IMG/VR virus record: IMGVR_UViG_3300008954_000003
Coordinates: 1 to 64,000 of that record
Reading direction: 5' to 3' (one strand)
Length of the DNA: 64,000 nucleotides
Origin: a virus
Shown: positions 1-64,000 of the stretch, piece after piece
Position numbering within the stretch: position 1 is the stretch's first letter
Layout of the letters: the number at the start of each line of letters is the position of its first letter
The notes under the pieces: model-generated
What the model saw: only the letters and a program-made list of their open reading frames with translations
Told to the model about the DNA's origin: nothing
Database searches by the model: none
Made by a program: the position numbers and the translations under genes

Positions 1-1470
1 GAAAAGGGTAATTCAAACGCAGATGGGATTTATGGAAAGAGAACTGCCGCTGCCGTGACTGAATTGCAAAAGAAACTCGGCCAAACACCTGATGGGGTGT
101 TCGGTGAAAAAACACTGACTACCGTTGAGGAAACACCAGAGGTGCAAGGAACGGTTTCTCACCAACCCCAAAAGACTGGAAAGAAGCACGGCAAGGCGCT
201 AATCATTGGAGACAGTCAAGGAAGCAGAGCTTCTTCCGGTGGTCCCCTTTCATCGCTTCTTGGAAGAGCGGGTTATAAAGTTGCAAATAATTCAGCCTAT
301 GGAACCTATACTGCTCAAGCGGTTGGGCAGATTCCGGGTGTCGATTACGATATTGTTGTTTTGTTTACGGGAGGGCATCAAAAATCTTCAGCATCTGATG
401 CAACACCTATTATTAAAAAATTCCCAAGTTCAACAAAGATTGTTATTGCAGGACCACCACCAGCCCATGAGATTAGGGATTTAAATGGAGCATTTAGAAA
501 GTTCCCGTATCTTAAAAAAGCCCCGGAAGGACAAGCCTCAACCTATTTTACAAAACCAACAGAACAACGCGGTAAGTCAATGGCAAAAGGGAGAGAACGC
601 AGAAACTCCGACTTCAAGAATACTTTTTCAGATTATGCTTCAAATGTTGTCTATGTTGACCCCAGGGATGTGTTTGGTGCAACTTGGCCAAATTTCCCAT
701 CTGTAGAAAAGTCAGACGGGATTCACCTCTATGGTGAAGTTGCTGAAAAAATGGCACAAGCTGTTGCCGGGGCCGCTCTTGGAAAAGCATCAAGCGCATC
801 GGGTAGCAGTGAGGAAAAACACCATGTCCGCTCTACCCTTCCAAAAGTAAAAATAAGAGAGGTAGACGAAATATCAAGACGACATGGAAGAATTCCAAGA
901 GGAAAACTTCCTGAGATAGTGAGAGCTATTCAGGATGCGGCCTCAACTCATGATGTCGATGAGGATATTTTGATGGGTGTTGTTCAAATGGAATCTGGTT
1001 TTAATCCATACGCAAAATCGCCAACGGGAGCAAGAGGTTTGTTTCAATTTATTGGCAGCACCGGAAGGGCTTACGGGTTAAGATCGGAAAAAGATTTTTA
1101 TGATGCAAGAAAAAATGCCGATGCTGGTGCGCGATTGTATAAGAAGAATTTAGAAGCCGCCGCCAAAGTTTCCGGTGGTTCGGTTACACCGGAAACTGAA
1201 TTTTATGCATACGTTGCACACAATCAAGGTCGTGGGGGTTTAAGGCAGATTGTTCGTTCTGCAAGAAGCGGCGGGCAAAAAATGCCAGATAAAAACGTTT
1301 TAAGAAATATGAGGACACAAGGCTCTCGCGTAAAATCTGCTATGAAAAATAATCCAAGTAACCCAGCGCAAGGATTTTTGGACTTCTTTGAAAAGAAGTG
1401 GAAATCTGTGAAGCCAAGAGGTATGTCTGTTGCCCAATCCGCAACGTCAGAAAAGAGAGCTGTTGTCTAG
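1..1470 (+). CDS. 5'-truncated multidomain cell-wall enzyme: peptidoglycan-binding domain + SGNH/GDSL esterase + SLT lytic transglycosylase
   Basis: Frame 1 is open from base 1 (ADGIYGKRTAAAVTELQKKLGQTPDGVFGEKT, PG_binding_1 pattern). IIGDSQG...DGIH are SGNH blocks I and V. MESGFNPYAKSPTGARGLFQF is the SLT motif. Confidence 0.85.
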   Translation, partial: EKGNSNADGIYGKRTAAAVTELQKKLGQTPDGVFGEKTLTTVEETPEVQGTVSHQPQKTGKKHGKALIIGDSQGSRASSGGPLSSLLGRAGYKVANNSAYGTYTAQAVGQIPGVDYDIVVLFTGGHQKSSASDATPIIKKFPSSTKIVIAGPPPAHEIRDLNGAFRKFPYLKKAPEGQASTYFTKPTEQRGKSMAKGRERRNSDFKNTFSDYASNVVYVDPRDVFGATWPNFPSVEKSDGIHLYGEVAEKMAQAVAGAALGKASSASGSSEEKHHVRSTLPKVKIREVDEISRRHGRIPRGKLPEIVRAIQDAASTHDVDEDILMGVVQMESGFNPYAKSPTGARGLFQFIGSTGRAYGLRSEKDFYDARKNADAGARLYKKNLEAAAKVSGGSVTPETEFYAYVAHNQGRGGLRQIVRSARSGGQKMPDKNVLRNMRTQGSRVKSAMKNNPSNPAQGFLDFFEKKWKSVKPRGMSVAQSATSEKRAVV

Positions 1471-1485
1471 TTATCTTAGGGGCAA

Positions 1486-2019
1486 ATGAAAATTCTAAAT
1501 AAAATATCCCGCAATCAGATTAAGTCTTTCTTTTTGATTGCGGCATTAATCGGGGCAGCAATCTTTGTTGACGGCCATGTCAAACATGATTTTGATATGG
1601 AAAACGAAGTTCAAGCTTTAAGGGCAAGCAATACAGAAAACATTGTAAAAGTTGCAAGACTTGAAGAAATCTCATTGAAGCTCGCAAAAGAAAACGAAGA
1701 GCTTGTTTCAACCAATCTCAAACTGAACAAAGCCCTTCATTCAAACGTGGATCGATTCATCGCATATATCACAGTCAATATTATAGTTCCAAGGGTCTAC
1801 CTTGGAATAACCAAAAGCAAAGTGAAAGGTTTTTCTCTTGGCCAAGATTCATGTAATAGAATGCTTCGTTATGAAAAATCAATATTTCAATTTGTCACAC
1901 AAAAATATAAAGAGAAATATTTCAACGATGAACAGTATGAATTCCTTATGCATGTTATTCTTGGAGAGATAACAGCTATTCAAAAGGAATGTCACCTTGC
2001 GATTAAGGGAACTATTTAA
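1486..2019 (+). CDS. Hypothetical membrane-anchored coiled-coil protein
   Basis: Basic N-terminus, hydrophobic FFLIAALIGAAIFV segment, then a heptad-like stretch; follows the muralytic gene. Confidence 0.6.
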   Translation: MKILNKISRNQIKSFFLIAALIGAAIFVDGHVKHDFDMENEVQALRASNTENIVKVARLEEISLKLAKENEELVSTNLKLNKALHSNVDRFIAYITVNIIVPRVYLGITKSKVKGFSLGQDSCNRMLRYEKSIFQFVTQKYKEKYFNDEQYEFLMHVILGEITAIQKECHLAIKGTI

Positions 2020-2022
2020 TAT

Positions 2023-2535
2023 ATGAGAAATATAACCAAAACAATAATCGGCCTTCTTAACGAATTGGACACGACCCTTCAACAACAAACGGAAGAGCCC
2101 CCTAATGCTTCAAAGAGGCAAATAATGGCTCTTCAAAAAGCGATCATCCTTTGGTTTCAATCACGTCAAAAACCAGCACCTGTCAAGGTCACGGGGGTCT
2201 TTGACAACAAAACCTTAACAATTTACAAGTACTTTGAGAAGAAAGGCTCGGTCGGCATTGATGGTGTCCGTAGAAAACTTAAGCAATTGATAAATAAAAA
2301 TCTTAAAACCCCTAAAGCCTCACCGGACACCAGCCCAGCCGTTTCAGAAAAACACATACAATATGTGAAAAACAAAGCAAAGAATATTTTAGAGCCATGG
2401 GCTTTGAGAGCATTGACGCCAGAAAAAGTAAAGAAAATCGCTGCTTTACTTGTCAAATATCCTGGCAACATCGGTCGTGGGCTGGTGATAATAGAGCTTG
2501 ACAAGATTCAGAAGCGGGCAAAGGTTAAGCAATAA
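2023..2535 (+). CDS. Hypothetical protein with a degenerate peptidoglycan-binding-like segment
   Basis: IMALQKAI...VTGVFDNKTL resembles a PG_binding_1 half-repeat. Confidence 0.55.
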   Translation: MRNITKTIIGLLNELDTTLQQQTEEPPNASKRQIMALQKAIILWFQSRQKPAPVKVTGVFDNKTLTIYKYFEKKGSVGIDGVRRKLKQLINKNLKTPKASPDTSPAVSEKHIQYVKNKAKNILEPWALRALTPEKVKKIAALLVKYPGNIGRGLVIIELDKIQKRAKVKQ

Positions 2536-2536
2536 T

Positions 2537-5242
2537 ATGATCTCTGTTAAAGATGAAAGCGAAGAACGATATTACGATGTTCATAAGGACAACTTTGATA
2601 AATTCTTTCCATATGCACAAGAAACATTAGGGTTCACAGAGCCGGTTGAAGTCTCTTTCGTTTCCGATCAGGAGAATGCTAAAGAGCTTTTTGGAAAAAC
2701 CGCACAGTATGAGCCAAATGAGAAAGTTATAACTATTTATACTAGCGGGAGACACCCGAAAGATGTTCTTAGGTCATTGTCACATGAACTTGTCCATCAC
2801 ACACAAAACTGTAGAGGGGAATTTGATGATGAATTCTCTACAGAAGTTGGATACGCTCTTGAGGACGGTGCGCTAAGAGAAATGGAAAAGGAAGCCTATC
2901 TTGAAGGGAATCTACTTTTACGAGACTACGAGGACACATTAAAAATGAAAAATGGTAAAAAAAACGAAGCTAAGAAATACTTGAAGAAGTTAATCGAACA
3001 GGAACTTCGAAGAGAACTCAAAGAGGCTTTTTATGATCCAGAGTCTTGGACAGACGAGCAGGATCTTGGAACAACAGATGTTTCTGCAAGTCCTCGGTCA
3101 ATAGAAAAAGACTACAAAGGCAGAGATGAGCCTGCGCCTATTTTAGCAAGAAAGCCTTCGCGAAGAGGTTCACGAAGAGATCCTTCTGTTGTTGAACTTC
3201 AAACAAAACTCAAGGCGGCAGGTTTTGATCCCGGTCGAATTGATGGAAGAATGGGTCCAAAAACAAGCAAAGCCTTGGCTTCGTATCAGTCATCTCAGGG
3301 TTTGCCAGCGACAGGTAAGCCTGATGCCGGAACCTTTATTGCTCTGAATAAAGCCGGTATTCCCGGTCATGAACAGTCTGTTGCTGGTGCGGAAAGTCAG
3401 CCCCCACCCCCACCAATTGCTGGCGAACCTGATGTTGGAAGTCCTGGTGGGGATATGACAGGCAGGTTAAAGGGTTTGGCGAATATGGGTGGTCGACAAG
3501 AACGACCTGTTAAAACCCCTGATCTCACGGGCGGTGGTGATTCCGCAAGACCGTATAGAGGTCCAGATCTTGGAAGAGAAGAGCTTCCTGATCCCGATCG
3601 TTTGGAAGAGTCCAAAAAGCGCGGAACAGAAATCCTCAAAGAGCGTTTTTCGAAGTACAACTTTGCCCAAAAGGTCTTGACAGACGTTCCTGTGAAAAAA
3701 AAAATAGTTGAATCCTTTCAAAGAAATGAGCCCCCAACAGAAATAACCACATCTGATAGCGGTGATGATGGCGAATCTGACATCACAAAAGATCTCGAAG
3801 ACTCAAACAAAAAGTTTGATAAATATCGAAAATGGGCAACCAAACAAAAGGCTCCCAAGGGCAGCAAAGGCAAAAAGACACCCCCTGCTGTAAAACACCT
3901 TAAAAAGAAAGCGGATAAGTATATTCCAAAAGAGTCGGTAAACGAGGAAGAAAAACCTCCAAAAAAAAAGAAAAAGAAAAAGAACCCGTATACAAATCCC
4001 AAAGTTCCAGATCGGAAAGAAGATGAGAAACCTCCAGTTGGTTGCAAGACCACTGTCAATGAGGCTTTGGGAAGCGCCTCTATTTCTAATTTAATGAGGA
4101 ATATTCAATCAACTTTCGACTTCGCCATTAAAAAAGACAATTCTAATGAAATGTGGCTCGCACTTAAAGCCCTAAATAAACTTCGCAAAGAAGGCTCTTG
4201 GACAGAAAAAGAAAAAGAAACTGCTTTAAGACCATTTAAAGGTTATATTAGTCGTCTTGAGAAAGGGGCGATGAGTGCGGATATGGAAAACACAGTTAGA
4301 CAATTCAAAAACGTTGTGGAACAAAGCCCTTCTTCTGAAGATGAATCGTTTGGTGTTTATGCAGAAGACCCAAAGTTTTCTAAAGCAAAAAAGCTTGCCA
4401 ATAAAGGTCACGAATTTTTCGTCAAGAAAAATTTTGACAAAGCCGCTGAATTTTTTCAAAATGCTTATGATCTAGACAACAATAAACCAGTGTATCTTCG
4501 TAATGCTGGACGGGCCTATGAAGAAAAAGGAGATGAAGAACGAGCAATCACATTATTCAAGCAATATAAGAAAATGGACCCCTCTTCAAAGTATGCAGGG
4601 GATGTTGACAAAAGAATTGCAAAATTACAGGGACAGTTTGCCTCTGCTTCTCCAGATACAGCAAAAAGAAGAAGTCCTTCTTCAAAGAAGAAGCGAAAGC
4701 CAAGCCCTCATGTTCAGATTCTCCAACAAGAAGCAAACATTTGGTTGAAAAGAAACCATTTGAAGAACCCTATGAACCCAGATGGTTCTTTGCCACCCGA
4801 AAAAGAATTTGATGGAATCTATGGCGGAAATACAGCGAAAGCCATTAACTTAATCAGAAGAAAGGCCGCCAAGCTTAAAAATCCGCCTCCAAGGAAGAGA
4901 AGCATCTCTGGTTTTGTGACTTGGCTTCAGCAGCAAAGAGGCGCACGAGGCGGCCCAGGAGCTGAGAATGTTGCGGTTGGAGGTGATGATTCTGCATATG
5001 AGAGCCCCAAAAAAGCGTCCCCTGATACTGCGGGAAAGAAAGAGCCGGATATGTGGAAAAAACACAAGCAAGATAAAACAGATGCTCAAAGCTTTGTGAA
5101 CCAGCAAGCACAAAAGAAAAAACCCACTCAGAAAGTCGCCCCTGATAAAGCTCAAAAGCAAAAGGATTGGCAGAAGAAGATGAGCGGTAAAAATGCCACA
5201 AGAGATTTCCAAAAAAGACTGAGAAGGTTGCAAAATAAATGA
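2537..5242 (+). CDS. Multidomain protein: HEXXH zincin-like N-terminus, peptidoglycan-binding domain, TPR repeats, second PGBD-like segment
   Basis: LSHELVHH...EKEA; VVELQTKLKAAGFDPGRIDGRMGPKTSKALASYQ; TPR-like KGHEFFVKKNFDKAAEFFQNAYDL...NAGRAYEEKGDEERAITLFKQY. The ATG at 2537 directly follows the upstream stop. Confidence 0.75.
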   Translation: MISVKDESEERYYDVHKDNFDKFFPYAQETLGFTEPVEVSFVSDQENAKELFGKTAQYEPNEKVITIYTSGRHPKDVLRSLSHELVHHTQNCRGEFDDEFSTEVGYALEDGALREMEKEAYLEGNLLLRDYEDTLKMKNGKKNEAKKYLKKLIEQELRRELKEAFYDPESWTDEQDLGTTDVSASPRSIEKDYKGRDEPAPILARKPSRRGSRRDPSVVELQTKLKAAGFDPGRIDGRMGPKTSKALASYQSSQGLPATGKPDAGTFIALNKAGIPGHEQSVAGAESQPPPPPIAGEPDVGSPGGDMTGRLKGLANMGGRQERPVKTPDLTGGGDSARPYRGPDLGREELPDPDRLEESKKRGTEILKERFSKYNFAQKVLTDVPVKKKIVESFQRNEPPTEITTSDSGDDGESDITKDLEDSNKKFDKYRKWATKQKAPKGSKGKKTPPAVKHLKKKADKYIPKESVNEEEKPPKKKKKKKNPYTNPKVPDRKEDEKPPVGCKTTVNEALGSASISNLMRNIQSTFDFAIKKDNSNEMWLALKALNKLRKEGSWTEKEKETALRPFKGYISRLEKGAMSADMENTVRQFKNVVEQSPSSEDESFGVYAEDPKFSKAKKLANKGHEFFVKKNFDKAAEFFQNAYDLDNNKPVYLRNAGRAYEEKGDEERAITLFKQYKKMDPSSKYAGDVDKRIAKLQGQFASASPDTAKRRSPSSKKKRKPSPHVQILQQEANIWLKRNHLKNPMNPDGSLPPEKEFDGIYGGNTAKAINLIRRKAAKLKNPPPRKRSISGFVTWLQQQRGARGGPGAENVAVGGDDSAYESPKKASPDTAGKKEPDMWKKHKQDKTDAQSFVNQQAQKKKPTQKVAPDKAQKQKDWQKKMSGKNATRDFQKRLRRLQNK

Positions 5243-6939
5243 ACTTTGATTGGCCACACATCATAACTGAGGCTACTGTCGAAGCAGATTCAAGATATCG
5301 TAAGGTTGCATTAAAAGCTTTTAGGGGAAAGCCGATGAATCGGGTCGAACTTGAAATCTTTGTCGCTGGTTATGAAAAATACGGTCCTCAGTCCGCTTCC
5401 CCTAACGCTGTCGCATATGTCAAACTGTTGTTGGATCAATCTTCGGCAAAAGACAGAAAGGCAACAGAAGCAGAATACGAAGAATACGAAGCAAGAGGCG
5501 ATGACTGGACCTGGGAAGATCCTATTCAGTGGGGGTTGGGTATTGCCGGTATGTTCCCAGGTTTTGGTGCTGTTGCTGATGGAATAAATGTAGTTTGGTA
5601 TGCGGGTAGAGAGAAGTGGCTTGAATGCGGACTTTCAGCACTTTCGCTTATACCAGTTGCTGGCATTGGATTTGCGGCTCTTTTTAAAGCGATGAAGAAC
5701 CGCATGGTATCAAAGGCCATTTTTGAAACAGCCAAAGACGTTTGGTCAAAACCAAATACAATAAAAAGTGTTGAAGAAATTTTTTCTAAGATGGAGGGGC
5801 TCCCTAAAGCCCCCAAAGGCATGAAAGATAAAGCCATGGCCGCTTTAAACGACTTCTTTAGAAACCCTTATGCCGCCATTGTAGGCAAGAGGGTTCAAAA
5901 GATACCAGAAGATGTTGCAGAGGCGGCAACCAAAGCAGTCGCGCACGCCAAAAAGATAAAGAGTTTTGAAAAAGAGGTAATCGCTCCTTTGGCGACCAAA
6001 CTCAAGAAACTAGAATCAGGAGCCGCTAAACTGGCTGATTTCGAACAAGAACTTGCGAAGACCCAGTATCGTATGGCGAAGTTGTCAAAATCAACCGATC
6101 CAAAAGATGTTTTAATGCTCAAGAATCTTCAAAAGGCGCTTGATGAAAGACAACTCAAAGTTGCGGAGGTGCTCGCAAAGAATGGCAACCATGTTCAGAA
6201 AATAAATCAAGTTTTAAGAAAAATGGGTGCCGCTAAAGACAAGATGGTGAAGCTTGTCAAAAGAAAAGAGAAAATGTTAAAGCTTACCGACGATCAGTAC
6301 AAGGAACTTGTGGCCCTCGGGAAAAAAATTGAAGCCAAAACGGGCAAAAAGTTTTTTGGTTCTGGTGGTGTTGCAAATCTTGTTGGTAAACGTGGGTTAT
6401 CAAGGTTGGTTCTCGTTTCACGGGAAACTTATCAGCTTGAAAAGAAAGGATTCTTTAACAATCTTGACCAAAGCTTTCAGGATTGGTGGAAAAAGAGTCT
6501 TTCACAAGAAGCTGGAGGTGGAAGTAGCGGAACAGGCGGTGGCGGTGGCGCTGCCGGGGGTCCTGTCAAGTGGGACGATGATGAAATGGCTGTACATTGC
6601 ACCGAAACGTTTGTTCAACTGGGTTGTAAAGGAAAAAGAGTCAAACTTGTGCAAATGGCCTTGAAAAAACTTGGTTTTGACACCAAAGTGAATGGGGATT
6701 TTGATATTCAAACAAAAAGAGCTTTAAAAGCCTATCAACAATCCCGTAATATGATTACAACAGGCGAAGCTGATAAAGATGTGTTCGTTGCTTTGGCACA
6801 AGAAATTAGTGGTGCCCAACAACCCACTCAGCAGCAGGCCATGCAGCAGGTTAAAGAAAATTACAAGTATCATTTACCATTATATGAAAGATACAGTAGA
6901 CTTAACAAAGTTTTGATGGAAAACATCACAAAAAGGTGA
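5239..6939 (+). CDS. Protein with pre-toxin TG-like domain, coiled coil, Gly linker and C-terminal peptidoglycan-binding domain
   Basis: LGIAGMFPGFGAVADGINVVWY...GLSALSLIPVAG (PT-TG-like); LGCKGKRVKLVQMALKKLGF...NGDFDIQTKRALKAYQ (PGBD). Confidence 0.7.
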   Translation: MNFDWPHIITEATVEADSRYRKVALKAFRGKPMNRVELEIFVAGYEKYGPQSASPNAVAYVKLLLDQSSAKDRKATEAEYEEYEARGDDWTWEDPIQWGLGIAGMFPGFGAVADGINVVWYAGREKWLECGLSALSLIPVAGIGFAALFKAMKNRMVSKAIFETAKDVWSKPNTIKSVEEIFSKMEGLPKAPKGMKDKAMAALNDFFRNPYAAIVGKRVQKIPEDVAEAATKAVAHAKKIKSFEKEVIAPLATKLKKLESGAAKLADFEQELAKTQYRMAKLSKSTDPKDVLMLKNLQKALDERQLKVAEVLAKNGNHVQKINQVLRKMGAAKDKMVKLVKRKEKMLKLTDDQYKELVALGKKIEAKTGKKFFGSGGVANLVGKRGLSRLVLVSRETYQLEKKGFFNNLDQSFQDWWKKSLSQEAGGGSSGTGGGGGAAGGPVKWDDDEMAVHCTETFVQLGCKGKRVKLVQMALKKLGFDTKVNGDFDIQTKRALKAYQQSRNMITTGEADKDVFVALAQEISGAQQPTQQQAMQQVKENYKYHLPLYERYSRLNKVLMENITKR

Positions 6940-6942
6940 ACA

Positions 6943-7404
6943 ATGAGAGCAAAATTACGAAAATTGGTCAAAATTTTGGCCACAGAACTCGGTTCTGACT
7001 TAAATGACGACAATATCGAAGAACATATCCGACATTATGTCGATACAGGCGGTGAAATCAAGAAAAAGCCGAAAATTAAAGAGAAAAAGTTCAAAAAGCC
7101 CAAAATTGAAGCGATTGCCAAGGAAATTGTTGAAATTCCGGTTGAAAAGAAGGAAGAACCCCCAAAAAGACTAGAAATCCCCTTTAAAGAGGTCGAACTT
7201 CCGGTTTTTGAGGACAAGAAGGCTAAAAAAGAAGAAAAACAGTCAAAAAAGGCTAAAAAAGAAGAAAAACTTGATTTTGATGCCATGAACTACACAGAAC
7301 TTAAGAAATGGGCTCGAAAGTACAATATCAAGAAGTATACCTCCTTGAAAAAACGAAGGCTCATCGAAGTTCTGAAAGAAACACATAACAAATTCGGCAA
7401 CTAA
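6943..7404 (+). CDS. Lys/Glu-rich protein with C-terminal Rho_N/HeH-like nucleic-acid-binding domain
   Basis: DFDAMNYTELKKWARKYNIKKYTSLKKRRLIEVL matches the Rho N-terminal helix-extension-helix pattern. Confidence 0.65.
   Translation: MRAKLRKLVKILATELGSDLNDDNIEEHIRHYVDTGGEIKKKPKIKEKKFKKPKIEAIAKEIVEIPVEKKEEPPKRLEIPFKEVELPVFEDKKAKKEEKQSKKAKKEEKLDFDAMNYTELKKWARKYNIKKYTSLKKRRLIEVLKETHNKFGN
7219..7270 (+). repeat. 22-bp direct repeat, period 30 (aaggctaaaaaagaagaaaaac), encoding KAKKEEK twice
   Basis: Identical copies at 7219-7240 and 7249-7270. Confidence 0.9.
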
Positions 7405-7411
7405 TTACATT

Positions 7412-9727
7412 ATGAGCCTAAAGAAACACATAATGCACATCTATGAGAACCCTTATCTCAAGTTCTCAGAGCTTCAAGAGATGTTTACCAAGCTTTGCTA
7501 TGGTGAAATACAGTTTACAGAGAAATTTGATGGCATAAACCTCCTATTATCGTACTCAACGCGCGATGGAGAGGCCAGAGCGGTCAGAAATGGCGCTCAA
7601 ATGCGACAATTTGGCCTAACTGCCGACCAAATGAGGAAATATTTCCTAAATCGAAGCAAATTTAACGAAAATGTGGTCAATTGTATCACAGAAGCCATCA
7701 AAAACTTCGGTCAGTTCGCCCAAACACTGTCAATTAAGCAACAAATCAAGCTTTTTGGGCAAAATAAGAAGGGAGAGCCGACAATTTTCTATAATTGTGA
7801 CATAATTAACCCAAAAACACCCAATTTGCTTGAATATAACGGCAAATACATGGTTTTTCACCGTACAGGGCATCGAAAAATCAATGATTTCACCCAAAGA
7901 GTCGAATTTTTCATGGATGAGCCTCAAATTGAGCAGTTTTTCGCCTTAATTCTTGCAAACGAGGGGTTTAAACCCACTTTACAGTTCAAAATCAACGAAA
8001 AAATGCGTTTTGAGCACCAAAAAACGAAAAATTTGCTTGATTCTTTCCTCAGAAGGCTTCAAAACCTGCAAAAAAAGTACGATTTAGGCCCAAAAACGAC
8101 CATTTTAGAGTATATGATAGCCTCTTTAGACCCCGAAATAGCCCTTATTTTCACCCTTTCAGCCGAAAATCACGTCAATTTAATCAAGAAAATCATTGCA
8201 GATGCCAACCATGGACAGCTTATTAAGGCTCCAAAGATGAAAGAAGTCCTTAAATTCCTTGATATTGACAAAGCGCAACAGGTTCGAACCTTCCTTGAGA
8301 GTGAAAAACCCAAAGAAATGTTTAAAAAAACCATGTATCCTATGGAGATACTATTGCACAACTTCTCTGTTGATTTGCTAAACCTCTTGAATAGTGCTAT
8401 ATTTACCGAACCAGACAAGTTTAATGATGGATTAAGGGCGCGTTTGACCAATATTTCGTCAAATTTGCAAGATCGGGAAGAACAGGGCAGGCTTCAAGGC
8501 CATTTCGACAAGATCGGGGACATTGACAAGCTTTCTTTGAACATTGAAGGCATTGTATTCCCATATGATGGTCACATATACAAACTAACAGGCAACTTTG
8601 CCCCTGTCAACCAGATCCTTGGATATTACAAATATAAGGACACAGATGACCAGTTTGAGAAGGGTGAGTTCGATGTTGAGCTAAAAAAGATACAAGGAAG
8701 ACTCGCTATCATCCCAGGTTCCTTTAAACCACCACATCGAGGGCATATTGAGATGATAAAGCACTACCTTTCCCTTGATAACGTTGAAAAGGTCATGCTA
8801 ATCATCAGTAGAAAGCCTCGTGAGATCAAACACCCCAAAACAAAGCAGGTTTTAGGACATGTAAGCTATGAATTGTCACAAAAGCTCTTTGGAATGTATC
8901 TTGCAAACGAAAATATTCGTCAAAAAGTGTCTATTGTGAAGTCTTCTCCTAAAGGACCAGTCGCTGATACCTATGAATATGTTAAAAATCAAGCTCAATC
9001 GGGCGATTCGCTCGTCTTGGGTGTTTCTGGTAAAGACAGACACCGCTTTAAGAACTTGCAAATCAATACACCAGCAGGTGTCAATGTTGATGTTGGAGAG
9101 GTCGCAAAGCCTATAACCTATCGCGGCAACGCCACTCCCTTGTCAGGAACAGAGCTTCGTTCAGCCATTGCAAGGGGTGATAAGCAAGAAATGGTTCATT
9201 ACATCCCAAAGAAGTCAATGAAGGACATAAAGAACGTCATGCGTATACTTTTTGGGTATAAAATGATAAAAGAAGAGCTTGAAGATAAAAAAAAAGCGAA
9301 AAGGCCCCCTTCGGAATCTACTTCGGATAAAAAACTTACCAATTTCCTTGACCTTCTTATCCTAAGAGAGCAAAAAGAACTGGAAGAGATGTCAGCAGCA
9401 TCAGCAGGGGCTGTTCAAGGGGCCGCAACCAAAGGCCCTTGGGAAAACTTAGATGAAGATGAGGAAAATCTGGAAGAGGATTTCGAATATGATCAGTATT
9501 CAGCGGAGCCAATCACTAAAGACATGAGAGATACTAATTATAATAGCGAACAGACCATTGGAAACGCTGTTGCCACAACACACGGACTTGGAGTGAGAGA
9601 AAGCAATGACAAACGAAAAAATCATAAAAAAGGCGATAAGAGCAAGAATTCTCGAATCAATCGTCAAAAGAAGTCAAGAAAGAGGACAACAATTAAGGTT
9701 GGAAAACGCAATAAGAAGAAAGGTTAA
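7412..9727 (+). CDS. Fusion: ligase-like (KxDG) nucleotidyltransferase domain + HxGH cytidylyltransferase-like domain + charged tail
   Basis: TEKFDGIN and IEGIVF...YKLTG (ligase motif I and IV/V-like); IIPGSFKPPHRGH and SGTELR (HIGH-superfamily motifs). Confidence 0.7.
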   Translation: MSLKKHIMHIYENPYLKFSELQEMFTKLCYGEIQFTEKFDGINLLLSYSTRDGEARAVRNGAQMRQFGLTADQMRKYFLNRSKFNENVVNCITEAIKNFGQFAQTLSIKQQIKLFGQNKKGEPTIFYNCDIINPKTPNLLEYNGKYMVFHRTGHRKINDFTQRVEFFMDEPQIEQFFALILANEGFKPTLQFKINEKMRFEHQKTKNLLDSFLRRLQNLQKKYDLGPKTTILEYMIASLDPEIALIFTLSAENHVNLIKKIIADANHGQLIKAPKMKEVLKFLDIDKAQQVRTFLESEKPKEMFKKTMYPMEILLHNFSVDLLNLLNSAIFTEPDKFNDGLRARLTNISSNLQDREEQGRLQGHFDKIGDIDKLSLNIEGIVFPYDGHIYKLTGNFAPVNQILGYYKYKDTDDQFEKGEFDVELKKIQGRLAIIPGSFKPPHRGHIEMIKHYLSLDNVEKVMLIISRKPREIKHPKTKQVLGHVSYELSQKLFGMYLANENIRQKVSIVKSSPKGPVADTYEYVKNQAQSGDSLVLGVSGKDRHRFKNLQINTPAGVNVDVGEVAKPITYRGNATPLSGTELRSAIARGDKQEMVHYIPKKSMKDIKNVMRILFGYKMIKEELEDKKKAKRPPSESTSDKKLTNFLDLLILREQKELEEMSAASAGAVQGAATKGPWENLDEDEENLEEDFEYDQYSAEPITKDMRDTNYNSEQTIGNAVATTHGLGVRESNDKRKNHKKGDKSKNSRINRQKKSRKRTTIKVGKRNKKKG

Positions 9728-10547
9728 TCTTCTTAAGGAAGACACCGATGTTAGTGCCAATATTCCTACAAGATCAACAGGTATTAACGTTTTAGCCAAC
9801 ACTCTTAAACAAATCATTCCGATCATTAAGCAATCTTATGAACTTTTGACGACAAATGAAGAGCAAAAGACATCATTTAGATCCCACGTCATTCAAAACG
9901 CGATTAACACTCTTATGAGAGTCGACATTACGACATCTTCCAAGGAAACAGAAGGTCAAGAGCCTCCTGAAAAACCTGAGATGCCGACACTCGGACCAGA
10001 AGAAGGTGGAAGTGCAGGGGAACTTGCTGTAGAAGAACCGGCCATGGAAGAGCCAGCTATGGAAGAGCCGGAACAACTTCAAGAAGCCGATTTGGAAGTT
10101 GATGTGGAAGATCAGCCCCCTGGCAAACCTGTTGGTGGGAAAAGTGATGAAAAATTCATCCCAATCGATGATAAAGCAGCTCAAGCCCATCAGGAAAAAG
10201 TGAAACCAGCCAAGGCTGCCGCTGGGAAAGATAGTGAATTCGTTCAGATTCAAGGACTTGATCGCACAGGAATGGAGATGGCTCAAAGAACCTTCCCAAA
10301 AATTCAAAAGCAGCTTGGTGACTCATATGCGATGCTTTCAAACGTTCAGGATAAGGAAGAGTTTGCCGATTATTTGGTTGCCAACCTGAAATTGTATTTT
10401 GATCAGTTCGATCAGGAAATGCAGCCTAACATTCCAGAACCTGAATCGGCAGCCTATGACCAAATTAAACAAAAGGCAGATCGCCTTGGAGGTCAAATCC
10501 AAGAGAATTTGATCTTCAGCAAGATTTATAAGACCCTAACTGGCTAA
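9606..10547 (+). CDS. Acidic hypothetical protein, possibly head-internal or scaffold-like
   Basis: 313-aa ORF with EEPAM repeats and an acidic linker; overlaps the upstream gene by 122 nt. Confidence 0.65.
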   Translation: MTNEKIIKKAIRARILESIVKRSQERGQQLRLENAIRRKVNLLKEDTDVSANIPTRSTGINVLANTLKQIIPIIKQSYELLTTNEEQKTSFRSHVIQNAINTLMRVDITTSSKETEGQEPPEKPEMPTLGPEEGGSAGELAVEEPAMEEPAMEEPEQLQEADLEVDVEDQPPGKPVGGKSDEKFIPIDDKAAQAHQEKVKPAKAAAGKDSEFVQIQGLDRTGMEMAQRTFPKIQKQLGDSYAMLSNVQDKEEFADYLVANLKLYFDQFDQEMQPNIPEPESAAYDQIKQKADRLGGQIQENLIFSKIYKTLTG

Positions 10548-10552
10548 TATTT

Positions 10553-10864
10553 ATGAAGACCTACGTCAGCTTGACAAATCAATTAAAAGAGAGCAAACTT
10601 ATAGACGAGAAGTTTGAGTTCATGCTCAACAATCTGACTCTGGAAGAAGTCATCGGACTGAAGTTAGAGAACGCTTCGAAAGTAATGAATGGTAAATTGT
10701 ATGGATATAATCTATATCGTAAATTTCCAGAAATAATAAAAGAAGCTCTCATAAGATTTGCTGTTCAGCATTATCCGAATTATAGTGTAGCAGCCAGGAG
10801 TCTAGGTATTCATAAGAATGTCTATGTGAGACTATTAAAAAAATATAAGATAGGAGTGCTATAA
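10553..10864 (+). CDS. Fis-like (HTH_8) DNA-binding protein
   Basis: C-terminal ALIRFAVQHYPNYSVAARSLGIHKNVYVRLLKKYKI. Confidence 0.7.
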   Translation: MKTYVSLTNQLKESKLIDEKFEFMLNNLTLEEVIGLKLENASKVMNGKLYGYNLYRKFPEIIKEALIRFAVQHYPNYSVAARSLGIHKNVYVRLLKKYKIGVL

Positions 10865-10865
10865 T

Positions 10866-11624
10866 ATGCCTTCCTATAACTTAGCAAACAACACACCTCA
10901 GACAGCCTCAGATCCATTTGGATCACTGTATGATACTGGAGGTCCAGCAGGTAACTATAGCGATCTTGATGATGCCGATTTTCTTTTAGAACCAACTGGT
11001 GCCGTGACCAGTTTAACAATGTCACTTCCAAGTTTTCTTTTATCACCCTCAGATTCTCCATACAATGTTGGAAATGGCGGTGAAATCCTTGATTCATTAT
11101 ATATTACCCCATCATATGAAAACTTTGTTACAGGAAACTTCTTCCAAGTCTATGTTGATTCCGCAGATAACCTTGCCGTAAACGTCTGGACAGACGAAGC
11201 TATTGTCGAGAACATAAGCTCAGCACTAAACCCATCAATTCATGAAGACTGGACTCAACCAACTTGGGGATTTATAGATGGCACTTCATCTGGAACATTC
11301 CAGTCTGGAAACCTAGCTTATATTTCATTTCTTGCAGAGTCGGGCTTTCCAGATGCAGGATTCCAGCTTGACTGGACTTCAAGCCTTCCCGAAGCGGAAG
11401 AAGCAGCAGCCGGAAACGTTGTAACAACGTCTGTTGCATTTACAGCGGATCATGCTATAAACAGTTTCAAGAACGCTTCAGAACAATATAATAGGGTTGG
11501 TCTTGATCAGGTCCCATTTCGTATGGGGATTTTAGGTCCTGCAAACTTGAGGCTTAGAAATTCAGCATACTCATGTTCCCTCGGAGGAACAAAATCCCGT
11601 GAAGTTGGCAAGGGTTCTAGTTAA
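10866..11624 (+). CDS. Acidic CUB-like domain protein, probably virion-exposed
   Basis: LYDTGGPAGNYSD and SGNLAYISFLAESGFPDAGFQLDWTS resemble the ends of bacterial CUB domains. Confidence 0.55.
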   Translation: MPSYNLANNTPQTASDPFGSLYDTGGPAGNYSDLDDADFLLEPTGAVTSLTMSLPSFLLSPSDSPYNVGNGGEILDSLYITPSYENFVTGNFFQVYVDSADNLAVNVWTDEAIVENISSALNPSIHEDWTQPTWGFIDGTSSGTFQSGNLAYISFLAESGFPDAGFQLDWTSSLPEAEEAAAGNVVTTSVAFTADHAINSFKNASEQYNRVGLDQVPFRMGILGPANLRLRNSAYSCSLGGTKSREVGKGSS

Positions 11625-11629
11625 AAGGG

Positions 11630-11658
11630 TTGACAACAAATTTCAGTAATGTTACTAT
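11630..11658 (+). promoter_or_regulatory. Sigma70-type promoter (likely early)
   Basis: TTGACA 11630-11635, 17-bp spacer ending in extended -10 TGn, TACTAT 11653-11658; lies in the largest intergenic gap I found. Confidence 0.8.
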
Positions 11659-11672
11659 GATTCATCTCTGAT

Positions 11673-11706
11673 CGAGACAGGGTTAACAAAACCTTTGTTT
11701 CGTTTA
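11673..11706 (+). terminator. Stem-loop, either a weak terminator or a 5'-leader hairpin
   Basis: cgagacagggtt-aacaa-aacctttgtttcg pairs with G-U pairs and one bulge, followed by TTT. Confidence 0.35.
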
Positions 11707-11716
11707 AACTTCTTAT

Positions 11717-12037
11717 ATGAAAATTAGAGATCTGAAGAAAGGTCGTTATTATCGTTGTGTGTTGGGTAGGCACAGACACCTTCTGATGATGAAAAAAAAG
11801 GGGTTTAAGTTCACGATTGTTTTTGATGTCTGGGCAAAGAAGCCGTTCTTGACTAAAAACGAAAGAATCCTTGACGATGAGATCTTCTTATATCTTGGAA
11901 TTGAAAAAAAGATGATACCCAAAAACAATAAAATGAGAAAATTTCACAAGTTTTATTTGCCGGATGATATCGTGTATATGCGGCATTACACCATACAAAA
12001 AATGGAGGAAGTATGTTTGGAAAACCTTGGAAAATAG
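11717..12037 (+). CDS. Basic hypothetical protein
   Basis: 106-aa ORF, first gene after the promoter. Confidence 0.6.
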   Translation: MKIRDLKKGRYYRCVLGRHRHLLMMKKKGFKFTIVFDVWAKKPFLTKNERILDDEIFLYLGIEKKMIPKNNKMRKFHKFYLPDDIVYMRHYTIQKMEEVCLENLGK

Positions 12038-12279
12038 TTGGCAAGTTTGACAGCTATGATAGAGCGAATGAGAAGAGGAAAGAACTGATTAAAGATAAAA
12101 CGTTGCAAGTAAAAGTCAAGAAATATGGTCCCGGTGGCAAAATTTTTGTCGTAAAAACCCGTGTTGTTGAAGAGGAGTTTCTTGACGAAATCAAAGAGAA
12201 GAAGATTAAGTCTCGTAAGAAGCGACGAACTCACAAAAGAGACTACAAGAAAGAATTCTCAAAGGGAGCGGTTGATTGA
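12013..12279 (+). CDS. Basic hypothetical protein
   Basis: 88-aa ORF preceded by a GGAGG Shine-Dalgarno. Confidence 0.65.
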   Translation: MFGKPWKIVGKFDSYDRANEKRKELIKDKTLQVKVKKYGPGGKIFVVKTRVVEEEFLDEIKEKKIKSRKKRRTHKRDYKKEFSKGAVD

Positions 12280-12464
12280 TGAATAAGTATAAAATCCATT
12301 TAAAATGTGATATAACAAAAAAGCATATTGAGAAGAACATAGAGTTCAGTTTTTTTGAGGATGCTTATAAATACGCAAAGGAAACCTCTGCAATAATGAG
12401 CAAAGGGAAAAATTCTTATAGGATTATAGGCGTTTATGAAATATTATACAACATTAAAGAATGA
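12276..12464 (+). CDS. Small hypothetical protein
   Basis: 62-aa ORF coupled to the upstream stop. Confidence 0.55.
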   Translation: MMNKYKIHLKCDITKKHIEKNIEFSFFEDAYKYAKETSAIMSKGKNSYRIIGVYEILYNIKE

Positions 12465-12810
12465 GAATCCTCACCGTGCCTATGTTGATATGCTTAGGTA
12501 CAAAAATCGCTTCCCATTCCTACTTAAAGGACCGATGATGATATCGTCATCGGTCCCTTGTGAATGGGAAGCGATAGTGTTGAAACTGTGTGAAGATATC
12601 GAAAAAATCATCGAAAGTCACGTTAATCTTTTTAACATTGACAACTTACCGTACTGTGTGCAAATAAAAGATAAGTTTAACTATCTTAGGTTCTATATGA
12701 ACTACCCTTCAAGAGAAACCGCTGAAGACTTATCTATGGTGATTGCAATTGAGGGTCTGATCACGGGTGCAGAAGAAGAAGTCGAAGAATTAAATAAGGA
12801 GAAAAAATGA
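12436..12810 (+). CDS. Conserved-type phage hypothetical protein
   Basis: QIKDKFNYLRFY resembles a QxKEKFGxLRFY motif common in large-phage ORFs; start uncertain. Confidence 0.6.
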   Translation: MKYYTTLKNENPHRAYVDMLRYKNRFPFLLKGPMMISSSVPCEWEAIVLKLCEDIEKIIESHVNLFNIDNLPYCVQIKDKFNYLRFYMNYPSRETAEDLSMVIAIEGLITGAEEEVEELNKEKK

Positions 12811-13454
12811 TCTATTGGGCTGATAAGAAAACAACGAAAAAAAAAGAAAAGAAAGAAGAGGAGGAGCCTGCGATGCCTTCTGTTATCTTCATGGGGGGAC
12901 CTTCGTCAGAAGATTCAAAGAACCCTCTTGAAATCCAAGATAATAGAATTTATTATTATGGCCCCATTGAAGAGCAAGAGATGTTGCACTTGAATAAGGC
13001 GATTTCAAGGCTCGACAAAGAACTTCAGATTTTTAAGGTAAAATATGAAATGGATTCACCTCCGATTCATATTCACATCAATAGCTATGGCGGAAGCATC
13101 TTTGCAGCCTTGGCCGTTGTTGATTGCATAAGAGAGTGCAAAACTCCGGTTCACACACATGTTGATGGTTGTGCTGCAAGTGCAGCGACTCTCATTACTG
13201 TTGCCGGCGATAAACGGATTATGTCGCCAAATTCGTTCATGCTTATCCATCAGCTTTCATCTGGTGTTTGGGGTAACTATGAAGAGATGAAAGAGCAGAT
13301 GCAAAACCACGATCTTATCATGGACAAAATGAAAGAGATTTATAAGACATATACAAAAATCCCGGATAAGAAACTTAAGGAAATCTTGAAACACGACCTT
13401 TGGTTCGATTCGGAACAATGCCTTGAATACGGCCTTGTTGATAAAGTAATATAG
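12807..13454 (+). CDS. clpP: ClpP-family protease subunit
   Basis: HINSYGGS, GCAASAATLI (catalytic Ser), MLIHQ (His), DLWFDSEQCLEYGLVDKVI. Confidence 0.92.
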   Translation: MIYWADKKTTKKKEKKEEEEPAMPSVIFMGGPSSEDSKNPLEIQDNRIYYYGPIEEQEMLHLNKAISRLDKELQIFKVKYEMDSPPIHIHINSYGGSIFAALAVVDCIRECKTPVHTHVDGCAASAATLITVAGDKRIMSPNSFMLIHQLSSGVWGNYEEMKEQMQNHDLIMDKMKEIYKTYTKIPDKKLKEILKHDLWFDSEQCLEYGLVDKVI

Positions 13455-13465
13455 GAGAACACGTT

Positions 13466-13642
13466 ATGGGAAAAGTATTTGAAATGATTAAAGACATTCA
13501 ACTAAAGGAGAACTTGTCGCTGAGTCAGGTATTTGAAAAATACCCTCATCTTGAGGAGCTTCAAAAGAAAGAGTTGTTTGATGAACTTCAAAGCAAGAAG
13601 AATGAGAACAAAGAAACAGGAAAACAGGTCTTGCTAGGATGA
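13466..13642 (+). CDS. 58-aa hypothetical protein, not in the ORF track
   Basis: AGGAG upstream; MGKVFEMIKDIQLKENLSLSQVFEKYPHLEELQKKELFDELQSKKNENKETGKQVLLG*; ATGA overlap with the next gene. Confidence 0.75.
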   Translation: MGKVFEMIKDIQLKENLSLSQVFEKYPHLEELQKKELFDELQSKKNENKETGKQVLLG

Positions 13643-14328
13643 ACCTCTTGAAAGAATATATAAAGAAGAACAGCCCTGTGTTGTTGGAGAAAATGGATCT
13701 TTTTATCCATGACACTGTTCCTGTTTATATAACAGAGAAGGTCCCTGAAAACGTTTCAATACGAAGTGTTTTAAACTTTCTCAACGATGAGATGCCAGAG
13801 CCGTTATTTAAGGGGTTGAATGCGGTATATATTGGCAGCTTTCCTGAAATCGAAGAGGAAGGTGCGAATGCCAAATATTGGGAGGGCGCTCTTTATCTTG
13901 TTAGCAAAGAGCAAGATGGGTCAATGGACCTTTTGGACGATATAGTTCACGAGGTTGCTCACTTGGTTGAAGAGCAGTATGGTGAAGGTATCTACGAAGA
14001 TGAAATCTTGAAAGAAGAGTTCCTTCACAAGAGAAACCTGCTGTTCGAAAGGATGAGCCCTTACTTTACAGAAGATCGATGGGCAAAAGAGGCGTTCAAG
14101 AACCACGAATATGATAAAAAACTCGACGTATTTTTCACAGAAAAGGTTGGAAACGGAAGAATGAAGAAGTTTATCAGTGGGATTTTCTTAACATCATATG
14201 CCCCCGTTTCGTTGAATGAATATTTCGCAGATGGATTTGAGCACTACTTCCTTGGCAAGAGAGAAGATCTTGCAACCTTGTGCCCAATGCTATACAAGAA
14301 GATATTTGAATTATTGAGAACAATTTAG
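13639..14328 (+). CDS. Zinc metallopeptidase-like protein (HEXXH...E)
   Basis: IVHEVAH with downstream NEYFADGFEHY third-ligand helix. Confidence 0.7.
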   Translation: MNLLKEYIKKNSPVLLEKMDLFIHDTVPVYITEKVPENVSIRSVLNFLNDEMPEPLFKGLNAVYIGSFPEIEEEGANAKYWEGALYLVSKEQDGSMDLLDDIVHEVAHLVEEQYGEGIYEDEILKEEFLHKRNLLFERMSPYFTEDRWAKEAFKNHEYDKKLDVFFTEKVGNGRMKKFISGIFLTSYAPVSLNEYFADGFEHYFLGKREDLATLCPMLYKKIFELLRTI

Positions 14329-14336
14329 GAGACTAA

Positions 14337-15116
14337 GTGAAGAAGCACATATCATTCTCTGAGTTGAAAGCTTGGAGCACATGCCCGTATTTTAGAAAAT
14401 TAACATATGAAGACAAACTGAATCCATTTTCCGATTCCATTCACACGACGTTTGGAACAGCTATGCATTCAGTCTGTGAAAACCTTGTTTGTGGAAAAGA
14501 TCTTAATTATGATGAACATTTGGAAGAGAACTTCTTGAAAGAGATCTTGGAAAACAAGGTCGAGGTGTCAGAAGAAGACGTTGCACTTTTTCTTTCTCAA
14601 GGTGTGGAGATCATCCCGGAGATCATCCCAGCAATTAAAGAAAAGTTCCCTGATTATGAAATTGTTAAAGCGGAAGAGAAATTATATGAGCCGATTGAGG
14701 GGTTTGATGATTTTTCTTTTAAGGGGTTCGTAGACCTCGCACTGAAGACTCCTGACGGAAAATATCACATTATTGACTGGAAAACATGTTCATGGGGATG
14801 GGATGCTAGGAGAAAATCTGAAAAACTTACAACATACCAGTTAACACTGTACAAAAATTTCTTTATAAAGAAACATAAGCTAGACGCCGGAATGGTAGAA
14901 ACCTACTTCGGACTTCTTAAAAGAACAGCAAAAGCTGGCAAGAAGGTGGAAATCTTTCGAGTAACAAGCGGCGCTAAGAAAACTCAAAACGCCACACTTT
15001 TACTTGAAAAGGCAATAAAAAACATACAAGCCGGTACTCACATAAAAAACAGGCTGTCCTGTATCGGTAAATTTGGTCCGTGCGTCTTCTATAGGACAGA
15101 AAGGTGTAAACAATGA
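14337..15116 (+). CDS. PD-(D/E)XK nuclease, Cas4/AddB-like, probable Fe-S cluster
   Basis: ISFSEL..CPY, GTAMH, GFVDL, IIDWKT, QLTLY; one N-terminal and three C-terminal Cys; GTG start with AGGAG. Confidence 0.85.
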   Translation: MKKHISFSELKAWSTCPYFRKLTYEDKLNPFSDSIHTTFGTAMHSVCENLVCGKDLNYDEHLEENFLKEILENKVEVSEEDVALFLSQGVEIIPEIIPAIKEKFPDYEIVKAEEKLYEPIEGFDDFSFKGFVDLALKTPDGKYHIIDWKTCSWGWDARRKSEKLTTYQLTLYKNFFIKKHKLDAGMVETYFGLLKRTAKAGKKVEIFRVTSGAKKTQNATLLLEKAIKNIQAGTHIKNRLSCIGKFGPCVFYRTERCKQ

Positions 15117-15289
15117 GTGTTATTTCGTTTGATGAGTTAGAGGTTTGTCGTGATTGTGGTGTGGTAAAGTGGAAAAAGGTCATTTGCGCTTCTTGTGAAA
15201 AGAAGGCTCGTCAGAACAAGTTAGCTGAAGAAATCTCAGCTCTTAGAAAGAGGGTGGATTTTTTAGTGGAAAACTTGAAGAAAGGTTAA
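15113..15289 (+). CDS. 58-aa zinc-ribbon + coiled-coil protein, not in the ORF track
   Basis: MSVISFDELEVCRDCGVVKWKKVICASCEKKARQNKLAEEISALRKRVDFLVENLKKG*; ATGA overlap; fills the gap between neighbours. Confidence 0.75.
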   Translation: MSVISFDELEVCRDCGVVKWKKVICASCEKKARQNKLAEEISALRKRVDFLVENLKKG

Positions 15290-15292
15290 AAA

Positions 15293-16549
15293 ATGAAAAA
15301 GATAAAGATACTGACCCTATCGGATATGCCTTTGGCAACATCTGGTGTTGGCACACAGACAAGGTATATTATTGAAGGTCTTCTAAAGACGGGTAAGTTT
15401 AGCGTCGTTTCTCTTGGAGGGGCAATGAAGCACAAGGACTATACCCCAATTCGTTTTGAAGAATACGGGGAGGACTGGACAATCATCCCTGTTAATGGTT
15501 TCGGAGATCACAATATAATCAGGTCTGTGTTGAGAGCAGAAAAACCCGATATTCTTTGGTTTATGACAGATCCAAGATATTTTGAGTGGTTGTGGGAGAT
15601 TGAAGATGAAATTCGTCCATTATGTCCCATGGTCTATTACCACGTTTGGGACAACTTCCCAGCCCCTGATTTCAATAGAAAACATTACGACTCAACAGAT
15701 GTCATTGTGGCTATCTCAAAGCTAACTCATGACGTTGTTCGTGAAGTTTCGCCAAATGTTACCTGCATTTATCACCCTCACGCCGTGAATGGAGATGTCT
15801 TTTTCCCACAAAGTGAGCATAAGATATCCAACATAAGAAAGGGCAACTTTGGAGAAGATAGTGAGCGTTTTCTGTTCTTCTGGAACAATAGAAATGCTCG
15901 TCGAAAGATGAGTTCTTCTCTTATTTGGTGGTATAAAACGTTCCTTGATCGTGTCGGTCATGACAAGGCGTTGTTGCTTATGCACACCAACCCCAAAGAT
16001 GTTAACGGTCCAGATCTTGAAGCAGTTGTTAAGAAGCTTGGCCTGACAGAACATCAAATAAGATTTTCAGCAACGTCGGTTTCGCCTGAAAATTTGGCAG
16101 CCATGTACAACATGGCGGATTGCACAATCAATATTGCAGACGCTGAAGGGTTTGGACTTGCGACTCTTGAATCCCTTGCGTGTGCAACACCGATTATTGC
16201 CACGCTGACAGGTGGCTTACAAGAGCAAGTGAAGAAGGGCGGAGAACTGTATGGCATCGGCATTGAGCCGGCGTCAAAAGCCGTTGTTGGTTCACAGAAC
16301 GTTCCATACATTTATGAGGATAGGGTGAGCGAGGAATCTGTTGTCTCTGCAATGGAAGAAGTGTTCAACCTCTCAGAAGAGGATCGCAAAGCACTTGGTC
16401 GTAAGGGCCGCGAACATGTTGTAAAGAATTATAATTTCAATAAATTTATAACTGGTTGGGAAGAGATTTTAACCAATGTTTACAACGAATACGGTTCTTG
16501 GGGTACACGAAAAAATTACAACCCCTGGGCGTTTAAGGAAATAAAATGA
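15293..16549 (+). CDS. Glycosyltransferase, GT4-like
   Basis: NNRNARRK, AEGFGLATLESLACATPII. Confidence 0.9.
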   Translation: MKKIKILTLSDMPLATSGVGTQTRYIIEGLLKTGKFSVVSLGGAMKHKDYTPIRFEEYGEDWTIIPVNGFGDHNIIRSVLRAEKPDILWFMTDPRYFEWLWEIEDEIRPLCPMVYYHVWDNFPAPDFNRKHYDSTDVIVAISKLTHDVVREVSPNVTCIYHPHAVNGDVFFPQSEHKISNIRKGNFGEDSERFLFFWNNRNARRKMSSSLIWWYKTFLDRVGHDKALLLMHTNPKDVNGPDLEAVVKKLGLTEHQIRFSATSVSPENLAAMYNMADCTINIADAEGFGLATLESLACATPIIATLTGGLQEQVKKGGELYGIGIEPASKAVVGSQNVPYIYEDRVSEESVVSAMEEVFNLSEEDRKALGRKGREHVVKNYNFNKFITGWEEILTNVYNEYGSWGTRKNYNPWAFKEIK

Positions 16550-17802
16550 AAAAAAGTATCTTAGTCAAAGGTCCGGTTTTATCACAATCAGGATATGGTG
16601 AACAAGCTCGATTCGCCTTGAGAGCTTTGCGCCGCAAAGAAGATTTGCTTGATATATACATTGCCAATATTCCTTGGGGAAAGACAGGGTGGATTTTTAT
16701 CGATGATGATGAGCGAAAGTGGATGGATGAAAGAATCTCCGAGACGATCAAAGCTTTTCACGAGAAGAAGCAATTCGATATCACTTTACAGGTGACAATC
16801 CCAAATGAACTTGAGAAGCTTGCCCCTGTTAATATACTTTATACAGCCGGAATTGAAACCACAAAGGTTTCCCCCGAGTGGATTGAAAAAGTGAATCAGG
16901 TTGCGGATAAAGTTGTTGTGGTTTCAAGGCATTCGAAAGCCGTGTTTGAGAACTCATTCTATCAAAAAAAGAATGAATATGGACACATGATGGAACTCAA
17001 GCTTGAGAAGGCCGTTGAGTACTGCAATTATCCTGTGAGACAATTTGAAACTGTCGATCTTGACCTCGACCTCGAAACAGAGTTTAATTTCCTTGCAGTT
17101 CTACAATGGAGTTCGAGGAAGAACGTTGTTAACACAATTCAATGGTTCTTGGAAGAGTTTCATGACAATGAAGACGTTGGCCTCGTCATGAAGGCCAACA
17201 TCGCCAGAAACAGTGTCCGTGATAGGATGCAAATTGAGAGCAATTTAAAATCAATTGCGGCTGTTTATCCTGATAGAAAGTGCAAGCTGTATCTTGTTCA
17301 TGGGTTTATGTCCCATGATGAGGTTCATTCACTTTACGCACACCCAAAGATTAAGGCGCTTATCTCTCTTAGCCACGGCGAAGGGTACGGCTTGCCTGTG
17401 TTTGAGTCTGCCTACGTTGGGAAGCCTGTCGTTACAACTGATTGGAGTGGGCAGAAAGACTTTTTGTACGCTCCAAAAAAAGTTAAAGGCAAGATAAAGA
17501 ATCGACCACATTTTGCAAAGGTCGATTACGACATCAAACCAATTCAGAAAGAAGCTGTGTGGGATACAATTCTTGTCAAGGAATCAATGTGGGCTTACCC
17601 AAAAGAAAGAAGTGCGAAGGAAAAGATGAGAGAGGTTTACAAAGATTTTGGTCGCTTTGAAAGTCAAGCGAAGAAGCTAAAGAAGCATCTTGATGAGAAC
17701 TTCTCCGAAGAGAAAATCTATGATAACTTTTATCAACATTTAAAGGAGTTCATTGAGTATGAAGATGAGATCGATTCAATGTTCAATGAAATATCGTTAT
17801 GA
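16546..17802 (+). CDS. Glycosyltransferase, GT4-like
   Basis: SQSGYG, WSSRKN, SHGEGYGLPVFESAYVGKPVV. Confidence 0.9.
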   Translation: MKKSILVKGPVLSQSGYGEQARFALRALRRKEDLLDIYIANIPWGKTGWIFIDDDERKWMDERISETIKAFHEKKQFDITLQVTIPNELEKLAPVNILYTAGIETTKVSPEWIEKVNQVADKVVVVSRHSKAVFENSFYQKKNEYGHMMELKLEKAVEYCNYPVRQFETVDLDLDLETEFNFLAVLQWSSRKNVVNTIQWFLEEFHDNEDVGLVMKANIARNSVRDRMQIESNLKSIAAVYPDRKCKLYLVHGFMSHDEVHSLYAHPKIKALISLSHGEGYGLPVFESAYVGKPVVTTDWSGQKDFLYAPKKVKGKIKNRPHFAKVDYDIKPIQKEAVWDTILVKESMWAYPKERSAKEKMREVYKDFGRFESQAKKLKKHLDENFSEEKIYDNFYQHLKEFIEYEDEIDSMFNEISL

Positions 17803-19424
17803 TTATATGTGTGGCAGATTTCTTTTACCCACAATCAATCGGGGGAGCTGAACTTACTCTTGAGTCCTTTTTATCGAGTGCTCTCACCCCAATCAAAAGG
17901 GTTCAATCCCATTTATTAACAGAAGACTTCATCAACGAGCATAAAGATGAAACCTGGATCTTTGGTAATTTTACACTGATCGCAGACCCTCTTCTGATTA
18001 AAATTGCGAAAACACTTACAAATTATCATATTCTTGAATTTGATTATAAGTATTGTGAGTTAAGATGCTCCCACAAACACATAGCGGCAACAGGCTTTTG
18101 TGAGTGTGAAAAATCACCACATGGGAAGCTTGTTGCCGTTTTCTTTTACAAAGCAAAGGCCCTTTTTTGGATGTCTGAAGGGCAACGAGACGAATACCAT
18201 CGGCTATTTCCGATTTTAAAGAAAGCAAATAATGTTGTGATATCTTCATCCTTTTCGGATGAAACACTCCAATACATTAAAGGTTTGGACACTTCAAAAA
18301 AGAACAATAAATATCTTATTCTGGATTCTGGTTCGTGGATTAAAGGGGTTGACGATTGTGTAAAATACGCCAACGATAATGGCCTTGAATATGAAAAAGT
18401 CTTTCGCGTCTCACACAAAGAGATGCTTAACAAAATGGCTAGTTCAAAGGGGCTTATCTTTTTGCCAAAGGGGCTTGATACTTGTCCGAGAATAACAATT
18501 GAAGCGAAGCTTCTTGGGTGTGATGTTATAACGAATGAAAATGTACAGCATCGAGATGAGTGGTGGTTTAATGACGAACCCAAGGAGGGACTCTATAATC
18601 TCGATCCAATTTTGGAATATGTGTCAATTATGAGATGGAAATTTTTTGATAGATGCCTTGATGAAACGACAAAGATTGAATCAAAATCAAATATAAGATT
18701 TCATTTTGTTGTTCCTGCTTATAACGCAAGAAATTGGATAACCAAGACGGTCGATAGCATTTTAATGCAGCGTTATAAAAACCACACCGTCACTGTTATC
18801 GATGACGTATCGACAGACAATATGGAGGAGAAGCTAAAGCCGTATTTTCAGTATCGCAGGTTCAATTTTATAAAGAACACGGAAAAGAAGTACGCCCTTT
18901 TAAACATCATTACAGCCATAGAGAATCTTAAGCCGAAAGAGGAGGACGTTATTGTGGTTGTGGACGGAGATGATTGGCTACCAGGGTTTGGGGTTCTCGA
19001 TCACCTTGCAGACACATATGAAAACGAAGGGTGTGTTTTAACATACGGAAGTTACGTTGAACATCCAAGTGGCCGCAGAGGAGTCGAGCCTTCTGAATAC
19101 CCGGAAGAGGTTATCAAAAACAATCTGTTCAGGCGAGATATTTGGAGAGCATCACATTTAAGAACCTTTAAGTACAAACTTTGGAGAGAAATAAACAAGG
19201 AAGACTTAAAAGATTTAGACGGCCAGTATTATAAGATGTCTTATGATCAGGCGATGATGCTACCGATGCTTGAGATGGCGGGTGAGCTTTCACGGTTCAT
19301 CCCAGAAATCTTGCATGTTTATAATCGCGAGACTTCGATTAATGTTGACAAAGTGAGCGGCAAACAACAATATGAAACAATGTTGAGAATTCGCTCTAAA
19401 GAGCCGTATGAAAGGAGATTTTAA
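17799..19424 (+). CDS. Two-domain glycosyltransferase (GT4-like + GT2)
   Basis: GGAEL...DTCPRITIEAKLLGC, then VVPAYNA...IDDVSTD...VDGDDW. Confidence 0.88.
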   Translation: MIICVADFFYPQSIGGAELTLESFLSSALTPIKRVQSHLLTEDFINEHKDETWIFGNFTLIADPLLIKIAKTLTNYHILEFDYKYCELRCSHKHIAATGFCECEKSPHGKLVAVFFYKAKALFWMSEGQRDEYHRLFPILKKANNVVISSSFSDETLQYIKGLDTSKKNNKYLILDSGSWIKGVDDCVKYANDNGLEYEKVFRVSHKEMLNKMASSKGLIFLPKGLDTCPRITIEAKLLGCDVITNENVQHRDEWWFNDEPKEGLYNLDPILEYVSIMRWKFFDRCLDETTKIESKSNIRFHFVVPAYNARNWITKTVDSILMQRYKNHTVTVIDDVSTDNMEEKLKPYFQYRRFNFIKNTEKKYALLNIITAIENLKPKEEDVIVVVDGDDWLPGFGVLDHLADTYENEGCVLTYGSYVEHPSGRRGVEPSEYPEEVIKNNLFRRDIWRASHLRTFKYKLWREINKEDLKDLDGQYYKMSYDQAMMLPMLEMAGELSRFIPEILHVYNRETSINVDKVSGKQQYETMLRIRSKEPYERRF

Positions 19425-20317
19425 TGAAGGTTTTGTTTGAGAATACAGACTTTACGAACCGTTCTGGTCCGAACAGCTTCGCTTCAAAGCTATCCACAGC
19501 CTTTTCGAAACTTGGTCATTCAACTTCTCAAACAGAAGGAGAGATTGTTCTTTGTTTCATTGAGGCTGGTAGGAGATTTCCGTGGTTAAAAATGGTTCAA
19601 CGCCTTGATGGCATTTATTTCAATTTATCACAAGACTTCAACTCTTTGAACGGTAATATTTCACGAACATACAAGGAATCAGACGGGGTTGTGTTTCAAA
19701 CGGAATTCAACAAAGAGCTGATAACTAGAGTTTTTGGGGAACCAAAAGATAGTGTTGTTATTAGAAACGGCGCAGACACAGATTTAATAGCAAGCCTTAA
19801 GCCATCTGACAACCCGATATTGGATTCGTATGAAAATGTGTGGTGCTGTGCATCAGTGTGGAGGCCACATAAAAGGTTTGATGCTAATGTGAGGTATTTT
19901 CTTGAACACAAAGGACCAAAAGATTGCCTTGTTGTGGCAGGCGAAGTCGAAAACAAAATTAGAAGCAACGATATTTTTTATGCAGGGAGCCTCAATACAG
20001 ATCAAATACTTAGTTTATATCTTCGTAGCAAATATTTTATTCACCTATCGTGGCTTGACCACTGCCCAAATGTTGTGATTGACGCAAGGGCGTGTGGTTG
20101 TCAAATAATTTGCTCAGATAGTGGTGGGACAAAGGAGATTGCTGGAAAGGGTGCCATTTTAATCGAGGAAGACGAATGGGACTTCCAGCCATTGTACCTT
20201 TATGATCCGCCCGTTCTTGATTTCTCAAAGCGTAGGGTGAATGAATTTGATTCGGTTTTGAGCGTAAACGATGCAGCAAAAGAATACATTGCGTTCTTGG
20301 AGAAGATTAAATGTTAA
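19424..20317 (+). CDS. Glycosyltransferase, GT4-like
   Basis: WRPHKR, DHCPNVVIDARACGC, SGGTKEI. Confidence 0.85.
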   Translation: MKVLFENTDFTNRSGPNSFASKLSTAFSKLGHSTSQTEGEIVLCFIEAGRRFPWLKMVQRLDGIYFNLSQDFNSLNGNISRTYKESDGVVFQTEFNKELITRVFGEPKDSVVIRNGADTDLIASLKPSDNPILDSYENVWCCASVWRPHKRFDANVRYFLEHKGPKDCLVVAGEVENKIRSNDIFYAGSLNTDQILSLYLRSKYFIHLSWLDHCPNVVIDARACGCQIICSDSGGTKEIAGKGAILIEEDEWDFQPLYLYDPPVLDFSKRRVNEFDSVLSVNDAAKEYIAFLEKIKC

Positions 20318-21225
20318 TATGTCCTGTCTACGCAAGAGAAGGATGGTTTTGCGATCGCTTTGCAAACGAGTGGATTGTTAACAACAAAAAGGGTTCAACA
20401 AAAAATCTTTTTGAAGCAGACGTTATATGGGTTGTCTCTCCTTGGCTGTGGAATCAAATCCCACCAATGCTTCTTCTCCAAAAGAAGGTTGTGACGACCA
20501 TCCACCATATCGTTCCTGAGAAATTTAACGAGAAAGAATTTGCTGCGAGAGATCACTACACAAACCTGTACCATGTGCCTTGTGAAAAAACAAAATCTTT
20601 TGTTTCGAAACACACAGATAAACCCGTTAAAGTGGTGGGTTATTGGATCAATTCTCATCTTTGGTTTGCAGAGGATAAAAAAGAACTAAGAAGGGTTTAT
20701 GCGATACCAGATGACAAGTACGTTGTTGGCTCTTTTCAAAGAGATACAGAAGGTCACGATTTAAAGAGTCCAAAGCTTGAAAAAGGTCCCGATTTGTTTT
20801 GTGATTATGTCGAGCGTTTGAATGAAGAAAAAGAGGTGCTCGTACTTTTAAATGGCTGGAGACGACAATATGTTCAAACACGATTAAAAAAAGCGGGCAT
20901 GAGATTTATGTATCGAGAACTCCCTCCTATTAATGTTGTTCGACACATGTATAATATGTGTGATCTATATGTTGTCGCAGCAAGAGTTGAGGGCGGCCCA
21001 CAAGCAGTGTTGGAAGCCCCAGCGATGAAAGTTCCAATTATTTCAACGGACGTTGGCATGGCATCAAGTGTTCTGCCGGAATCTTGCATTGTCGATGTTG
21101 AAAATGAAATTTATTATCCAACAGAAGAAGATGTCAATGAGGCTTATAAAAACGTTCAAAAATATGATATAAAAACTCACATGGATGAGTACACAAAAAT
21201 GTTCAAAGAGGTCTTGGAGGTATAA
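20311..21225 (+). CDS. Glycosyltransferase, GT4-like
   Basis: EKGPD, ARVEGGPQAVLEAPAMKVPIISTDVG. Confidence 0.85.
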   Translation: MLICPVYAREGWFCDRFANEWIVNNKKGSTKNLFEADVIWVVSPWLWNQIPPMLLLQKKVVTTIHHIVPEKFNEKEFAARDHYTNLYHVPCEKTKSFVSKHTDKPVKVVGYWINSHLWFAEDKKELRRVYAIPDDKYVVGSFQRDTEGHDLKSPKLEKGPDLFCDYVERLNEEKEVLVLLNGWRRQYVQTRLKKAGMRFMYRELPPINVVRHMYNMCDLYVVAARVEGGPQAVLEAPAMKVPIISTDVGMASSVLPESCIVDVENEIYYPTEEDVNEAYKNVQKYDIKTHMDEYTKMFKEVLEV

Positions 21226-21226
21226 G

Positions 21227-22297
21227 ATGAAGTTTTTAATAACAGGAGGAGCGGGGTTTGTTGGAAGCAATCTTGCATTTCACCTTTCAGAGGAAGGGCA
21301 CGAAGTTGTTTGCCTTGATAACCTTGTTCGGAGAGGTAGCGAGTTTAACATAAGCGAGTTGAAAGAAAAGGGGATAAAGATGATTCATGGAGATATCAGA
21401 AACCCTGAAGACTTGGTTCCTGTTGAACAATTTAAACCAGATGTGGTTCTTGAGTGTGCTGCCCAGCCGTCAGCTATTGACGGCTATGCAAATCCAATGT
21501 ATGACATAACAAACAATACCTATGGCCTTGTTAACGTTCTTGAATATTGCCGTAAGGTTGATGCAGGACTCATCTTTTGGAGCACGAACAAGGTGTACAG
21601 CGGGAAGCTTTGCAATTCCGTTCCGTTCTGGGAAGACAAAACGCGCTTGCGGTGGAAAGATCCAGGCAACTCAATAAGCGCAACAACAGTTCTTCCTGGT
21701 TGGTCGATGAACGGCTTCAACGAAGCTCTTGATGTTAATGGCGGTGATCATTCAATTTATGGGGTGTCGAAGTTGGCCTCGGATGTTATTTGCCAGGAAT
21801 GGTCAGACTCATTTGATATTCCGGTGATCATTAACAGGTTTAGTTGTCTTTATGGTCCGCGTCAATTTGGCAAGGTTGCTCAAGGTTGGATGGTTTGGTT
21901 TGTTATCGCCAAGTTACTTGGAGAACCTTTGGCATTTTACGGCTTCAACGGTAAGCAAGTTCGTGATTATTTACATGTACAGGACTTGGGCGACCTCATT
22001 TTGAAGCAATCAAAGGCTATAGACGGACATCGCGGTTCGTATTATAATGTTGGTGGTGGAATCGAGAATACAATTTCTTTAAGAGAACTTGACGACTTAT
22101 TGATTCAACTGATGAAGATTGAGTCGCCTATTGGCACAGGACCAGAAAGACGAGCTGATCAGAGAATTTACATTTCTGATATTGGGCGGGTTTGCAACGA
22201 GTTTGATTGGAAACCAAAGGTCCCCCTTGCATGGGGGCTTACCTCTTGTCTTGGTTGGGCAAAGAAAAATTTACACGATTTAAGAAAAATTTACTGA
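21227..22297 (+). CDS. NAD-dependent epimerase/dehydratase, CDP-paratose 2-epimerase (RfbE)-like
   Basis: ITGGAGFVGS, STNKVY, YGVSK, YGPRQFGKVAQGW, GKQVRD; ATG at 21227 with GGAGG. Confidence 0.85.
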   Translation: MKFLITGGAGFVGSNLAFHLSEEGHEVVCLDNLVRRGSEFNISELKEKGIKMIHGDIRNPEDLVPVEQFKPDVVLECAAQPSAIDGYANPMYDITNNTYGLVNVLEYCRKVDAGLIFWSTNKVYSGKLCNSVPFWEDKTRLRWKDPGNSISATTVLPGWSMNGFNEALDVNGGDHSIYGVSKLASDVICQEWSDSFDIPVIINRFSCLYGPRQFGKVAQGWMVWFVIAKLLGEPLAFYGFNGKQVRDYLHVQDLGDLILKQSKAIDGHRGSYYNVGGGIENTISLRELDDLLIQLMKIESPIGTGPERRADQRIYISDIGRVCNEFDWKPKVPLAWGLTSCLGWAKKNLHDLRKIY

Positions 22298-22303
22298 GGT
22301 GTT

Positions 22304-23932
22304 ATGAAAATTGCAGGATTATGGTCTGGGCACGACTGTTCGTTCTATGTGTCAAATAGAGGGAAGCCTATCGTTCACGCAGAGTATGAAAGATACATAA
22401 GAGAGAAAGAGCCGGCTGGTGATAGCGCGAAGTTCTTGATAGAGCAATATGCCGACTGGCAGTCTATTAAGCATTTTGTGTCAACCTATCCAACAAACAA
22501 GCTTCAAGAGCATGAAGAGTCTTATAAGAAGATTTGTGAAGTTGCCGATAAAAACGGCGGCTCTGTATCCTATATTGGACACCACCAAGCACATGCCGCA
22601 AACACTTTCTTTTCAAGCAACTTTGAAGAGGCATATATCCTGACTGTTGATGGCGGCGGTGTTGATCGTGGTGGCGTCACAGCATTGACGACGTGGAAGG
22701 GGATTGGGAACCGAATATACCCAATTCGTTCTTTCCCGATTCACCAAGTAAATATTGGCGGTGTTTGGACGAGAGCAACGAGATACATTTTTGAGTTGCA
22801 GTCTGGATGGCCGCATGGCCACCAAGCGGGTTCCGTTATGGCAATGGCTGCATTTGGAGATCCAAAGAGATTTTTCAACGATTTTTATACAATGCTGACC
22901 GTGGACCTACAACAAGCATCAGCAAAGCCGTCCACGCAACCGAGAGGCGCTCTTGTAAAGGGAAATGACCCACAACACCCTTATCTTCATAAGTATCAGG
23001 AGATCGCAAAGAGAGGCGAACAGGACAAGTTCGATCTTGCAGCGGGTTTGCAGGCGGCGACAGAATATTTGTTCAGACAGCTTCTTGCAGAATTTGCATA
23101 TCTTTCAGAGGGTGGAAGATATAATCTTTGTCTTGCGGGTGGTGTTGCCCTTAATTCCGTTATGGTCGGTAAGTTGCGGCAATGGTTTCCTGTAATTGAT
23201 GGAGTTTATATTACACCCACCCCTCACGATGGAGGGTTGACAATTGGTGCAGCACAATATATGTGGCATGAGGTGTTAGATCACCCAAGAATTATTTGGG
23301 AAGACAATTACACACCCTATCTTGGAGTTGAATACGACAAGAAGAGAATTTTCGAGGATTTGAAACAGTTTGATGACAAAGTATCTGTATCGAAAGTTAA
23401 TGATTCTGAAGTGGTTGATCTCTTGGATAAGCAGAAAATCGTTGCTGTCTTTGGAGGCGGATCTGAATCTGGACGCCGTGCTCTTGGAAATAGAAGCATT
23501 CTTGCAGATCCGAGAGATTCTGAGATGAAGGACAAAATCAATTCAAAGGTTAAGCATCGCCAGTGGTATCGACCATTTGCACCAAGTATCCTTCGTGACA
23601 CCGTGGGTGATTGGTTTGAGAATCCGTGCGAAAGCCCTTATATGAGTGACGTCCTTGAGTTCAAGGAAGAGGTCCGTGATAAAGTCCCAGCAGTTGTTCA
23701 TGTGAATGGCACAGCCAGACTTCAAACGGTCACGGAAAAAGATAACGGTTGGTATTACAATTTCTTAAAACTGTGGGAAGAAAAGTCAGGTGTTCCAATC
23801 ATTTTGAACACAAGCTTTAACGATCGTGAACCGATCTGCGAGACTCCTGAACATGCGATAAGATGCTTCCTCGGAACAGAGATCGATTATCTTTATTTTG
23901 TGGATTATGGAATCTTAATGGAGAGAAAATGA
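22304..23932 (+). CDS. O-carbamoyltransferase (NodU/CmcH family)
   Basis: GHD, HHQAHA, GGVALN, RALGNRSILADPR, RPFAP, NTSFN. Confidence 0.93.
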   Translation: MKIAGLWSGHDCSFYVSNRGKPIVHAEYERYIREKEPAGDSAKFLIEQYADWQSIKHFVSTYPTNKLQEHEESYKKICEVADKNGGSVSYIGHHQAHAANTFFSSNFEEAYILTVDGGGVDRGGVTALTTWKGIGNRIYPIRSFPIHQVNIGGVWTRATRYIFELQSGWPHGHQAGSVMAMAAFGDPKRFFNDFYTMLTVDLQQASAKPSTQPRGALVKGNDPQHPYLHKYQEIAKRGEQDKFDLAAGLQAATEYLFRQLLAEFAYLSEGGRYNLCLAGGVALNSVMVGKLRQWFPVIDGVYITPTPHDGGLTIGAAQYMWHEVLDHPRIIWEDNYTPYLGVEYDKKRIFEDLKQFDDKVSVSKVNDSEVVDLLDKQKIVAVFGGGSESGRRALGNRSILADPRDSEMKDKINSKVKHRQWYRPFAPSILRDTVGDWFENPCESPYMSDVLEFKEEVRDKVPAVVHVNGTARLQTVTEKDNGWYYNFLKLWEEKSGVPIILNTSFNDREPICETPEHAIRCFLGTEIDYLYFVDYGILMERK

Positions 23933-24894
23933 GTGAATTACCGAAAGTAACATTTGCGTTTGTTAATTGTAACAGGCTGCATTATCTTAAAGCGTGTCTT
24001 GAGTCACTGCTTTATTGTACGGACGATTACCCAAACAAGGAAATCATAATCGTTGACAACGCTTCCGTTGAGGACGGAACAGAAAAATATTTGAGAGAAA
24101 AGGAAGAACAGGGAGCCCTTGTGTTTCGGCAGGAACAAAGAGATCCGTCGAATGAATTTGCGAGAGCTTTGAATCTCATTGCTGAACATGCAACAGGAGA
24201 ATTCATCTTGCCACTACAAGCAGACACGCAGTTTGTTGTTAGAGGTGGATGGCTTCAAGACTTTGTTGAGGTCTGCTCTGAGAACCTTGAGAAGGTCGGA
24301 TATGTCCTTGTCGATGCACAAAGAGCAGTGAGAGATTCAAAGAGCATGTTTAACTTTAGTGACGACCTTGAGCTTGAAGAATCCGATGCGAAGTTTGCTT
24401 ATGACTTGTCACGGTATCCAATTGTTGGAGCTGCTGATGTAATGTATACAAAGTTTATCATGGACAAGATTAAACCATGGCATGTGGACAACGAGAGTCA
24501 TGAAGGCGGCAAAGATTCTGAGACGGAGATGCTAACAAAGATTTCGGGTCTTTTGGAAGAGGACGAAAATTTTTCACCCTTATGTTTGAGGCCGATAATT
24601 CCTGTTTCATGTGCGATTCACACAGACCTCAGAGGAACAAATGCAAGAGTTCGCGGTGATAAACGTTATGGCAACTATTGGAAGCCGCCAAATGGCAATT
24701 TTTATTACAAAATTCATGAATATGAAAATTTGTTGAGAAAGCATGGTCAAAGATATATGCCTGTTTCGATTGAAGAGCTTGTCGTTGGAGATGGTTGGGA
24801 CACTGCACCACTTTTGACACAAAATGGTGAATGGAAAAAGTGCCCAATTGACCCGGAACAGGCAGCAGAAAGCGATTACGAGAGGCTGTATTAA
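23929..24894 (+). CDS. Glycosyltransferase, GT2-like
   Basis: PKVTFAFVNCNR...IIIVDNASVEDGT; ATGA overlap. Confidence 0.8.
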   Translation: MSELPKVTFAFVNCNRLHYLKACLESLLYCTDDYPNKEIIIVDNASVEDGTEKYLREKEEQGALVFRQEQRDPSNEFARALNLIAEHATGEFILPLQADTQFVVRGGWLQDFVEVCSENLEKVGYVLVDAQRAVRDSKSMFNFSDDLELEESDAKFAYDLSRYPIVGAADVMYTKFIMDKIKPWHVDNESHEGGKDSETEMLTKISGLLEEDENFSPLCLRPIIPVSCAIHTDLRGTNARVRGDKRYGNYWKPPNGNFYYKIHEYENLLRKHGQRYMPVSIEELVVGDGWDTAPLLTQNGEWKKCPIDPEQAAESDYERLY

Positions 24895-25523
24895 TGGCGT
24901 ATCACTCTTATATACCAAAGATGTTTGAGTTTTTGGCTTCGTTTGAAAACCCAAAGATTTTAGAGATTGGTGTTGATAAAGGGCAAACGATGTATCCTTT
25001 GTTGCACTTTTTCACCCTACGAAGAAAGCCGTATTCTTATTATGGGATTGACGTAAAGATAAGGCAAGAAATCGGTATTCCATTAAGGTTTATGAATCTT
25101 TTAAAGGGACAAGCTATCACTTTGATAAACGATAACAGTTTATCAATATTGCCTAGCTTCTTAGGTGATTATGGAAAAATGGATCTTATTTTGGTGGATG
25201 GAGATCACAATTATTTTACGGTCAAGCAGGAATTACTTTTGCTGTCGAAGATCGCACACGACAAAACAATGATTATTTGTGATGATTTTCGAGGAAGATG
25301 GGCCAAAAAAGATCTCTATTATTCAGAACTGCCTGAGTATGAAGACGTAAAGGTTGCCACAAAAAGACAAATAACGAAAAAGCAGGGAGTTGCTGAGGCG
25401 ATAGGTGAATTTATAATTGAATTTCCAGAGTGGAAAGGAAGGACGGTCAGCGTTAACGCTGGAGGAACCTATGTGCCTTCGGATTATGTGATTTTGCAAA
25501 AAGATGAAAACATATTTAAATAG
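24894..25523 (+). CDS. Class I SAM methyltransferase (Methyltransf_24-like)
   Basis: ILEIGVDKG, DLILVDGDHNY, IICDD. Confidence 0.85.
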   Translation: MAYHSYIPKMFEFLASFENPKILEIGVDKGQTMYPLLHFFTLRRKPYSYYGIDVKIRQEIGIPLRFMNLLKGQAITLINDNSLSILPSFLGDYGKMDLILVDGDHNYFTVKQELLLLSKIAHDKTMIICDDFRGRWAKKDLYYSELPEYEDVKVATKRQITKKQGVAEAIGEFIIEFPEWKGRTVSVNAGGTYVPSDYVILQKDENIFK

Positions 25524-26415
25524 AAAACCAGTTGATGGACCATGGGGTGGTGGAAATAGATTCGTTAAAGCCTTGTCGAAAGCCTTGGTTGAGGAAGGCC
25601 ATCAGGTCGTTTATGATCTACAACCAGGTATTGATGTTGTATTTTGTTTTGATCCGAGACATGGCTCTGGAGATGGGTATGATAGGCTTCTTTCATATTG
25701 CAGAGAATCGGAAATCCCTCTCATCCAAAGGGTGAGTGACCTGGGTACGCATGGGAAACCAGAGTTGACCGATATGGTGAGGCGTTCTGTCAACACATCA
25801 GATTTTCTTATCTTTCCGAGTTATTGGGCAAAAGATTGGTTGGGGTATGAAAACGCGAACTGTGTTGTTATTCCAAATCGGCCACTGAAGGTTTTTCACG
25901 AACACAAAAGAACGGCAACACCCACCAATGGGGTTGTGAAAATTGTCACCCACCACTGGTCAACAAATGTAAAAAAGGGTTTTGAGATATATAAGGGAAT
26001 TGATTATTTTTCAAAGATTATCCCTGGAATAGAATTCACATACATTGGCAGATTGCCAGAAGGCTTTCGTTTTTCAGGGGCGACTTATTTGCCGCCAATG
26101 ACAGAAACCAATCTTGCCGTTGAACTTTCAAAACACCACATTTATTTGACAGCCTCACAAGAAGAGGCTGGCGCAAATCACGTTTTAGAAGCAATGGCAG
26201 CAGGACTGCCTGTTATTTATCCTATTAGCGGTGGAAGCATATTAGAATACTGCAAAGAGCACGGGGAAATGTATTCGTCCCCTGACCAGATTTTAAAATT
26301 GGTTCAAAAGATTATGAACGATTATGAGTCTTATGACCTTAATTTGGCTTCTTACACAGACACCATAGATGACACGATAAAAGAATACATGGAGATTATA
26401 TGCGAAGCAAAATAA
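25504..26415 (+). CDS. Glycosyltransferase, GT4-like
   Basis: GPWGGGN, KKG, EAGANHVLEAMAAGLPVIY. Confidence 0.87.
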   Translation: MKTYLNRKPVDGPWGGGNRFVKALSKALVEEGHQVVYDLQPGIDVVFCFDPRHGSGDGYDRLLSYCRESEIPLIQRVSDLGTHGKPELTDMVRRSVNTSDFLIFPSYWAKDWLGYENANCVVIPNRPLKVFHEHKRTATPTNGVVKIVTHHWSTNVKKGFEIYKGIDYFSKIIPGIEFTYIGRLPEGFRFSGATYLPPMTETNLAVELSKHHIYLTASQEEAGANHVLEAMAAGLPVIYPISGGSILEYCKEHGEMYSSPDQILKLVQKIMNDYESYDLNLASYTDTIDDTIKEYMEIICEAK

Positions 26416-27128
26416 ACATAAGCATTGATGATATTTCACCACATCCGAAGTCTTCTTTGAAGGTGCTGGAGCAGTGCAATGATATTTTAAATGAATTCCC
26501 AGATGCCAAGTTCACGCTGTTTGTCCCAATGGCATACTGGAGAACCCAAAAAAAGGAAGTCGCGACAGAAGACCCTTTGTGCCTTCATTGGTATCCAGAG
26601 TTTTGTGAACAGTTGCGTAAATTACCAAAAGACGTTTATGAGATTGGATACCATGGCTTGTTTCATGGGGTGCCGGAAGTAACCGATAATGACGAGTTTG
26701 ATAAACTTGGTGTGTTGCAGACTTTGACGACGCTGGATGCTATGCAAGAAATTGCAGAAAAAGCAGGGCTGTTGGGAACAATCAAACCGATATTTAGACC
26801 GCCAGCGTGGAGAATGTCCTCTGAAGCCATAAGTGCGTGCAAGATGGCAGGACTTGATATGCTTTGTTTGACAAGAGCGGGATATGCCCTTGCAGCCTAT
26901 AAAGGAGCGGACAAGACATTCGGAAAAGTTTCCTATTCTGACATCGCACCACCGAATGATGCACTTCAACTGATGGATAGAACAGGGCTTGTTTATCATG
27001 CGTGCGAGTGGGACAAGAACTATCTTGGAAAAGGGTTAACAAAAGAACTTGTTGAGTTTTTAAAAGAGAACAAAGGTCAATATGAATTTACATTCATCGA
27101 AGGGATAAACGAATATGGGAAGGTCTGA
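26400..27128 (+). CDS. Polysaccharide deacetylase-like protein (NodB-type fold)
   Basis: ISIDD, EIGYHGLFH, FRPPAW. Confidence 0.8.
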   Translation: MRSKINISIDDISPHPKSSLKVLEQCNDILNEFPDAKFTLFVPMAYWRTQKKEVATEDPLCLHWYPEFCEQLRKLPKDVYEIGYHGLFHGVPEVTDNDEFDKLGVLQTLTTLDAMQEIAEKAGLLGTIKPIFRPPAWRMSSEAISACKMAGLDMLCLTRAGYALAAYKGADKTFGKVSYSDIAPPNDALQLMDRTGLVYHACEWDKNYLGKGLTKELVEFLKENKGQYEFTFIEGINEYGKV

Positions 27129-27717
27129 TCAGTTTTTATACCCATTTTATGGGGCAAAAATAAAACCCGTTGGTGATGTCGCTTTGCTCGGCTTCACGGA
27201 CAATAGACTATTTCAGGGAGATCTTTATGATCAGGCTCTTGGTAATTGGGAGATAAATTCCAATTGGGAGCTTCCAAAGAATTACGATACGATTATATGC
27301 ACACGATGCGCTTATTTTTGTGATTCACCATATTACTTCATGTCGAGATGCTATGCTCATTTGAATTTCGGTGGCTATCTTTATGTTGACTGGGGATATG
27401 GTGATCACTGGAGATTTGAGAGTTATAAGATTGGGTGGCTTAAAAACGAAGAGCAGGAATGGCATTACCACAAAGACAATAAATTATGGTCTGGTATTTG
27501 GAACGACAAATTTTTAGAAGATGACCAATACAAGTTATTCTGTGAAAGAGTTAAAAAATTTGGATATGACGACGTAAAGAAAGCAATCTTAAAAGAGACT
27601 CCTTATATACTGTGGCCCGAGTCGTGGTTGTCATGTTTTGAAATAAACTATGATTTGCTTGCTTTGTGGGAAGATCAACCACAGCTTTATATTTTGATGA
27701 GCTGTAGAAAAAAATGA
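27115..27717 (+). CDS. Methyltransferase-like protein
   Basis: YDTIICTR...CYAHLNFGGYLYVD resembles class I MTase motifs; motif I is degenerate. Confidence 0.5.
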   Translation: MGRSDQFLYPFYGAKIKPVGDVALLGFTDNRLFQGDLYDQALGNWEINSNWELPKNYDTIICTRCAYFCDSPYYFMSRCYAHLNFGGYLYVDWGYGDHWRFESYKIGWLKNEEQEWHYHKDNKLWSGIWNDKFLEDDQYKLFCERVKKFGYDDVKKAILKETPYILWPESWLSCFEINYDLLALWEDQPQLYILMSCRKK

Positions 27718-28673
27718 TAAATTTCGTTGTAAAGGAAATGACAGCCCTGCGTTATTTTATTCCGCTTGTGGATGAGGCTGGCAAGCGTGATATTCGTTCG
27801 TGTTTTTATGTCGGAACGTTTGGAAAATATAATTGCCCCATAAAACACGAAAGAACACTCATGAATCTTTGCAGTATTTTTCGAATAGAGATTAGACCAT
27901 TGTCTGATTTTGAAGAAAACTGTGAGGGCCTGACTTTTTTCATTGAGGGTGTTGGTGTTGATTTAAGACACAAGAGGCAACAAAAACGTGTATCGTTGAC
28001 TTACATGACAGACTTTGTATCGTCGTACAATACATACATCGATAAAGTCGACCATGTTGTTTTCCCTAGTAAAAAGTTTGCCGAACATTATAGCTGTATT
28101 TCTGATAAGAATTTGTATCTTGGTTCACCAAAGTATGACTGCTTTTTTGATGATTACGCAACAGAAGTGAAACACAAACTTCCTGAGACTGCCGGGCGTG
28201 CTTTGATGATCTATCCAAAACAACGCGATGTAAATAAAATTGATGTGGATTTGTTGTGTGATTATTTGGGAAGGGCGGGTTTTTGGGTCATTACGAAGAC
28301 AAGAGGAAAAGATCCACTTGTGAAAGAATCACATGGGGGAGACTTACACCTTTCTGATGAACAGTGGTATCCACATACAACATTGGAGCTTATAAGAGAA
28401 TCTGATATTGTTGTGAATTTTAATTCAACCGTCATAAAAGAATGTGTCATGCTCGACACGCCATTGATAAATTTTGATATTAAACCATTTAAGAGGCTTG
28501 ACTTTCTTTATGATTATGATTATTGTATTGAACTCCCAACGGACGTGCAGTTTGCGGATTTCAACGAAGCTCTTAAAAATTTAACATGGTCGGGTGAAGA
28601 GTTCAAAAAAGCAAGAAAAGAGTGTTTGTTTGAGAAGGGAGCGTCAAGGAGAATACTTGAAACAGTCATGTGA
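27714..28673 (+). CDS. GT-B-fold-like protein (candidate ulosonate transferase or NDP-sugar hydrolase)
   Basis: LGSPKYD, ELIRESDIVVNFNSTVIKECVMLDTPLI resemble the TagF/NeuC/capsule GT-B C-terminal lobe. Confidence 0.55.
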   Translation: MINFVVKEMTALRYFIPLVDEAGKRDIRSCFYVGTFGKYNCPIKHERTLMNLCSIFRIEIRPLSDFEENCEGLTFFIEGVGVDLRHKRQQKRVSLTYMTDFVSSYNTYIDKVDHVVFPSKKFAEHYSCISDKNLYLGSPKYDCFFDDYATEVKHKLPETAGRALMIYPKQRDVNKIDVDLLCDYLGRAGFWVITKTRGKDPLVKESHGGDLHLSDEQWYPHTTLELIRESDIVVNFNSTVIKECVMLDTPLINFDIKPFKRLDFLYDYDYCIELPTDVQFADFNEALKNLTWSGEEFKKARKECLFEKGASRRILETVM

Positions 28674-29241
28674 AATTGCTGTGGTAATCCCTGCAAGAGG
28701 TGGCAGCAAACGATTGAAACGAAAAAACATAAGAGAGCTTTGTGGAATACCGATGATTGCGTTCGCTATTGATGCATGTAAAAACTCAAAATATAATTTG
28801 ATGGTGTGGGTGAGCACAGATGACAGAGAAATTCAAGAAATCGCTACAGAATATGGAGCCGATGTGTCTTTTTTTCGCCCAGCAGAACTGGCCAGAGACA
28901 AAGTTTTTAAACAAGAAGTTATACGACACGCGACAGACAAAATGGCGAGGGAGTTCAATTATCATCCAGAACTGGTGATTTCTTTACAAGCAAACTCTCC
29001 TCAAATTGAAGGAAGACATCTTGATGCTGGTATTGAAAAATTGCTTGAATATAATCTACAGGAAGTGTTTAGTGTCGATAGCAACCTTATTCAAAATGGA
29101 GCCTTTAGAATAATGCGTAATGAGTATGTGTTCCAAAGAGACTTGAGTACTTATTGTGGTGTTGTGGTCGCTGATATAATAGACGTTCACACAGAACACG
29201 ACATGGATAAAGTTAAGGAGAAAATGGATGATAATATTTGA
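28657..29241 (+). CDS. CMP-nonulosonate synthetase (NeuA/PseF family)
   Basis: VIPARGGSKRLKRKN, VSTDD, RPAELA, DVHTEHD; TTG start with AAGGAG. Confidence 0.9.
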   Translation: MKQSCEIAVVIPARGGSKRLKRKNIRELCGIPMIAFAIDACKNSKYNLMVWVSTDDREIQEIATEYGADVSFFRPAELARDKVFKQEVIRHATDKMAREFNYHPELVISLQANSPQIEGRHLDAGIEKLLEYNLQEVFSVDSNLIQNGAFRIMRNEYVFQRDLSTYCGVVVADIIDVHTEHDMDKVKEKMDDNI

Positions 29242-29857
29242 TATTGGTGCGTGCATTGGAATTTTTATTGATGACTGCTTGGCAAAGTATGGGGGTGATA
29301 TTGAAATGATTTATGCATTTGAACCTCTTTTTGTTAACAACGATTTTCTTTGTGAAAAATACAAAGATAACCCAAAGGTCACAATTTACAGCCTTGCTGT
29401 TGGTGCAAAAGGTGGCCTTGCTACATTTTATAAGAAATTTGATCCGAGAACAGATTCCCAGTCAGGCTCAGATTATGTTGGCAATGCTGGTTCTTCATTG
29501 AAGAAGGGGAAGTACAATGTCAGTTCTCATTTTAAAACGGAAGTTCGCGTAATTACTTTAAGCAAATTTCTTGAGGTATATCCTGAAATTGAAAAAATTG
29601 ATATTTTGAAAATTGATACCGAAGGAAGCGAGTACGATATTCTTGAAGACATAAACACAAATTTAACAGATTTTGAATTTGGCAGTATTCTCTTCGAAGA
29701 TCACGTTGGCAAAGTTGCAGGACTTGAATCCGACAGAGAGCGTGTTTTAACTGAGATAAAGAAAAAGGATAAGGGCGGTCTGTATAAAGTACAAACGCAA
29801 GGGAACCACCTTGAGTACACGCCCCTTGAAGAATCAACCATGTGGAAGGAACTATGA
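29228..29857 (+). CDS. FkbM-family methyltransferase
   Basis: IFDIGACIG, AFEP, ILKIDTEGSEYDIL. Confidence 0.9.
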   Translation: MIIFDIGACIGIFIDDCLAKYGGDIEMIYAFEPLFVNNDFLCEKYKDNPKVTIYSLAVGAKGGLATFYKKFDPRTDSQSGSDYVGNAGSSLKKGKYNVSSHFKTEVRVITLSKFLEVYPEIEKIDILKIDTEGSEYDILEDINTNLTDFEFGSILFEDHVGKVAGLESDRERVLTEIKKKDKGGLYKVQTQGNHLEYTPLEESTMWKEL

Positions 29858-29908
29858 CCGAAAAAGAACAAGCGGAAGATGTTATTACGAAAGTAAAGTG
29901 GGGCTATA

Positions 29909-30619
29909 ATGAAAATTGTTGTTGACCTTTTTAATCAACACTCTGGAGATCTCCAAAGGTTGAAAAATATGGCAGGTGCTGCAAAAGTTTTTGGAGCTGA
30001 TGCTGTAAAGATTCAGATTCTGAACAGTCAAAGGATTTGGGGAGACGACTCACGAAAATACCTTGAGATGACAGACGACGAGGTTTTGGATTTCAAAAAG
30101 TATTGTGACAACCAAGGCATACCATTCCAAGCCACTGTCTTTGATGAGAGAGGCTTGGAACTTATAAATGATATGGGGGTCGACTCGTATAAGATCGCCA
30201 GCATAACAGCACTCAAGGAAAAGGGGTTGTGTGAGAAGATTTTAAACATGAACAAATTGACGTACATTTCACTCGGCAAATTCCCATTTGGAGAGTTTCC
30301 TTTTGGTCACGATCCAAATATTAGGTATTTGTTTTGCATTGCCAAATACCCAACACAGCTTCACGAAGTTAAAATGCCGGCCAAATTCGATGAGAAAGGT
30401 TACTACGGCTTTAGTGATCATGTCATAGGTAACTCAGCAGCCATTTTGGCGTACACCAGAGGGGCTCAATACCTTGAAAAACACTATACAATCGATACAA
30501 AGATAAAAAGAGAGTTCGAAAAAGCACATTCTTGCTCTCTTACACACCAGACTTTATTCTCTCTTAGAGAGCAGATAAAAGAACTGGCCATATTGAGGGA
30601 AAATGGAGAACTTTCCTGA
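29909..30619 (+). CDS. Short NeuB-family synthase lacking the SAF domain
   Basis: NQHSGD, GADAVKIQ, YKIAS, YPT, GFSDH, LEKHYT; 236 aa. Confidence 0.88.
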   Translation: MKIVVDLFNQHSGDLQRLKNMAGAAKVFGADAVKIQILNSQRIWGDDSRKYLEMTDDEVLDFKKYCDNQGIPFQATVFDERGLELINDMGVDSYKIASITALKEKGLCEKILNMNKLTYISLGKFPFGEFPFGHDPNIRYLFCIAKYPTQLHEVKMPAKFDEKGYYGFSDHVIGNSAAILAYTRGAQYLEKHYTIDTKIKREFEKAHSCSLTHQTLFSLREQIKELAILRENGELS

Positions 30620-31226
30620 CGTTTCAATTATCGTAACAAACTTCAACTACGGTAAGTATATCGGAAGATGTCTACGGAGTTGTTTGTCACAGCGCAATGT
30701 TAACCACGAGGTTATCGTTGTTGATGATTGTTCGAGTGATGATTCCATAGAACAACTGCAACCATATATATCCCGCGTAAGACTCAAACAGAATAGGAAA
30801 AACCTTGGTGTAGGAGAAACAGCCAACAAAGGTTTTAAGGCGGCTTTGGGGCAATATGTTGTTCGTGTAGATGCAGATGATTTCATAAGTGCCGACATGT
30901 GTCACTTTATGAAAACATATCTTGAGGCCAATCACGATGCTTTTTGTGTTTCGTGCGATTATCTAATGGTTGATGATCATGAAGAAATATTAGAACGCAA
31001 ATATGCAGAGCAAGAAAACGTGTCTTGTGGAATTATGTACAGGAAAGATCTCCTCCTTCAATTAGGGGGTTATAAGAAAGGCATTCGTCATCGAGAAGAG
31101 GAAGAGTTAAGAAAGCGACTTGACAGTTATTATAAAATTCACCATCTTCGCATACCATTCTATCGTTATCGAATGCATAACAATAACAAAACAAAAACAA
31201 AAGAATACGAGGAGTTTGAAGTATGA
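30603..31226 (+). CDS. Glycosyltransferase, GT2
   Basis: VSIIVTNFNYG, VVDDCSSD, RVDADD. Confidence 0.9.
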   Translation: MENFPDVSIIVTNFNYGKYIGRCLRSCLSQRNVNHEVIVVDDCSSDDSIEQLQPYISRVRLKQNRKNLGVGETANKGFKAALGQYVVRVDADDFISADMCHFMKTYLEANHDAFCVSCDYLMVDDHEEILERKYAEQENVSCGIMYRKDLLLQLGGYKKGIRHREEEELRKRLDSYYKIHHLRIPFYRYRMHNNNKTKTKEYEEFEV

Positions 31227-32350
31227 GAATGTTAATGCTTTTGAATCAACCGAGAGATATCCCCTTAGCCGCTCTTATCGACAGAACATCACCAGATGCT
31301 GTAAAGTTTGCGATTACAGATTTTTCACACGAAACAGAATTTAACCTTGGCAAGAGGAAAGCTCTTGAAAAATGTTTTGACTCAAACCAGATTGAAGAAG
31401 CCAACTTGGTTTTAAGTGATATGTGTGTTTGTCGCGACAAGGAAGAAATGATGGAACTTATATCAACATGTGATATCTGTTTGTCTGTTGGAAGAGAATT
31501 TTTTGTGTTTAAACCAATCGAGCGTGTGAAGTATGTTGCCCTGAGCATGGAGCGTTGTTATTTCCATAGGTTGATTCAGGTCTTACCGGCGTACAAAGGC
31601 AACCTGAAAATCTTTTTGCATAGCGAGGCTTGGCTTGAAGAAGACATTTGTGGGCTTTATGAGATGGGACCTTTTAATTATGGCTATCTTGATTTATATT
31701 CAAACTCCTTTGAGGCGGTTGATATTTTGGGACACTACAAGAGCATCTTGTCCCAGCACAAAAAAGATGAAATAAAGGAAGAATTTGGGGTCCCAAAGGA
31801 CAAAAAGGTCGTTTTGTTTTCCTTTAGGAGAGCTGACAAACAACTAACAGTTCATGGAAGCGAGTCTGAATATTATGAGAGCTGCAAAGAGAACTTGAAG
31901 AAGCTGAAAGAACTTGGTTATTATGTGATTTGTCGTAGAAGATTGAGTGAATACGATATAGCCAGAAGAAAAGATTCCGCTGAGGTTAAGAAGTACGATG
32001 AATTCTCTGACCTGATTGACAAGGAGTTGAGTGGTTTTGGCCATTTCCCAGAAGTGATCTGGAAAGCCATGCACATTTCAAACATGCTGTACCTTTCAGA
32101 TGTGTCATCTATCGCTGACATCGAAGCTGCAATCTGTAGAACCCCTGTGTTTTTACCGAGAGAAGGTTCTCTTGTCGAAGAAAAGTTGAAGTTTATGAGC
32201 CCGAGATACAAAGATCTGTTTGAAAGGGGTTTGATTTTTGATTCGATAGAAGGGTGGAGTGAGTCCGAGTACAAGAAAGGGGTTGAAGACTTCATTCAAG
32301 AATGGTACAATACGGACGTAAATGAATTTTGGAAGCGGGTATACGAATGA
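31223..32350 (+). CDS. Hypothetical GT-B-like protein
   Basis: KEEFGVPKDKKVVLF and SDVSSIADIEAAICRTPV resemble a GT-B C-terminal lobe; weakly similar in style to 27714..28673. Confidence 0.45.
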   Translation: MRMLMLLNQPRDIPLAALIDRTSPDAVKFAITDFSHETEFNLGKRKALEKCFDSNQIEEANLVLSDMCVCRDKEEMMELISTCDICLSVGREFFVFKPIERVKYVALSMERCYFHRLIQVLPAYKGNLKIFLHSEAWLEEDICGLYEMGPFNYGYLDLYSNSFEAVDILGHYKSILSQHKKDEIKEEFGVPKDKKVVLFSFRRADKQLTVHGSESEYYESCKENLKKLKELGYYVICRRRLSEYDIARRKDSAEVKKYDEFSDLIDKELSGFGHFPEVIWKAMHISNMLYLSDVSSIADIEAAICRTPVFLPREGSLVEEKLKFMSPRYKDLFERGLIFDSIEGWSESEYKKGVEDFIQEWYNTDVNEFWKRVYE

Positions 32351-33315
32351 AAATATTGATAACAGGAGGATCTGGATCTCTTGGAAGAGCTTTGGTCGCG
32401 ATATTGAAAGAAGAGGGTCGGCACACCATTGCCGTTTATAGTCGTAATGAGGCTAAGTTGGCGAAGTATTTTGGTAGAGAACCCAGCGTCAAATGTTTCA
32501 TTGGTGATGTTAGAGATTATAAAAGACTTAATAGTGTCATGAAGATGTTTCAACCAACTCATGTAATTCATGCTGCGGCATTGAAAAGAATTGATGATAT
32601 GGAAATACACCCAACAGAGTGTATCGCTACGAACGTTGAGGGGTCAAAAAACGTGGCAAATGCCGCTATTGAGAACGGTGTGCAGAGATGTGTTCTTGTG
32701 TCGACAGACAAAGCTTGTTTGCCAGTGAATACATATGGTGCAAGCAAGTTCTTAGCTGAACGACTTTTTACAAACTTTGATTACAGCTACTCTTCAACAA
32801 GGCTTGCTTCAATACGATATGGAAATGTCATTGCAAGTCGTGGGTCTTTTATCCCAATGTGGATGAACGCCATAAAGAATGGCGAAATGATTGGAGTCAC
32901 TTCGCTTGAGTGCAGTCGATTCTTGTTCACACTTCACGATGCAGCCAAGGCTGTCATTTCTGCACTTCATTATATGAGCGGCGGGGAAGTGTTTGTTCCT
33001 AAGTTAAAATCTTATAGGATGACGAGTGTGCTGGAAGCTTTGAAAAAATGTCTTGATGTGAAAGATATATCATATGATGTAATTGGTTTGCGGCCCGGAG
33101 AAAAGATTCATGAAGATATGTTATCTGAACTGGAATTAGAGCGAACGTTTGAAGTCAATGGGAAATTGTTGGCGATATTGCCGCAGTATTCTAATAGAGC
33201 GCATTTTGGGACGATACCATACAAAGGGGCTCTTTTGAATTCTGATTTGTGTGCTTCCAAAGATAACGAAGAGCTTGCAAAACTTATAATTCGTGGAGTT
33301 GAGGAGTCAAAATGA
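32347..33315 (+). CDS. UDP-GlcNAc 4,6-dehydratase (PseB/FlaA1/CapD family)
   Basis: ITGGSGSLG, HAAALK, STDKA, YGASK, RYGNV, SRGS, RPGEKIHE. Confidence 0.92.
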   Translation: MKILITGGSGSLGRALVAILKEEGRHTIAVYSRNEAKLAKYFGREPSVKCFIGDVRDYKRLNSVMKMFQPTHVIHAAALKRIDDMEIHPTECIATNVEGSKNVANAAIENGVQRCVLVSTDKACLPVNTYGASKFLAERLFTNFDYSYSSTRLASIRYGNVIASRGSFIPMWMNAIKNGEMIGVTSLECSRFLFTLHDAAKAVISALHYMSGGEVFVPKLKSYRMTSVLEALKKCLDVKDISYDVIGLRPGEKIHEDMLSELELERTFEVNGKLLAILPQYSNRAHFGTIPYKGALLNSDLCASKDNEELAKLIIRGVEESK

Positions 33316-34589
33316 TGAGGACGAAGGAGGTGAGATTGTGGGAGAATGCTTGTCGTTATATCCCAAGAGGGACGATGACACTTAGTAAATGCCCAGATCA
33401 GTTTGTTGAGGGGGTTTATCCTATATTTGCAGATAGAGCTTACGGCGCAACGATTGTTGGTATAGATGGCCGGGAATACCTTGATTTTATGTGCGGGCTT
33501 GGCCCAATTGTTCTTGGATACGGGGATCCTGTTGTGAACGAGGCGATTAAAAAGCAGTTGGAGAAGGGAACAATTTTTCCGTTACCAACACTATTGGAAA
33601 CCAAACTTGCGAAACTTATTGTTGAAACTGTTCCAAGTGCAGAAATGGTTCGGTTTGCAAAGAACGGAACAGATGTCTGCACAGCAGCAGTTCGTATCGC
33701 AAGGTCATACACTGGGAAAGAACATGTTTTGAAGTGCGGCTATCATGGGTGGTCTGATTGGCATGGTATTACAACAGGCCGTGAACACGGCATTCCGAAG
33801 AGCATGAAAAAGATAATCAGCGAGTTCAAATACAACGACTTGGACGACCTTGAGAGTCTTTTGAAAAAATATGAAGTTGCCTGCATCATCATGGAAGCTG
33901 AGGCTTTGGAAGCGCCGAAACCGGGTTATTTAGATGGTGTGCGCGAACTTGCAACAAAGTATGAGGCTTTGCTTATCTTTGATGAGGTCGTGACAGGATA
34001 TCGTTGGGGCCTTGGTGGCGCACAAGAAATGTTTGATGTCATTCCAGATTTGACAACACTTGGGAAATCGATTGCAAATGGACTTCCACTAAGTGTTATT
34101 TGTGGAAAGAAGAAATACATGGAAGAATTGAATCATGTTTTCTTTTCAATGACTTTTGGAGGGGAATGTCTTTCGATGGCGGCAGCAGTTGCAACGATTG
34201 AAGAATTGAAGAAAAAAGATTACGGAGCACTGTGGGAACTAAACCGAAAGTTTATACAAGGAATCAATAATGCCGCAACCAAACACAAACTCCTCATTAA
34301 TTTTGCAGGGACTGGCTTAAGACATAACCTTACTTTTGATAAATCGTATAAGGACCCCTCCGGGATGAGAGATTTGTTTTATCAGAGGATGATCGATTTT
34401 AACGTCTTTTTCTCAAACGTCCTATACCTTCAGTTCTCACATACAGAAAGTGATATTGAAGATGCAGTAGCTGCGGCAGAACAATCATTCGCCTTTGTGA
34501 AAGCGAACATGAATGATATCGATGGGGCTTTGAACGGAAAAAGAAGCGTTTCTGTTTTTCTAAAGAGAGACAAAGATGAGGAAGATTGA
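33312..34589 (+). CDS. Class III PLP aminotransferase (GSA-aminomutase-like)
   Basis: MVRFAKNGTD, YHGW, LIFDEVVTGYR, LGKSIANG, TFGGE. Confidence 0.92.
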   Translation: MMRTKEVRLWENACRYIPRGTMTLSKCPDQFVEGVYPIFADRAYGATIVGIDGREYLDFMCGLGPIVLGYGDPVVNEAIKKQLEKGTIFPLPTLLETKLAKLIVETVPSAEMVRFAKNGTDVCTAAVRIARSYTGKEHVLKCGYHGWSDWHGITTGREHGIPKSMKKIISEFKYNDLDDLESLLKKYEVACIIMEAEALEAPKPGYLDGVRELATKYEALLIFDEVVTGYRWGLGGAQEMFDVIPDLTTLGKSIANGLPLSVICGKKKYMEELNHVFFSMTFGGECLSMAAAVATIEELKKKDYGALWELNRKFIQGINNAATKHKLLINFAGTGLRHNLTFDKSYKDPSGMRDLFYQRMIDFNVFFSNVLYLQFSHTESDIEDAVAAAEQSFAFVKANMNDIDGALNGKRSVSVFLKRDKDEED

Positions 34590-35268
34590 AGATACTCTTT
34601 TCATAATTCAAGCAAGGGTCGATTCATCTCGCATTGAGCGGAAGATGATTCGACCTTTTGCTGATTCGTGCCTGTTTGAAATAGCAATAAAGAAAGTGCT
34701 CTCCTCTAAGATTCCAAAGGAGAATTTTTATGTGTCGATATTGGACAAAGAGCTTGAAGAGATTGCCCTCAAATACAAAGTGAATATGTTTATGAGGGGC
34801 AAGGGGACCTTGGAAGAACCAATAACACTTCAAAAGATATTTGAGTGGAGACTATTACCCTTTAAACATTATGTGAATTTGGGTGCCTGCAATCCGCTTG
34901 TGACCACAGAAACAATCGACAATTTTATTGAAGAGTTTCTTGCAATGCCTGAAGAGCGGACGGGAATGTTCGCGGTGGTTCCAAGAAGAAACTTCTTTTA
35001 TAACAGCCAAGGGAAGATGATAAATCTCTTTCATGGAAAAAAAGAGCACCTTGTTACCCTGGAAACAAAATTGGTTGGAACAACCTATGAAGCGGCACAT
35101 ACATTGTATGCCGGACAAATTGAAGATATTGAAAAAGGAATTTATATGGGTAATTTTGAAAATTACGAAGTCGCCTTTTATAGCATGAAAGAAGAAGAAG
35201 TCTTTGATATTGATTATCCATGGCAATTTGATTTGGCAGAACAGATGTATATTTTGAGGAACAAGTGA
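34576..35268 (+). CDS. Second cytidylyltransferase (NeuA/KdsB/SpsF-like)
   Basis: IIQARVDSSRIERKMIRPF, CNPL, DIDYPWQF. Confidence 0.85.
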   Translation: MRKIEDTLFIIQARVDSSRIERKMIRPFADSCLFEIAIKKVLSSKIPKENFYVSILDKELEEIALKYKVNMFMRGKGTLEEPITLQKIFEWRLLPFKHYVNLGACNPLVTTETIDNFIEEFLAMPEERTGMFAVVPRRNFFYNSQGKMINLFHGKKEHLVTLETKLVGTTYEAAHTLYAGQIEDIEKGIYMGNFENYEVAFYSMKEEEVFDIDYPWQFDLAEQMYILRNK

Positions 35269-36134
35269 AAGCAGTTATAATTGGGAATGGTTCAATCGGA
35301 AAGCGCCATAAGAGGAATTTGAAGGAGATGGGCATTGATGTTCGAACAGTTGATGTCGACGAGGCTCACAACCTTAATGCGATATTAAACAGTCGTGTTT
35401 GGGATTTTGGCCTTGTGTGCAGCCCGACGAACCTTCATCTTCAACACACATATGAACTTGTTAGGAGGGGCATTCCAACGTTTTGTGAAAAACCGTTTTA
35501 TCGAGAAAAAGATAAAGAGCTTTTGACGAAAATAAGGCGTTGTGTGAAACACAAAAACCTTCCAAATATGGTCGGTTGCAATTTGAGATTTCATGAAGAG
35601 ATAGCCCAGGTGGCAAACCATGGCTTTTTTAAGAAACCAGATGTTGCATATGCTCATTTTGGTTATGATTTGAAAAAATGGCATAATGACGGGAAACATC
35701 TTGAATTATATAGTGCAAACAAAAGTATGGGTGGCGGCATAACATTTGATGCCATACATGAGTTCGACTATCTTTATCATTGGTATGGAGAAATTGATAA
35801 GATCGATGTTGTTGCAAAGAAAGTGTCAGACGTAACAGTTGACACAGAGGATGTATGCGATGGGAAGATTTATTTCAGAAACGGACAGGTTGCTTATATC
35901 CATTTGGATTATTTAGCACCAGAGTATACAAGGTTTTTTATGTTTCCTTATTCACCAAGCTGTTATTACTACGACAAACCCATTAATATTGTACCAAGTA
36001 ATGAGATGTATGAATTTGAGATGAGGTACTTTGTAGGAAACCTGATATATGATGTAGAAGGGTGTATCAATTCTTTTGATGAAGCAATACACCTGATTGA
36101 CAAAATAAACGAAGGACTAAAATATGAATTCTAA
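35265..36134 (+). CDS. Gfo/Idh/MocA oxidoreductase
   Basis: IIGNGSIGKRH, FCEKP, VGCNLRF, GGG...DAIHEFD. Confidence 0.9.
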   Translation: MKAVIIGNGSIGKRHKRNLKEMGIDVRTVDVDEAHNLNAILNSRVWDFGLVCSPTNLHLQHTYELVRRGIPTFCEKPFYREKDKELLTKIRRCVKHKNLPNMVGCNLRFHEEIAQVANHGFFKKPDVAYAHFGYDLKKWHNDGKHLELYSANKSMGGGITFDAIHEFDYLYHWYGEIDKIDVVAKKVSDVTVDTEDVCDGKIYFRNGQVAYIHLDYLAPEYTRFFMFPYSPSCYYYDKPINIVPSNEMYEFEMRYFVGNLIYDVEGCINSFDEAIHLIDKINEGLKYEF

Positions 36135-37143
36135 AAAGACATATGTAATCGCGGAAGTTGGAGCCAACCACGATCGTGAGTTCGGCAAAGCTTGGAAGAT
36201 GATAGAGGTTGCTGCCGAAGCGGGAGCTAATGCCGTCAAGTTTCAGACATATTCAGCGGAAACTTTATATTCAAAAAACACCCCTGATTTTGCTGGGTAC
36301 AAAAACATCAATAAGCTTATCAAAAGAATTGAAATTCCAAGACATTGGCAAAAGGATTTAAAAGAAATTTGTGAGAGTTTTGACGTTGAGTTCTTGTCGA
36401 CACCGTTTGATGAAAGAGCGGTTGAAGAGCTTTATGAGCTTGGAATGAAAAGATTTAAAATTGGAAGTTTTGAGGCGAGTGACCCGAGATTCGTCAGGCT
36501 TGTTGCCTCAACAGGTTTACCATTGGTTATATCACTTGGCTGTGGGGCAAACCCAAGCGATATCATTGATTGGGTCTTGGAAGAAAATAAAGATCCCGAC
36601 ATAACATTCCTTCATTGTAATAGTGCATACCCGACGCCGCTTGAAGATATTAGGCTTGGAACCATTCGATATCAAACAGTTTATAGGAAACAATTTAGTA
36701 AAGAGATATGCCCAAAGCGCGGCCTCTCTGATCACACAAAGGGGATCTTGATCCCACCAGTTGCTGTTGCATTAGGGGCGTCAGTGATAGAAAAACATTT
36801 CACGATGGATAGAGAAGGTCGTGGACCTGACCATAGTTTTGCTATTGAACCTAATGAGTTAAAACAGATGATTGAAAATATTCGCAAAGTTGAAATAGCA
36901 ATGGGAGAAAGGCACGGATCAACATTAACGATAAGCGAACAAAAATTTGCTCATGCGAAAAGGTCAATCGTGGCGAAAAAGCGTATTAATCCCGGTGAGA
37001 TTTTTACGAAAGACAACATAACAACGATAAGACCGTGTTTTGAACATAATATTCCGGCTGAAGAGTTTTATAATATTCTTGGTAAAGAGTGCAAGGAGGA
37101 GTTGTTGGAGGGCGAGGCTTTAACAAAGTGGGGAAAAAAATAA
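36124..37143 (+). CDS. neuB: Nonulosonic acid synthase with SAF domain (NeuB/PseI/LegI family)
   Basis: IAEVGANH, AVKFQT, STPFD, LHCNSAYPT, GLSDHT, IEKHFT, DHSFA; SAF segment RSIVAKKRINPGE. Confidence 0.93.
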   Translation: MNSKKTYVIAEVGANHDREFGKAWKMIEVAAEAGANAVKFQTYSAETLYSKNTPDFAGYKNINKLIKRIEIPRHWQKDLKEICESFDVEFLSTPFDERAVEELYELGMKRFKIGSFEASDPRFVRLVASTGLPLVISLGCGANPSDIIDWVLEENKDPDITFLHCNSAYPTPLEDIRLGTIRYQTVYRKQFSKEICPKRGLSDHTKGILIPPVAVALGASVIEKHFTMDREGRGPDHSFAIEPNELKQMIENIRKVEIAMGERHGSTLTISEQKFAHAKRSIVAKKRINPGEIFTKDNITTIRPCFEHNIPAEEFYNILGKECKEELLEGEALTKWGKK

Positions 37144-37844
37144 TGGCATATATTCTTTGTAAAGATTTAAAATATATTGATGTTGAGAGACTGAGGCAAC
37201 GAAGTGCCACCCAGTGGTTTGTTATCCAGGAAGAAGATCTATTGAACCCGGATCCTATGTGGGCAAATGTACACACTGTCATCGAGCACTTTACTTCGTC
37301 CTCGGATAGGAAAATCTTTGTTCCATTTTACTCAAAGAAGATTCCAAAAGAAATTTATGAAAAGTACGAGGTGATAATTTTTCACATGACGGATGTTCCT
37401 TATGGCCGAGGAGGCTCACCTCTTCAAAATCTTATAAAAAGAGGCCATAGCTTGACAAAAATAGCAGCATTACAATGTACTGACAATTTAGACGCAGGAG
37501 ACGTTTACCTTAAAGAGATGTTATCCCTCGATGGGACAGCAGAAGAAATTTACAAGAGAGCAGGTCTTATTATTGAAGATATGATGTGGAGAATCGCAAA
37601 AATGAACATTGTTCCAAAGCCACAAATTGGAACTGTGACAAAATTTAAACGCCGAAAGCCGGCGCAAAGTGAGATTGTTACCGAATGTGGCTTGACAGAG
37701 CTTTATGATCACATCAGAATGTTAGATGCGCCTGATTATCCAAAAGCTTTTGTTGAATACAACAATTATCGTTTGGAATTTACAGGGGCACGCTTGGAAA
37801 ATGGCAAGTTAACAGCGAACGTTGAGTTCGTGGAGGATGAATAA
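37143..37844 (+). CDS. Sugar N-formyltransferase (Fmt-like)
   Basis: FHMTDVPYGRGGSPLQNLI, LDAGDV, IRMLDAPDYP. Confidence 0.88.
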   Translation: MAYILCKDLKYIDVERLRQRSATQWFVIQEEDLLNPDPMWANVHTVIEHFTSSSDRKIFVPFYSKKIPKEIYEKYEVIIFHMTDVPYGRGGSPLQNLIKRGHSLTKIAALQCTDNLDAGDVYLKEMLSLDGTAEEIYKRAGLIIEDMMWRIAKMNIVPKPQIGTVTKFKRRKPAQSEIVTECGLTELYDHIRMLDAPDYPKAFVEYNNYRLEFTGARLENGKLTANVEFVEDE

Positions 37845-38497
37845 TGAAAGTTTTAGTAATGGCAGCGCACCCCGACGATGAGCTTCTTGGCTGTGGAGGG
37901 ACCATGGCGAAACTTATTGAAGAGGGTCATGAAGTTCACATTCTTGTCTTTGCAGATGGTAGTGGGGCAAGGGATAATGAGTACGAAGGGTACACAAGAA
38001 TACCGGAACTCATGACATTGGCAAACTTTATGGGAGTCAAGAGCTGTAAGGCGGGCAACTTCCCAGATAACAAGATGGATTCTGTTCCATTGCTTAATGT
38101 CTGTAAGTTTATTGAAAAGAACGTGAACTTTGAGCCGGATATCATTTTTACACATCACCCGAGTTGCTTAAACATTGATCATGCGACAGTCACTAGGGCA
38201 ACTTTGACAGCTTTTAGGCCGCAACATGGAAGCGAAATGGCGATTTATGCTTATTTTGTACCGTCTTCAACGGATTATAACCCGCTTAACACTTTTCAAG
38301 GAAACGTATATTTTGATGTTGAGGATCATCAAAAGGTTAAACTCGACAATATTGAACAATATTATGGTGGAGAGTTGAGAGAGCACCCTCATTCAAGATC
38401 TCGTGAAAATTTAGAAAACCTTATGAGAGTTTGGGGAGCAGAAGTCGGCCTTGAATATGCTGAAAAGTTTCAATTGTTACGACAGGTGGTGAAATGA
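37844..38497 (+). CDS. PIG-L/LmbE family N-deacetylase
   Basis: AAHPDDELLGCGG, FTHH...NIDH, AEKF. Confidence 0.92.
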   Translation: MKVLVMAAHPDDELLGCGGTMAKLIEEGHEVHILVFADGSGARDNEYEGYTRIPELMTLANFMGVKSCKAGNFPDNKMDSVPLLNVCKFIEKNVNFEPDIIFTHHPSCLNIDHATVTRATLTAFRPQHGSEMAIYAYFVPSSTDYNPLNTFQGNVYFDVEDHQKVKLDNIEQYYGGELREHPHSRSRENLENLMRVWGAEVGLEYAEKFQLLRQVVK

Positions 38498-39015
38498 TAA
38501 AAGGCAAAAGGATAATATTGAGAGCGGTTGAAGAAGAGCACCTTAGTAAGTTGTTGTTGTGGCGAAATATGTATTTGCCTTATTTCCGTGAGTATAGGGT
38601 CATGGGAATCGAGGATCAGCGTCGTTGGTGGAGAGACAAAATTCTTAATGATGATTCATGGCAGTACTTTGTAGCGTGCGACCAAGCTACTGTTGTTGGG
38701 GCTGTTGGCTTAACATATATTCACCCGATTTATCAGACAGCAGAGTTTGCTATAACCGTTGGGGAACGATATCGTGGCAATGGTTATGGTTCTGATATGT
38801 TAAAGACAATAATAAAACACGGCTTTGAGAGTTTAAACCTTAACAGAATTTGGTGTGAGGTGTATGACAACAATGAAGCTATTGGTTTGTATAGAAAAAT
38901 CGGCTTCAAAGACGAAGGGACTCTGAGACAACATGTTTACAAAGATGGTAAATATCTTGATGCTCATGTTCTTGGAATGTTAAGAGAAGATTATAAGTGG
39001 AGAAACTGGAAGTGA
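38494..39015 (+). CDS. GNAT N-acetyltransferase (PseH/RimJ-like)
   Basis: YRGNGYG, NNEAIGLYRKIGFKDEG. Confidence 0.9.
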   Translation: MIKGKRIILRAVEEEHLSKLLLWRNMYLPYFREYRVMGIEDQRRWWRDKILNDDSWQYFVACDQATVVGAVGLTYIHPIYQTAEFAITVGERYRGNGYGSDMLKTIIKHGFESLNLNRIWCEVYDNNEAIGLYRKIGFKDEGTLRQHVYKDGKYLDAHVLGMLREDYKWRNWK

Positions 39016-39869
39016 AAATATTAGTAACAGGTGGGCTTGGATTTGTTGGTTCTAATCTTGTTGATGAACTTATGAGCAAAGAGGGTTGCGAGGTTTTTGT
39101 CATAGATAACCTTTGTTCGGATTCTTCTTCAAGAAACTATATGAGAAACGATGTGACTTATTGGATTGACGACGTTAGGAACTTAAACACATACAAATAC
39201 GATGGCCATAAATTTGATGTGATTTATCATCTTGCAGCGTTGGCGAGAATCCAACCAAGTTTTAAAGATCCGTTAACATACCTTTCAACAGATGTTCTTG
39301 GAACAGCGTGTGTTTGTGAATATGCGCGTCGGTGTTTTGCGAAGCTTGTTTATGCAGGATCATCATCAGCATATGCGGGGCCAATGTTAAACCCTTATGC
39401 TTTCGCAAAACACACCGGAGAACAAGTTTGTGAGTTATATCACCGCGTGTACGGCATGAGTACCGTTACAGCGCGGTTTTTTAATGTTTATGGTAAGAGG
39501 CAACCAACGAAAGGTGCCTATGCAACAGTTGTTGGAATTTTCGAAGGCTTAACATCAGCAGGAAAACCGCTTACAGTAACAGGTGATGGCGAGCAAAGAA
39601 GGGATTTCACACATATTTCAGATATTGTGGCAGGGTTTATATCGCTTGGAGAAGGGATTTGGCAAGCTCAAGTATTTGACCTTGGTTGTGGAAAAAACTA
39701 TTCTATAAACGAGCTTGCAGATATGTTCGGTGGAGAGAAAGTTTATATTCCAAAACGACCTGGCGAAGCAAGAGACACATTGGCAGATTTTTCTGAGATG
39801 TTCAAAGCAACAGGTTGGGAGTCCAAGGTCAAACTTGAGGGATACATTACAAATTGGTTGGTGAGGTAA
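38997..39869 (+). CDS. NAD-dependent sugar epimerase/dehydratase
   Basis: VTGGLGFVGS, AGSSS, YAFAK, RFFNVYG, GDGEQRRDF; start may be 39012. Confidence 0.9.
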   Translation: MEKLEVKILVTGGLGFVGSNLVDELMSKEGCEVFVIDNLCSDSSSRNYMRNDVTYWIDDVRNLNTYKYDGHKFDVIYHLAALARIQPSFKDPLTYLSTDVLGTACVCEYARRCFAKLVYAGSSSAYAGPMLNPYAFAKHTGEQVCELYHRVYGMSTVTARFFNVYGKRQPTKGAYATVVGIFEGLTSAGKPLTVTGDGEQRRDFTHISDIVAGFISLGEGIWQAQVFDLGCGKNYSINELADMFGGEKVYIPKRPGEARDTLADFSEMFKATGWESKVKLEGYITNWLVR

Positions 39870-39871
39870 AG

Positions 39872-40756
39872 ATGAGAAATGCAAAAGTAGGTGTTGTTGG
39901 TTTAGGTTTTGTAGGTTCGGCTCTGATTAAGGGCCTAAAGAAGAAAGAGTATTTTAATGCAATTCACACTTATGATAAATATAAAAATTCTTCGTGTGAG
40001 TCACTCAAAGAGCTTTGCAAACAAACAGAATTAATTTTCGTTTGTGTGCCAACGCCGATGAAGACGGCAGACGGTGGAGCAAACGTAAGTTATGTTCGGG
40101 ATACGATTCTTGAAATAGATTCATACAAAAAGAATCACATTGTTGTTATAAAATCAACAGTCCCGCCGGGAACGACAAAATTAATTCAAAAGTTGTGTAC
40201 CAACTGCTCGATAGTGTTCAGCCCAGAATTCTTAACAGAAGCCAATTTCCTTAACGACTTTCTAAATCAGGACCGTATTGTCCTTGGGGGAAGTTGGAGT
40301 GCAAAACATGCGGTGAAAGACTTTTTCCAAAAAGGTTGGCAAGAAGGTGCTTCTATTACTGGTAGGGTGGGAACAAAGTATCTGTTAACAGATTCAACAA
40401 CAGCAGAAATGGTTAAATATTTTGCTAATTGTTTTTTGGCGACAAAGGTAACGTTTGCCAACGAGATGCACAATCTTTGTGAAACAGTTGGTGTTGACTA
40501 TGGAGAGGTGGTTCATATTGCGACACACGATAGAAGAATAAACAACTCCCACTTTGAAGTTCCAGGCCCAGACGGAGGTTTTGGATTTTCAGGAAGTTGT
40601 TTTCCGAAAGATCTTTGTGCATTGTTGGAGCTATTAAATCTTCATGGTCTTACAGCACCAATGTTAAACGGGGTTTGGGAATCAAATTTGCTCTCAAGAC
40701 CAGAAAGAGATTGGGAAAAATTAAAAGGTCGGGCAATAACCGACGAGGAGAAATAA
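39872..40756 (+). CDS. UDP-glucose/GDP-mannose 6-dehydrogenase family, short form
   Basis: GLGFVG, CVPTP, KSTVPPGT, PEFL, AEMVKY, GSCFPKD; lacks the usual C-terminal domain. Confidence 0.9.
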   Translation: MRNAKVGVVGLGFVGSALIKGLKKKEYFNAIHTYDKYKNSSCESLKELCKQTELIFVCVPTPMKTADGGANVSYVRDTILEIDSYKKNHIVVIKSTVPPGTTKLIQKLCTNCSIVFSPEFLTEANFLNDFLNQDRIVLGGSWSAKHAVKDFFQKGWQEGASITGRVGTKYLLTDSTTAEMVKYFANCFLATKVTFANEMHNLCETVGVDYGEVVHIATHDRRINNSHFEVPGPDGGFGFSGSCFPKDLCALLELLNLHGLTAPMLNGVWESNLLSRPERDWEKLKGRAITDEEK

Positions 40757-40757
40757 A

Positions 40758-40949
40758 ATGGTAATTTTAAGTGATCAGGCTCTTGGGGCCGTGATGATGG
40801 CACTACAAAAGAGTTTGATGGATCAATCGGATATTGTTCCGGTTCTCAAAGGATTCCAGTTTGCTCTTCATGAGAAGAAAAACGAAACAGAGTTGATCGT
40901 TTTGAATCCGCCAATCGTCAAAGTTGACAAAGAAGATGCCGACTTATAA
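40758..40949 (+). CDS. Small hypothetical protein
   Basis: 63-aa ORF preceded by GAGGAG. Confidence 0.7.
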   Translation: MVILSDQALGAVMMALQKSLMDQSDIVPVLKGFQFALHEKKNETELIVLNPPIVKVDKEDADL

Positions 40950-41190
40950 ATACAAATGTCATGTTTGTGAGAATGTTTGGGAACAGAGACACCTGTTCTC
41001 TGAAAAGCCGGAACCTTGTGAATGCAGTTCTGAGGATATAGAACGAGTACCCTCTTTCGTTCGAATAGAATCTAAAATTGAGAAGAGGCAGCTTGTTGGT
41101 GATGTGGTAAAAGAATTTTTGAAAGAAGCAACGGAAGATTTGGGACAACAACAACAAGATTACCAAAGTAAAGAATACGGAGAAGAATAA
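40936..41190 (+). CDS. FmdB-type zinc-ribbon protein
   Basis: MPTYKYKCHVC...PCEC. Confidence 0.8.
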   Translation: MPTYKYKCHVCENVWEQRHLFSEKPEPCECSSEDIERVPSFVRIESKIEKRQLVGDVVKEFLKEATEDLGQQQQDYQSKEYGEE

Positions 41191-41513
41191 TGTTTTGGAC
41201 AATTTCAACAGTTGTGTTGGCTTGTGTTGTTGGTGTTCTTATAGTCTATATAAAGAATTTTTTAAAAATGTATAGTTCTATAATTGATGAATTTTTGGAG
41301 TTGAGAGAAGAGTTATTTTCTTTTCATTTCAGATTGAAGAAGGTTTATAAGATGGATCTCTATTATGGGGATGAAACCTTGAGATCGCTGATAAAACACC
41401 TGGATGTTTTGTCGGTTAAGGTTGAAGATTTTCTTGAAGCTATTGTGATTGAAGATTATGAAAAAGACGAAGACGAAGAAAGCGACGAAGACGAAGAAGA
41501 ATTATTACTTTGA
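41190..41513 (+). CDS. Small membrane protein with acidic tail
   Basis: N-terminal hydrophobic helix; C-terminal EKDEDEESDEDEEE. Confidence 0.65.
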   Translation: MFWTISTVVLACVVGVLIVYIKNFLKMYSSIIDEFLELREELFSFHFRLKKVYKMDLYYGDETLRSLIKHLDVLSVKVEDFLEAIVIEDYEKDEDEESDEDEEELLL

Positions 41514-42162
41514 TAAAAAGCATGAAAAGGCTGTCGTTGATTATGTTGAAGCGGTAACTCGGGAAGAGAAAACAAAGCTTTACGAAAATCTACTACAACC
41601 AGCTTTTGATGAAATGGTAGATAAGATTGTTTATACTTATAAATTCGTTTCGCTGCCAAATATTGACGATTTAAAGGATGAATGTAAACTTCATTTGATA
41701 ATGATTTTGGATAAATATGATCCGAATCGTGGTTCAACTGCGTTTGCGTATTTTTCTGTTGTGACAAAAAACTGGTTTATACAAAAAGCAAAAAAGACCA
41801 AGAAGAGAATGCAAACAGAGGTCGGCTCTGAAGAAAAGATAAAAGAATCTTTGCATCCTAACCTTGTTACGATGAACCCAAGTGAAGAGAATAGGGAAAA
41901 GAGAGAGTACTGGGAGTATCTTCTTGAAGAAATTGAATACTGGAAGAAGCTTCCCCTAAAGACAAACGAACTTGAGGTTCTTTTGGCTATTGAACATTTG
42001 ATGGAAAACATAGATGAAATAGAAATTTTTAACAAAAAAGCTATTTACCTATACATGAGAGAGATCACTGGTCTTTCAACAAAACAGATTGTTTCGTGTC
42101 TTTCAAAGATACGAAAGCAATATCGAAAGTTCAAAAGTGATTGGGAAATGGGGGAGTACTAA
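41458..42162 (+). CDS. Phage sigma factor, T4 gp55-like (late)
   Basis: DKYDPNRGSTAFAYFSVVTKNWFIQ is a sigma region 2-like motif; precedes the structural module. Confidence 0.7.
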   Translation: MKKTKTKKATKTKKNYYFDKKHEKAVVDYVEAVTREEKTKLYENLLQPAFDEMVDKIVYTYKFVSLPNIDDLKDECKLHLIMILDKYDPNRGSTAFAYFSVVTKNWFIQKAKKTKKRMQTEVGSEEKIKESLHPNLVTMNPSEENREKREYWEYLLEEIEYWKKLPLKTNELEVLLAIEHLMENIDEIEIFNKKAIYLYMREITGLSTKQIVSCLSKIRKQYRKFKSDWEMGEY

Positions 42163-42467
42163 TGTCAAACAATAAATACGAAGCTCTGCTTGAGGAAGCT
42201 TTAGACAATATTCGTGCAGACAGGATTTTGACAAGCCACTTTATGGCCAAAGTCAAGAAACTTGCCGAAGAAGAAGGTGCTGATCATACCAAGCTCGGCT
42301 TCATTGTGGCAAAGTACCTTGAGACTTTGCAGCGTTCCAATGAACAACTTGTGAAATTAACCTCTCTGAAGGCTAAGAAAGCCGCGCCAGAATCTGAAGG
42401 CATGACCCCTGAAGAGCGTAGATCTATGTTCGAAGAGATCAAAGAGTCGAAAGAATCGAAAGGGTAA
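42162..42467 (+). CDS. Helical hypothetical protein
   Basis: TAATG overlap with the sigma gene stop; GGGGGAG upstream. Confidence 0.65.
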   Translation: MSNNKYEALLEEALDNIRADRILTSHFMAKVKKLAEEEGADHTKLGFIVAKYLETLQRSNEQLVKLTSLKAKKAAPESEGMTPEERRSMFEEIKESKESKG

Positions 42468-42473
42468 AAATGA

Positions 42474-44438
42474 ATGCCTACGAAAACCTCTTTAGCTAAT
42501 TTAAAAATAGAATTTAAGAACACACAACTTCTTGATTCCATCGGAAGACATAGTTTTGATGGTGAAAACCTTCTCGACTATATGGCCAGAGAAGCTGCAA
42601 GTAGGACGAAAGGTGGCGAAGACAACAGAAAGATAGGGATTGTTGTTGATGTTGTTGATGAAGATTCAAAAAACGAGGCCATTTTTGATGTCGTAAAACA
42701 CCAGAATGATAACGCTCAAAGAATTGAAAATGCTTCAACCAACAAGACAAAAACATCCTTTAAAACAGTTTATGTTCACATTTACGGCTCTTATACTTTG
42801 AAACCTGATTTTAAATCGATTGGCGTTGAACGACATTTCACAGAGGCCATTGAGTATAATGGCGATGAGGCGTTGAGTGTTGGAAGCATTGTTTCTATTA
42901 CATACTTGAACAAGGAAACTTTGGTATCGCCGAAAATTCAAAATGTTTTGAGCTTTATGGACCTAATGGTTTTTGGTGACAAGTCAGAAAATGAGTTAAG
43001 CACAAAAGCTGTGGCGGCAGATGTTGCGTTTTGCAGGCTTTCTAAGTTTAAAGATGGTCAAGGGGAAACCATAAAATCCCAATGGGCTCTTAATGACAAG
43101 ACGAAGGGTGGCTTTTATGACATCTATGAGTTCTTGAGAAGGAACATATACGATTCAGATTTCATGAAAAACGCTATCCTCAGTGTTGGCCCCCAAAGTC
43201 TTAAGTCCGCACTGGGTGGTAAAGTTGCGAAGGAGATAATTGGGAATCCGGTTGTATTTGCAAAGGGGCAAGTGAAAACTTTCTTTTCGACGAGGCCGAC
43301 TTCTATAAAAATTGTGGATTTTGAAGAAGATGAAAAATTGCTTGGAACAAGAATTGAGTTGAGACATGAAGATGAGGTTATAAAGCCAGATTCTGATTTG
43401 GCGAAGATTTTTTCACAGTATATTTTGAAGAGAATTGAGAAACAGTTCGATGTCAAAGTTAGCGTTAAAGGAGATATCGTCTTGATCGATCTTGATTTGG
43501 ATGGTGGAGTAGTGGAATATGTCAATTATAGCAATGCAAGATATGCAAGCTATCAAGAGTTTGCCTCGCATGAATCAACCTCTCAAAGCCAGATTGAACA
43601 AAACTTTGCACCACCAAGCACAATAAAAGGGAAGACGGAGTTTGAGGAGTGCTTACGAAAACTTGACCGACAAGCAACAGAAAAATACTTCGACATCAAC
43701 GGTAAAGAGTGGAAGAGACAACAGGATAGAGTTGATGTCCAATTGTTCTTTAAGGATGGTGCGGTGAATCAAACCTCTTTATCACTTGTTTCAGTTGAGG
43801 ATGGGCAGGTCTTTCCGATTCAAAACGATGTAGAGATTGAATATGGCTTAGAACAAGAAATTAACACTTACGATAAGTCTGTTTTGAAAAGAGGAATCTC
43901 TGTAAAGAAGGTGAAAAAGAATATTGCCAAATTACGCACTTTTATTGATCAGTTAAGAAACCTGATAAAAGAAACCGAAAAGCCGGATGATATATTCATA
44001 AAACACCTATCTGTTTTTAGAGCACCCCCACCCGTGTCCTCTTTCAAAGTTGGGGTGGATAAAAATAGCCAACATTTTTACGGCAGAGCCATTGATTTTG
44101 TCGTTTACATTAAACTAGAGGAAAAGATATATCAGATTCCACCAGAGATTGTTCACCTCTATGTTCTAAAGCTGATGTCGATGGATAAGGAGTTTGTTGG
44201 TGGCGCTGCGCTATTTCGAAGTGGTAACACAATGTATAATCATTATGAATCGCACGCCGGGGTGGATGTGAGCGGGACGCCAACGAGATGGACAAGTTTA
44301 ACTGGAAAAGATGAGCTTGAGACTCGATTAAGACCGCTTGGAGATGAGGGAAAAGATAACGAAATATTAAGATACGTTGTGTCTACATATAGTGTAGGCA
44401 AGAAATTACCTCCAAAAATAAGGTTTTTAGTATTATGA
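42474..44438 (+). CDS. Putative baseplate hub/spike (gp5-like) protein with C-terminal peptidase M15-like domain
   Basis: IGIVVDVV OB-fold-like N-terminus; SVFR...NSQHFYGRAIDF...HYE matches the SxHxxGxAxD...H zinc motif. Confidence 0.6.
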   Translation: MPTKTSLANLKIEFKNTQLLDSIGRHSFDGENLLDYMAREAASRTKGGEDNRKIGIVVDVVDEDSKNEAIFDVVKHQNDNAQRIENASTNKTKTSFKTVYVHIYGSYTLKPDFKSIGVERHFTEAIEYNGDEALSVGSIVSITYLNKETLVSPKIQNVLSFMDLMVFGDKSENELSTKAVAADVAFCRLSKFKDGQGETIKSQWALNDKTKGGFYDIYEFLRRNIYDSDFMKNAILSVGPQSLKSALGGKVAKEIIGNPVVFAKGQVKTFFSTRPTSIKIVDFEEDEKLLGTRIELRHEDEVIKPDSDLAKIFSQYILKRIEKQFDVKVSVKGDIVLIDLDLDGGVVEYVNYSNARYASYQEFASHESTSQSQIEQNFAPPSTIKGKTEFEECLRKLDRQATEKYFDINGKEWKRQQDRVDVQLFFKDGAVNQTSLSLVSVEDGQVFPIQNDVEIEYGLEQEINTYDKSVLKRGISVKKVKKNIAKLRTFIDQLRNLIKETEKPDDIFIKHLSVFRAPPPVSSFKVGVDKNSQHFYGRAIDFVVYIKLEEKIYQIPPEIVHLYVLKLMSMDKEFVGGAALFRSGNTMYNHYESHAGVDVSGTPTRWTSLTGKDELETRLRPLGDEGKDNEILRYVVSTYSVGKKLPPKIRFLVL

Positions 44439-45325
44439 CAAGAGTGAAACCGCGATCACCAAAAGATTTAGATCCCTCGCAAAAAGAAAGTATTGATGAG
44501 GTAAAGAGGAGATTGGACAATTCCCCAGAGCAAGGTGGTTCTGGTTTGGGAGGCAGTCTTTCAATCTATAATAACCCAAAAACCCTCAAACTTGAAAATC
44601 AATATATAAAGAAGCATCCCGATTGCCCATCAGGGATTGCGCTTATAAACGATGCGAGATACCGAGATAAAAGTGGGTTGCCGGCACCATCTGTTCTTAT
44701 GTACAACATAAGCGAAAAAACAGATACGAACGAAACAATTGACTTGAGAAATAGAGAGACCCTTGCGTTCGCTTCAAGATTTGAGGTGTCATCAATGACG
44801 GACATCAAGACACCCTCGATACCTGGAGATTTCAAAGCAAGGTCTGCGATCATAGCAAGAGCAGATGTTATTGATTTGAAGGGTTCTGAGTTTGTTCAGA
44901 TTCAAACAGGTGGTCGTCGTTATAATTCAAGAGGTGCTCGGATTGATGTGCTTGGTGGTGTGCATATTGTTGCGGGCGAGGCAGATAGATTTCCGGTTCA
45001 ACCACTTGTTAAAGGATATAACCTGAAAGACTTCCTTGATGATGTCATGAAAAACATTGGAGATCTCGCGTCAACAATGCAAAAGATGCACACGGAGATA
45101 ATGATATTAAAGGCGTCCCTTGCTCTTCATTTTCACATAGGTGCAACAGGTCCGGTCGCACCGTCGCTAGATTTGTGCGCTGGTATAATAAGCATGGTGG
45201 CTGGAGATTTTACAACCACTGCAAACCTTATGGGTATGATTGCGAACATTGAACTAACAAAGGTTAATTATTTGATGCCGTTTGCAAAGAAATGGATTTT
45301 GAGCAGATACAACAAGGCGAATTAA
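44435..45325 (+). CDS. Putative spike C-terminal (gp5/gpV-like) protein
   Basis: Beta-rich middle, helical end, LHFHIGATGP (HxH metal-tip motif); position in the baseplate module. Confidence 0.5.
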   Translation: MTRVKPRSPKDLDPSQKESIDEVKRRLDNSPEQGGSGLGGSLSIYNNPKTLKLENQYIKKHPDCPSGIALINDARYRDKSGLPAPSVLMYNISEKTDTNETIDLRNRETLAFASRFEVSSMTDIKTPSIPGDFKARSAIIARADVIDLKGSEFVQIQTGGRRYNSRGARIDVLGGVHIVAGEADRFPVQPLVKGYNLKDFLDDVMKNIGDLASTMQKMHTEIMILKASLALHFHIGATGPVAPSLDLCAGIISMVAGDFTTTANLMGMIANIELTKVNYLMPFAKKWILSRYNKAN

Positions 45326-45328
45326 GAA

Positions 45329-48300
45329 ATGTCAAAGCCAACATTACAAGAAATCAGAGCATTTGCAAAAAAAGGACAACAAGCCCTTTTTACAAAAACT
45401 CCTATTCTTAATCCCGAAGACCACTCGGAGCATTATTTTTTATTTATAAGTTGTTTGCGATATATTTTCGGCACAGACAACTCAGACCTTGAAATAACCG
45501 AGGAGACTTCAGCTCTTGGCCTTGTTTCGTTTGAAGAGAGTGAAGCTTTAAAAAACACGATAACAAAGATCCAACTTGGAGAACTTGATTTGCCAATTGG
45601 GCAGATTCTTAAACCATATGAAGAGAATAATCTTGGTAAACTGTCAAGAAGAACTTATGAATCTGTTGTTCAGCACGCCTTTTACGATTGGTTTAGAAAG
45701 AAATATATTCTTGGAACGGGTAAAGAAGAGATAATAAAACGGGCAAATTTTGCTGACGGTTCAGTTGGCGGGTGGCACGAAGCGATTGTTGGTGTAAATG
45801 ACACTGTTTTGTTTGTTGATAATGGGGGCGGCCCGATAAAAGAAATCAAAAACCCGGAAGCAAAGCCACCGAAAAGAAAAGTATTAAGGTTTACAACTCC
45901 AACAGTTTGTGTTGTTTCAAAGAAAAAGGATACAGTAACCAATCTTAAGAAGGCAGAGAACATAGAAGCTCTTAAAAAAGAGGCATTGGAAGTCGTCAAA
46001 GGATCGTTCAGAAGAGACGTAAGTTCAAAAGCGAAGACAGAGGTGTTTTTCAGAGCCGTAACCAGAAAGGGCGTCAACCTTGTTAAAACGTGTGTTACTT
46101 TCAATTTTGCAGAAGTGGTTTTGTCCGAGGAATTTGAACAACAAGAGCATTACCTTGATACAATCAAAATCGGCCTTGATTCTTTGTCCAAATATTCTAT
46201 TACATTTCCAAATTTAGGGTCGGAGGATACGTTGTCTTCTATATTTTTCACCAATTTGAATATAGTGAGAGATGTTTTGAACCCTTTGCAAAATATGCCA
46301 GCAAATTCCAAACAATCTCTTTTTTATCAAGAGGTCGATAAGTTAGCCGCTGAGATTGAATCTTTTAAATTTGACAACAAACAAAAAGCTGCCGAGGTTC
46401 TTGGTAAAGAATACAAATTTCCCCCAAAAACAGTTACATCTATTTTGATAGAGGGACAAGAACTTCTACGGAATGAATATCTTTTGGAGAAAGGGGGGAA
46501 TCCGGTCTTTGCGAATTACAACAAAGCAGTAAGCAATGAATCGATAACCTATCATTACGATGATTCTATGAATCTTTTGGCAATATCATCTATTAGACCT
46601 CCAATTTCTTTAGGTAATACCGGGAATACAGCGAAAACCCTCGGTAAGCCGGACAAGGATGCGGAAAACATACCTTTCGATGAAGACAACCAAGATTATG
46701 AATTAAATCCAAAACCCGAAGGGTTGACCTTCGTTCCGCGCATCAATGCGCTTGGAAAGGGTTTTGGGGCTGTTGTTGGTGACATTGCTATTGTTACAGA
46801 CACCTTTGCAGAAAAATTTTATAAGAACTTTGAGGTTGTCGGTAAAACAGCCAACGCTCTCGGCGAAACCAAACTTAAAGGGGCGAGCAAGAAAAACCTC
46901 TTTATAAAAATTGAGGAAACAATAAAATTTAAACCAATTTTTGTGAGGACAATCACAAGACAAAAAATGATAGAGGCCATTGATGTTCCGGTGCCACCAT
47001 CAGAGCGTGACAACCCAGAGTTGCTTGAAAAAACACCTTATCCGATTATTCAAATGAAAACAGCAAACAACCTGTTTTTATCAAACAAGAACATTATTGG
47101 TCCGAACAAGTCTGTTCTTTGGGGCAATTTTGTTCAAAACGTTCATTATCCAAAAATCGATCTCAAGCCATCAGCGAAAAAAGACAAGAAGAAAAAAGAG
47201 AAAGGTAAGGACCCAAACGAAAGAAAACAAAAGCCGACCAAAGAGGACATGGAGAGTTCATTCAGCCTTTCGATTCCACTTGGGGCCGCTGTCGCTTCAA
47301 AGTATAATTGCTTCGAAGATATTGTCACCGTCTTTAGAAAAAGGGATCTTGGTACAATATTCGAATTTCTTTTTCATAAGTTTCCGTGGTATGAGCTTTT
47401 AACCAGAATTCTTGCTGCGAACAGAGACAAGCTTGAAAGACTCGGAGAAGATTCAAGCTTCTATGCGTGCTTAAACCAATTGAATGTAAATCAATTGTTC
47501 GCGGCATATATTAATTTTAAGAACCTCATTTTAAACCCACAGTGGCTTTTGAGCGTTATCCCTCAGATTCCAGAGATTCCCCAAATTCCGTATATCCCAT
47601 TGGTTGATTTTTGGGCATTCATCAAGGCAAAGATAATCGAACTCATAATAGAAGCCCTTCTTCTTGCGCTTGAATCCTTGTTGGGGTTTGCGATAAGAGA
47701 TCTTCTTAATATGTGCAATTTAAGCGATGAGGATATCAATAGGTTGGCAAGTCAGTCAGGTGGTGGTGGGGATCCTTATTCGAACTTTGCTTCGGTTGGT
47801 GATGGCTCAAAACTTGATTTTGTTTCGTGTGATATAAATGTTTTGATTCAAAGAGGCTCACAGTTTTCATTGAAAGAGGTCTTGTTCCTTTTACAAGAAC
47901 AGTTTCCACTCCTTAGTGGGTTAAGCGAGCAGGAGTTGAGGGGTTATTTCGATATAGTTTCTGAAAACATTGATTCAACAGAGCTTGTCTCACTTTTGAG
48001 AGGGTTTGCGAACGATGGCCTGTTGGAAATCGTTGCTGATCTTGGTTCAATTTCACAACTTTCATTCAAAGAAGGTGTGAGAGACTTCTATAAGCATCTT
48101 GGAACACTGGTTAATTCTGAGCTGTGTATAACAGGAATCCTTGAAGACGCAAAGAGAGCGGCGAATCCTTGTCCCCCACAAGATATAAAAGTCTTGCTTG
48201 CCCAAAAAGGCTTACCGGAAAACTACAAAGATCAACTCGTCGAGGATGCTCTTTCAAACATTGAAGAATTGTGCAAAAAAATCAATGATACGGTTTATGA

Positions 48301-49111
48301 TCTTTCAAAATCTATTCCAAACCTTATTGGTCAACAAGGGAGGAAGGCGTTGCAGGCGGCAGTTGATGCACCCTTCAAAGCTTTGGAAGGGCAAACGAAA
48401 TCTTCTTTGGAACAAACGACTGATTTGATTGGAACAAAGATAAAGTCATTGGGTTCAAAGCAAAAGGTGGAGTCTGGACCTATAAAACTCTCTCTTGAAT
48501 CTCTGTATTGGAACAACCCAATTGATGAAAGCGAAAAACCAGAAGATGGCTCTATTCTTTTTGATTTAATTGGGAAAGCAGAACAGGTAGGAAGTGAGTT
48601 GAAAGGGTCACAAGAGTTTTCTGTGGACGGAAAAAGTGGACAGGTGGTTCTGAAAATAGGTGGCGATAAAGGGGTTGCGATTAATGAAAAGGGAGAGGTT
48701 CTCTACAACGGCCAAATAGTTGTCACGGCGAAAAAAAGTGCAAAAGAGGCGGACTATATAAAAGACGGAGTGGTTAATACGGCAAGAGGGTTCATTTCTG
48801 ATTACGAACTGAAAGACTCCAACGAATTCAGTAAGAAAACGATTCGCTTAATTGATGAAGATGCGACAAGAGTGGGTCTTGTGAAAGCGCTGTTTAACAC
48901 AAATATCACCACATTCCCTTTGTTACAGGATCTTGAAAAGGGAAAGGAATTTGTCAAGACTTTGTTTGATTTGCGTAGGTTTGGAGAGGGGGATGATGTG
49001 GTGACGTACAAAAAAACTTTCCAAGACTCGTTAAATAAATCCGGAGATGCTTCAAAAGGCGTTGAAAACGTTTTGTTATATAAAGAAGTCTTGAAAAGGT
49101 TGGAGAGTTAA
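45329..49111 (+). CDS. Large hypothetical protein in the baseplate module
   Basis: 1260-aa uninterrupted ORF; no recognisable motif. Confidence 0.6.
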   Translation: MSKPTLQEIRAFAKKGQQALFTKTPILNPEDHSEHYFLFISCLRYIFGTDNSDLEITEETSALGLVSFEESEALKNTITKIQLGELDLPIGQILKPYEENNLGKLSRRTYESVVQHAFYDWFRKKYILGTGKEEIIKRANFADGSVGGWHEAIVGVNDTVLFVDNGGGPIKEIKNPEAKPPKRKVLRFTTPTVCVVSKKKDTVTNLKKAENIEALKKEALEVVKGSFRRDVSSKAKTEVFFRAVTRKGVNLVKTCVTFNFAEVVLSEEFEQQEHYLDTIKIGLDSLSKYSITFPNLGSEDTLSSIFFTNLNIVRDVLNPLQNMPANSKQSLFYQEVDKLAAEIESFKFDNKQKAAEVLGKEYKFPPKTVTSILIEGQELLRNEYLLEKGGNPVFANYNKAVSNESITYHYDDSMNLLAISSIRPPISLGNTGNTAKTLGKPDKDAENIPFDEDNQDYELNPKPEGLTFVPRINALGKGFGAVVGDIAIVTDTFAEKFYKNFEVVGKTANALGETKLKGASKKNLFIKIEETIKFKPIFVRTITRQKMIEAIDVPVPPSERDNPELLEKTPYPIIQMKTANNLFLSNKNIIGPNKSVLWGNFVQNVHYPKIDLKPSAKKDKKKKEKGKDPNERKQKPTKEDMESSFSLSIPLGAAVASKYNCFEDIVTVFRKRDLGTIFEFLFHKFPWYELLTRILAANRDKLERLGEDSSFYACLNQLNVNQLFAAYINFKNLILNPQWLLSVIPQIPEIPQIPYIPLVDFWAFIKAKIIELIIEALLLALESLLGFAIRDLLNMCNLSDEDINRLASQSGGGGDPYSNFASVGDGSKLDFVSCDINVLIQRGSQFSLKEVLFLLQEQFPLLSGLSEQELRGYFDIVSENIDSTELVSLLRGFANDGLLEIVADLGSISQLSFKEGVRDFYKHLGTLVNSELCITGILEDAKRAANPCPPQDIKVLLAQKGLPENYKDQLVEDALSNIEELCKKINDTVYDLSKSIPNLIGQQGRKALQAAVDAPFKALEGQTKSSLEQTTDLIGTKIKSLGSKQKVESGPIKLSLESLYWNNPIDESEKPEDGSILFDLIGKAEQVGSELKGSQEFSVDGKSGQVVLKIGGDKGVAINEKGEVLYNGQIVVTAKKSAKEADYIKDGVVNTARGFISDYELKDSNEFSKKTIRLIDEDATRVGLVKALFNTNITTFPLLQDLEKGKEFVKTLFDLRRFGEGDDVVTYKKTFQDSLNKSGDASKGVENVLLYKEVLKRLES

Positions 49112-50779
49112 ATGCTTGGTTACGATTCTATTAATTCTGTTTTACAAGGAGCCTCTGCAAGAGAGAGGATAAGAGCCTTTCTTACTGACTACTTGTTGTT
49201 TACATATCCGGCGTATGCAGAGATACCAGGGCTTACTTCCGACAAACTTAAACCATTGGTTTCTTTTTTCATGGAGAGATTTGAGAACGACGTTGGCGAT
49301 TTATTAGTGGCCTATAGACTTGCAGCTTTGTTCGAAGACAAAGATTTTTTGTTCGAAGGGAAAGGGGAGACGGAAATTGTAGAAGCATCTAAAAAAGCCC
49401 TCTTTGATGTGTTCATGAGTGTTCTTTATGAGATGTTAGAAGAGCTTGGAAAGAGGTTCTCAACAAAGAAAAAGAAGCTTGTTTCTGATGGGTTCATTGG
49501 GCAACTTTTCAATACAGATAGCACTTGGGGATATATCCCAACAAACATGTATAATTTGTGGAACATCGGGAGCTATATTAGTGAGGTCGGAAAGGTAGTC
49601 CAAGGGAACGATAAGATATTTCCAGAGTTTTTAACCGGAGAAGGCGACGATCTTTTATTTGGAGAGCATTACGCATCAAATGATTTGATAAGCTTTGGAG
49701 ATATTAGGAAGTTTGATTCTTCAATAAAGCCAGAAAATAAAACAGAGAGATTTGATTTAGAAACAACAGCCGATTGGAATTTTTTGAAGACAAGGCCAAA
49801 GTTCTTTTTGGAGATCTTTTTCAGAAATTCAAAACTGGTTGGATTTGGAAGAGAGCAATTTAAATATATGTCTTTATCCGAAGCTGGAAAGGCAATGGTG
49901 AGGCTTAAAGAACTGAAGTCAGTTACGAGTAAACAGCATCTTCAAAACTTCCCGCCTCTTGTGCCAGATGAGATTGGTGTGAGATTGGTCATGAACTTAT
50001 CTTACGTTGAAGCTTTGAGGGCGGGCTCCATATACTCACTATTAAACAGCACAAATGAAATAGAAAGCCCAAAGCCAACATTCGGGTGGAACATGCACCC
50101 GGAACTTGGGAAAGTTTCGACAATTTTGGATAGCGGTATATTTCAGGGATCCACTTTAAGTGGATGGCGCTCTGTTGACACCCTAAGACTCCATTTCAGA
50201 GAGGGCACAAAAGGTATTTTATCGCAAATATTGTCGGGTAAGTTGCCGGAAAAGAAAATTGATACGGAAAAAATGATGATGGAAAAAGCAGGAATAAGAG
50301 TTGGCTTTGTCAACGAAGTTCCCCAAGGAACCATTGGAAAGAAATTCGCTGACGGACAAAAGTTTCCCGGTTTTAAGTTAGCAAAGAAAGATAGAATCTT
50401 CACATTAACGTTCCCCGTTGTCATTTCAGAGGCGGTAACTCCAATAAACCCTTTTGAGTTTGAACTTATTTCTCAAGCGCCAGCTTTGCAACTTGCTGGA
50501 CAGGGAACAGGGGCGACGTTCTTTTCTATTCTTTCAAAGCCGGTTCTTGCTCTTGAAAAAGATCAGAAGACAAAAGATTTTATCAATAAAACCCTTCCGT
50601 ATGACTTACTTAATGCAATCTATCCTATTTATTATAGTTCTTTGGTGGATCGCAAAGTTGGGAAAGATAACAAATCGATGAGAGACATTATCAGAGAAGA
50701 GGATAGGTTTGAATTGAACAAGTATAAGAAATCAATCGATGCGATGTTGAGGAATTTGTCAAAGTTTGACGAGGTATAA
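49112..50779 (+). CDS. Hypothetical protein in the baseplate module
   Basis: 555-aa ORF abutting both neighbours. Confidence 0.6.
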   Translation: MLGYDSINSVLQGASARERIRAFLTDYLLFTYPAYAEIPGLTSDKLKPLVSFFMERFENDVGDLLVAYRLAALFEDKDFLFEGKGETEIVEASKKALFDVFMSVLYEMLEELGKRFSTKKKKLVSDGFIGQLFNTDSTWGYIPTNMYNLWNIGSYISEVGKVVQGNDKIFPEFLTGEGDDLLFGEHYASNDLISFGDIRKFDSSIKPENKTERFDLETTADWNFLKTRPKFFLEIFFRNSKLVGFGREQFKYMSLSEAGKAMVRLKELKSVTSKQHLQNFPPLVPDEIGVRLVMNLSYVEALRAGSIYSLLNSTNEIESPKPTFGWNMHPELGKVSTILDSGIFQGSTLSGWRSVDTLRLHFREGTKGILSQILSGKLPEKKIDTEKMMMEKAGIRVGFVNEVPQGTIGKKFADGQKFPGFKLAKKDRIFTLTFPVVISEAVTPINPFEFELISQAPALQLAGQGTGATFFSILSKPVLALEKDQKTKDFINKTLPYDLLNAIYPIYYSSLVDRKVGKDNKSMRDIIREEDRFELNKYKKSIDAMLRNLSKFDEV

Positions 50780-50781
50780 TT

Positions 50782-51174
50782 ATGGCTAGTGGAATTTCTG
50801 TAAAATTGCCCTTGGTGTATAGCAAGATCGATGGGCCATTTGCTCTGACGAAGACCTTTCAAGAGACGATCAAGCAGAATTTCAAGAATATGGTCTTAAC
50901 CGTCAAAGGGGAGAGGATAATGGACCCCGATTTTGGTGTGGGCCTTCACCAACTTCTTTTTGAGAACATAGATTCCGCCTTTATTGAGGTGATTGAAGAG
51001 CGAATCATAACTCAAACTGAAATTTATATGCCTTTTGTTAAAATTGAAGACGTAAACATTCAAACACCAGAGGAAGAACCAAACAAACTTTATGTGGGAA
51101 TTAACTATTATATCATTCCACTCAACGCTGATGATACATTAACCCTCAATATAAGTGATAAGGGAATAGAATAA
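50782..51174 (+). CDS. Baseplate wedge/sheath-initiator protein (gp25-like)
   Basis: IKQNFKNMVLTVKGERIMDPDFGVGL..LLFE..YMPFV. Confidence 0.92.
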   Translation: MASGISVKLPLVYSKIDGPFALTKTFQETIKQNFKNMVLTVKGERIMDPDFGVGLHQLLFENIDSAFIEVIEERIITQTEIYMPFVKIEDVNIQTPEEEPNKLYVGINYYIIPLNADDTLTLNISDKGIE

Positions 51175-52964
51175 TGGCAAAAACAAGACCACCGATTTCA
51201 TATACGAGTAGAGATTTCGAATCAATTCGAAATGACCTCATAAATTATGCAAAGATTTATTACCCTGATACATATAAGGATTTTAACGAGGCTTCGTTTG
51301 GTTCTTTGATGATCGATCTCGTCTCTTATGTTGGAGATATTCTTTCTTTTTATGTTGATTATCAAGCCAATGAAAGTTTTCTTGAAACATCGATTGAGAC
51401 AAAAAACGTTTTAAAACTTGCTCGTCAAATGGGGTACAAAGTACCCGGCTCACCATCATCAACAGGTGTGGCGGCCTTTTTTGTTACAGTGCCCGCTACA
51501 TCAAACGGCGGTTCCCCCAACCCTGACTTAATTCCAATTCTTAAAGCCGGAACCCTCGTCAGCTCAGATAGCGGGGCACAATTTATTTTGAACGAAGATG
51601 TCGATTTTGGGCGCTCTGACACCTTAATTAAAGTCGCAAATGTTGATTCAGACGGGACGGTTATTTCGTATGCGATGAAAGCCTATGGAGAAATTGTATC
51701 TGGCGAGGTTAGAGAAACAACATTTGAGGTCGGCAGTGAACAGAAATTTTTGAAGCTAACCCTGCCAGATGACAACGTTACAGAAATTTTGTCTGTTGTT
51801 GATACAGAGGGTCGTGAGTATTATGAGGTGGATTACCTTTCACAAGATACAGTATTCAAAGGGGTTAGAAACCTTCAATCAGATTTTGAAACAACCCCTT
51901 ATATCTTGAAAGAGCTTCAAACACCGAGAAGGTTTGTCGTGATTCATGATTTGGATGAAGAAACGGCAATACAGTTTGGGTCTGGAACGGAGCAAGAGTT
52001 GATTGACAAAGTGTTCCCCGATCCAACGTCAGCAGTCTTAAAGATGCATGGTAAGGATTATTTCATTGGAACTTCGTTTGATCCAAACAAGATAAGTAAA
52101 ACAGAAAAGATGGGCATAGCCCCCGCCAATACAATTTTAACTGTTCGATATCGCGTCAACACAACTGATAATGTTAATGCCCCTGTGGGTTCAATCGACT
52201 CTGTTGTCTCAACCAATGTCGAATTTAGAGAGAGTGTGACAACAAGAGCTTCGGCGCTTGCATCGATTTCAAATTTTGAAGTTGATAACGAAAATCCTAT
52301 TGTTGGTTCTGTTTCATTGCCGTCTGTTGACGAAATCAAAATGAGAGCGATTGACTCCTATGCTTCGCAAAACAGGGCAGTTACGAGACAGGACTACATC
52401 AGCCTTTGTTATAGAATGCCAGCAAGGTTTGGTGCGGTGAAGAGGGTTAATATCGTTCAAGACAAAGATTCCTTTAAAAGAAATTTGAATCTCTATGTCA
52501 TCTCTGAAGATGTCGATGGCAATCTTATTAGGGCGACAACATCTCTGAAGAAGAATTTGAAAACGTGGCTTAATAGATTTAAGATGATCAACGATACTGT
52601 TGATATTTTGGATGCAACGATAGCAAACATTTCAATAACCTTTGAGGTGGTAAGTGAATTTGATGCAGATAAAACAACGGCTTTGAATGAGTGCCTTCAA
52701 GAGTTGAAAGAGCTTTACAAAACGAAATTTAGGATCGGAGAACCTCTTTACCTTGGAGATATATACAAAGCCTTGAATGACGTTGATGACGTTGTTGACA
52801 CGATAAAAGTTGTCATTAATAGAAAGACGGGAACTAATTACAGTAGCGCACAATTTGATGTCTCTGACAACTTGAAGAAGAATGGGCGTGTGCTTATTGT
52901 CCCAGAGGATATGATATTAGAAATCAGAGATTTGGATAACGATATAACAGGAATCATTAAATAA
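51174..52964 (+). CDS. Baseplate wedge protein (T4 gp6/baseplate J-like)
   Basis: SRDFESIRNDLI, DFNEASFG, NESFLETS, LARQMGY, QNRAVTRQDY. Confidence 0.9.
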   Translation: MAKTRPPISYTSRDFESIRNDLINYAKIYYPDTYKDFNEASFGSLMIDLVSYVGDILSFYVDYQANESFLETSIETKNVLKLARQMGYKVPGSPSSTGVAAFFVTVPATSNGGSPNPDLIPILKAGTLVSSDSGAQFILNEDVDFGRSDTLIKVANVDSDGTVISYAMKAYGEIVSGEVRETTFEVGSEQKFLKLTLPDDNVTEILSVVDTEGREYYEVDYLSQDTVFKGVRNLQSDFETTPYILKELQTPRRFVVIHDLDEETAIQFGSGTEQELIDKVFPDPTSAVLKMHGKDYFIGTSFDPNKISKTEKMGIAPANTILTVRYRVNTTDNVNAPVGSIDSVVSTNVEFRESVTTRASALASISNFEVDNENPIVGSVSLPSVDEIKMRAIDSYASQNRAVTRQDYISLCYRMPARFGAVKRVNIVQDKDSFKRNLNLYVISEDVDGNLIRATTSLKKNLKTWLNRFKMINDTVDILDATIANISITFEVVSEFDADKTTALNECLQELKELYKTKFRIGEPLYLGDIYKALNDVDDVVDTIKVVINRKTGTNYSSAQFDVSDNLKKNGRVLIVPEDMILEIRDLDNDITGIIK

Positions 52965-54436
52965 TGGGTATCAAGAGATTCTACGCCACAAAAGATACAA
53001 CGATAACAAACGCCTATAAATCAGATTTGTCTACGAGGGCGACGGGTTCAAACATGGGCGCTTCTGATATACTAGAAGTATTCAGTGTTTATGCTCAAGC
53101 TTCAACGTCTTCATCAGAATTGGCAAGAGTTCTGATCGACTTTCCTGTTATGACAGAGATCTCCTCTTCAAGGGCGGCTGAGGATATTCCTTTAAGTGGT
53201 AGTGATAATCTTAGGTTCTATTTGAAGATGTTCAACGCAGAGCACAGCAACAGTCTTCCAAGAAAGTTTACATTGAGTATCGCAGCAGTTTCACGTTCGT
53301 GGACAGAAGGTGAAGGTCTTGATATGGATGAATATAAGGACCTTGATGTTTGCAATTGGACATCTGCGAGTCTTGGATCGGGTTCTGGCTGGCGAGATGC
53401 GGGAGGGGATTTCCTTTCATCGTCGGCGTATACAACATCGAGTCATTATTTTGAAGTTGGGAATGAAGATCTTGAGGCTGATGTAACTTCAATTGTTGAA
53501 AGCTGGATTGCTGGTACGATGGCGAACACGGGTGGTTTTGGGGTGTTTTTGTCTTCAAGCCATGAAAGTGCTGCACAATCATACCATACAAAGAAGTTCT
53601 TTGGTCGAAATAGCGAATACTATATGCGCCGCCCAGTTCTTGAGGCTCGATGGAATTCAGCAAAACAAGATGATTTTAAGAATTTCTATTTAAGCAGCTC
53701 TCTTGTTCCCGGAGAAGATAACCTTAACACCCTTTATCTCTACAATTTTGTAAGGGGGCAAAAGAAGAACATTCCCGGCTTGGACAGGACAAACAAAATC
53801 CTCATAAGTGTTTATGTTTCAGATACTGGCAGCGTGGATCCAAGCCCCAATAAAATAACCTTACCCATCGGGGGAGGGGTCGTTAGCAACAACGATGTGA
53901 ATGCTACAGGTGGATGGGTTGAAACAGGAGTGTATTCGGCCTCATTTGCGTATACAGGCTCTGCAAAGACAATCTTTCCTGTGTGGCATACGGGAAGCAC
54001 AGAGTATCATACCGGCTCTTCGATTTCCGTAAAGACCTTTGAAGCCGGTGAAGAGTACAACACAAAAAGATATGCGACAAAGATTGTTAATTTAAAGGCG
54101 AATTATTCTAAAGATGAAAGGGCAAGGTTTCGCTTGTTCATTCGTGAGAAAGATTGGTGCCCAACTATTTATACGGAGGCAAACGCAAGCGCCTCTAATA
54201 GTGTGATTGAAAAGGTATATTATAAACTGTCTCGTGCGGCTGATGATTTTACCATTTTCAATTATGGAACGGGGAGCACCCAACACACATTATTATCATA
54301 TGATAAGAATGGAAGTTATTTCGATTTGGACATGTCAATGCTAGAACCAGGATTCCAATACAAGCTTAAATTCCTCTATGATATATATGGTGACTTGGTT
54401 GAACCAAAGGAAGAATTCAAATTTAGGGTTGAATAA
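52964..54436 (+). CDS. Virion structural protein, Ser-rich, DNRLRE-like beta domain
   Basis: KDTTI, RVLIDF, SWTEG, DVTSIVESW, RPVLEARW; follows gp6. Confidence 0.65.
   Translation: MGIKRFYATKDTTITNAYKSDLSTRATGSNMGASDILEVFSVYAQASTSSSELARVLIDFPVMTEISSSRAAEDIPLSGSDNLRFYLKMFNAEHSNSLPRKFTLSIAAVSRSWTEGEGLDMDEYKDLDVCNWTSASLGSGSGWRDAGGDFLSSSAYTTSSHYFEVGNEDLEADVTSIVESWIAGTMANTGGFGVFLSSSHESAAQSYHTKKFFGRNSEYYMRRPVLEARWNSAKQDDFKNFYLSSSLVPGEDNLNTLYLYNFVRGQKKNIPGLDRTNKILISVYVSDTGSVDPSPNKITLPIGGGVVSNNDVNATGGWVETGVYSASFAYTGSAKTIFPVWHTGSTEYHTGSSISVKTFEAGEEYNTKRYATKIVNLKANYSKDERARFRLFIREKDWCPTIYTEANASASNSVIEKVYYKLSRAADDFTIFNYGTGSTQHTLLSYDKNGSYFDLDMSMLEPGFQYKLKFLYDIYGDLVEPKEEFKFRVE
53432..53462 (+). repeat. 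31-bp perfect direct repeat, copy 1
   Basis: acaacatcgagtcattattttgaagttggga, identical at 55117-55147. Confidence 0.95.
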
Positions 54437-57400
54437 TGAGCGCCAAAAAGCTTTTTGAGAAACAAAAAGTCCAACAGCAGAACTATAAAGGTTCTATAAG
54501 AAAAACATTAGGTGAGTTTTCTTCTGATGTTGAGTCTGCTGATTACATAACACAATACAAAAAGAGGACGAAAGGGTATATCCCGAATGTTGACTATACA
54601 ACGGCAAGCAATTTTGCCCGTTACGGTTCAGCAGAGAGGTATTATGAGGATGGTGTTCAACGAATTTATAAACAATATCCATATGATGGCTCAAAGGCAG
54701 AGAAGCTTGAATTTTATAACAACATAACACCTTTTGAGAAACACCTTGTTGACCAAGATTACCCGAGAAGCACAGGTTACGCTATATTTGGTGCTAATCC
54801 GACATATACGAATGATCAGCAGGATGGTTTTGGTTCATCAAGTTCACCAGAATATATAACATTTTATGGTGCAACCGAGGGAAACATCCTTAAGGAGACA
54901 AAGGGTCGCGATAACAATCTGAGAATTGATTTTGCAAGCGGTTCGACTGTCGAGTTTTGGTTGAAGCAAAAGGCTTGGCCCAATTCGTCAACCGAAACAG
55001 CAAAACAATGCATATTTTATCTTATGGATAAAGAGTTGTATCGACAACTTTATATCTATCAAGAGAGTGATGGCACGAATGATCTCATTTCATACACACT
55101 AGCAACGGGGCTTGGAACAACATCGAGTCATTATTTTGAAGTTGGGACACTCCAATTAAATACAAGTCTAACAAGTTCTGCTGATGATACATGGAGGCAC
55201 TATGCAATTGTGCAATCCTCATCGTCACTTGGTTTCAAGGTTCGTCTCTACATTGATGGCGAGTATAAAGATGAAAAGACAACAACATCTTTTGACGACT
55301 TGCCTCCAAGTATCACAGGGTCTTTGAAAGGAACCATCGGTGCGCTTGGCGGAACTGCAATAACAGCATCGGCAGAAGGCTCTGGCAAACTTACAGGTTC
55401 GATTGATGAGTTTAGGTTTTGGAGAAAAGAAAGGACAGGCCGTGAAATCGGAAGAAACTATTTCACACATGTCGGTGGTGGAACAAATACAGACGATGCG
55501 AACACAGACCTTGGCATTTATTTCAAATTCAACGAGGGGTTCACCGGAGTAAACAGCATAGACTCAGCCGTTTTAGATTATTCTGGAAGGCTTTCGAATG
55601 GTTCGTGGCAAGGCTATGTGTCTGGTTCTTCAAGAAGCACAGGTTCTGCTGTAACAGATTCGGGAATTTCAACAGAAGAGCAGGATCTCGTTGTTTATAG
55701 TAAACACCCGAAAGTCGTTGCATACGAGGCAGAAAAGGTTGCTTTAGGAAGACAACATGATGCGACAAACAACTCAAGCTTAGTGAATTCAATGCCGTTG
55801 TGGATTAGAGATGAGGATTCACAAACAGGCTTGCAGTTGACAAAATTTTTGCAGGTGCTTGCGAGTTACTTCGACACACTCCACCTTCAGGCGCAGAACA
55901 TAAACAGAGTTAAAGATATTGAGTACACCAACAATGATGTCAAGGAGTTTTCACATAATAACCGTTTGTTGACAAGTCTTGGTTTTGATGTACCAGAGCT
56001 TTTTGTAGATTCAGATGTTTTAGAGGCACTGCTTGACCAGAACGAAGAAGAGGTCTATTCAGATAGCGTACACAACCTTAAGAATAAGATTTATAAGAAC
56101 ATTTACAACAATTTATCTCACATTTATAAATCAAAGGGAACGGACAAGGCGATAAGGAATCTTATTCGGTGTTATGGTGTCGACGATGAGCTTTTCAATT
56201 TAAATATTTATGCGGACAATGTTGAATATAGGTTTGAGAATGATTTTGTCAACACATCAGGGAAGAAAGATGCGATAGACTTTACAAGATGGTTTGACAA
56301 AGAGAACGTTGGAGCAGTTGTTTATCAATTCAAAGAGTCTGAAAACGATAACAGTGCCGCTTTTGTATCTGGGGCGACAAATAATTTAACTCCGTTCACA
56401 GCAGAGGTCAACGCCTTTTTCCCAAGAGAGTCAAGAAAACAGGGTGAGCTGTTTGAGCCACCAAACACCTTTACAACTAAATCGTTGTTTGGTTGCAGAG
56501 ACGCAAATGAAGATGACCCACAAGACACCGGCTTTGATGGAAGTGGAAATACACAGGTAAGTGTTTATGCGGTTCGTCGTGATAACTTGACAAAATTCAT
56601 ATTAACATCGTCTGTTGGGGTGAACCTTGAGACAGACAATTTTTATGATGTCTATGATGATTCTGTTTGGAATTTATCTTTTAGAGTTAAACCTCTTGAG
56701 TATCCGTTTACAGATGGGATCGTAACAGCCTCATATTATGAGATGAAGTTCAATGGGTATAGATACGAACTTGGGAATTTACAACAGCAATTTTCAGCAT
56801 CGGCGAGTTTTTCAGTGTCCAGGGGAGAATCCTTTGCAACTACAGCAAAGAGGGTTTATATTGGAGCGGAACGTGCAGATGTGACAGGCGCGTTATCATT
56901 CCCCTCAGAATATAGAAACCTTTCAACCAGAGTTTGGCAGGACTATTTGTCAGAAGATGAGTTGAAGGCTCATGCCCGTGATATTTTCAATTTTGGACGA
57001 ACAAATCCTGGGCAAAGTGCTTTTGTTTGGGAGATTGGTCTTACTGCAAGTTCAATTCCAAAGAAAGACACACTCGCTCTTCACTGGGATTTTTCAAAGG
57101 TAACGGCATCGAACACGCAGGGAGAGATTTTTGTTGCAGATGTTTCGTCTGGTTCACTTGCGTTGGCATCGAGATACATTGATTATTCAGATCTTGTAGA
57201 TATCCAACATTATGGGCAAGGAAAGTTTTTCACATCAAGCGGAAATGTCAAAAAGGTGGAGTTTGTTCCAACTTCAAAACAACAAATGCCAGAGAACTTA
57301 AACTCATCTGACATGATTCAAATCCTTGAAAGAGATGACGTTTTCATAAGAGAAGCTCGCCCGATCAAATATTACTTTGCGTTTGAATCAAGTATGTACG

Positions 57401-57921
57401 ATATCATTTCAAGAAACATGCTTGACTTTTTTGCAACGGTTGTTGATTTTAACAACCTTGTTGGTGAGCCAGTCAACAGTTTTGAAACAGAATACAAGGG
57501 CCTTAAGTATTTAAGACAATTATTTTTTGATAAGATTGAAAACGATCCTGATTTAGACAAGTATGTTTCATTGTACAAATGGTTGGATGCGGCACTTGAT
57601 GTGGTTGTGTTGAATCTTGTCCCCGCATCGGCTGATTCGTCGGAAGAGGTCAACACTGTAATTGAAAACCACATTCTTGAGAGAAATAAATATAGGCAAA
57701 AACTATTATATACAGACAGAACAAAAGAAACATCGGCAGGTTTCACAAAAACAAACAAGGTTGGGAAAGCTTCGAACAGACCACAAGAAAAAGAAGGGGC
57801 AATTGTTGACAAACCAAACAAGAGAGTGGCTTCGTTGGATCGCAACAGGGTTTTGTATTACAATAACAAGTTTTATATCGACATAGCATTTGGTCGAGGA
57901 GGCGGCGGAAGTGATAGGTAA
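54436..57921 (+). CDS. Baseplate/tail protein with LamG (concanavalin A-like) domains
   Basis: TVEFWLK, WRHYAIV, LYIDG, GSIDEFRFW, YFKFNEG; IYKSKGT..AIRNLIRCYG resembles tail-I/wedge motifs. Confidence 0.8.
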   Translation: MSAKKLFEKQKVQQQNYKGSIRKTLGEFSSDVESADYITQYKKRTKGYIPNVDYTTASNFARYGSAERYYEDGVQRIYKQYPYDGSKAEKLEFYNNITPFEKHLVDQDYPRSTGYAIFGANPTYTNDQQDGFGSSSSPEYITFYGATEGNILKETKGRDNNLRIDFASGSTVEFWLKQKAWPNSSTETAKQCIFYLMDKELYRQLYIYQESDGTNDLISYTLATGLGTTSSHYFEVGTLQLNTSLTSSADDTWRHYAIVQSSSSLGFKVRLYIDGEYKDEKTTTSFDDLPPSITGSLKGTIGALGGTAITASAEGSGKLTGSIDEFRFWRKERTGREIGRNYFTHVGGGTNTDDANTDLGIYFKFNEGFTGVNSIDSAVLDYSGRLSNGSWQGYVSGSSRSTGSAVTDSGISTEEQDLVVYSKHPKVVAYEAEKVALGRQHDATNNSSLVNSMPLWIRDEDSQTGLQLTKFLQVLASYFDTLHLQAQNINRVKDIEYTNNDVKEFSHNNRLLTSLGFDVPELFVDSDVLEALLDQNEEEVYSDSVHNLKNKIYKNIYNNLSHIYKSKGTDKAIRNLIRCYGVDDELFNLNIYADNVEYRFENDFVNTSGKKDAIDFTRWFDKENVGAVVYQFKESENDNSAAFVSGATNNLTPFTAEVNAFFPRESRKQGELFEPPNTFTTKSLFGCRDANEDDPQDTGFDGSGNTQVSVYAVRRDNLTKFILTSSVGVNLETDNFYDVYDDSVWNLSFRVKPLEYPFTDGIVTASYYEMKFNGYRYELGNLQQQFSASASFSVSRGESFATTAKRVYIGAERADVTGALSFPSEYRNLSTRVWQDYLSEDELKAHARDIFNFGRTNPGQSAFVWEIGLTASSIPKKDTLALHWDFSKVTASNTQGEIFVADVSSGSLALASRYIDYSDLVDIQHYGQGKFFTSSGNVKKVEFVPTSKQQMPENLNSSDMIQILERDDVFIREARPIKYYFAFESSMYDIISRNMLDFFATVVDFNNLVGEPVNSFETEYKGLKYLRQLFFDKIENDPDLDKYVSLYKWLDAALDVVVLNLVPASADSSEEVNTVIENHILERNKYRQKLLYTDRTKETSAGFTKTNKVGKASNRPQEKEGAIVDKPNKRVASLDRNRVLYYNNKFYIDIAFGRGGGGSDR
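55117..55147 (+). repeat. 31-bp perfect direct repeat, copy 2
   Basis: Identical to 53432-53462; both copies encode TTSSHYFEVG. Confidence 0.95.
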
Positions 57922-60900
57922 AGGAAGACCTTCAAGTGAACATCACCCACAGACAAACGTAGATGACGTTCCGTCTGTGATTGGTGTTGTCCATGAGACA
58001 CCTGAGTACGTTGAGAAGAAATACAATGTAACAGAGGAAGGGAAGCCTTTTGTCTCTGAAGAAGAAAAGAAATATGAAAATCGCCGATATGACGCATCAA
58101 AAGAATCTACCGGAACAAATGTTTGGTGGAACCTGAGAGCAGAAAGAAACGCCAATAGTTTTCCGACAAACAGCTCTGGTGAAGTAAAAAGCAGAATTAA
58201 TATCCATGCGATTTACAACAGAGACTATTCTTTTCTAAACAGAAAACCTTACACACTTTCTCTTAAGAAAAGTCGTTGTTTCGTCGGAGGCCTCAACAAA
58301 AACAAAGGGCACACACCTGACCATTTCAGAGGGTATTTCTCGGTTGACACGGGAGACTATTACAATGTAACTTTGGACTCGGATCAGATTTACACCTCAA
58401 AAGATTATCCTTCAAAAGATGTGGAAAAAACTGTCGTTAGCGTTGTTCCCAACGATGTTCTGAACAATGCAGAGGTTCATGGGTATAACATCTTACCTTT
58501 TGTTTTATATAGCAGTTCCATAAATAAAGGATATCAGACGGCACTCACCCTGTCTCACCCTGTCCAGATGCTAGGGCACCACGACGACGTTTATTATGGT
58601 GATTATTCAAAACCACTTCAAGGCCCGTTCACAAGAACGCATGTTGGTGGGTTCCTTCATAGAAGGCAAAAGCTTTCCGATGGTTCAGACACAGCAGAGA
58701 CAAGACCGGAAATGTTCAGAGTCGACTCTTCAGGCGGAATTGTTTATGTGCGAGAAGGAAGGACGACAGGGGTTGACGAAAGAGATGTTGATCGTCCATT
58801 CTCAAAGTATTCAAGTGAGGAGTTCGTCCGCAGAGCTGTGAATATAAAGAATGTTGAATACCATACAGCATCTGATTTTATTGGAAACTTTGATAAAAAC
58901 TATCAAGTGGTTCAAGCCACCAACAATAATTTGGCATTTATTGACAATAATGGGTTCAATATCCAAGAGGGAGAATCGACGACTGTATCTGGCGTTTTGG
59001 ATTTCGATATGCCAAGAAGACATTTGGCAGAACACAGCAGCTCATTCAACAAGACCGTCATCGTGACAAGGTTCGACGCCCCAGGATCGCCGGAAACTCA
59101 CGGTGGATTCCTTGATGTCGCTTCTGGCCAATATACGGTTTATAGTGCTTTGCCCTATAGAAATTTAACCGTAAGACAACCACTTGTAACTCTTTTATCT
59201 TTGCCGAATCGGTTTGGTGGCCTAAGATCTGGTTCTGCCGCAATTGGCAGAGGCCCAGAGATAACGGCATCTTTCCACAAAATCAACAGCAATCCTGTAC
59301 AGGAACTGCGCCCACTAACCAACACAACCTACTTGTCAGGCTCAAAATATGACAATTATTTTGTCCAATACGCCATTCCGAAGAGCGATATTCGTTATGC
59401 TTGGATCACCGCGTCAGCTTTGATTGAGAAATCACACCCTCTTTTGTATGGTAGAGCACAGTTTGATGGGATGACAACAAGTTCTGATGGTGAAACACCA
59501 GCATTGACCGTTGTTAGCGAAAGTGAATTAAATGCTGATGGATTTTCAACTCCATTTGTCGGAATGACAACCATCATGCAATTGGATCTTTCAAGTTCAA
59601 ATACTGTTCAGTCAAGAAGTGTTGATATTCTTGGAACACTTGAGGAATATGAGAAGTTGAACGCTTACCTTTTGACTCTCAATGGCCCCTATCAGCATCC
59701 AATGTTTAAGCAGATTCGTGGATATGAACACCCAACGACAAGAAACCTAAGAAGAACAAACAGATACCAACACATTGAAGAGTTCCAAAATAAGGCTGGT
59801 TTGACATCTGGAGCCCTTTGCGATGTGACTCATCCACCTGTGAGTAAGAAGTTCCTTCCTATAAATCACACAATCGAGGTTGATAAGGAAAACGTTACGA
59901 TAAAATACACCCACACAAACAACTATGATTTTTTTGGAGACTATTACGACCCTTCAGCCAATAGGATGATAAACATTTCTAGGAAAAAGAACGCGCGAAC
60001 GTCCAACAAAGATGATTCTGTGCTGAACAACATTGCATTATCATACACCGGCTCTGTGAAGTTTGTGACTCTACAGCACAATGAAACAATTTGGCCACGA
60101 GAGTCAAAGGCTTTTATAAAAAATACGAGAGAGCGTGAGCAATTCTTTTTCCCATGGAGAACGACCGAAGGCAACAGGCTTACAAATATTACGAACTCCT
60201 TTGGGATATCACCATTTGAATCGGATGGACCTCTTGGTTTTAGTGTTTGGCCAATGGACGCAACATCTGATGGTAGAAACGGCGAGCTTGTTCAGGGCGA
60301 TAATGACACTTTCTATTCACAACAGGACATAACAGGAACTTTCGAACCAACACCAGATTCCTTGTATATTTCTGCAAGATATGGTCGTTTTTATGGAGAG
60401 GAGTTGCCAAAGAATACCGTTCATAGTGACGCGAACACTGGACCGTTTTTTGATACATATAAGAGTTTTTCGGAAGAGCTGCGTTTGAAAGGGCAAGGCT
60501 ATTCAATTTTACCAGAATACAATATTTCCAATGTCATTGAAGCGTATGCCAAATCTGGTAGTGATGAATTCATTGATGATCTTCACCAACTTGAACTCAC
60601 AGGCACACTTGCGCTTTCTTCAACATCGTCGTTTTTGGAAACATATGCACATAGTGATTATTTGATTGGGGCACAAGATGTAATAAACACTCACAATGCT
60701 AAATTGGCACACGTTGAGATTGAAATCGATGGCCTATTAAAACTGTTACCGTATTATGGGTTTTACCCACAACAGAGAACACTGCAATTGGCGAAGCAGT
60801 TTCAGAACACTTATAGCGCAAAGTCGACTTTGGCTGGTAACGATGCAAACTTTAGAACAATTTTAACACCGTTTTATTCACCAGGAATCTGTTACAATTC

Positions 60901-62563
60901 AATCAAATCAGGTCTTGCTGTTGATTATCCAATATTGGATTCGACGACCTTTGCTGACCACGAGGCTCTTAAAGAAATATCCGCTGACAACCCATACAGA
61001 AAGGATAGTCAAGCGATGCCATTTGAGGCAATAATAGATCCGGTTAAAGAATTCTTTAAGATATCTTCACTTCTTGAGATAGCGGACACAGATTCTGAAA
61101 TTCGGGTTGATTCAACAGGGACGTTTGGCCTTGACAATGATAGCGTATACACTCGTATGGCAGATAACTGGTATCCTTCTGTGGTCGATACTTTTATTGA
61201 GGGTGGGAAGCCAATTAGCTTTGAGTCAAGGCCAGAGAGCGAATGGAAATTTGAAAGTGTAACAGGATCTTTTGGTATCGCAAAATACATTGGGCATGTA
61301 AAAATAAGAAAGACAGAAAACATGACAGTCCATGATGCTGCAAACTATTTTGGGCATCAATCTGATTTTACATCATCGAACGTTCATCACGTTCCACCAT
61401 ATTATGGAATCTTTGGTCCGTATGATACAGCAAATGGGCAGGCTTCAAACACAGCTTATGTTAGGATTCTTTTTGATCCCGCAGGAGTGTTTCAGCAAGA
61501 TCCTGATAGATTTATACAGGGCAAATTTACACTTGATGACATAATCAACCACTCATCTCTGCTTTTCACGAATGATTTGATGGAAACAAATAACGTTTTC
61601 AATTTCATGCCGATAAGTGCGAGTGTCAATTTGTTTGGGCGCTCTGTTGAAAGCGATAAGTGGAATATCCATACTAAGTGGGAATCCCCTGCAATCAATA
61701 TGATAGATTCGAATCCTCTTACTACAGGAAGCGAGCCGACCATGGCTGTAAAGGGTTTGTGGCATCAGTATGGGAAAGTTCCCACAAACAGGACGGAAGG
61801 TTTGTTTTTACAAACGGTAGATAATGAGGCTGGTGTCGGACCCAACCTTATTAGATCAACAGGATCTCTGTTTAAAGCTGTTGGTATAACAGAAGAAGAC
61901 AGAAGAATTGGAGAAGTCGCGAAAACAAAAGAGATTGGGGAAACGGTTGTTGTTATTCCGTATTACTTAGATGACAATAACGAAGAGTCGTTTCTTAAGT
62001 TGGATTTGGTAGAGTTCGAAGAGGCTTACTTAAGTGAGGGTTCTGGCAGCATTGTGAGCAGCTCCCTTGTCGACATGATCAGGCGAACAAGGCAGATCGT
62101 TTTGCCACCAAAATTTGACTTTGTGAAGAGGCGGGACGAATCCAGTGTCCAAATTGATAACCCTGTTGAATATAATCCGGTTTTGTCACCATATGCTATG
62201 TACCTCATAGACTTCAAACACAATCTTTCTCAAGATGATTTGGGTAAGTGGTGGCAGGGGGTCTTGCCGCAGATCGGCTTGGTTTCTGAAGAACAGACCG
62301 TTAAACTTAAACACCCCATAAAGAAGGGTGAAATAATTTCCCCAAAAATGTTGGAAAGTTTTGGAGGGGTTTTGCCGAAGAATTTAAGGTTTAAAGTTTT
62401 CAAGTCCAAAAAATTGGCGGTCAAGAAATACAGTAAGTTTATGAACGATCTTGTCGGGGATAGTGATAAAACAGAGTATAAGTACAATTATAACTGGCCA
62501 TATGATTTCTTCTCGTTGGTGGAAATGGCTCGGATAAAGCTTGGGCTGGGGTTTAAGGAATAA
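57911..62563 (+). CDS. Large virion structural protein
   Basis: About 1550-aa ORF; GTG at 57911 lies 8 nt after GAGGAGG; ends YNWPYDFFSLVEMA. Confidence 0.7.
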   Translation: MIGKGRPSSEHHPQTNVDDVPSVIGVVHETPEYVEKKYNVTEEGKPFVSEEEKKYENRRYDASKESTGTNVWWNLRAERNANSFPTNSSGEVKSRINIHAIYNRDYSFLNRKPYTLSLKKSRCFVGGLNKNKGHTPDHFRGYFSVDTGDYYNVTLDSDQIYTSKDYPSKDVEKTVVSVVPNDVLNNAEVHGYNILPFVLYSSSINKGYQTALTLSHPVQMLGHHDDVYYGDYSKPLQGPFTRTHVGGFLHRRQKLSDGSDTAETRPEMFRVDSSGGIVYVREGRTTGVDERDVDRPFSKYSSEEFVRRAVNIKNVEYHTASDFIGNFDKNYQVVQATNNNLAFIDNNGFNIQEGESTTVSGVLDFDMPRRHLAEHSSSFNKTVIVTRFDAPGSPETHGGFLDVASGQYTVYSALPYRNLTVRQPLVTLLSLPNRFGGLRSGSAAIGRGPEITASFHKINSNPVQELRPLTNTTYLSGSKYDNYFVQYAIPKSDIRYAWITASALIEKSHPLLYGRAQFDGMTTSSDGETPALTVVSESELNADGFSTPFVGMTTIMQLDLSSSNTVQSRSVDILGTLEEYEKLNAYLLTLNGPYQHPMFKQIRGYEHPTTRNLRRTNRYQHIEEFQNKAGLTSGALCDVTHPPVSKKFLPINHTIEVDKENVTIKYTHTNNYDFFGDYYDPSANRMINISRKKNARTSNKDDSVLNNIALSYTGSVKFVTLQHNETIWPRESKAFIKNTREREQFFFPWRTTEGNRLTNITNSFGISPFESDGPLGFSVWPMDATSDGRNGELVQGDNDTFYSQQDITGTFEPTPDSLYISARYGRFYGEELPKNTVHSDANTGPFFDTYKSFSEELRLKGQGYSILPEYNISNVIEAYAKSGSDEFIDDLHQLELTGTLALSSTSSFLETYAHSDYLIGAQDVINTHNAKLAHVEIEIDGLLKLLPYYGFYPQQRTLQLAKQFQNTYSAKSTLAGNDANFRTILTPFYSPGICYNSIKSGLAVDYPILDSTTFADHEALKEISADNPYRKDSQAMPFEAIIDPVKEFFKISSLLEIADTDSEIRVDSTGTFGLDNDSVYTRMADNWYPSVVDTFIEGGKPISFESRPESEWKFESVTGSFGIAKYIGHVKIRKTENMTVHDAANYFGHQSDFTSSNVHHVPPYYGIFGPYDTANGQASNTAYVRILFDPAGVFQQDPDRFIQGKFTLDDIINHSSLLFTNDLMETNNVFNFMPISASVNLFGRSVESDKWNIHTKWESPAINMIDSNPLTTGSEPTMAVKGLWHQYGKVPTNRTEGLFLQTVDNEAGVGPNLIRSTGSLFKAVGITEEDRRIGEVAKTKEIGETVVVIPYYLDDNNEESFLKLDLVEFEEAYLSEGSGSIVSSSLVDMIRRTRQIVLPPKFDFVKRRDESSVQIDNPVEYNPVLSPYAMYLIDFKHNLSQDDLGKWWQGVLPQIGLVSEEQTVKLKHPIKKGEIISPKMLESFGGVLPKNLRFKVFKSKKLAVKKYSKFMNDLVGDSDKTEYKYNYNWPYDFFSLVEMARIKLGLGFKE

Positions 62564-63345
62564 TGGAATTCTTCAACAAAAAAGAAGAGGTGCTCGATTT
62601 TGTTTTGACAAAGAAAGGGCGAGAACTGTATGCCAAGGGAAAATTGGCTCCTTACGGATATCGCTTTTTTGATGATGAAGTTGTTTACGACAACGCTTCA
62701 GGCGAGCTTCAGAATGAAATAGCTAAAAGAATCAAGAAGGACCTTAAAGTTAAGGCGATCACATCAGTTGTTGGTTCAAACATTGCGAAGACAGAGGTTC
62801 CGACAGTGAAGCTTTACAACGAGCTTGGACATGTCACAACGCTAACCCAAAGCGCGCCTTCGTGGAAAGTGATCATGCAAGAAGGGTTTGTCGATACAGG
62901 AAGTTATATTTCGTTCCCAACAGGGGTCAAGGGAAATACCTCTGATGAGATGAAAGCTCACCTTGAAAGAATCCCGCAATTGAATCTTGAAGTTAAATAC
63001 GACATATATTCTGAGAATTACAAGAACAACGCTGACAAGAATATGAAAAGGGTTACATTGGAAAAGGATTCAAACGATTTGCTCTTTACATTTGAGGAGA
63101 ACAACGCTTTTGATTTGGGAGAAGAGCAGGAGTTGTATTACGAGGTCTACAAGATCAATTATGATTCGAACAACACCGCTTCGTTGGTGCCACTGGAAAT
63201 GTCAGATAAAGAGTTTTCAAGCGAATTTGTCGGACACTACCTTAATATTTTGGAAGATGACGTTGCAACACAAAAACACCTTTTCAAAATCAAGAATATT
63301 TATGGTACAGAAACTCTGAAAGAAGATGATTTCTGTGAGGAATAA
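62563..63345 (+). CDS. Baseplate/tail-associated protein
   Basis: LTKKGRELYAKGK...FFDDEVVYD N-terminus resembles the LT..GR..LA motif of tail/baseplate-attachment proteins. Confidence 0.6.
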   Translation: MEFFNKKEEVLDFVLTKKGRELYAKGKLAPYGYRFFDDEVVYDNASGELQNEIAKRIKKDLKVKAITSVVGSNIAKTEVPTVKLYNELGHVTTLTQSAPSWKVIMQEGFVDTGSYISFPTGVKGNTSDEMKAHLERIPQLNLEVKYDIYSENYKNNADKNMKRVTLEKDSNDLLFTFEENNAFDLGEEQELYYEVYKINYDSNNTASLVPLEMSDKEFSSEFVGHYLNILEDDVATQKHLFKIKNIYGTETLKEDDFCEE

Positions 63346-63348
63346 CTT

Positions 63349-64000
63349 ATGACTTTGACGATTGCCCCGTTTTCAGGTGATTTAGACAGAAACTCTAGGG
63401 CAAATAAAAACCTTTTTCTCTTATACGATAAGCCTTATTTTTCAAGACTGCACCATACATTTGATGGTGAAGGGAACTTTGCTTTCTATTTTTATGTGGA
63501 CACTCGCCAGTTGTTTTTGGACAAAAGCAGGTTTCCAGAGATGCTGGATCTTGAAGGAGTAGGTGACGAACTATTATCAGATGCAATTTTTTCAATAAAG
63601 ACGGAGCTTGTCTCAAAGGATGAAACGGTTATCGTCGAGAACACACAAGAAAACACTTTGTTTGTCAACGAAGACCACCCTTTTTTGAAGATTAGTGGTG
63701 GGGCAAAATACACTGATGCTAGAAAGCTTAAGGATTTCAATCTACAGGCAAGGGTTTATTATCGAGATGTGACATACGATATAGCAGTTCAAAATTTTGT
63801 AGACAAGGATTTCTTTTCACCAGATATGCAGGATTTTGCTTTTGAGTTATATAACGTTGTTTATCCCGGAGATGAAACATTTAATCTTGATAAACTTTTT
63901 CATAATATAAAGGCGAGAATCGAGGTTTTTAAAGAGTCAAAAACAAATGACATTGCGATACTCAAAAACTTGTTCACAGAGGAACTTCGTTTTGAAAATG
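63349..64000 (+). CDS. 3'-truncated hypothetical protein
   Basis: MTLTIAPFSGDLDRNS... is open to the window end; absent from the ORF track because it has no stop. Confidence 0.7.
   Translation, partial: MTLTIAPFSGDLDRNSRANKNLFLLYDKPYFSRLHHTFDGEGNFAFYFYVDTRQLFLDKSRFPEMLDLEGVGDELLSDAIFSIKTELVSKDETVIVENTQENTLFVNEDHPFLKISGGAKYTDARKLKDFNLQARVYYRDVTYDIAVQNFVDKDFFSPDMQDFAFELYNVVYPGDETFNLDKLFHNIKARIEVFKESKTNDIAILKNLFTEELRFEN

Follow-up and report, generated by a model that had tools for sequence, protein, structure and literature searches.

Why should a phage carry some 25 kb of genes for building and decorating a glycan, and what is the acceptor of that glycan? The question is raised by an island in a window of 64,000 nucleotides (positions 1 to 64,000 of IMG/VR record IMGVR_UViG_3300008954_000003). 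We consider the tail and neck proteins of the phage itself the most likely carriers of the putative glycan.

Organisation of the island and its genomic setting

The island (15293-40756, 25,464 bp) comprised exactly 28 ORFs, all on the + strand. At 25 of the 27 gene junctions the neighbours overlapped, the only gaps being 6 nt (22297/22304) and 51 nt (29857/29909), so that the 28 tightly coupled genes of a preliminary description of the window were borne out. The phage genes reported there on both sides were also recovered. Lytic transglycosylase-type virion proteins, a ClpP-like head protease and a PD-(D/E)XK nuclease were encoded upstream and gp25/gp6-like baseplate wedge proteins downstream, while terminase, portal, T4-type major capsid protein and sheath genes were located further along the same contig. 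The borders were formed by the following features:

14337-15116, + strand: PD-(D/E)XK nuclease (Pfam PF12705), left border of the slot; syntenic in immuto, Mel-JY01, LR756508 and 79/80 IMG/VR loci
15114-15289, + strand: small ORF with a CxxC...CxxC pattern, recognised by reading the sequence; it fills the apparent gap between the nuclease and the first glycosyltransferase and lies outside the 28-gene count
40924-42467, + strand: right border, a Zn-ribbon ORF (Pfam Zn_ribbon_8) followed by ORFs 41190, 41449 (237 aa) and 42141; homologues end the island in G001-G005 and in 4 IMG/VR loci

Judged by its sequence, the source contig is a genuine myovirus fragment from a large uncultured marine T4-like phage. 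It is 121 kb long and has no terminal repeat, and because its completeness is estimated by CheckV at 42%, genes missing from it may exist elsewhere in the genome of the source phage. The statement that this phage has no export genes therefore rests partly on complete relatives. A putative late-promoter motif preceding the structural genes did not occur between 11617 and 42041 and hence not in the island, so co-expression of the island with virion genes cannot be inferred.

Glycosyltransferases

Pfam, NCBIfam, Atlas and fold results together gave 11 glycosyltransferase-fold domains across 10 ORFs. This matches the eight clear glycosyltransferase genes (one with two domains) and two further GT-B-like ORFs counted previously; the latter are 27714 and 31223, which are TagF-like GT-B proteins according to Atlas features and, for 27714, also structure. 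The remaining genes were:

15293-16549, + strand: GT1, a GT4-family GT-B enzyme (Pfam PF00534, PF20706; motif conservation) with intact EX7E (E285/E293), the lineage-conserved anchor
16546-17802, + strand: GT2, the second gene, GT4-like (Pfam; motif conservation) with intact EX7E (E279/E287), conserved partner of GT1
17799-19424, + strand: two-domain glycosyltransferase (AF2 model, pLDDT 86), N-terminal compact GT-B/GT4-like domain (residues 1-292) and C-terminal GT-A/GT2-family domain (295-540)
19424-20317 and 20311-21225, + strand: two short GT4-like glycosyltransferases (Pfam PF00534/PF13692), variable cargo
23863-26415, + strand: GT2-family glycosyltransferase (23863), SAM methyltransferase (24894) and GT4-like glycosyltransferase (25504) (Pfam)
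30603-31226, + strand: GT2-family glycosyltransferase (Pfam PF00535, 1.4e-27)

All 80 of 80 IMG/VR loci carried GT1, as did immuto, Mel-JY01, RM378 and LR756508. GT1 matched GT4 structures in the PDB, including chlorovirus B736L (3oy2, E 4e-6), and exceeded the cut-off that Pfam sets for PF20706, 'GT4 in conflict systems'. The second gene, ORF 16546, was found in 79/80 IMG/VR loci and in immuto and Mel-JY01. A third conserved core element is the N-terminal domain of 17799, which in relatives stands alone or is fused otherwise. In VIA-align this domain gave Z 20.3 to 6kih (residues 1-294), 19.2 and 18.9 to BshA and PglA (1-292) and 15.8 to chlorovirus B736L; the C-terminal domain (about 295-540) gave Z 21.8 to K4CP, about 20 to SpsA and TarS and 18.7 to TarP. 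The short GT4-like genes were rare, with 19424 occurring in just 12/80 relatives and 20311 in 5/80.

Recognised protein-glycosylating families, Maf and GT-C included, were not detected. The Maf/DUF115 model (PF01973) matched none of the 28 ORFs at E<=0.01 and no flagellin gene was recognised in the subset of contig ORFs searched, and on these grounds a Maf-type flagellin glycosylation island was rejected.

Sugar-nucleotide, nonulosonic-acid and tailoring genes

Besides the transferases, the island encodes two nonulosonic-acid (Pse/Leg-type) cassettes. The sugar-nucleotide enzymes and the carbamoyl, methyl, formyl, acetyl and deacetyl tailoring enzymes named in the preliminary description were all found again by Pfam, NCBIfam and Atlas:

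21185-22297, + strand: SDR NDP-sugar 4,6-dehydratase/epimerase (Pfam PF01370, PF16363; NCBIfam dTDP-glucose dehydratase-like, under cut-off)
22304-23932, + strand: NodU/CmcH-type O-carbamoyltransferase (Pfam PF16861, 1.8e-60; PF02543), with homologues in the G002 and G005 islands
26400-27717, + strand: DUF2334 protein (26400, Pfam PF10096), presumably a member of the polysaccharide-deacetylase-like superfamily, and a 200-aa ORF without family match (27115)
27714-30619, + strand: ulosonic-acid cassette 1, with TagF-like GT-B (27714), CMP-cytidylyltransferase (28594), FkbM methyltransferase (29228) and NeuB-family protein (29909) (Atlas, Pfam, NCBIfam)
31223-39015, + strand: nonulosonic-acid cassette 2, nine ORFs from 31223 to 38494 (Pfam, NCBIfam, Atlas), given in the next eight lines
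31223, + strand: TagF-like GT-B, candidate transferase or PseG-like hydrolase (Atlas)
32329, + strand: PseB-like 4,6-dehydratase of the SDR type (TIGR03589 PseB, 258 bits against an equivalog cut-off of 408; Pfam Polysacc_synt_2, 2.8e-78)
33312, + strand: class-III HemL-like aminotransferase, the sole aminotransferase (Pfam, NCBIfam)
34576, + strand: CMP-cytidylyltransferase, carrying CTP_transf_3 like 28594 of cassette 1
35265, + strand: GFO/IDH/MocA oxidoreductase (Pfam, NCBIfam)
36124, + strand: NeuB+SAF synthase (NeuB 286 bits, PseI 265 bits, each under equivalog cut-off)
37089 and 37844, + strand: formyltransferase and PIG-L de-N-acetylase (Pfam, NCBIfam)
38494, + strand: PseH-like GNAT (TIGR03585 PseH, 76 bits; cut-off 93)
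38997-40756, + strand: 3' end of the island, NDP-sugar epimerase of the SDR type (38997) and short NDP-sugar dehydrogenase (39854, 300 aa) (Pfam, NCBIfam)

Of the enzymes of a Pse/Leg pathway, the NeuB-family condensing synthase and the CMP-cytidylyltransferase are both present. In cassette 1, NCBIfam recognised a PseF-like protein (121 bits), FkbM and NeuB. The synthase 29909 is short and has no SAF domain, and 27714 is a candidate CMP-sugar transferase. In cassette 2 every NCBIfam equivalog score lay under its cut-off, and the scores do not fix the stereochemistry as Pse, Leg or other. The PseG and NeuC models had no match, and the island contained no DegT/PseC-type aminotransferase. The best bacterial NeuB homologues were merely 31-39% identical and taxonomically scattered. 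The two genes at the 3' end are semi-conserved, their homologues in the G002-G004 islands being 31-50% and 47-49% identical.

A conserved slot with swappable cargo

Comparison of related sequences revealed that the island occupies a fixed slot in a large phage lineage. At least 598 IMG/VR loci share this slot, together with Flavobacterium phage immuto, Microcystis phage Mel-JY01, RM378 and LR756508. Its layout is the PD-(D/E)XK nuclease, then a conserved head of GT4, GT4 and mini-GT4 domain, then hypervariable cargo. The cargo ranges from about 6 to 25.5 kb among relatives; the island is the largest version seen of a common swappable cassette and no one-off. Phages with the locus have hosts in three phyla, the cultured ones infecting Flavobacterium, Microcystis and Rhodothermus. 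Because the slot and the transferase pair are common to phages of such unlike hosts, the glycan system does not seem to be tied to one type of host envelope. And because the cargo varies between close relatives while the slot and the core transferases are fixed, the putative glycan resembles a virion 'serotype' that is subject to diversifying selection.

Export, initiation and membrane proteins

Like an O-antigen or capsule locus, the island combines sugar-nucleotide genes and several glycosyltransferases in a single operon whose flanks are conserved and whose middle varies. The initiating phosphoglycosyl transferases (Bac_transf PF02397 and WecA-type PF00953) had no match in the 28 ORFs or in five complete relatives (CheckV 100%, 185-204 kb). 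Flippase, polymerase and ABC-2 permease (Wzx PF01943, Wzy_C PF04932, ABC2_membrane PF01061) were likewise not found in the five relatives, the controls being positive in all cases. A hydropathy scan detected no polytopic membrane protein in the island, elsewhere on the 121-kb contig or in the islands of complete relatives. The method works, since it flagged ORFs with at least 4 transmembrane segments in 10/16 bacterial NeuB neighbourhoods. The absence of Wzx, Wzy, Wzm, phosphoglycosyl transferase and polytopic proteins reported earlier for the island thus held in family searches and in the scan of all ORFs, and the export or membrane genes elsewhere that would have spoken for host-surface conversion did not appear in the scan of the contig or in the searches of the five relatives. 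A Wzx/Wzy- or ABC-dependent O-antigen or capsule locus was therefore rejected. Peripheral GT4 and GT2-family enzymes normally use lipid-linked acceptors and have no transmembrane segments. For this reason the solubility of the transferases does not separate the possible readings, and such enzymes could act on host undecaprenyl-linked acceptors in combination with host export.

Candidate acceptors and proposed route

The tripeptide [ST][GAS]S, a motif picked after inspection of the sequences, was enriched 4-6-fold solely in exposed tail, neck and sheath proteins, both in the source contig and in relatives. Eight such proteins were enriched (z 3.6-8.9), and the enrichment was not seen in enzymes or giant baseplate proteins. 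In the sheath the motif was confined to the non-core region (residues 143-626). The strongest candidates were:

52964-62563, + strand: three large tail proteins (490, 1161 and 1557 aa), candidate acceptors with 18, 21 and 19 [ST][GAS]S sites against 3.2-4.5 expected (shuffle test, z 7.2-8.9)

One of them, ORF 54436, carries a ConA-like lectin domain. Orthologues of 52964 in G001-G005 showed z 5.7-7.3. The enrichment could, on the other hand, be a structural trait of fibre-like folds.

We put the probability at roughly 0.55 that the island is a phage-autonomous cytoplasmic O-glycosylation factory for the phage's own virion proteins, with a putative glycan and the acceptor, order of transfer, sugar identities and biological role as we infer them here. 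In the infected cell, as exposed tail, neck and sheath proteins are folding and assembling, GT1, GT2 and the N-terminal domain of 17799 would attach a conserved core saccharide to Ser/Thr residues of these proteins. Lengthening of the glycan would fall to the variable transferases (three GT4 and three GT2-family domains). Two CMP-activated ulosonic acids would come from the two NeuB/cytidylyltransferase cassettes, the TagF-like GT-B enzymes being the best candidates for their addition, and the carbamoyl, methyl, formyl and acetyl enzymes would tailor the sugars. If, as proposed, the acceptor stays in the cytoplasm until lysis, flippase, polymerase and lipid-linked initiation are not needed. 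The earlier suggestion that the glycan is assembled in the cytoplasm on some soluble acceptor, with virion protein as the most plausible one, has gained indirect support from the lineage-wide slot, the export-free relatives and the motif enrichment, and has lost some ground through the absent late motif.

Alternative explanations

A first alternative is remodelling of the host surface, the sense in which the 'LPS genes' of large cyanomyoviruses are usually understood. The phage enzymes would extend an undecaprenyl-phosphate-linked primer that a host phosphoglycosyl transferase has made, or supply host transferases with CMP-nonulosonic acids. Export of the glycan by host Wzx/Wzy/ligase or ABC machinery would then alter the surface of the infected cell, for example blocking superinfection or avoiding loss of progeny on cell debris. 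The GT4 and GT2-family enzymes and sugar-nucleotide pathways are of the classes found in O-antigen and capsule loci, the putative late motif is missing from the island, and the 22 such genes (13 of them glycosyltransferases) of cyanomyovirus S-SCSM2R were read by its authors as cell-surface modification (PMC12801897). We nevertheless regard this explanation as unlikely, since initiating transferase, flippase, polymerase, ligase and ABC permease are all missing from the five complete relatives and no island encodes a polytopic protein. One conserved triad of transferases in phages of Bacteroidota, Cyanobacteria and Rhodothermus would, moreover, need very different host export systems, and the island genes are just distantly related to any bacterial homologue. 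The soluble enzymes and the score of GT1 for 'GT4 in conflict systems' might instead indicate another acceptor, such as a phage or host protein outside the virion (host takeover), a lipid or small molecule, or a polysaccharide that is free or stays inside the cell. This is improbable, because an exposed surface, rather than an intracellular target, is where one expects a conserved core with a hypervariable outer glycan, and the motif enrichment points toward virion proteins.

DNA hypermodification, the alternative named in the preliminary description, has become highly improbable. The transferases would place the glycan on a hydroxylated or hydroxymethylated base and so evade restriction. Phage glycosyltransferases akin to LPS and teichoic-acid enzymes do glycosylate DNA bases, and DNA-glycosylation clusters can adjoin structural genes. 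The known products are mono- to tri-saccharides on 5hmC and poly-arabinose on 5-hydroxycytosine (bioRxiv 10.1101/2023.12.21.572611; PMC13326640), and eleven transferase domains with two ulosonic-acid pathways go far beyond any of them. Neither a thymidylate-synthase-family enzyme (PF00303; dCMP/dUMP hydroxymethylase, 5-hydroxy-dCMP synthase) nor a C5 cytosine methyltransferase (PF00145) nor TGT/DpdA (PF01702) was found in the contig or in four complete relatives, all with positive controls; Tet_JBP (PF12851) gave no match, yet its control gave none either. The DNA of immuto, which carries the homologous transferase pair, contained only dA, dC, dT and fdPreQ1 in LC-MS and no glyco-nucleoside (PMC10516641). 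Finally, bacterial polysaccharide genes could have been mis-joined into a metagenomic, incomplete contig. Such a chimera, already raised in the preliminary description, is scarcely conceivable, since the tetranucleotide correlation between island and rest (0.953) lies inside the range of equal-size segments (0.94-0.984), codon usage agrees (correlation 0.962; GC3 0.384 vs 0.390), the genes form an overlapping series on one strand, complete phage genomes show synteny at both borders, and there is no close bacterial homologue.

Comparison with known systems

The capsid glycans of chloroviruses and the fibril glycans of Mimivirus are made in the cytoplasm on virion proteins by virus-encoded sugar-nucleotide synthesis, multi-domain glycosyltransferases and methyltransferases. 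The island resembles these systems in encoding both sugar synthesis and transferases and in the clade-specific nature of the gene sets, and GT1 and the N-terminal domain of 17799 match chlorovirus B736L. The giant viruses are, however, eukaryotic viruses of another realm, and we know of no fixed-slot swappable cassette anchored by a conserved transferase triad among them. In streptococcal serine-rich-repeat adhesins (GtfA/GtfB, Gtf3, dGT1), Ser in S-x-S type sequences is O-glycosylated stepwise in the cytoplasm, beginning with a GT-B protein pair and continuing with further transferases, one of them a two-domain enzyme. Structures from this system (4pqg, 3rhz) were among the fold matches. Phage GT1 and GT2 both keep EX7E, unlike the GtfA/B pair, whose second protein is non-catalytic. 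The streptococcal substrates are long low-complexity repeats exported by SecA2/Y2.

Among phages, a functional parallel concerns mycobacteriophages, whose own glycosyltransferases are reported to glycosylate capsid and tail-tube proteins (Freeman et al. 2023, as summarised in PMC12619734). Soluble phage transferases without export genes, as found in the island, there place glycans on structural proteins in the infected cytoplasm, and few transferases draw on host sugar pools and modify the C-terminal tails of capsid and tail-tube subunits. The island, by contrast, has 11 transferase domains and brings tailoring enzymes as well as pathways of its own for sugar nucleotides and nonulosonic acids, and its candidate sites are scattered over tail, neck and sheath proteins; the likeness meant here is one of function. 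The 'LPS / cell-wall' clusters of marine cyanomyoviruses (P-SSM2, S-SCSM1, S-SCSM2R) are likewise from T4-like marine phages, with many glycosyltransferases and NDP-sugar epimerases on a similar scale. They belong to another lineage, are dispersed over the genome and contain Kdo instead of NeuB-type pathways; a conserved anchor or candidate sequon is not described, and the authors' reading is host-surface or DNA modification (PMC12801897).

As in bacterial Pse/Leg pathways, a PseB-like dehydratase, a GNAT, a NeuB-family synthase and a CMP-cytidylyltransferase are all encoded in the island. It differs in having the class-III HemL-like aminotransferase instead of a DegT/PseC type and the additional oxidoreductase, formyltransferase and PIG-L enzymes, and its enzymes share 31-41% identity with the bacterial ones, all equivalog scores being under cut-off. 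Like the virion in our reading, the spore crust is a protein shell that is glycosylated inside the (mother) cell. It is served by the sps legionaminic-acid pathway of Bacillus subtilis (PMC7439481), and the bacterial NeuB loci nearest to the island include a Bacillus sps-type locus (L099).

Phage origin of the island

Read on the reverse strand, bases 57144-121143 of one virus contig of 121,143 bp make up the window. The contig carries no terminal repeat and has a CheckV completeness estimate of 42%. Its genes run almost exclusively in one direction; of the ORFs chosen by a greedy pick, just four, all short (89-178 aa), fell on the opposite strand. The G+C content is uniform (0.37-0.43). The remainder of the contig encodes a terminase, a portal, a T4-type major capsid protein, a 1004-aa sheath and gp25/gp6-like baseplate wedge proteins, together with a primase, SbcCD, a DNA polymerase and a ClpP-like head protease. 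Searched as DNA against the phage collection, the structural region gave no match.

The preliminary description had considered a chimeric assembly with bacterial DNA, and this is not supported. The tetranucleotide correlation between the island and the rest of the contig is 0.953 (0.94-0.984 for equal-size segments elsewhere), the correlation of codon usage is 0.962, and GC3 is 0.384 in the island versus 0.390 outside. In a search of 185,579 species genomes the best bacterial homologues of the island's NeuB were 31-39% identical and spread across many phyla. Taken together, the phage genes on the contig, the matching composition and the purely distant bacterial NeuB homologues make a chimera very unlikely. 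An attempt to infer the host from NeuB yielded no signal for the same reason, the best bacterial matches being distant and scattered. Among deposited phage genomes NeuB is very rare: 3 of 50,697 records matched, and one of these is a bacterial contig.

Gene content of the island

The ORF listing gives exactly 28 ORFs between 15293 and 40756, which overlap at 25 of 27 junctions, the other two being gaps of 6 and 51 nt. The genes are thus as tightly coupled as had been described. ORFs are named below by their start coordinates.

Genes of the island, all on the + strand (assignments from Pfam/NCBIfam unless stated)
15293, 16546, 19424, 20311, 25504 (+): GT4-like transferases
17799 (C-terminal half), 23863, 30603 (+): GT2 transferases
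21185, 32329 (PseB-like), 38997 (+): SDR dehydratases/epimerases
39854 (+): NDP-sugar dehydrogenase, 300 aa
22304 (+): NodU-type carbamoyltransferase
24894, 29228 (+): two methyltransferases
26400 (+): DUF2334
28594, 34576 (+): two CMP-cytidylyltransferases
29909 (short, without SAF domain), 36124 (+): two NeuB-family synthases
33312 (+): class-III aminotransferase
35265 (+): GFO/IDH/MocA oxidoreductase
37089 (+): formyltransferase
37844 (+): PIG-L deacetylase
38494 (+): PseH-like GNAT
27714, 31223 (+): TagF-like GT-B folds (Atlas features and models; no Pfam family)

Only 27115 received no family assignment. The number of glycosyltransferases agrees with the earlier count, ten ORFs carrying 11 GT-fold domains. 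In the AlphaFold model of 17799 (pLDDT 86) two domains can be distinguished. The first, residues 1-292, is compact and GT-B/GT4-like (Z 19-20 against sucrose-phosphate synthase, BshA and PglA), an assignment based on this model and a weak PglA profile match; Foldseek with the 541-aa model detected the GT-A half only. This second domain (residues 295-540) is modelled with Z scores of 21.8 against K4CP, about 19-20 against SpsA and TarS and 18.7 against TarP. PDB sequence searches with 31223, 27714 and the N-domain of 17799 returned nothing useful. The nearest Atlas clusters of 27714 and 31223 are viral, and their fold and position suggest that they are candidate ulosonic-acid transferases. All NCBIfam equivalog scores of the nonulosonic-acid enzymes fall below the cut-off, and the aminotransferase 33312 is not of the PseC type.

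The dehydrogenase at 39854-40756 lacks the usual C-terminal UDP-binding domain. Homologues of equal length (47-49% identity) occupy the 3' end of the island in two complete relatives, and since length and place are kept, the short enzyme is probably functional rather than a pseudogene. Upstream of the island, 7412-9727 encodes a 771-aa protein with a cytidylyltransferase-like PHROG match at residues 423-619 (E 1e-6), which may be another nucleotide-sugar enzyme.

A fixed slot with exchangeable cargo

The nearest relatives by major capsid protein are LR756508 (uncultured phage, 484 kb), Flavobacterium phage immuto, Microcystis phage Mel-JY01 and Rhodothermus phage RM378, and we would place the present virus with the 'Far-T4' phages. 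In both immuto and Mel-JY01, homologues of the first two island genes, GT1 (15293) and GT2 (16546), are adjacent and follow closely behind the same PD-(D/E)XK nuclease, with one small gene between in each. The cassettes that come after the pair are smaller than that of the window and different from it: about 11 kb with WecE-type aminotransferases and a 'pilin glycosylation' acetyltransferase in immuto, and about 6 kb in Mel-JY01. GT1 is also present in LR756508 and RM378; in the former, a NeuB gene follows GT1 some 17 kb downstream.

At least 598 IMG/VR loci encode relatives of GT1. In the best 80, for which gene content was tallied, GT1 was found in 80, GT2 and the nuclease in 79 each and the N-domain of 17799 in most, while each remaining island gene occurred in only 1-19. 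Five complete relatives (CheckV 100%) show the same picture. The slot, measured from GT1 to the homologues of the Zn-ribbon/41449 block, spans 13.5-21.5 kb, and its cargo differs in each genome (NeuB in two, carbamoyltransferase in two). In four IMG/VR loci the slot covers just 6-10 kb; that of the window (25.5 kb) is the largest among the versions examined. Because 42474 (654 aa, just right of the island) has no match in the complete relatives, 41449 and the baseplate genes were taken as right-hand markers. This conserved anchor with swappable cargo across a large lineage is what is new here, above the scale of the island and its own nonulosonic-acid supply.

The GT4 EX7E motif is intact in GT1 (83 homologues) and GT2 (74 homologues), and both are therefore probably active enzymes. 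The idea that GT2 is a dead partner of the GtfB kind was rejected, as both transferases keep the motif in all homologues. The compact GT4-like domain (17799-18680) has three architectures in relatives (e.g. L038, L042 and L080): stand-alone (~280 aa), ahead of a GT-A domain as here (~540 aa), or behind the GT2 homologue (~695 aa). These fusions argue for a functional tie to the conserved pair. Directly upstream of the nuclease and the pair, a 229-aa ORF (13639-14328), present in 78 of the best 80 relatives, has a weak match to an anthrax-lethal-factor-like metalloprotease (E 0.004).

Where the glycan may be attached

The preliminary description had found no flippase, polymerase, initiating transferase or polytopic membrane protein in the island, and this holds well beyond it. 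When every + strand ORF of at least 40 aa was scanned for hydropathy, no polytopic protein appeared on the contig, nor did one in the islands of the five relatives; as a control, 10 of 16 bacterial NeuB neighbourhoods yielded ORFs with at least four TM segments in the same scan. Since the contig itself is incomplete, the five complete relatives (185-204 kb) were searched for export genes, and Bac_transf, WecA-type transferase, Wzx, Wzy_C and ABC-2 permease were all absent from them (each family search was positive in 9 to 14 of 14 control genomes). The phage enzymes might instead remodel the host surface by acting through host lipid carriers and host export. We regard this as less likely: the locus is kept in phages whose hosts span three phyla, and a phage-intrinsic target fits this better than a host-specific export route.

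DNA would be one such target. TS-family hydroxylases are one handle for DNA glycosylation (PMC13326640), and a C5-methyltransferase plus TET is another (bioRxiv 10.1101/2023.12.21.572611). Neither the contig nor four complete marine relatives contained a TS-family hydroxylase, a C5-methyltransferase or TGT/DpdA; the search for Tet_JBP was empty, its control being likewise silent. HPLC-UV-MS of immuto DNA detected dA, dC, dT and fdPreQ1 only, with dG fully replaced by fdPreQ1 (PMC10516641). In immuto (L005, 35170-64420) QueF and a formyltransferase lie about 13 kb upstream of the GT pair.

Virion proteins are another candidate. When the tripeptide [ST][GAS]S, a Ser-rich candidate sequon chosen after the fact, was counted in all contig proteins against shuffles, it was enriched 4-6-fold in eight (52964, 54436, 57890, 69489, 70577, 90376, 95538 and the sheath). 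The counts in 52964, 54436 and 57890, which are tail proteins, are 18, 21 and 19 sites versus 3-4.5 expected. The excess is absent from the island enzymes and the large baseplate proteins, and it recurs in the orthologues of 52964 in all five relatives (z 5.7-7.3). Only the last ~280 residues of the sheath (L002, a stretch of the same contig, 959-3973, - strand; oriented contig 98171-101185) align with T4-type sheaths. All nine of its sites lie at residues 143-626, in the lineage-specific part of ~700 aa outside this C-terminal core. The enrichment may merely reflect fibre-like folds. Nevertheless, the three host phyla, the missing DNA handles, the immuto DNA and the motif together support O-glycosylation of virion proteins, short of proof.

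Against T4-type gp23, the major capsid protein (579 aa; L002, 8192-9931, - strand; oriented contig 92213-93952) gives an alignment in two pieces. Its four sites (162-276) appear to fall in the unaligned region between them, judging from this split alignment.

A proposed serotype-like glycocalyx

Giant viruses glycosylate their own particles autonomously. Among phages, glycosylated virions are established in mycobacteriophages (Freeman 2023, as cited in PMC12619734), and marine cyanomyoviruses contain large unexplained GT clusters (PMC12801897). The window differs from these systems in its scale, in the phage's own nonulosonic-acid supply and in the organisation of anchor and swappable cargo. 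Our literature search found nothing on Mel-JY01, on the glycosyltransferases of RM378 or on nonulosonic acids in phage virions.

We propose, with a probability of roughly 40%, that widespread marine 'Far-T4'/Immutovirus-like myoviruses carry a serotype-like glycocalyx locus. GT1, GT2 and the N-domain of 17799 would build a core O-glycan on exposed tail, neck and sheath proteins, at a short sequon rich in Ser, and up to 25 kb of swappable cargo, here including two phage-made sialic-acid-like sugars, would add a strain-specific outer glycan. If so, the surfaces of tailed phages, like those of bacteria, would come in 'serotypes' under diversifying selection, and autonomous glycosylation, hitherto the mark of giant eukaryotic viruses, would be found in tailed phages too. 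Virions of an abundant marine lineage wearing a variable, phage-encoded glycan with nonulosonic acids in it would have a chemical surface identity not predictable from their proteins alone, with a bearing on adsorption, host range, stickiness and decay of particles in seawater, grazing and recognition by host surface defences. The three transferase domains and the candidate sequon would also constitute a portable system for glyco-engineering phage particles. With immuto and Mel-JY01 in culture, the idea is open to direct test.

Expression signals

Many structural genes are preceded by CTA[ATG]TTA, a candidate late motif that is absent between 11617 and 42041, hence from the island. Scans for sigma-70 and terminator consensus sequences gave background levels only. 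One copy of the motif (CTAGTTA, 11617) adjoins the best sigma-70-like promoter of the region (TTGACA-17-TACTAT with TG, 11630-11658). From there to 42.4 kb no clear promoter, terminator or substantial non-coding gap was found; gaps were taken from the ORF scan, and several of those that were read directly held small ORFs. One of these ORFs (15114-15289; 58 codons, two CxxC pairs) occupies the apparent gap before GT1, which leaves no room for a free promoter region upstream of the island. A transcription unit of about 30 kb may include the island.

What the first reader, a model, noticed from the sequence alone, without database searches (positions are those of the whole stretch)
52964..63345. 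Tail proteins studded with a [S/T]-[G/A/S]-S tripeptide: candidate sequon for phage-encoded virion glycosylation
Seen: the 490-aa protein has about 16 dispersed TGS/SGS/SSS/TSS/SAS sites (ATGSN, ISSSR, LSGSD, TSASLGSGSG, YSASFAYTGSA, HTGSTEYHTGSS and others). The LamG protein and the 1550-aa protein carry many more (ITGSL, ITASA, VTASY, FSASASF, LSGSK, YTGSV, VTGSF). By eye I find none in the adjacent 596-aa gp6. The sites are scattered through globular domains, often after a hydrophobic or aromatic residue, so this is not low-complexity linker. Established: phage-encoded glycosyltransferases can O-glycosylate virion proteins (some mycobacteriophages), and giant viruses glycosylate their fibrils. 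Inference: the tripeptide is an acceptor sequon on outer tail proteins, served by the 25-kb glycan island upstream.
Basis: partly seen in the sequence, partly recalled or inferred. Interest (0 to 1): 0.88.

Follow-up and report, generated by a model that had tools for sequence, protein, structure and literature searches.

The report
Candidate sugar-attachment tag on phage virions
The outward-facing tail, neck and sheath proteins of this uncultured marine T4-like phage carry the tripeptide Ser/Thr-Gly/Ala/Ser-Ser four times more often than chance, and across phages this excess travels with one conserved pair of phage sugar-transferase genes, so it is probably the signal for a phage-made sugar coat, though no modification has been measured.

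Summary
[ST][GAS]S occurs 18, 21 and 19 times in the three named proteins, against 3-4.5 expected (z 7-9). The excess survives 12-residue local shuffles and is strictly directional (T[GA]S 21, S[GA]T 0). Codons at the sites are mixed. TGS, TAS, SGS, SAS and SSS also top an unbiased tripeptide scan.

Genome-wide, ten virion proteins hold 107 sites against 25 expected. They include the outer sheath domains, a neck-like protein and LamG/Ig-like proteins. gp6, gp25, portal, tube and terminase have none. The same orthologues are enriched in two complete relatives about 46% identical to this phage.

The excess tracks the first two genes of the glycan island, a pair of GT4-type glycosyltransferases, and not the whole 25-kb island. 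The nonulosonic-acid part is variable. Eight lineages with the pair show the excess, including the cultured Flavobacterium phage immuto and Microcystis phage Mel-JY01. Nine sheaths from phages without the pair do not.

No glycan has been measured, surface exposure was only weakly tested, and most sites are conserved in position. A lineage-inherited structural motif therefore remains a rival. This scan had already noted the same motif on other phage DNA (e1-5644671 and others).

The parts
52964..54436 (+). 490-aa peripheral baseplate protein with a CBM-like jelly-roll at residues 1-231 and an FN3/Ig-like domain at 365-490; carries 18 [ST][GAS]S sites
   Evidence: Model pLDDT 79. Chondroitin-sulfate CBM 8wab_B, Z 16.8, rmsd 2.8 over 170 residues. 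Family of more than 3400 marine homologues. 79 homologues carry 1092 sites against 257 expected.
54436..57921 (+). 1161-aa LamG-domain virion protein with 21 sites; colinear with residues 1-1248 of a single giant ORF in relatives
   Evidence: Laminin_G_3, E 2.7e-10. Colinearity.
57890..62563 (+). Virion protein of about 1551-1557 aa with 19 sites; colinear with residues 1243-2888 of the relatives' giant ORF; probably starts at a GTG coupled to the upstream stop codon
62563..63345 (+). 260-aa protein with only 2 sites here, but its family is enriched 4.8x (43 against 9.0 in 19 homologues)
51174..52964 (+). gp6-like inner baseplate wedge protein: 0 sites here; forward motif at 0.42x in 80 homologues, while its five permutations lie at 0.83-1.24x
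   Evidence: phrog_219.. Empirical percentile 3%.
50782..51174 (+). gp25-like wedge protein: 0 sites; in 78 homologues T[GA]S is 0 against 3.5 and S[GA]S is 0 against 4.7
   Evidence: PF04965..
42474..50779 (+). Four large unannotated tail-module proteins (654, 296, 1260 and 555 aa) with 0 sites against 4.8 expected
15293..16549 (+). GT1a, a GT4-type (GT-B, retaining) glycosyltransferase that keeps the E-x7-E signature; first gene of the conserved pair
   Evidence: PF00534, 47.9 bits.. Homologues in Mel-JY01 and immuto, none in T4 or S-SM2.
16546..17802 (+). GT1b, a divergent GT4-type glycosyltransferase that also keeps E-x7-E; its family is essentially phage-only; second gene of the conserved pair
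   Evidence: PF00534, 32 bits..
17799..19424 (+). 541-aa protein with a GT2 domain at residues 300-435; conserved only in the closer lineage (about 25% identity in G004 and G005) and fused to GT1b in some relatives
19424..40756 (+). Variable part of the glycan island: further GT1/GT2 genes, carbamoyl-, methyl-, formyl- and acetyltransferases, two NeuB, two CMP-sugar cytidylyltransferases, a PseB-like dehydratase, an aminotransferase, an epimerase and an NDP-sugar dehydrogenase. No multi-pass membrane protein.
   Evidence: NeuB is absent from the complete relatives G004 and G005.

Best explanation
The tripeptide [ST]-[GAS]-S is usually preceded by an aromatic or aliphatic residue and has an almost invariant Ser at its third position. 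It is most likely the acceptor or recognition signal for a soluble, cytoplasmic O-glycosylation system encoded by the phage. The conserved pair of GT4-type transferases (GT1a at 15293-16549, GT1b at 16546-17802) would attach and extend a sugar on Ser/Thr of newly made outer virion proteins. These are the peripheral baseplate and fibre proteins, the outer sheath domains, a neck-like protein and small head- or tail-associated proteins. Lineage-specific genes downstream would elaborate the glycan; in this phage they are the rest of the 25-kb island, including a nonulosonic-acid pathway. Shown here: the statistical signature, the set of proteins that carry it, its conservation, and its co-occurrence with the GT pair. 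Inferred: that the GT pair reads the tripeptide, that a sugar is attached, which hydroxyl is the acceptor, and what the coat does (shielding or host-surface interaction).
For: (1) The excess is 4-5x, directional and at the protein level. It emerges from an unbiased tripeptide scan and exceeds all comparable random motifs scored on the same family. (2) Genome-wide split: 10 target proteins hold 107 sites against 24.8 expected, and the other 99 ORFs hold 39 against 44. Portal, both tube paralogues, terminase, gp6 and gp25 have none. (3) The targets are outward-facing. All 9 sheath sites lie outside the conserved core (residues 708-1002), at 143-335 and 614-626. The 490-aa protein is a CBM-like domain plus an FN3-like domain. 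Other targets carry LamG or weak Ig matches. (4) The same orthologues are enriched in two complete relatives at about 46% identity, and the rest of each genome is at expectation (85 vs 88.7; 95 vs 97.5). 119 homologues of the 490-aa protein average 13.8 sites against 3.2 expected. At conserved sites, substitutions stay within T/S, G/A/S and S. (5) Co-occurrence with the GT pair. Of 50,697 GenBank phage records, only Mel-JY01 and the immuto phages have GT1b. These were the two controls that showed the excess, and they had been chosen on sheath similarity before their GT content was known. Three further lineages with the pair at about 30% identity each have a strongly enriched sheath, capsid protein or 970-aa protein. 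Sheaths: six with the pair total 57 against 20.4 expected; nine without total 23 against 16.7; Mann-Whitney p 0.0002. LR756508 has a sheath as close to ours as Mel-JY01's but has neither the pair nor the excess. 26 of 40 related contigs carry GT1b, and the 14 without it end 30 kb or less upstream of the 490-aa gene, short of or at the edge of where the pair lies. (6) Both GTs keep the GT4 E-x7-E signature. The island has no multi-pass membrane protein, which fits soluble transfer in the cytoplasm. (7) The forward motif alone is depleted in the gp6 and gp25 families.
Against: There is no chemical evidence of any modification. Co-occurrence is confounded by phylogeny: all lineages with the pair share related capsid or sheath genes, and no correction was applied. 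Most of the excess sits at roughly conserved positions. 72% of sites in the 490-aa family lie in columns shared by at least half the sequences. Lineage-private sites (76) are close to the chance expectation of 68. A structural role therefore fits as well. Exposure is only weakly supported: 15 of 18 sites lie in coil against 62% background (p about 0.05), and sites show no preference for strand ends. The gp6 depletion reaches only the 3rd percentile of random motifs. General avoidance in non-target structural proteins is seen in this genome (6 vs 18.9) but not in G004 or G005 (0.88x and 0.84x). The nearest characterised relatives of GT1a act on small molecules, lipids or polysaccharides, and all score far below family cut-offs. 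Expression timing of the island is unknown, and no late-promoter consensus lies directly upstream.
Confidence: 0.55

Rival explanations
1. The tripeptide is a structural or folding feature (a loop or turn signature) of the particular outer-domain families this phage clade uses. It is inherited together with the GT pair simply because both belong to the same clade. The GTs act on something else, such as the host envelope, a polysaccharide or DNA.
For: Most sites are conserved in position. Private sites are near chance level. Every lineage with the pair shares related capsid or sheath genes. GT1a resembles non-protein GT4 enzymes. General avoidance is not replicated in G004 or G005.
Against: The target proteins are not homologous to each other, yet they share the same directional tripeptide. 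Beta-sandwich, LamG and fibre proteins of T4, S-SM2 and S-SCSM1 show no excess. The forward motif alone is depleted in gp6 and gp25. The 970-aa protein of G006 and the 373-aa protein of immuto have no homologue in this genome but are enriched 6-8x. No known structural motif requires S/T, a small residue, then a strict Ser but not Thr.
Confidence: 0.22
2. The tripeptide is a recognition tag for a different reader: another modification of Ser (phosphorylation, acylation, ADP-ribosylation) or an assembly or chaperone factor. The link to the GT pair would then be indirect.
For: The statistics only show that something selects for and against the tripeptide.
Against: No kinase or other protein-modifying enzyme was found to co-vary with the motif, whereas the GT pair does across eight lineages. 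This was not searched exhaustively.
Confidence: 0.12
3. Chance or a compositional artefact of Ser/Gly-rich fibre proteins.
For: The target proteins are somewhat Ser-rich (9-12% Ser).
Against: z is 7-9 per protein and 11.7-14 pooled, even with 12-residue local shuffles. The mirror motifs are at or below expectation. The excess is replicated in more than 100 homologues and exceeds all comparable random motifs.
Confidence: 0.01

Closest known systems
Virion glycosylation of mycobacteriophages by phage-encoded glycosyltransferases (Freeman et al. 2023, Cell Host Microbe; cited as reference 80 of PMC12582341; the paper itself is not held)
   Same: Phage-encoded soluble glycosyltransferases are thought to modify the phage's own structural proteins in the cytoplasm, giving a glycan coat on the virion.
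   Different: From my own knowledge, not checked here: in that system two GTs next to the structural genes modify Ser/Thr-rich C-terminal extensions of the capsid and tail-tube subunits of siphoviruses. Here the phage is a T4-like myovirus. The candidate sites are a defined tripeptide scattered through folded domains of about ten different proteins. The tail tube has none. The GT genes lie 35 kb from the targets, inside a large sugar island.
Cytoplasmic flagellin O-glycosylation with nonulosonic acids (Maf proteins; FlmG of Caulobacter, PMC7591256)
   Same: OTase-independent, soluble, sequential transfer onto many Ser/Thr of surface-exposed domains in the cytoplasm. A NeuB-type nonulosonic-acid pathway is encoded beside the transferases.
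   Different: No Maf (PF01973) is present. The nonulosonic-acid module is dispensable for the motif, because relatives lack it.
Serine-rich-repeat adhesin glycosylation by GtfA/GtfB (own knowledge; weak PDB match of the 541-aa protein to GalT1 of that pathway, 5hea, E 3.9e-5; weak NCBIfam match of GT1a to SdgA)
   Same: Two adjacent GT-B paralogues start O-glycosylation of Ser within S-[A/small]-S contexts in the cytoplasm, and further GTs then extend the glycan.
   Different: GtfB is a non-catalytic partner, whereas here both paralogues keep E-x7-E. SRR acceptors are long low-complexity repeats, whereas here the sites are single and dispersed in folded domains.
Autonomous capsid glycosylation of chloroviruses such as PBCV-1 (PMC4691112, PMC7019647)
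   Same: The virus encodes its own soluble GTs and sugar-nucleotide enzymes and glycosylates its major structural protein at a non-canonical sequon. GT1a weakly matches PBCV-1 glycosyltransferase B736L (3oy2, E 4e-6).
   Different: That host is eukaryotic and the glycans are N-linked on one capsid protein. The sequence match is generic GT-B similarity.
General O-glycosylation of Bacteroidota, with the sequon D-[ST]-[AILVMT] (own knowledge)
   Same: A three-residue O-glycosylation sequon found on many proteins; relevant because one cultured relative infects Flavobacterium.
   Different: That system is periplasmic and lipid-linked and uses a different motif. Here there is no export machinery and no Asp requirement.

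Membership tests
T4-like contractile-tailed phage (Straboviridae-like architecture) | gp25 and gp6 wedge proteins, gp23-type capsid protein, gp18-type sheath, gp19-type tube, portal and large terminase | tested here: met
   PF04965 and phrog_219. PF07068 Gp23 at E 8e-73, and phrog_23 sheath at E 7e-69. Tube, portal and terminase.
GT4 / Glycos_transf_1 retaining GT-B glycosyltransferases (GT1a and GT1b) | PF00534 match above the curated cut-off, and a C-terminal E-x7-E signature | tested here: met
   GT1a 47.9 bits and GT1b 32 bits against a cut-off of 26.4. E-x7-E is conserved in both across six lineages.
Phage-encoded virion O-glycosylation (mycobacteriophage type) | Phage-encoded soluble glycosyltransferases with no export machinery | tested here: met
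   About ten GT genes. No multi-pass membrane protein in the window.
Phage-encoded virion O-glycosylation (mycobacteriophage type) | Glycans demonstrated on virion proteins (mass shift, glycostain, MS) | not testable with these tools
   Needs virions. Cultured relatives exist (immuto, Mel-JY01).
Phage-encoded virion O-glycosylation (mycobacteriophage type) | Acceptor sites in Ser/Thr-rich C-terminal extensions of capsid and tail-tube subunits (feature recalled from memory) | tested here: not met
   Sites are dispersed through folded domains of about ten proteins. Both tail-tube paralogues have 0 sites.
Flagellin-type nonulosonic-acid O-glycosylation (Maf / FlmG) | Nonulosonic-acid synthesis and CMP-activation genes | tested here: met
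   Two NeuB, two CTP_transf_3, a PseB-like Polysacc_synt_2 protein, an aminotransferase and a GNAT.
Flagellin-type nonulosonic-acid O-glycosylation (Maf / FlmG) | Maf-type transferase (PF01973) | tested here: not met
   No match in the whole 121-kb record at E <= 1. An FlmG-like TPR plus GT-B architecture was not tested.
GtfA/GtfB-type initiation of Ser O-glycosylation | Catalytic GT-B paired with a non-catalytic GT-B paralogue | tested here: not met
   Both paralogues keep E-x7-E in all six lineages.
OTase-dependent (PglL/PglB-type) en bloc protein glycosylation | Lipid-linked assembly with an initiating phosphoglycosyltransferase, a flippase and a multi-pass oligosaccharyltransferase | tested here: not met
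   A hydropathy scan finds no protein with more than one TM-like segment in the window. The rest of the genome was not scanned this way.

The most novel reading that the evidence does not exclude
A large, globally distributed group of marine and freshwater T4-like phages uses a true O-glycosylation sequon, hydrophobic-[ST]-[GA/S]-S. A conserved phage-only GT4 pair reads it and coats about ten different outer virion proteins at more than 100 sites per protein set. Lineage-specific sugar islands, here a 25-kb one ending in a nonulosonic acid, diversify the coat. This would be the first defined sequon for cytoplasmic bacterial or phage O-glycosylation and the first sugar-coated T4-like virion.
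Probability: 0.45. Interest if true: 0.88.

Novelty: new variant of a known kind. Interest (0 to 1): 0.76.

Why it matters
If the tripeptide is a sequon, it gives sequence-level predictability to cytoplasmic O-glycosylation, which is usually described as having no consensus (PMC7591256). It would also show that abundant ocean myoviruses wear a programmable glycan coat. The 490-aa protein alone has more than 3400 metagenomic homologues, including Tara samples. A coat of this kind could affect adsorption, decay, grazing, aggregation and recognition by host defences. A short portable tag plus two soluble enzymes would be attractive for glyco-engineering. The idea can be tested now, because two cultured phages carry both the GT pair and the motif excess: Flavobacterium phage vB_FspM_immuto and Microcystis phage Mel-JY01.

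Tried and rejected
(1) DNA-word explanation: rejected, because codons at the sites are mixed.
(2) Local clustering of small residues: rejected by 30- and 12-residue window shuffles and by the mirror motifs.
(3) A shared repeat or domain among targets: rejected. The only similarities are a 26-residue match and one weak 22%-identity pair.
(4) My own impression that sites begin just after beta-strand ends: tested and retracted. 5 of 18 sites do, against a 31% background.
(5) 'Site number kept while positions move': inconclusive. Strict same-column sharing is low, but with a +/-6-column tolerance the private sites (76) are close to the chance expectation of 68.
(6) General avoidance of the motif in non-target structural proteins: seen in this genome (6 vs 18.9, p 6e-4) but not in G004 or G005. 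The gp6-family depletion is motif-specific but only at the 3rd percentile of random motifs.
(7) GtfA/GtfB-like inactive partner: not supported.
(8) Maf-type transferase: none found.
(9) A late promoter directly upstream of the island: none. TATAAATA occurs 5 times in the window against 1.8 expected, and the nearest + strand copies are at 12366 and 40945.
(10) Close relatives in GenBank phages: none by DNA. The 490-aa protein has no tblastn hit there.
(11) A Foldseek PDB search of the 490-aa model gave only generic Ig/FN3 hits. The VIA-align wide search was the informative one.
(12) Literature searches for phage virion glycosylation with pseudaminic or nonulosonic acids, and for Mel-JY01, found nothing on this system.
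(13) The atlas search gave only phage-only, unnamed or generic GT clusters.
(14) Complex prediction and the second structure job were not used.

Full report
WHAT THE WINDOW IS. The window is the reverse complement of bases 57144-121143 of a single 121,143-bp viral contig, which CheckV rates 42% complete. Nearly all genes lie on the + strand. The phage is an uncultured T4-like myovirus. It has a gp25 wedge protein (50782-51174), gp6 (51174-52964), a gp23-type capsid protein, a gp18-type sheath of 1004 aa, two gp19-like tube paralogues, a portal and a large terminase. It has no close relative in GenBank phages. The best sheath matches are Microcystis phage Mel-JY01 and Flavobacterium phage immuto, at 38-40% identity over the core. 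In metagenomes the group is very large: the 490-aa protein has more than 3400 homologues, many from Tara and other marine samples.

THE OBSERVATION. I translated every + strand ORF and counted [ST][GAS]S against 1000 shuffles of each protein. gp6 has none. The six tail-module proteins upstream (42474-52964, 3491 aa) have none against 6.2 expected. The pooled excess (58 against 11.7) survives shuffling within 30-residue and 12-residue windows (z 12.4 and 11.7). It is also strictly directional: T[GA]S 21 vs S[GA]T 0, TGS 13 vs SGT 0, TSS 9 vs SST 2, and a third-position Thr is not enriched. Ser codons at the sites come from both codon families in background proportions. A scan of all 8000 tripeptides puts TGS, TAS, SSS, SGS and SAS at the top in the target proteins, and SGS and TGS at the top in two relatives. 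None of these ranks among the top tripeptides in the non-targets.

WHICH PROTEINS CARRY IT. Across the whole contig the pattern is bimodal. Ten proteins hold 107 sites against 24.8 expected. The remaining 99 ORFs hold 39 against 44. Five clearly enriched targets lie outside the window:
- a 357-aa protein (L003:12582-13655:-; 10 against 2.0; weak Ig match);
- a 675-aa LamG protein (L003:10540-12567:-; 12 against 2.8);
- a 140-aa protein encoded near the capsid gene (L002:11346-11768:-; 6 against 1.3);
- a 415-aa protein with a weak C-terminal match to the head-tail adaptor family, called neck-like here (L002:5359-6606:-; 6 against 1.4);
- the sheath (L002:959-3973:-; 9 against 3.0).
The capsid protein, counted as the tenth target, is only weakly enriched (4 against 2.4). 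All nine sheath sites lie at residues 143-335 and 614-626. They are therefore outside the C-terminal core (708-1002) that aligns to other phages' sheaths. By analogy with T4 gp18, the non-core domains form the outer tail surface; this is inference from established knowledge. The 490-aa protein models well (pLDDT 79). It has an N-terminal jelly-roll like polysaccharide-binding modules (8wab_B, Z 16.8, rmsd 2.8 over 170 residues) and a C-terminal FN3/Ig-like domain, which suits a peripheral baseplate protein. The targets are not homologous to each other. Flanking preferences are Tyr at -2 (3.1x) and Leu/Ile at -1 (about 2x).

CONSERVATION. 119 homologues of the 490-aa protein (50-57% identity) average 13.8 sites against 3.2 expected, with T[GA]S 608 vs S[GA]T 90. 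72% of sites fall in alignment columns shared by at least half the sequences. At those columns the substitutions stay within T/S, then G/A/S, then Ser (for example T76/S39, G87/A25/S3, S115). I fetched two complete relatives whole: G004 (186 kb) and G005 (190 kb), both about 46% identical in this protein. The same orthologues are enriched in them, and the rest of each genome matches expectation (85 vs 88.7; 95 vs 97.5). Across 80 related loci the 490-aa family has 1092 sites against 257 expected, and the 260-aa family has 43 against 9.0.

LINK TO GLYCOSYLTRANSFERASES. The island at 15293-40756 is real. It contains about ten GT1/GT2 genes, a carbamoyltransferase, methyltransferases, a formyltransferase and a GNAT. 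It also has two NeuB homologues, two CMP-sugar cytidylyltransferases, a PseB-like dehydratase, an aminotransferase, an epimerase and an NDP-sugar dehydrogenase. No protein in it has more than one TM-like segment. Only part of the island travels with the motif. NeuB is absent from both complete relatives. All long relatives do share two adjacent GT1 genes plus a GT2 protein of about 545 aa. In more distant lineages only the GT1a-GT1b pair remains. Both GTs keep the GT4 E-x7-E signature. GT1b's family is essentially phage-only and is sometimes fused to a GT2 domain.

CONTROLS. I chose control phages by sheath similarity, before looking at their GT content.
- T4 shows no excess: 58 against about 57 over both segments, T[GA]S 5 vs S[GA]T 15. 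Neither do cyanophage S-SM2 (45 vs 42), S-SCSM1 or the uncultured LR756508.
- Mel-JY01 shows it in the sheath (11 vs 3.1) and in the orthologue of our 415-aa target (5 vs 1.0).
- Immuto shows it in the sheath (10 vs 3.8) and in a 373-aa protein (17 vs 2.9).
Only afterwards did I find that Mel-JY01 and immuto carry adjacent GT1a/GT1b homologues, while T4, S-SM2, S-SCSM1 and LR756508 do not. I also found that these are the only GenBank phages, out of 50,697 records, with GT1b. Three further viral contigs carry the pair at about 30% identity and have no 490-aa homologue. Each has a strongly enriched large protein: the sheath in G007 (9 vs 2.5), the capsid protein in G009 (7 vs 1.6) and a 970-aa protein in G006 (15 vs 1.9, T[GA]S 6 vs 0). 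For sheaths alone, six lineages with the pair total 57 against 20.4, and nine without it total 23 against 16.7 (Mann-Whitney p 0.0002, not corrected for phylogeny). Among 40 related contigs, 26 carry GT1b 21-40 kb upstream of the 490-aa gene. The other 14 end 30 kb or less upstream of that gene, so none is a real counter-example. RM378 is ambiguous: it has only a weak 66-residue match to GT1b and no sheath excess.

TESTS THAT WEAKEN OR LIMIT THE CASE.
- My impression that sites follow strand ends was wrong (5 of 18 against a 31% background). Only a mild preference for coil remains: 15 of 18 against 62%, p about 0.05, calculated by hand.
- Site turnover is inconclusive. Few sites share the exact column between lineages, but with a 6-column tolerance the private sites (76) are close to the 68 expected by chance. 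The excess is therefore mostly conserved in position, which a structural role would also predict.
- Avoidance of the motif is mixed. In the gp6 family only the forward motif is depleted (0.42x, against 0.83-1.24x for its five permutations; T[GA]S 0.42 and TSS 0.22, against S[GA]T 1.28 and SST 2.5). gp25 shows the same pattern. Against random motifs on the same family, however, this is only the 3rd percentile. The broader depletion in non-target structural proteins (6 vs 18.9 here) is not seen in G004 or G005.
- All lineages with the pair are related, so the co-occurrence is not independent evidence in the strict sense.
- Nothing shows when the island is expressed.

INTERPRETATION. The most economical reading is a tag read by an enzyme. 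The GT4 pair is the only candidate reader found to co-vary with it. Soluble GTs, the lack of export machinery and outward-facing targets point to cytoplasmic O-glycosylation of virion proteins. This resembles what has been reported for mycobacteriophages (reference 80 of PMC12582341). Mechanistically it also resembles OTase-independent flagellin glycosylation (PMC7591256). It differs from both in having a sharp tripeptide on about ten unrelated proteins. I put this reading at 0.55, a lineage-inherited structural motif with the GTs acting elsewhere at 0.22, another kind of reader at 0.12, and chance at 0.01.

PRIOR NOTES OF THIS SCAN. Earlier notes describe the same tripeptide on other phage DNA. 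They include one followed-up case that also linked it to a conserved GT pair (e1-5644671), and first-reader notes on relatives (e1-5698567, e1-5703563, e1-5726555). These are unchecked AI notes.

Noticed in passing
window 53432-53462 and 55117-55147: A perfect 31-bp direct repeat shared in frame by the 490-aa and 1161-aa genes. It encodes T-T-S-S-H-Y-F-E-V-G in both and includes one TSS site. The flanks are unrelated.
   Followed up: partly
window 57890-57921: The 1161-aa and about 1551-aa genes are colinear with one giant ORF (2896-3234 aa) in relatives. Here they are split, with a GGAGG-spaced GTG start overlapping the upstream TAA stop. This looks like a genuine coupled two-gene split, not a sequencing error, but a frameshift was not excluded.
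   Followed up: partly
window 15114-15289: The apparent 177-bp gap before the glycan island holds a small ORF of about 58 aa with two CxxC pairs (zinc-ribbon-like). It is not listed among ORFs of 80 aa or more.
   Followed up: no
G012, G020, G022, G024, G028 (contigs behind L005, L022, L028, L030, L046): In several relatives GT1b lies in an open frame of 665-686 aa. This matches atlas clusters that combine PF00534 and PF00535, so it is a natural GT1b-GT2 fusion.
   Followed up: no
PP395634.1 (Mel-JY01) 83441-84845: The GT1a homologue of the cultured Microcystis phage is split into open frames of 198 and 313 aa, while GT1b is intact. This could be a frameshift, a sequencing error or a true split.
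   Followed up: no
G009:C1:81938-88993 (within L130): A 2351-aa, extremely Ser-rich protein in a lineage that has the GT pair carries only 17 [ST][GAS]S against about 107 expected from its composition. This is a strong depletion within low-complexity sequence.
   Followed up: no
L001:18774-19929:-: Two adjacent tail-tube paralogues (173 and 208 aa, both phrog_4542), neither with any motif site.
   Followed up: no
NC_004735.1 (RM378) 9165-11893 and 25085-25387: Rhodothermus phage RM378 has a GT gene followed by a 435-aa ORF whose first 66 residues weakly match GT1b. It also has a 100-aa ORF with 6 motif sites against 1.3 expected. Its sheath is not enriched.
   Followed up: no
window 12807-13454: A ClpP-family protease (E 1.8e-33) lies just downstream of a TATAAATA late-promoter-like site at 12366. 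All genes from here through the glycan island are co-directional and tightly packed.
   Followed up: no
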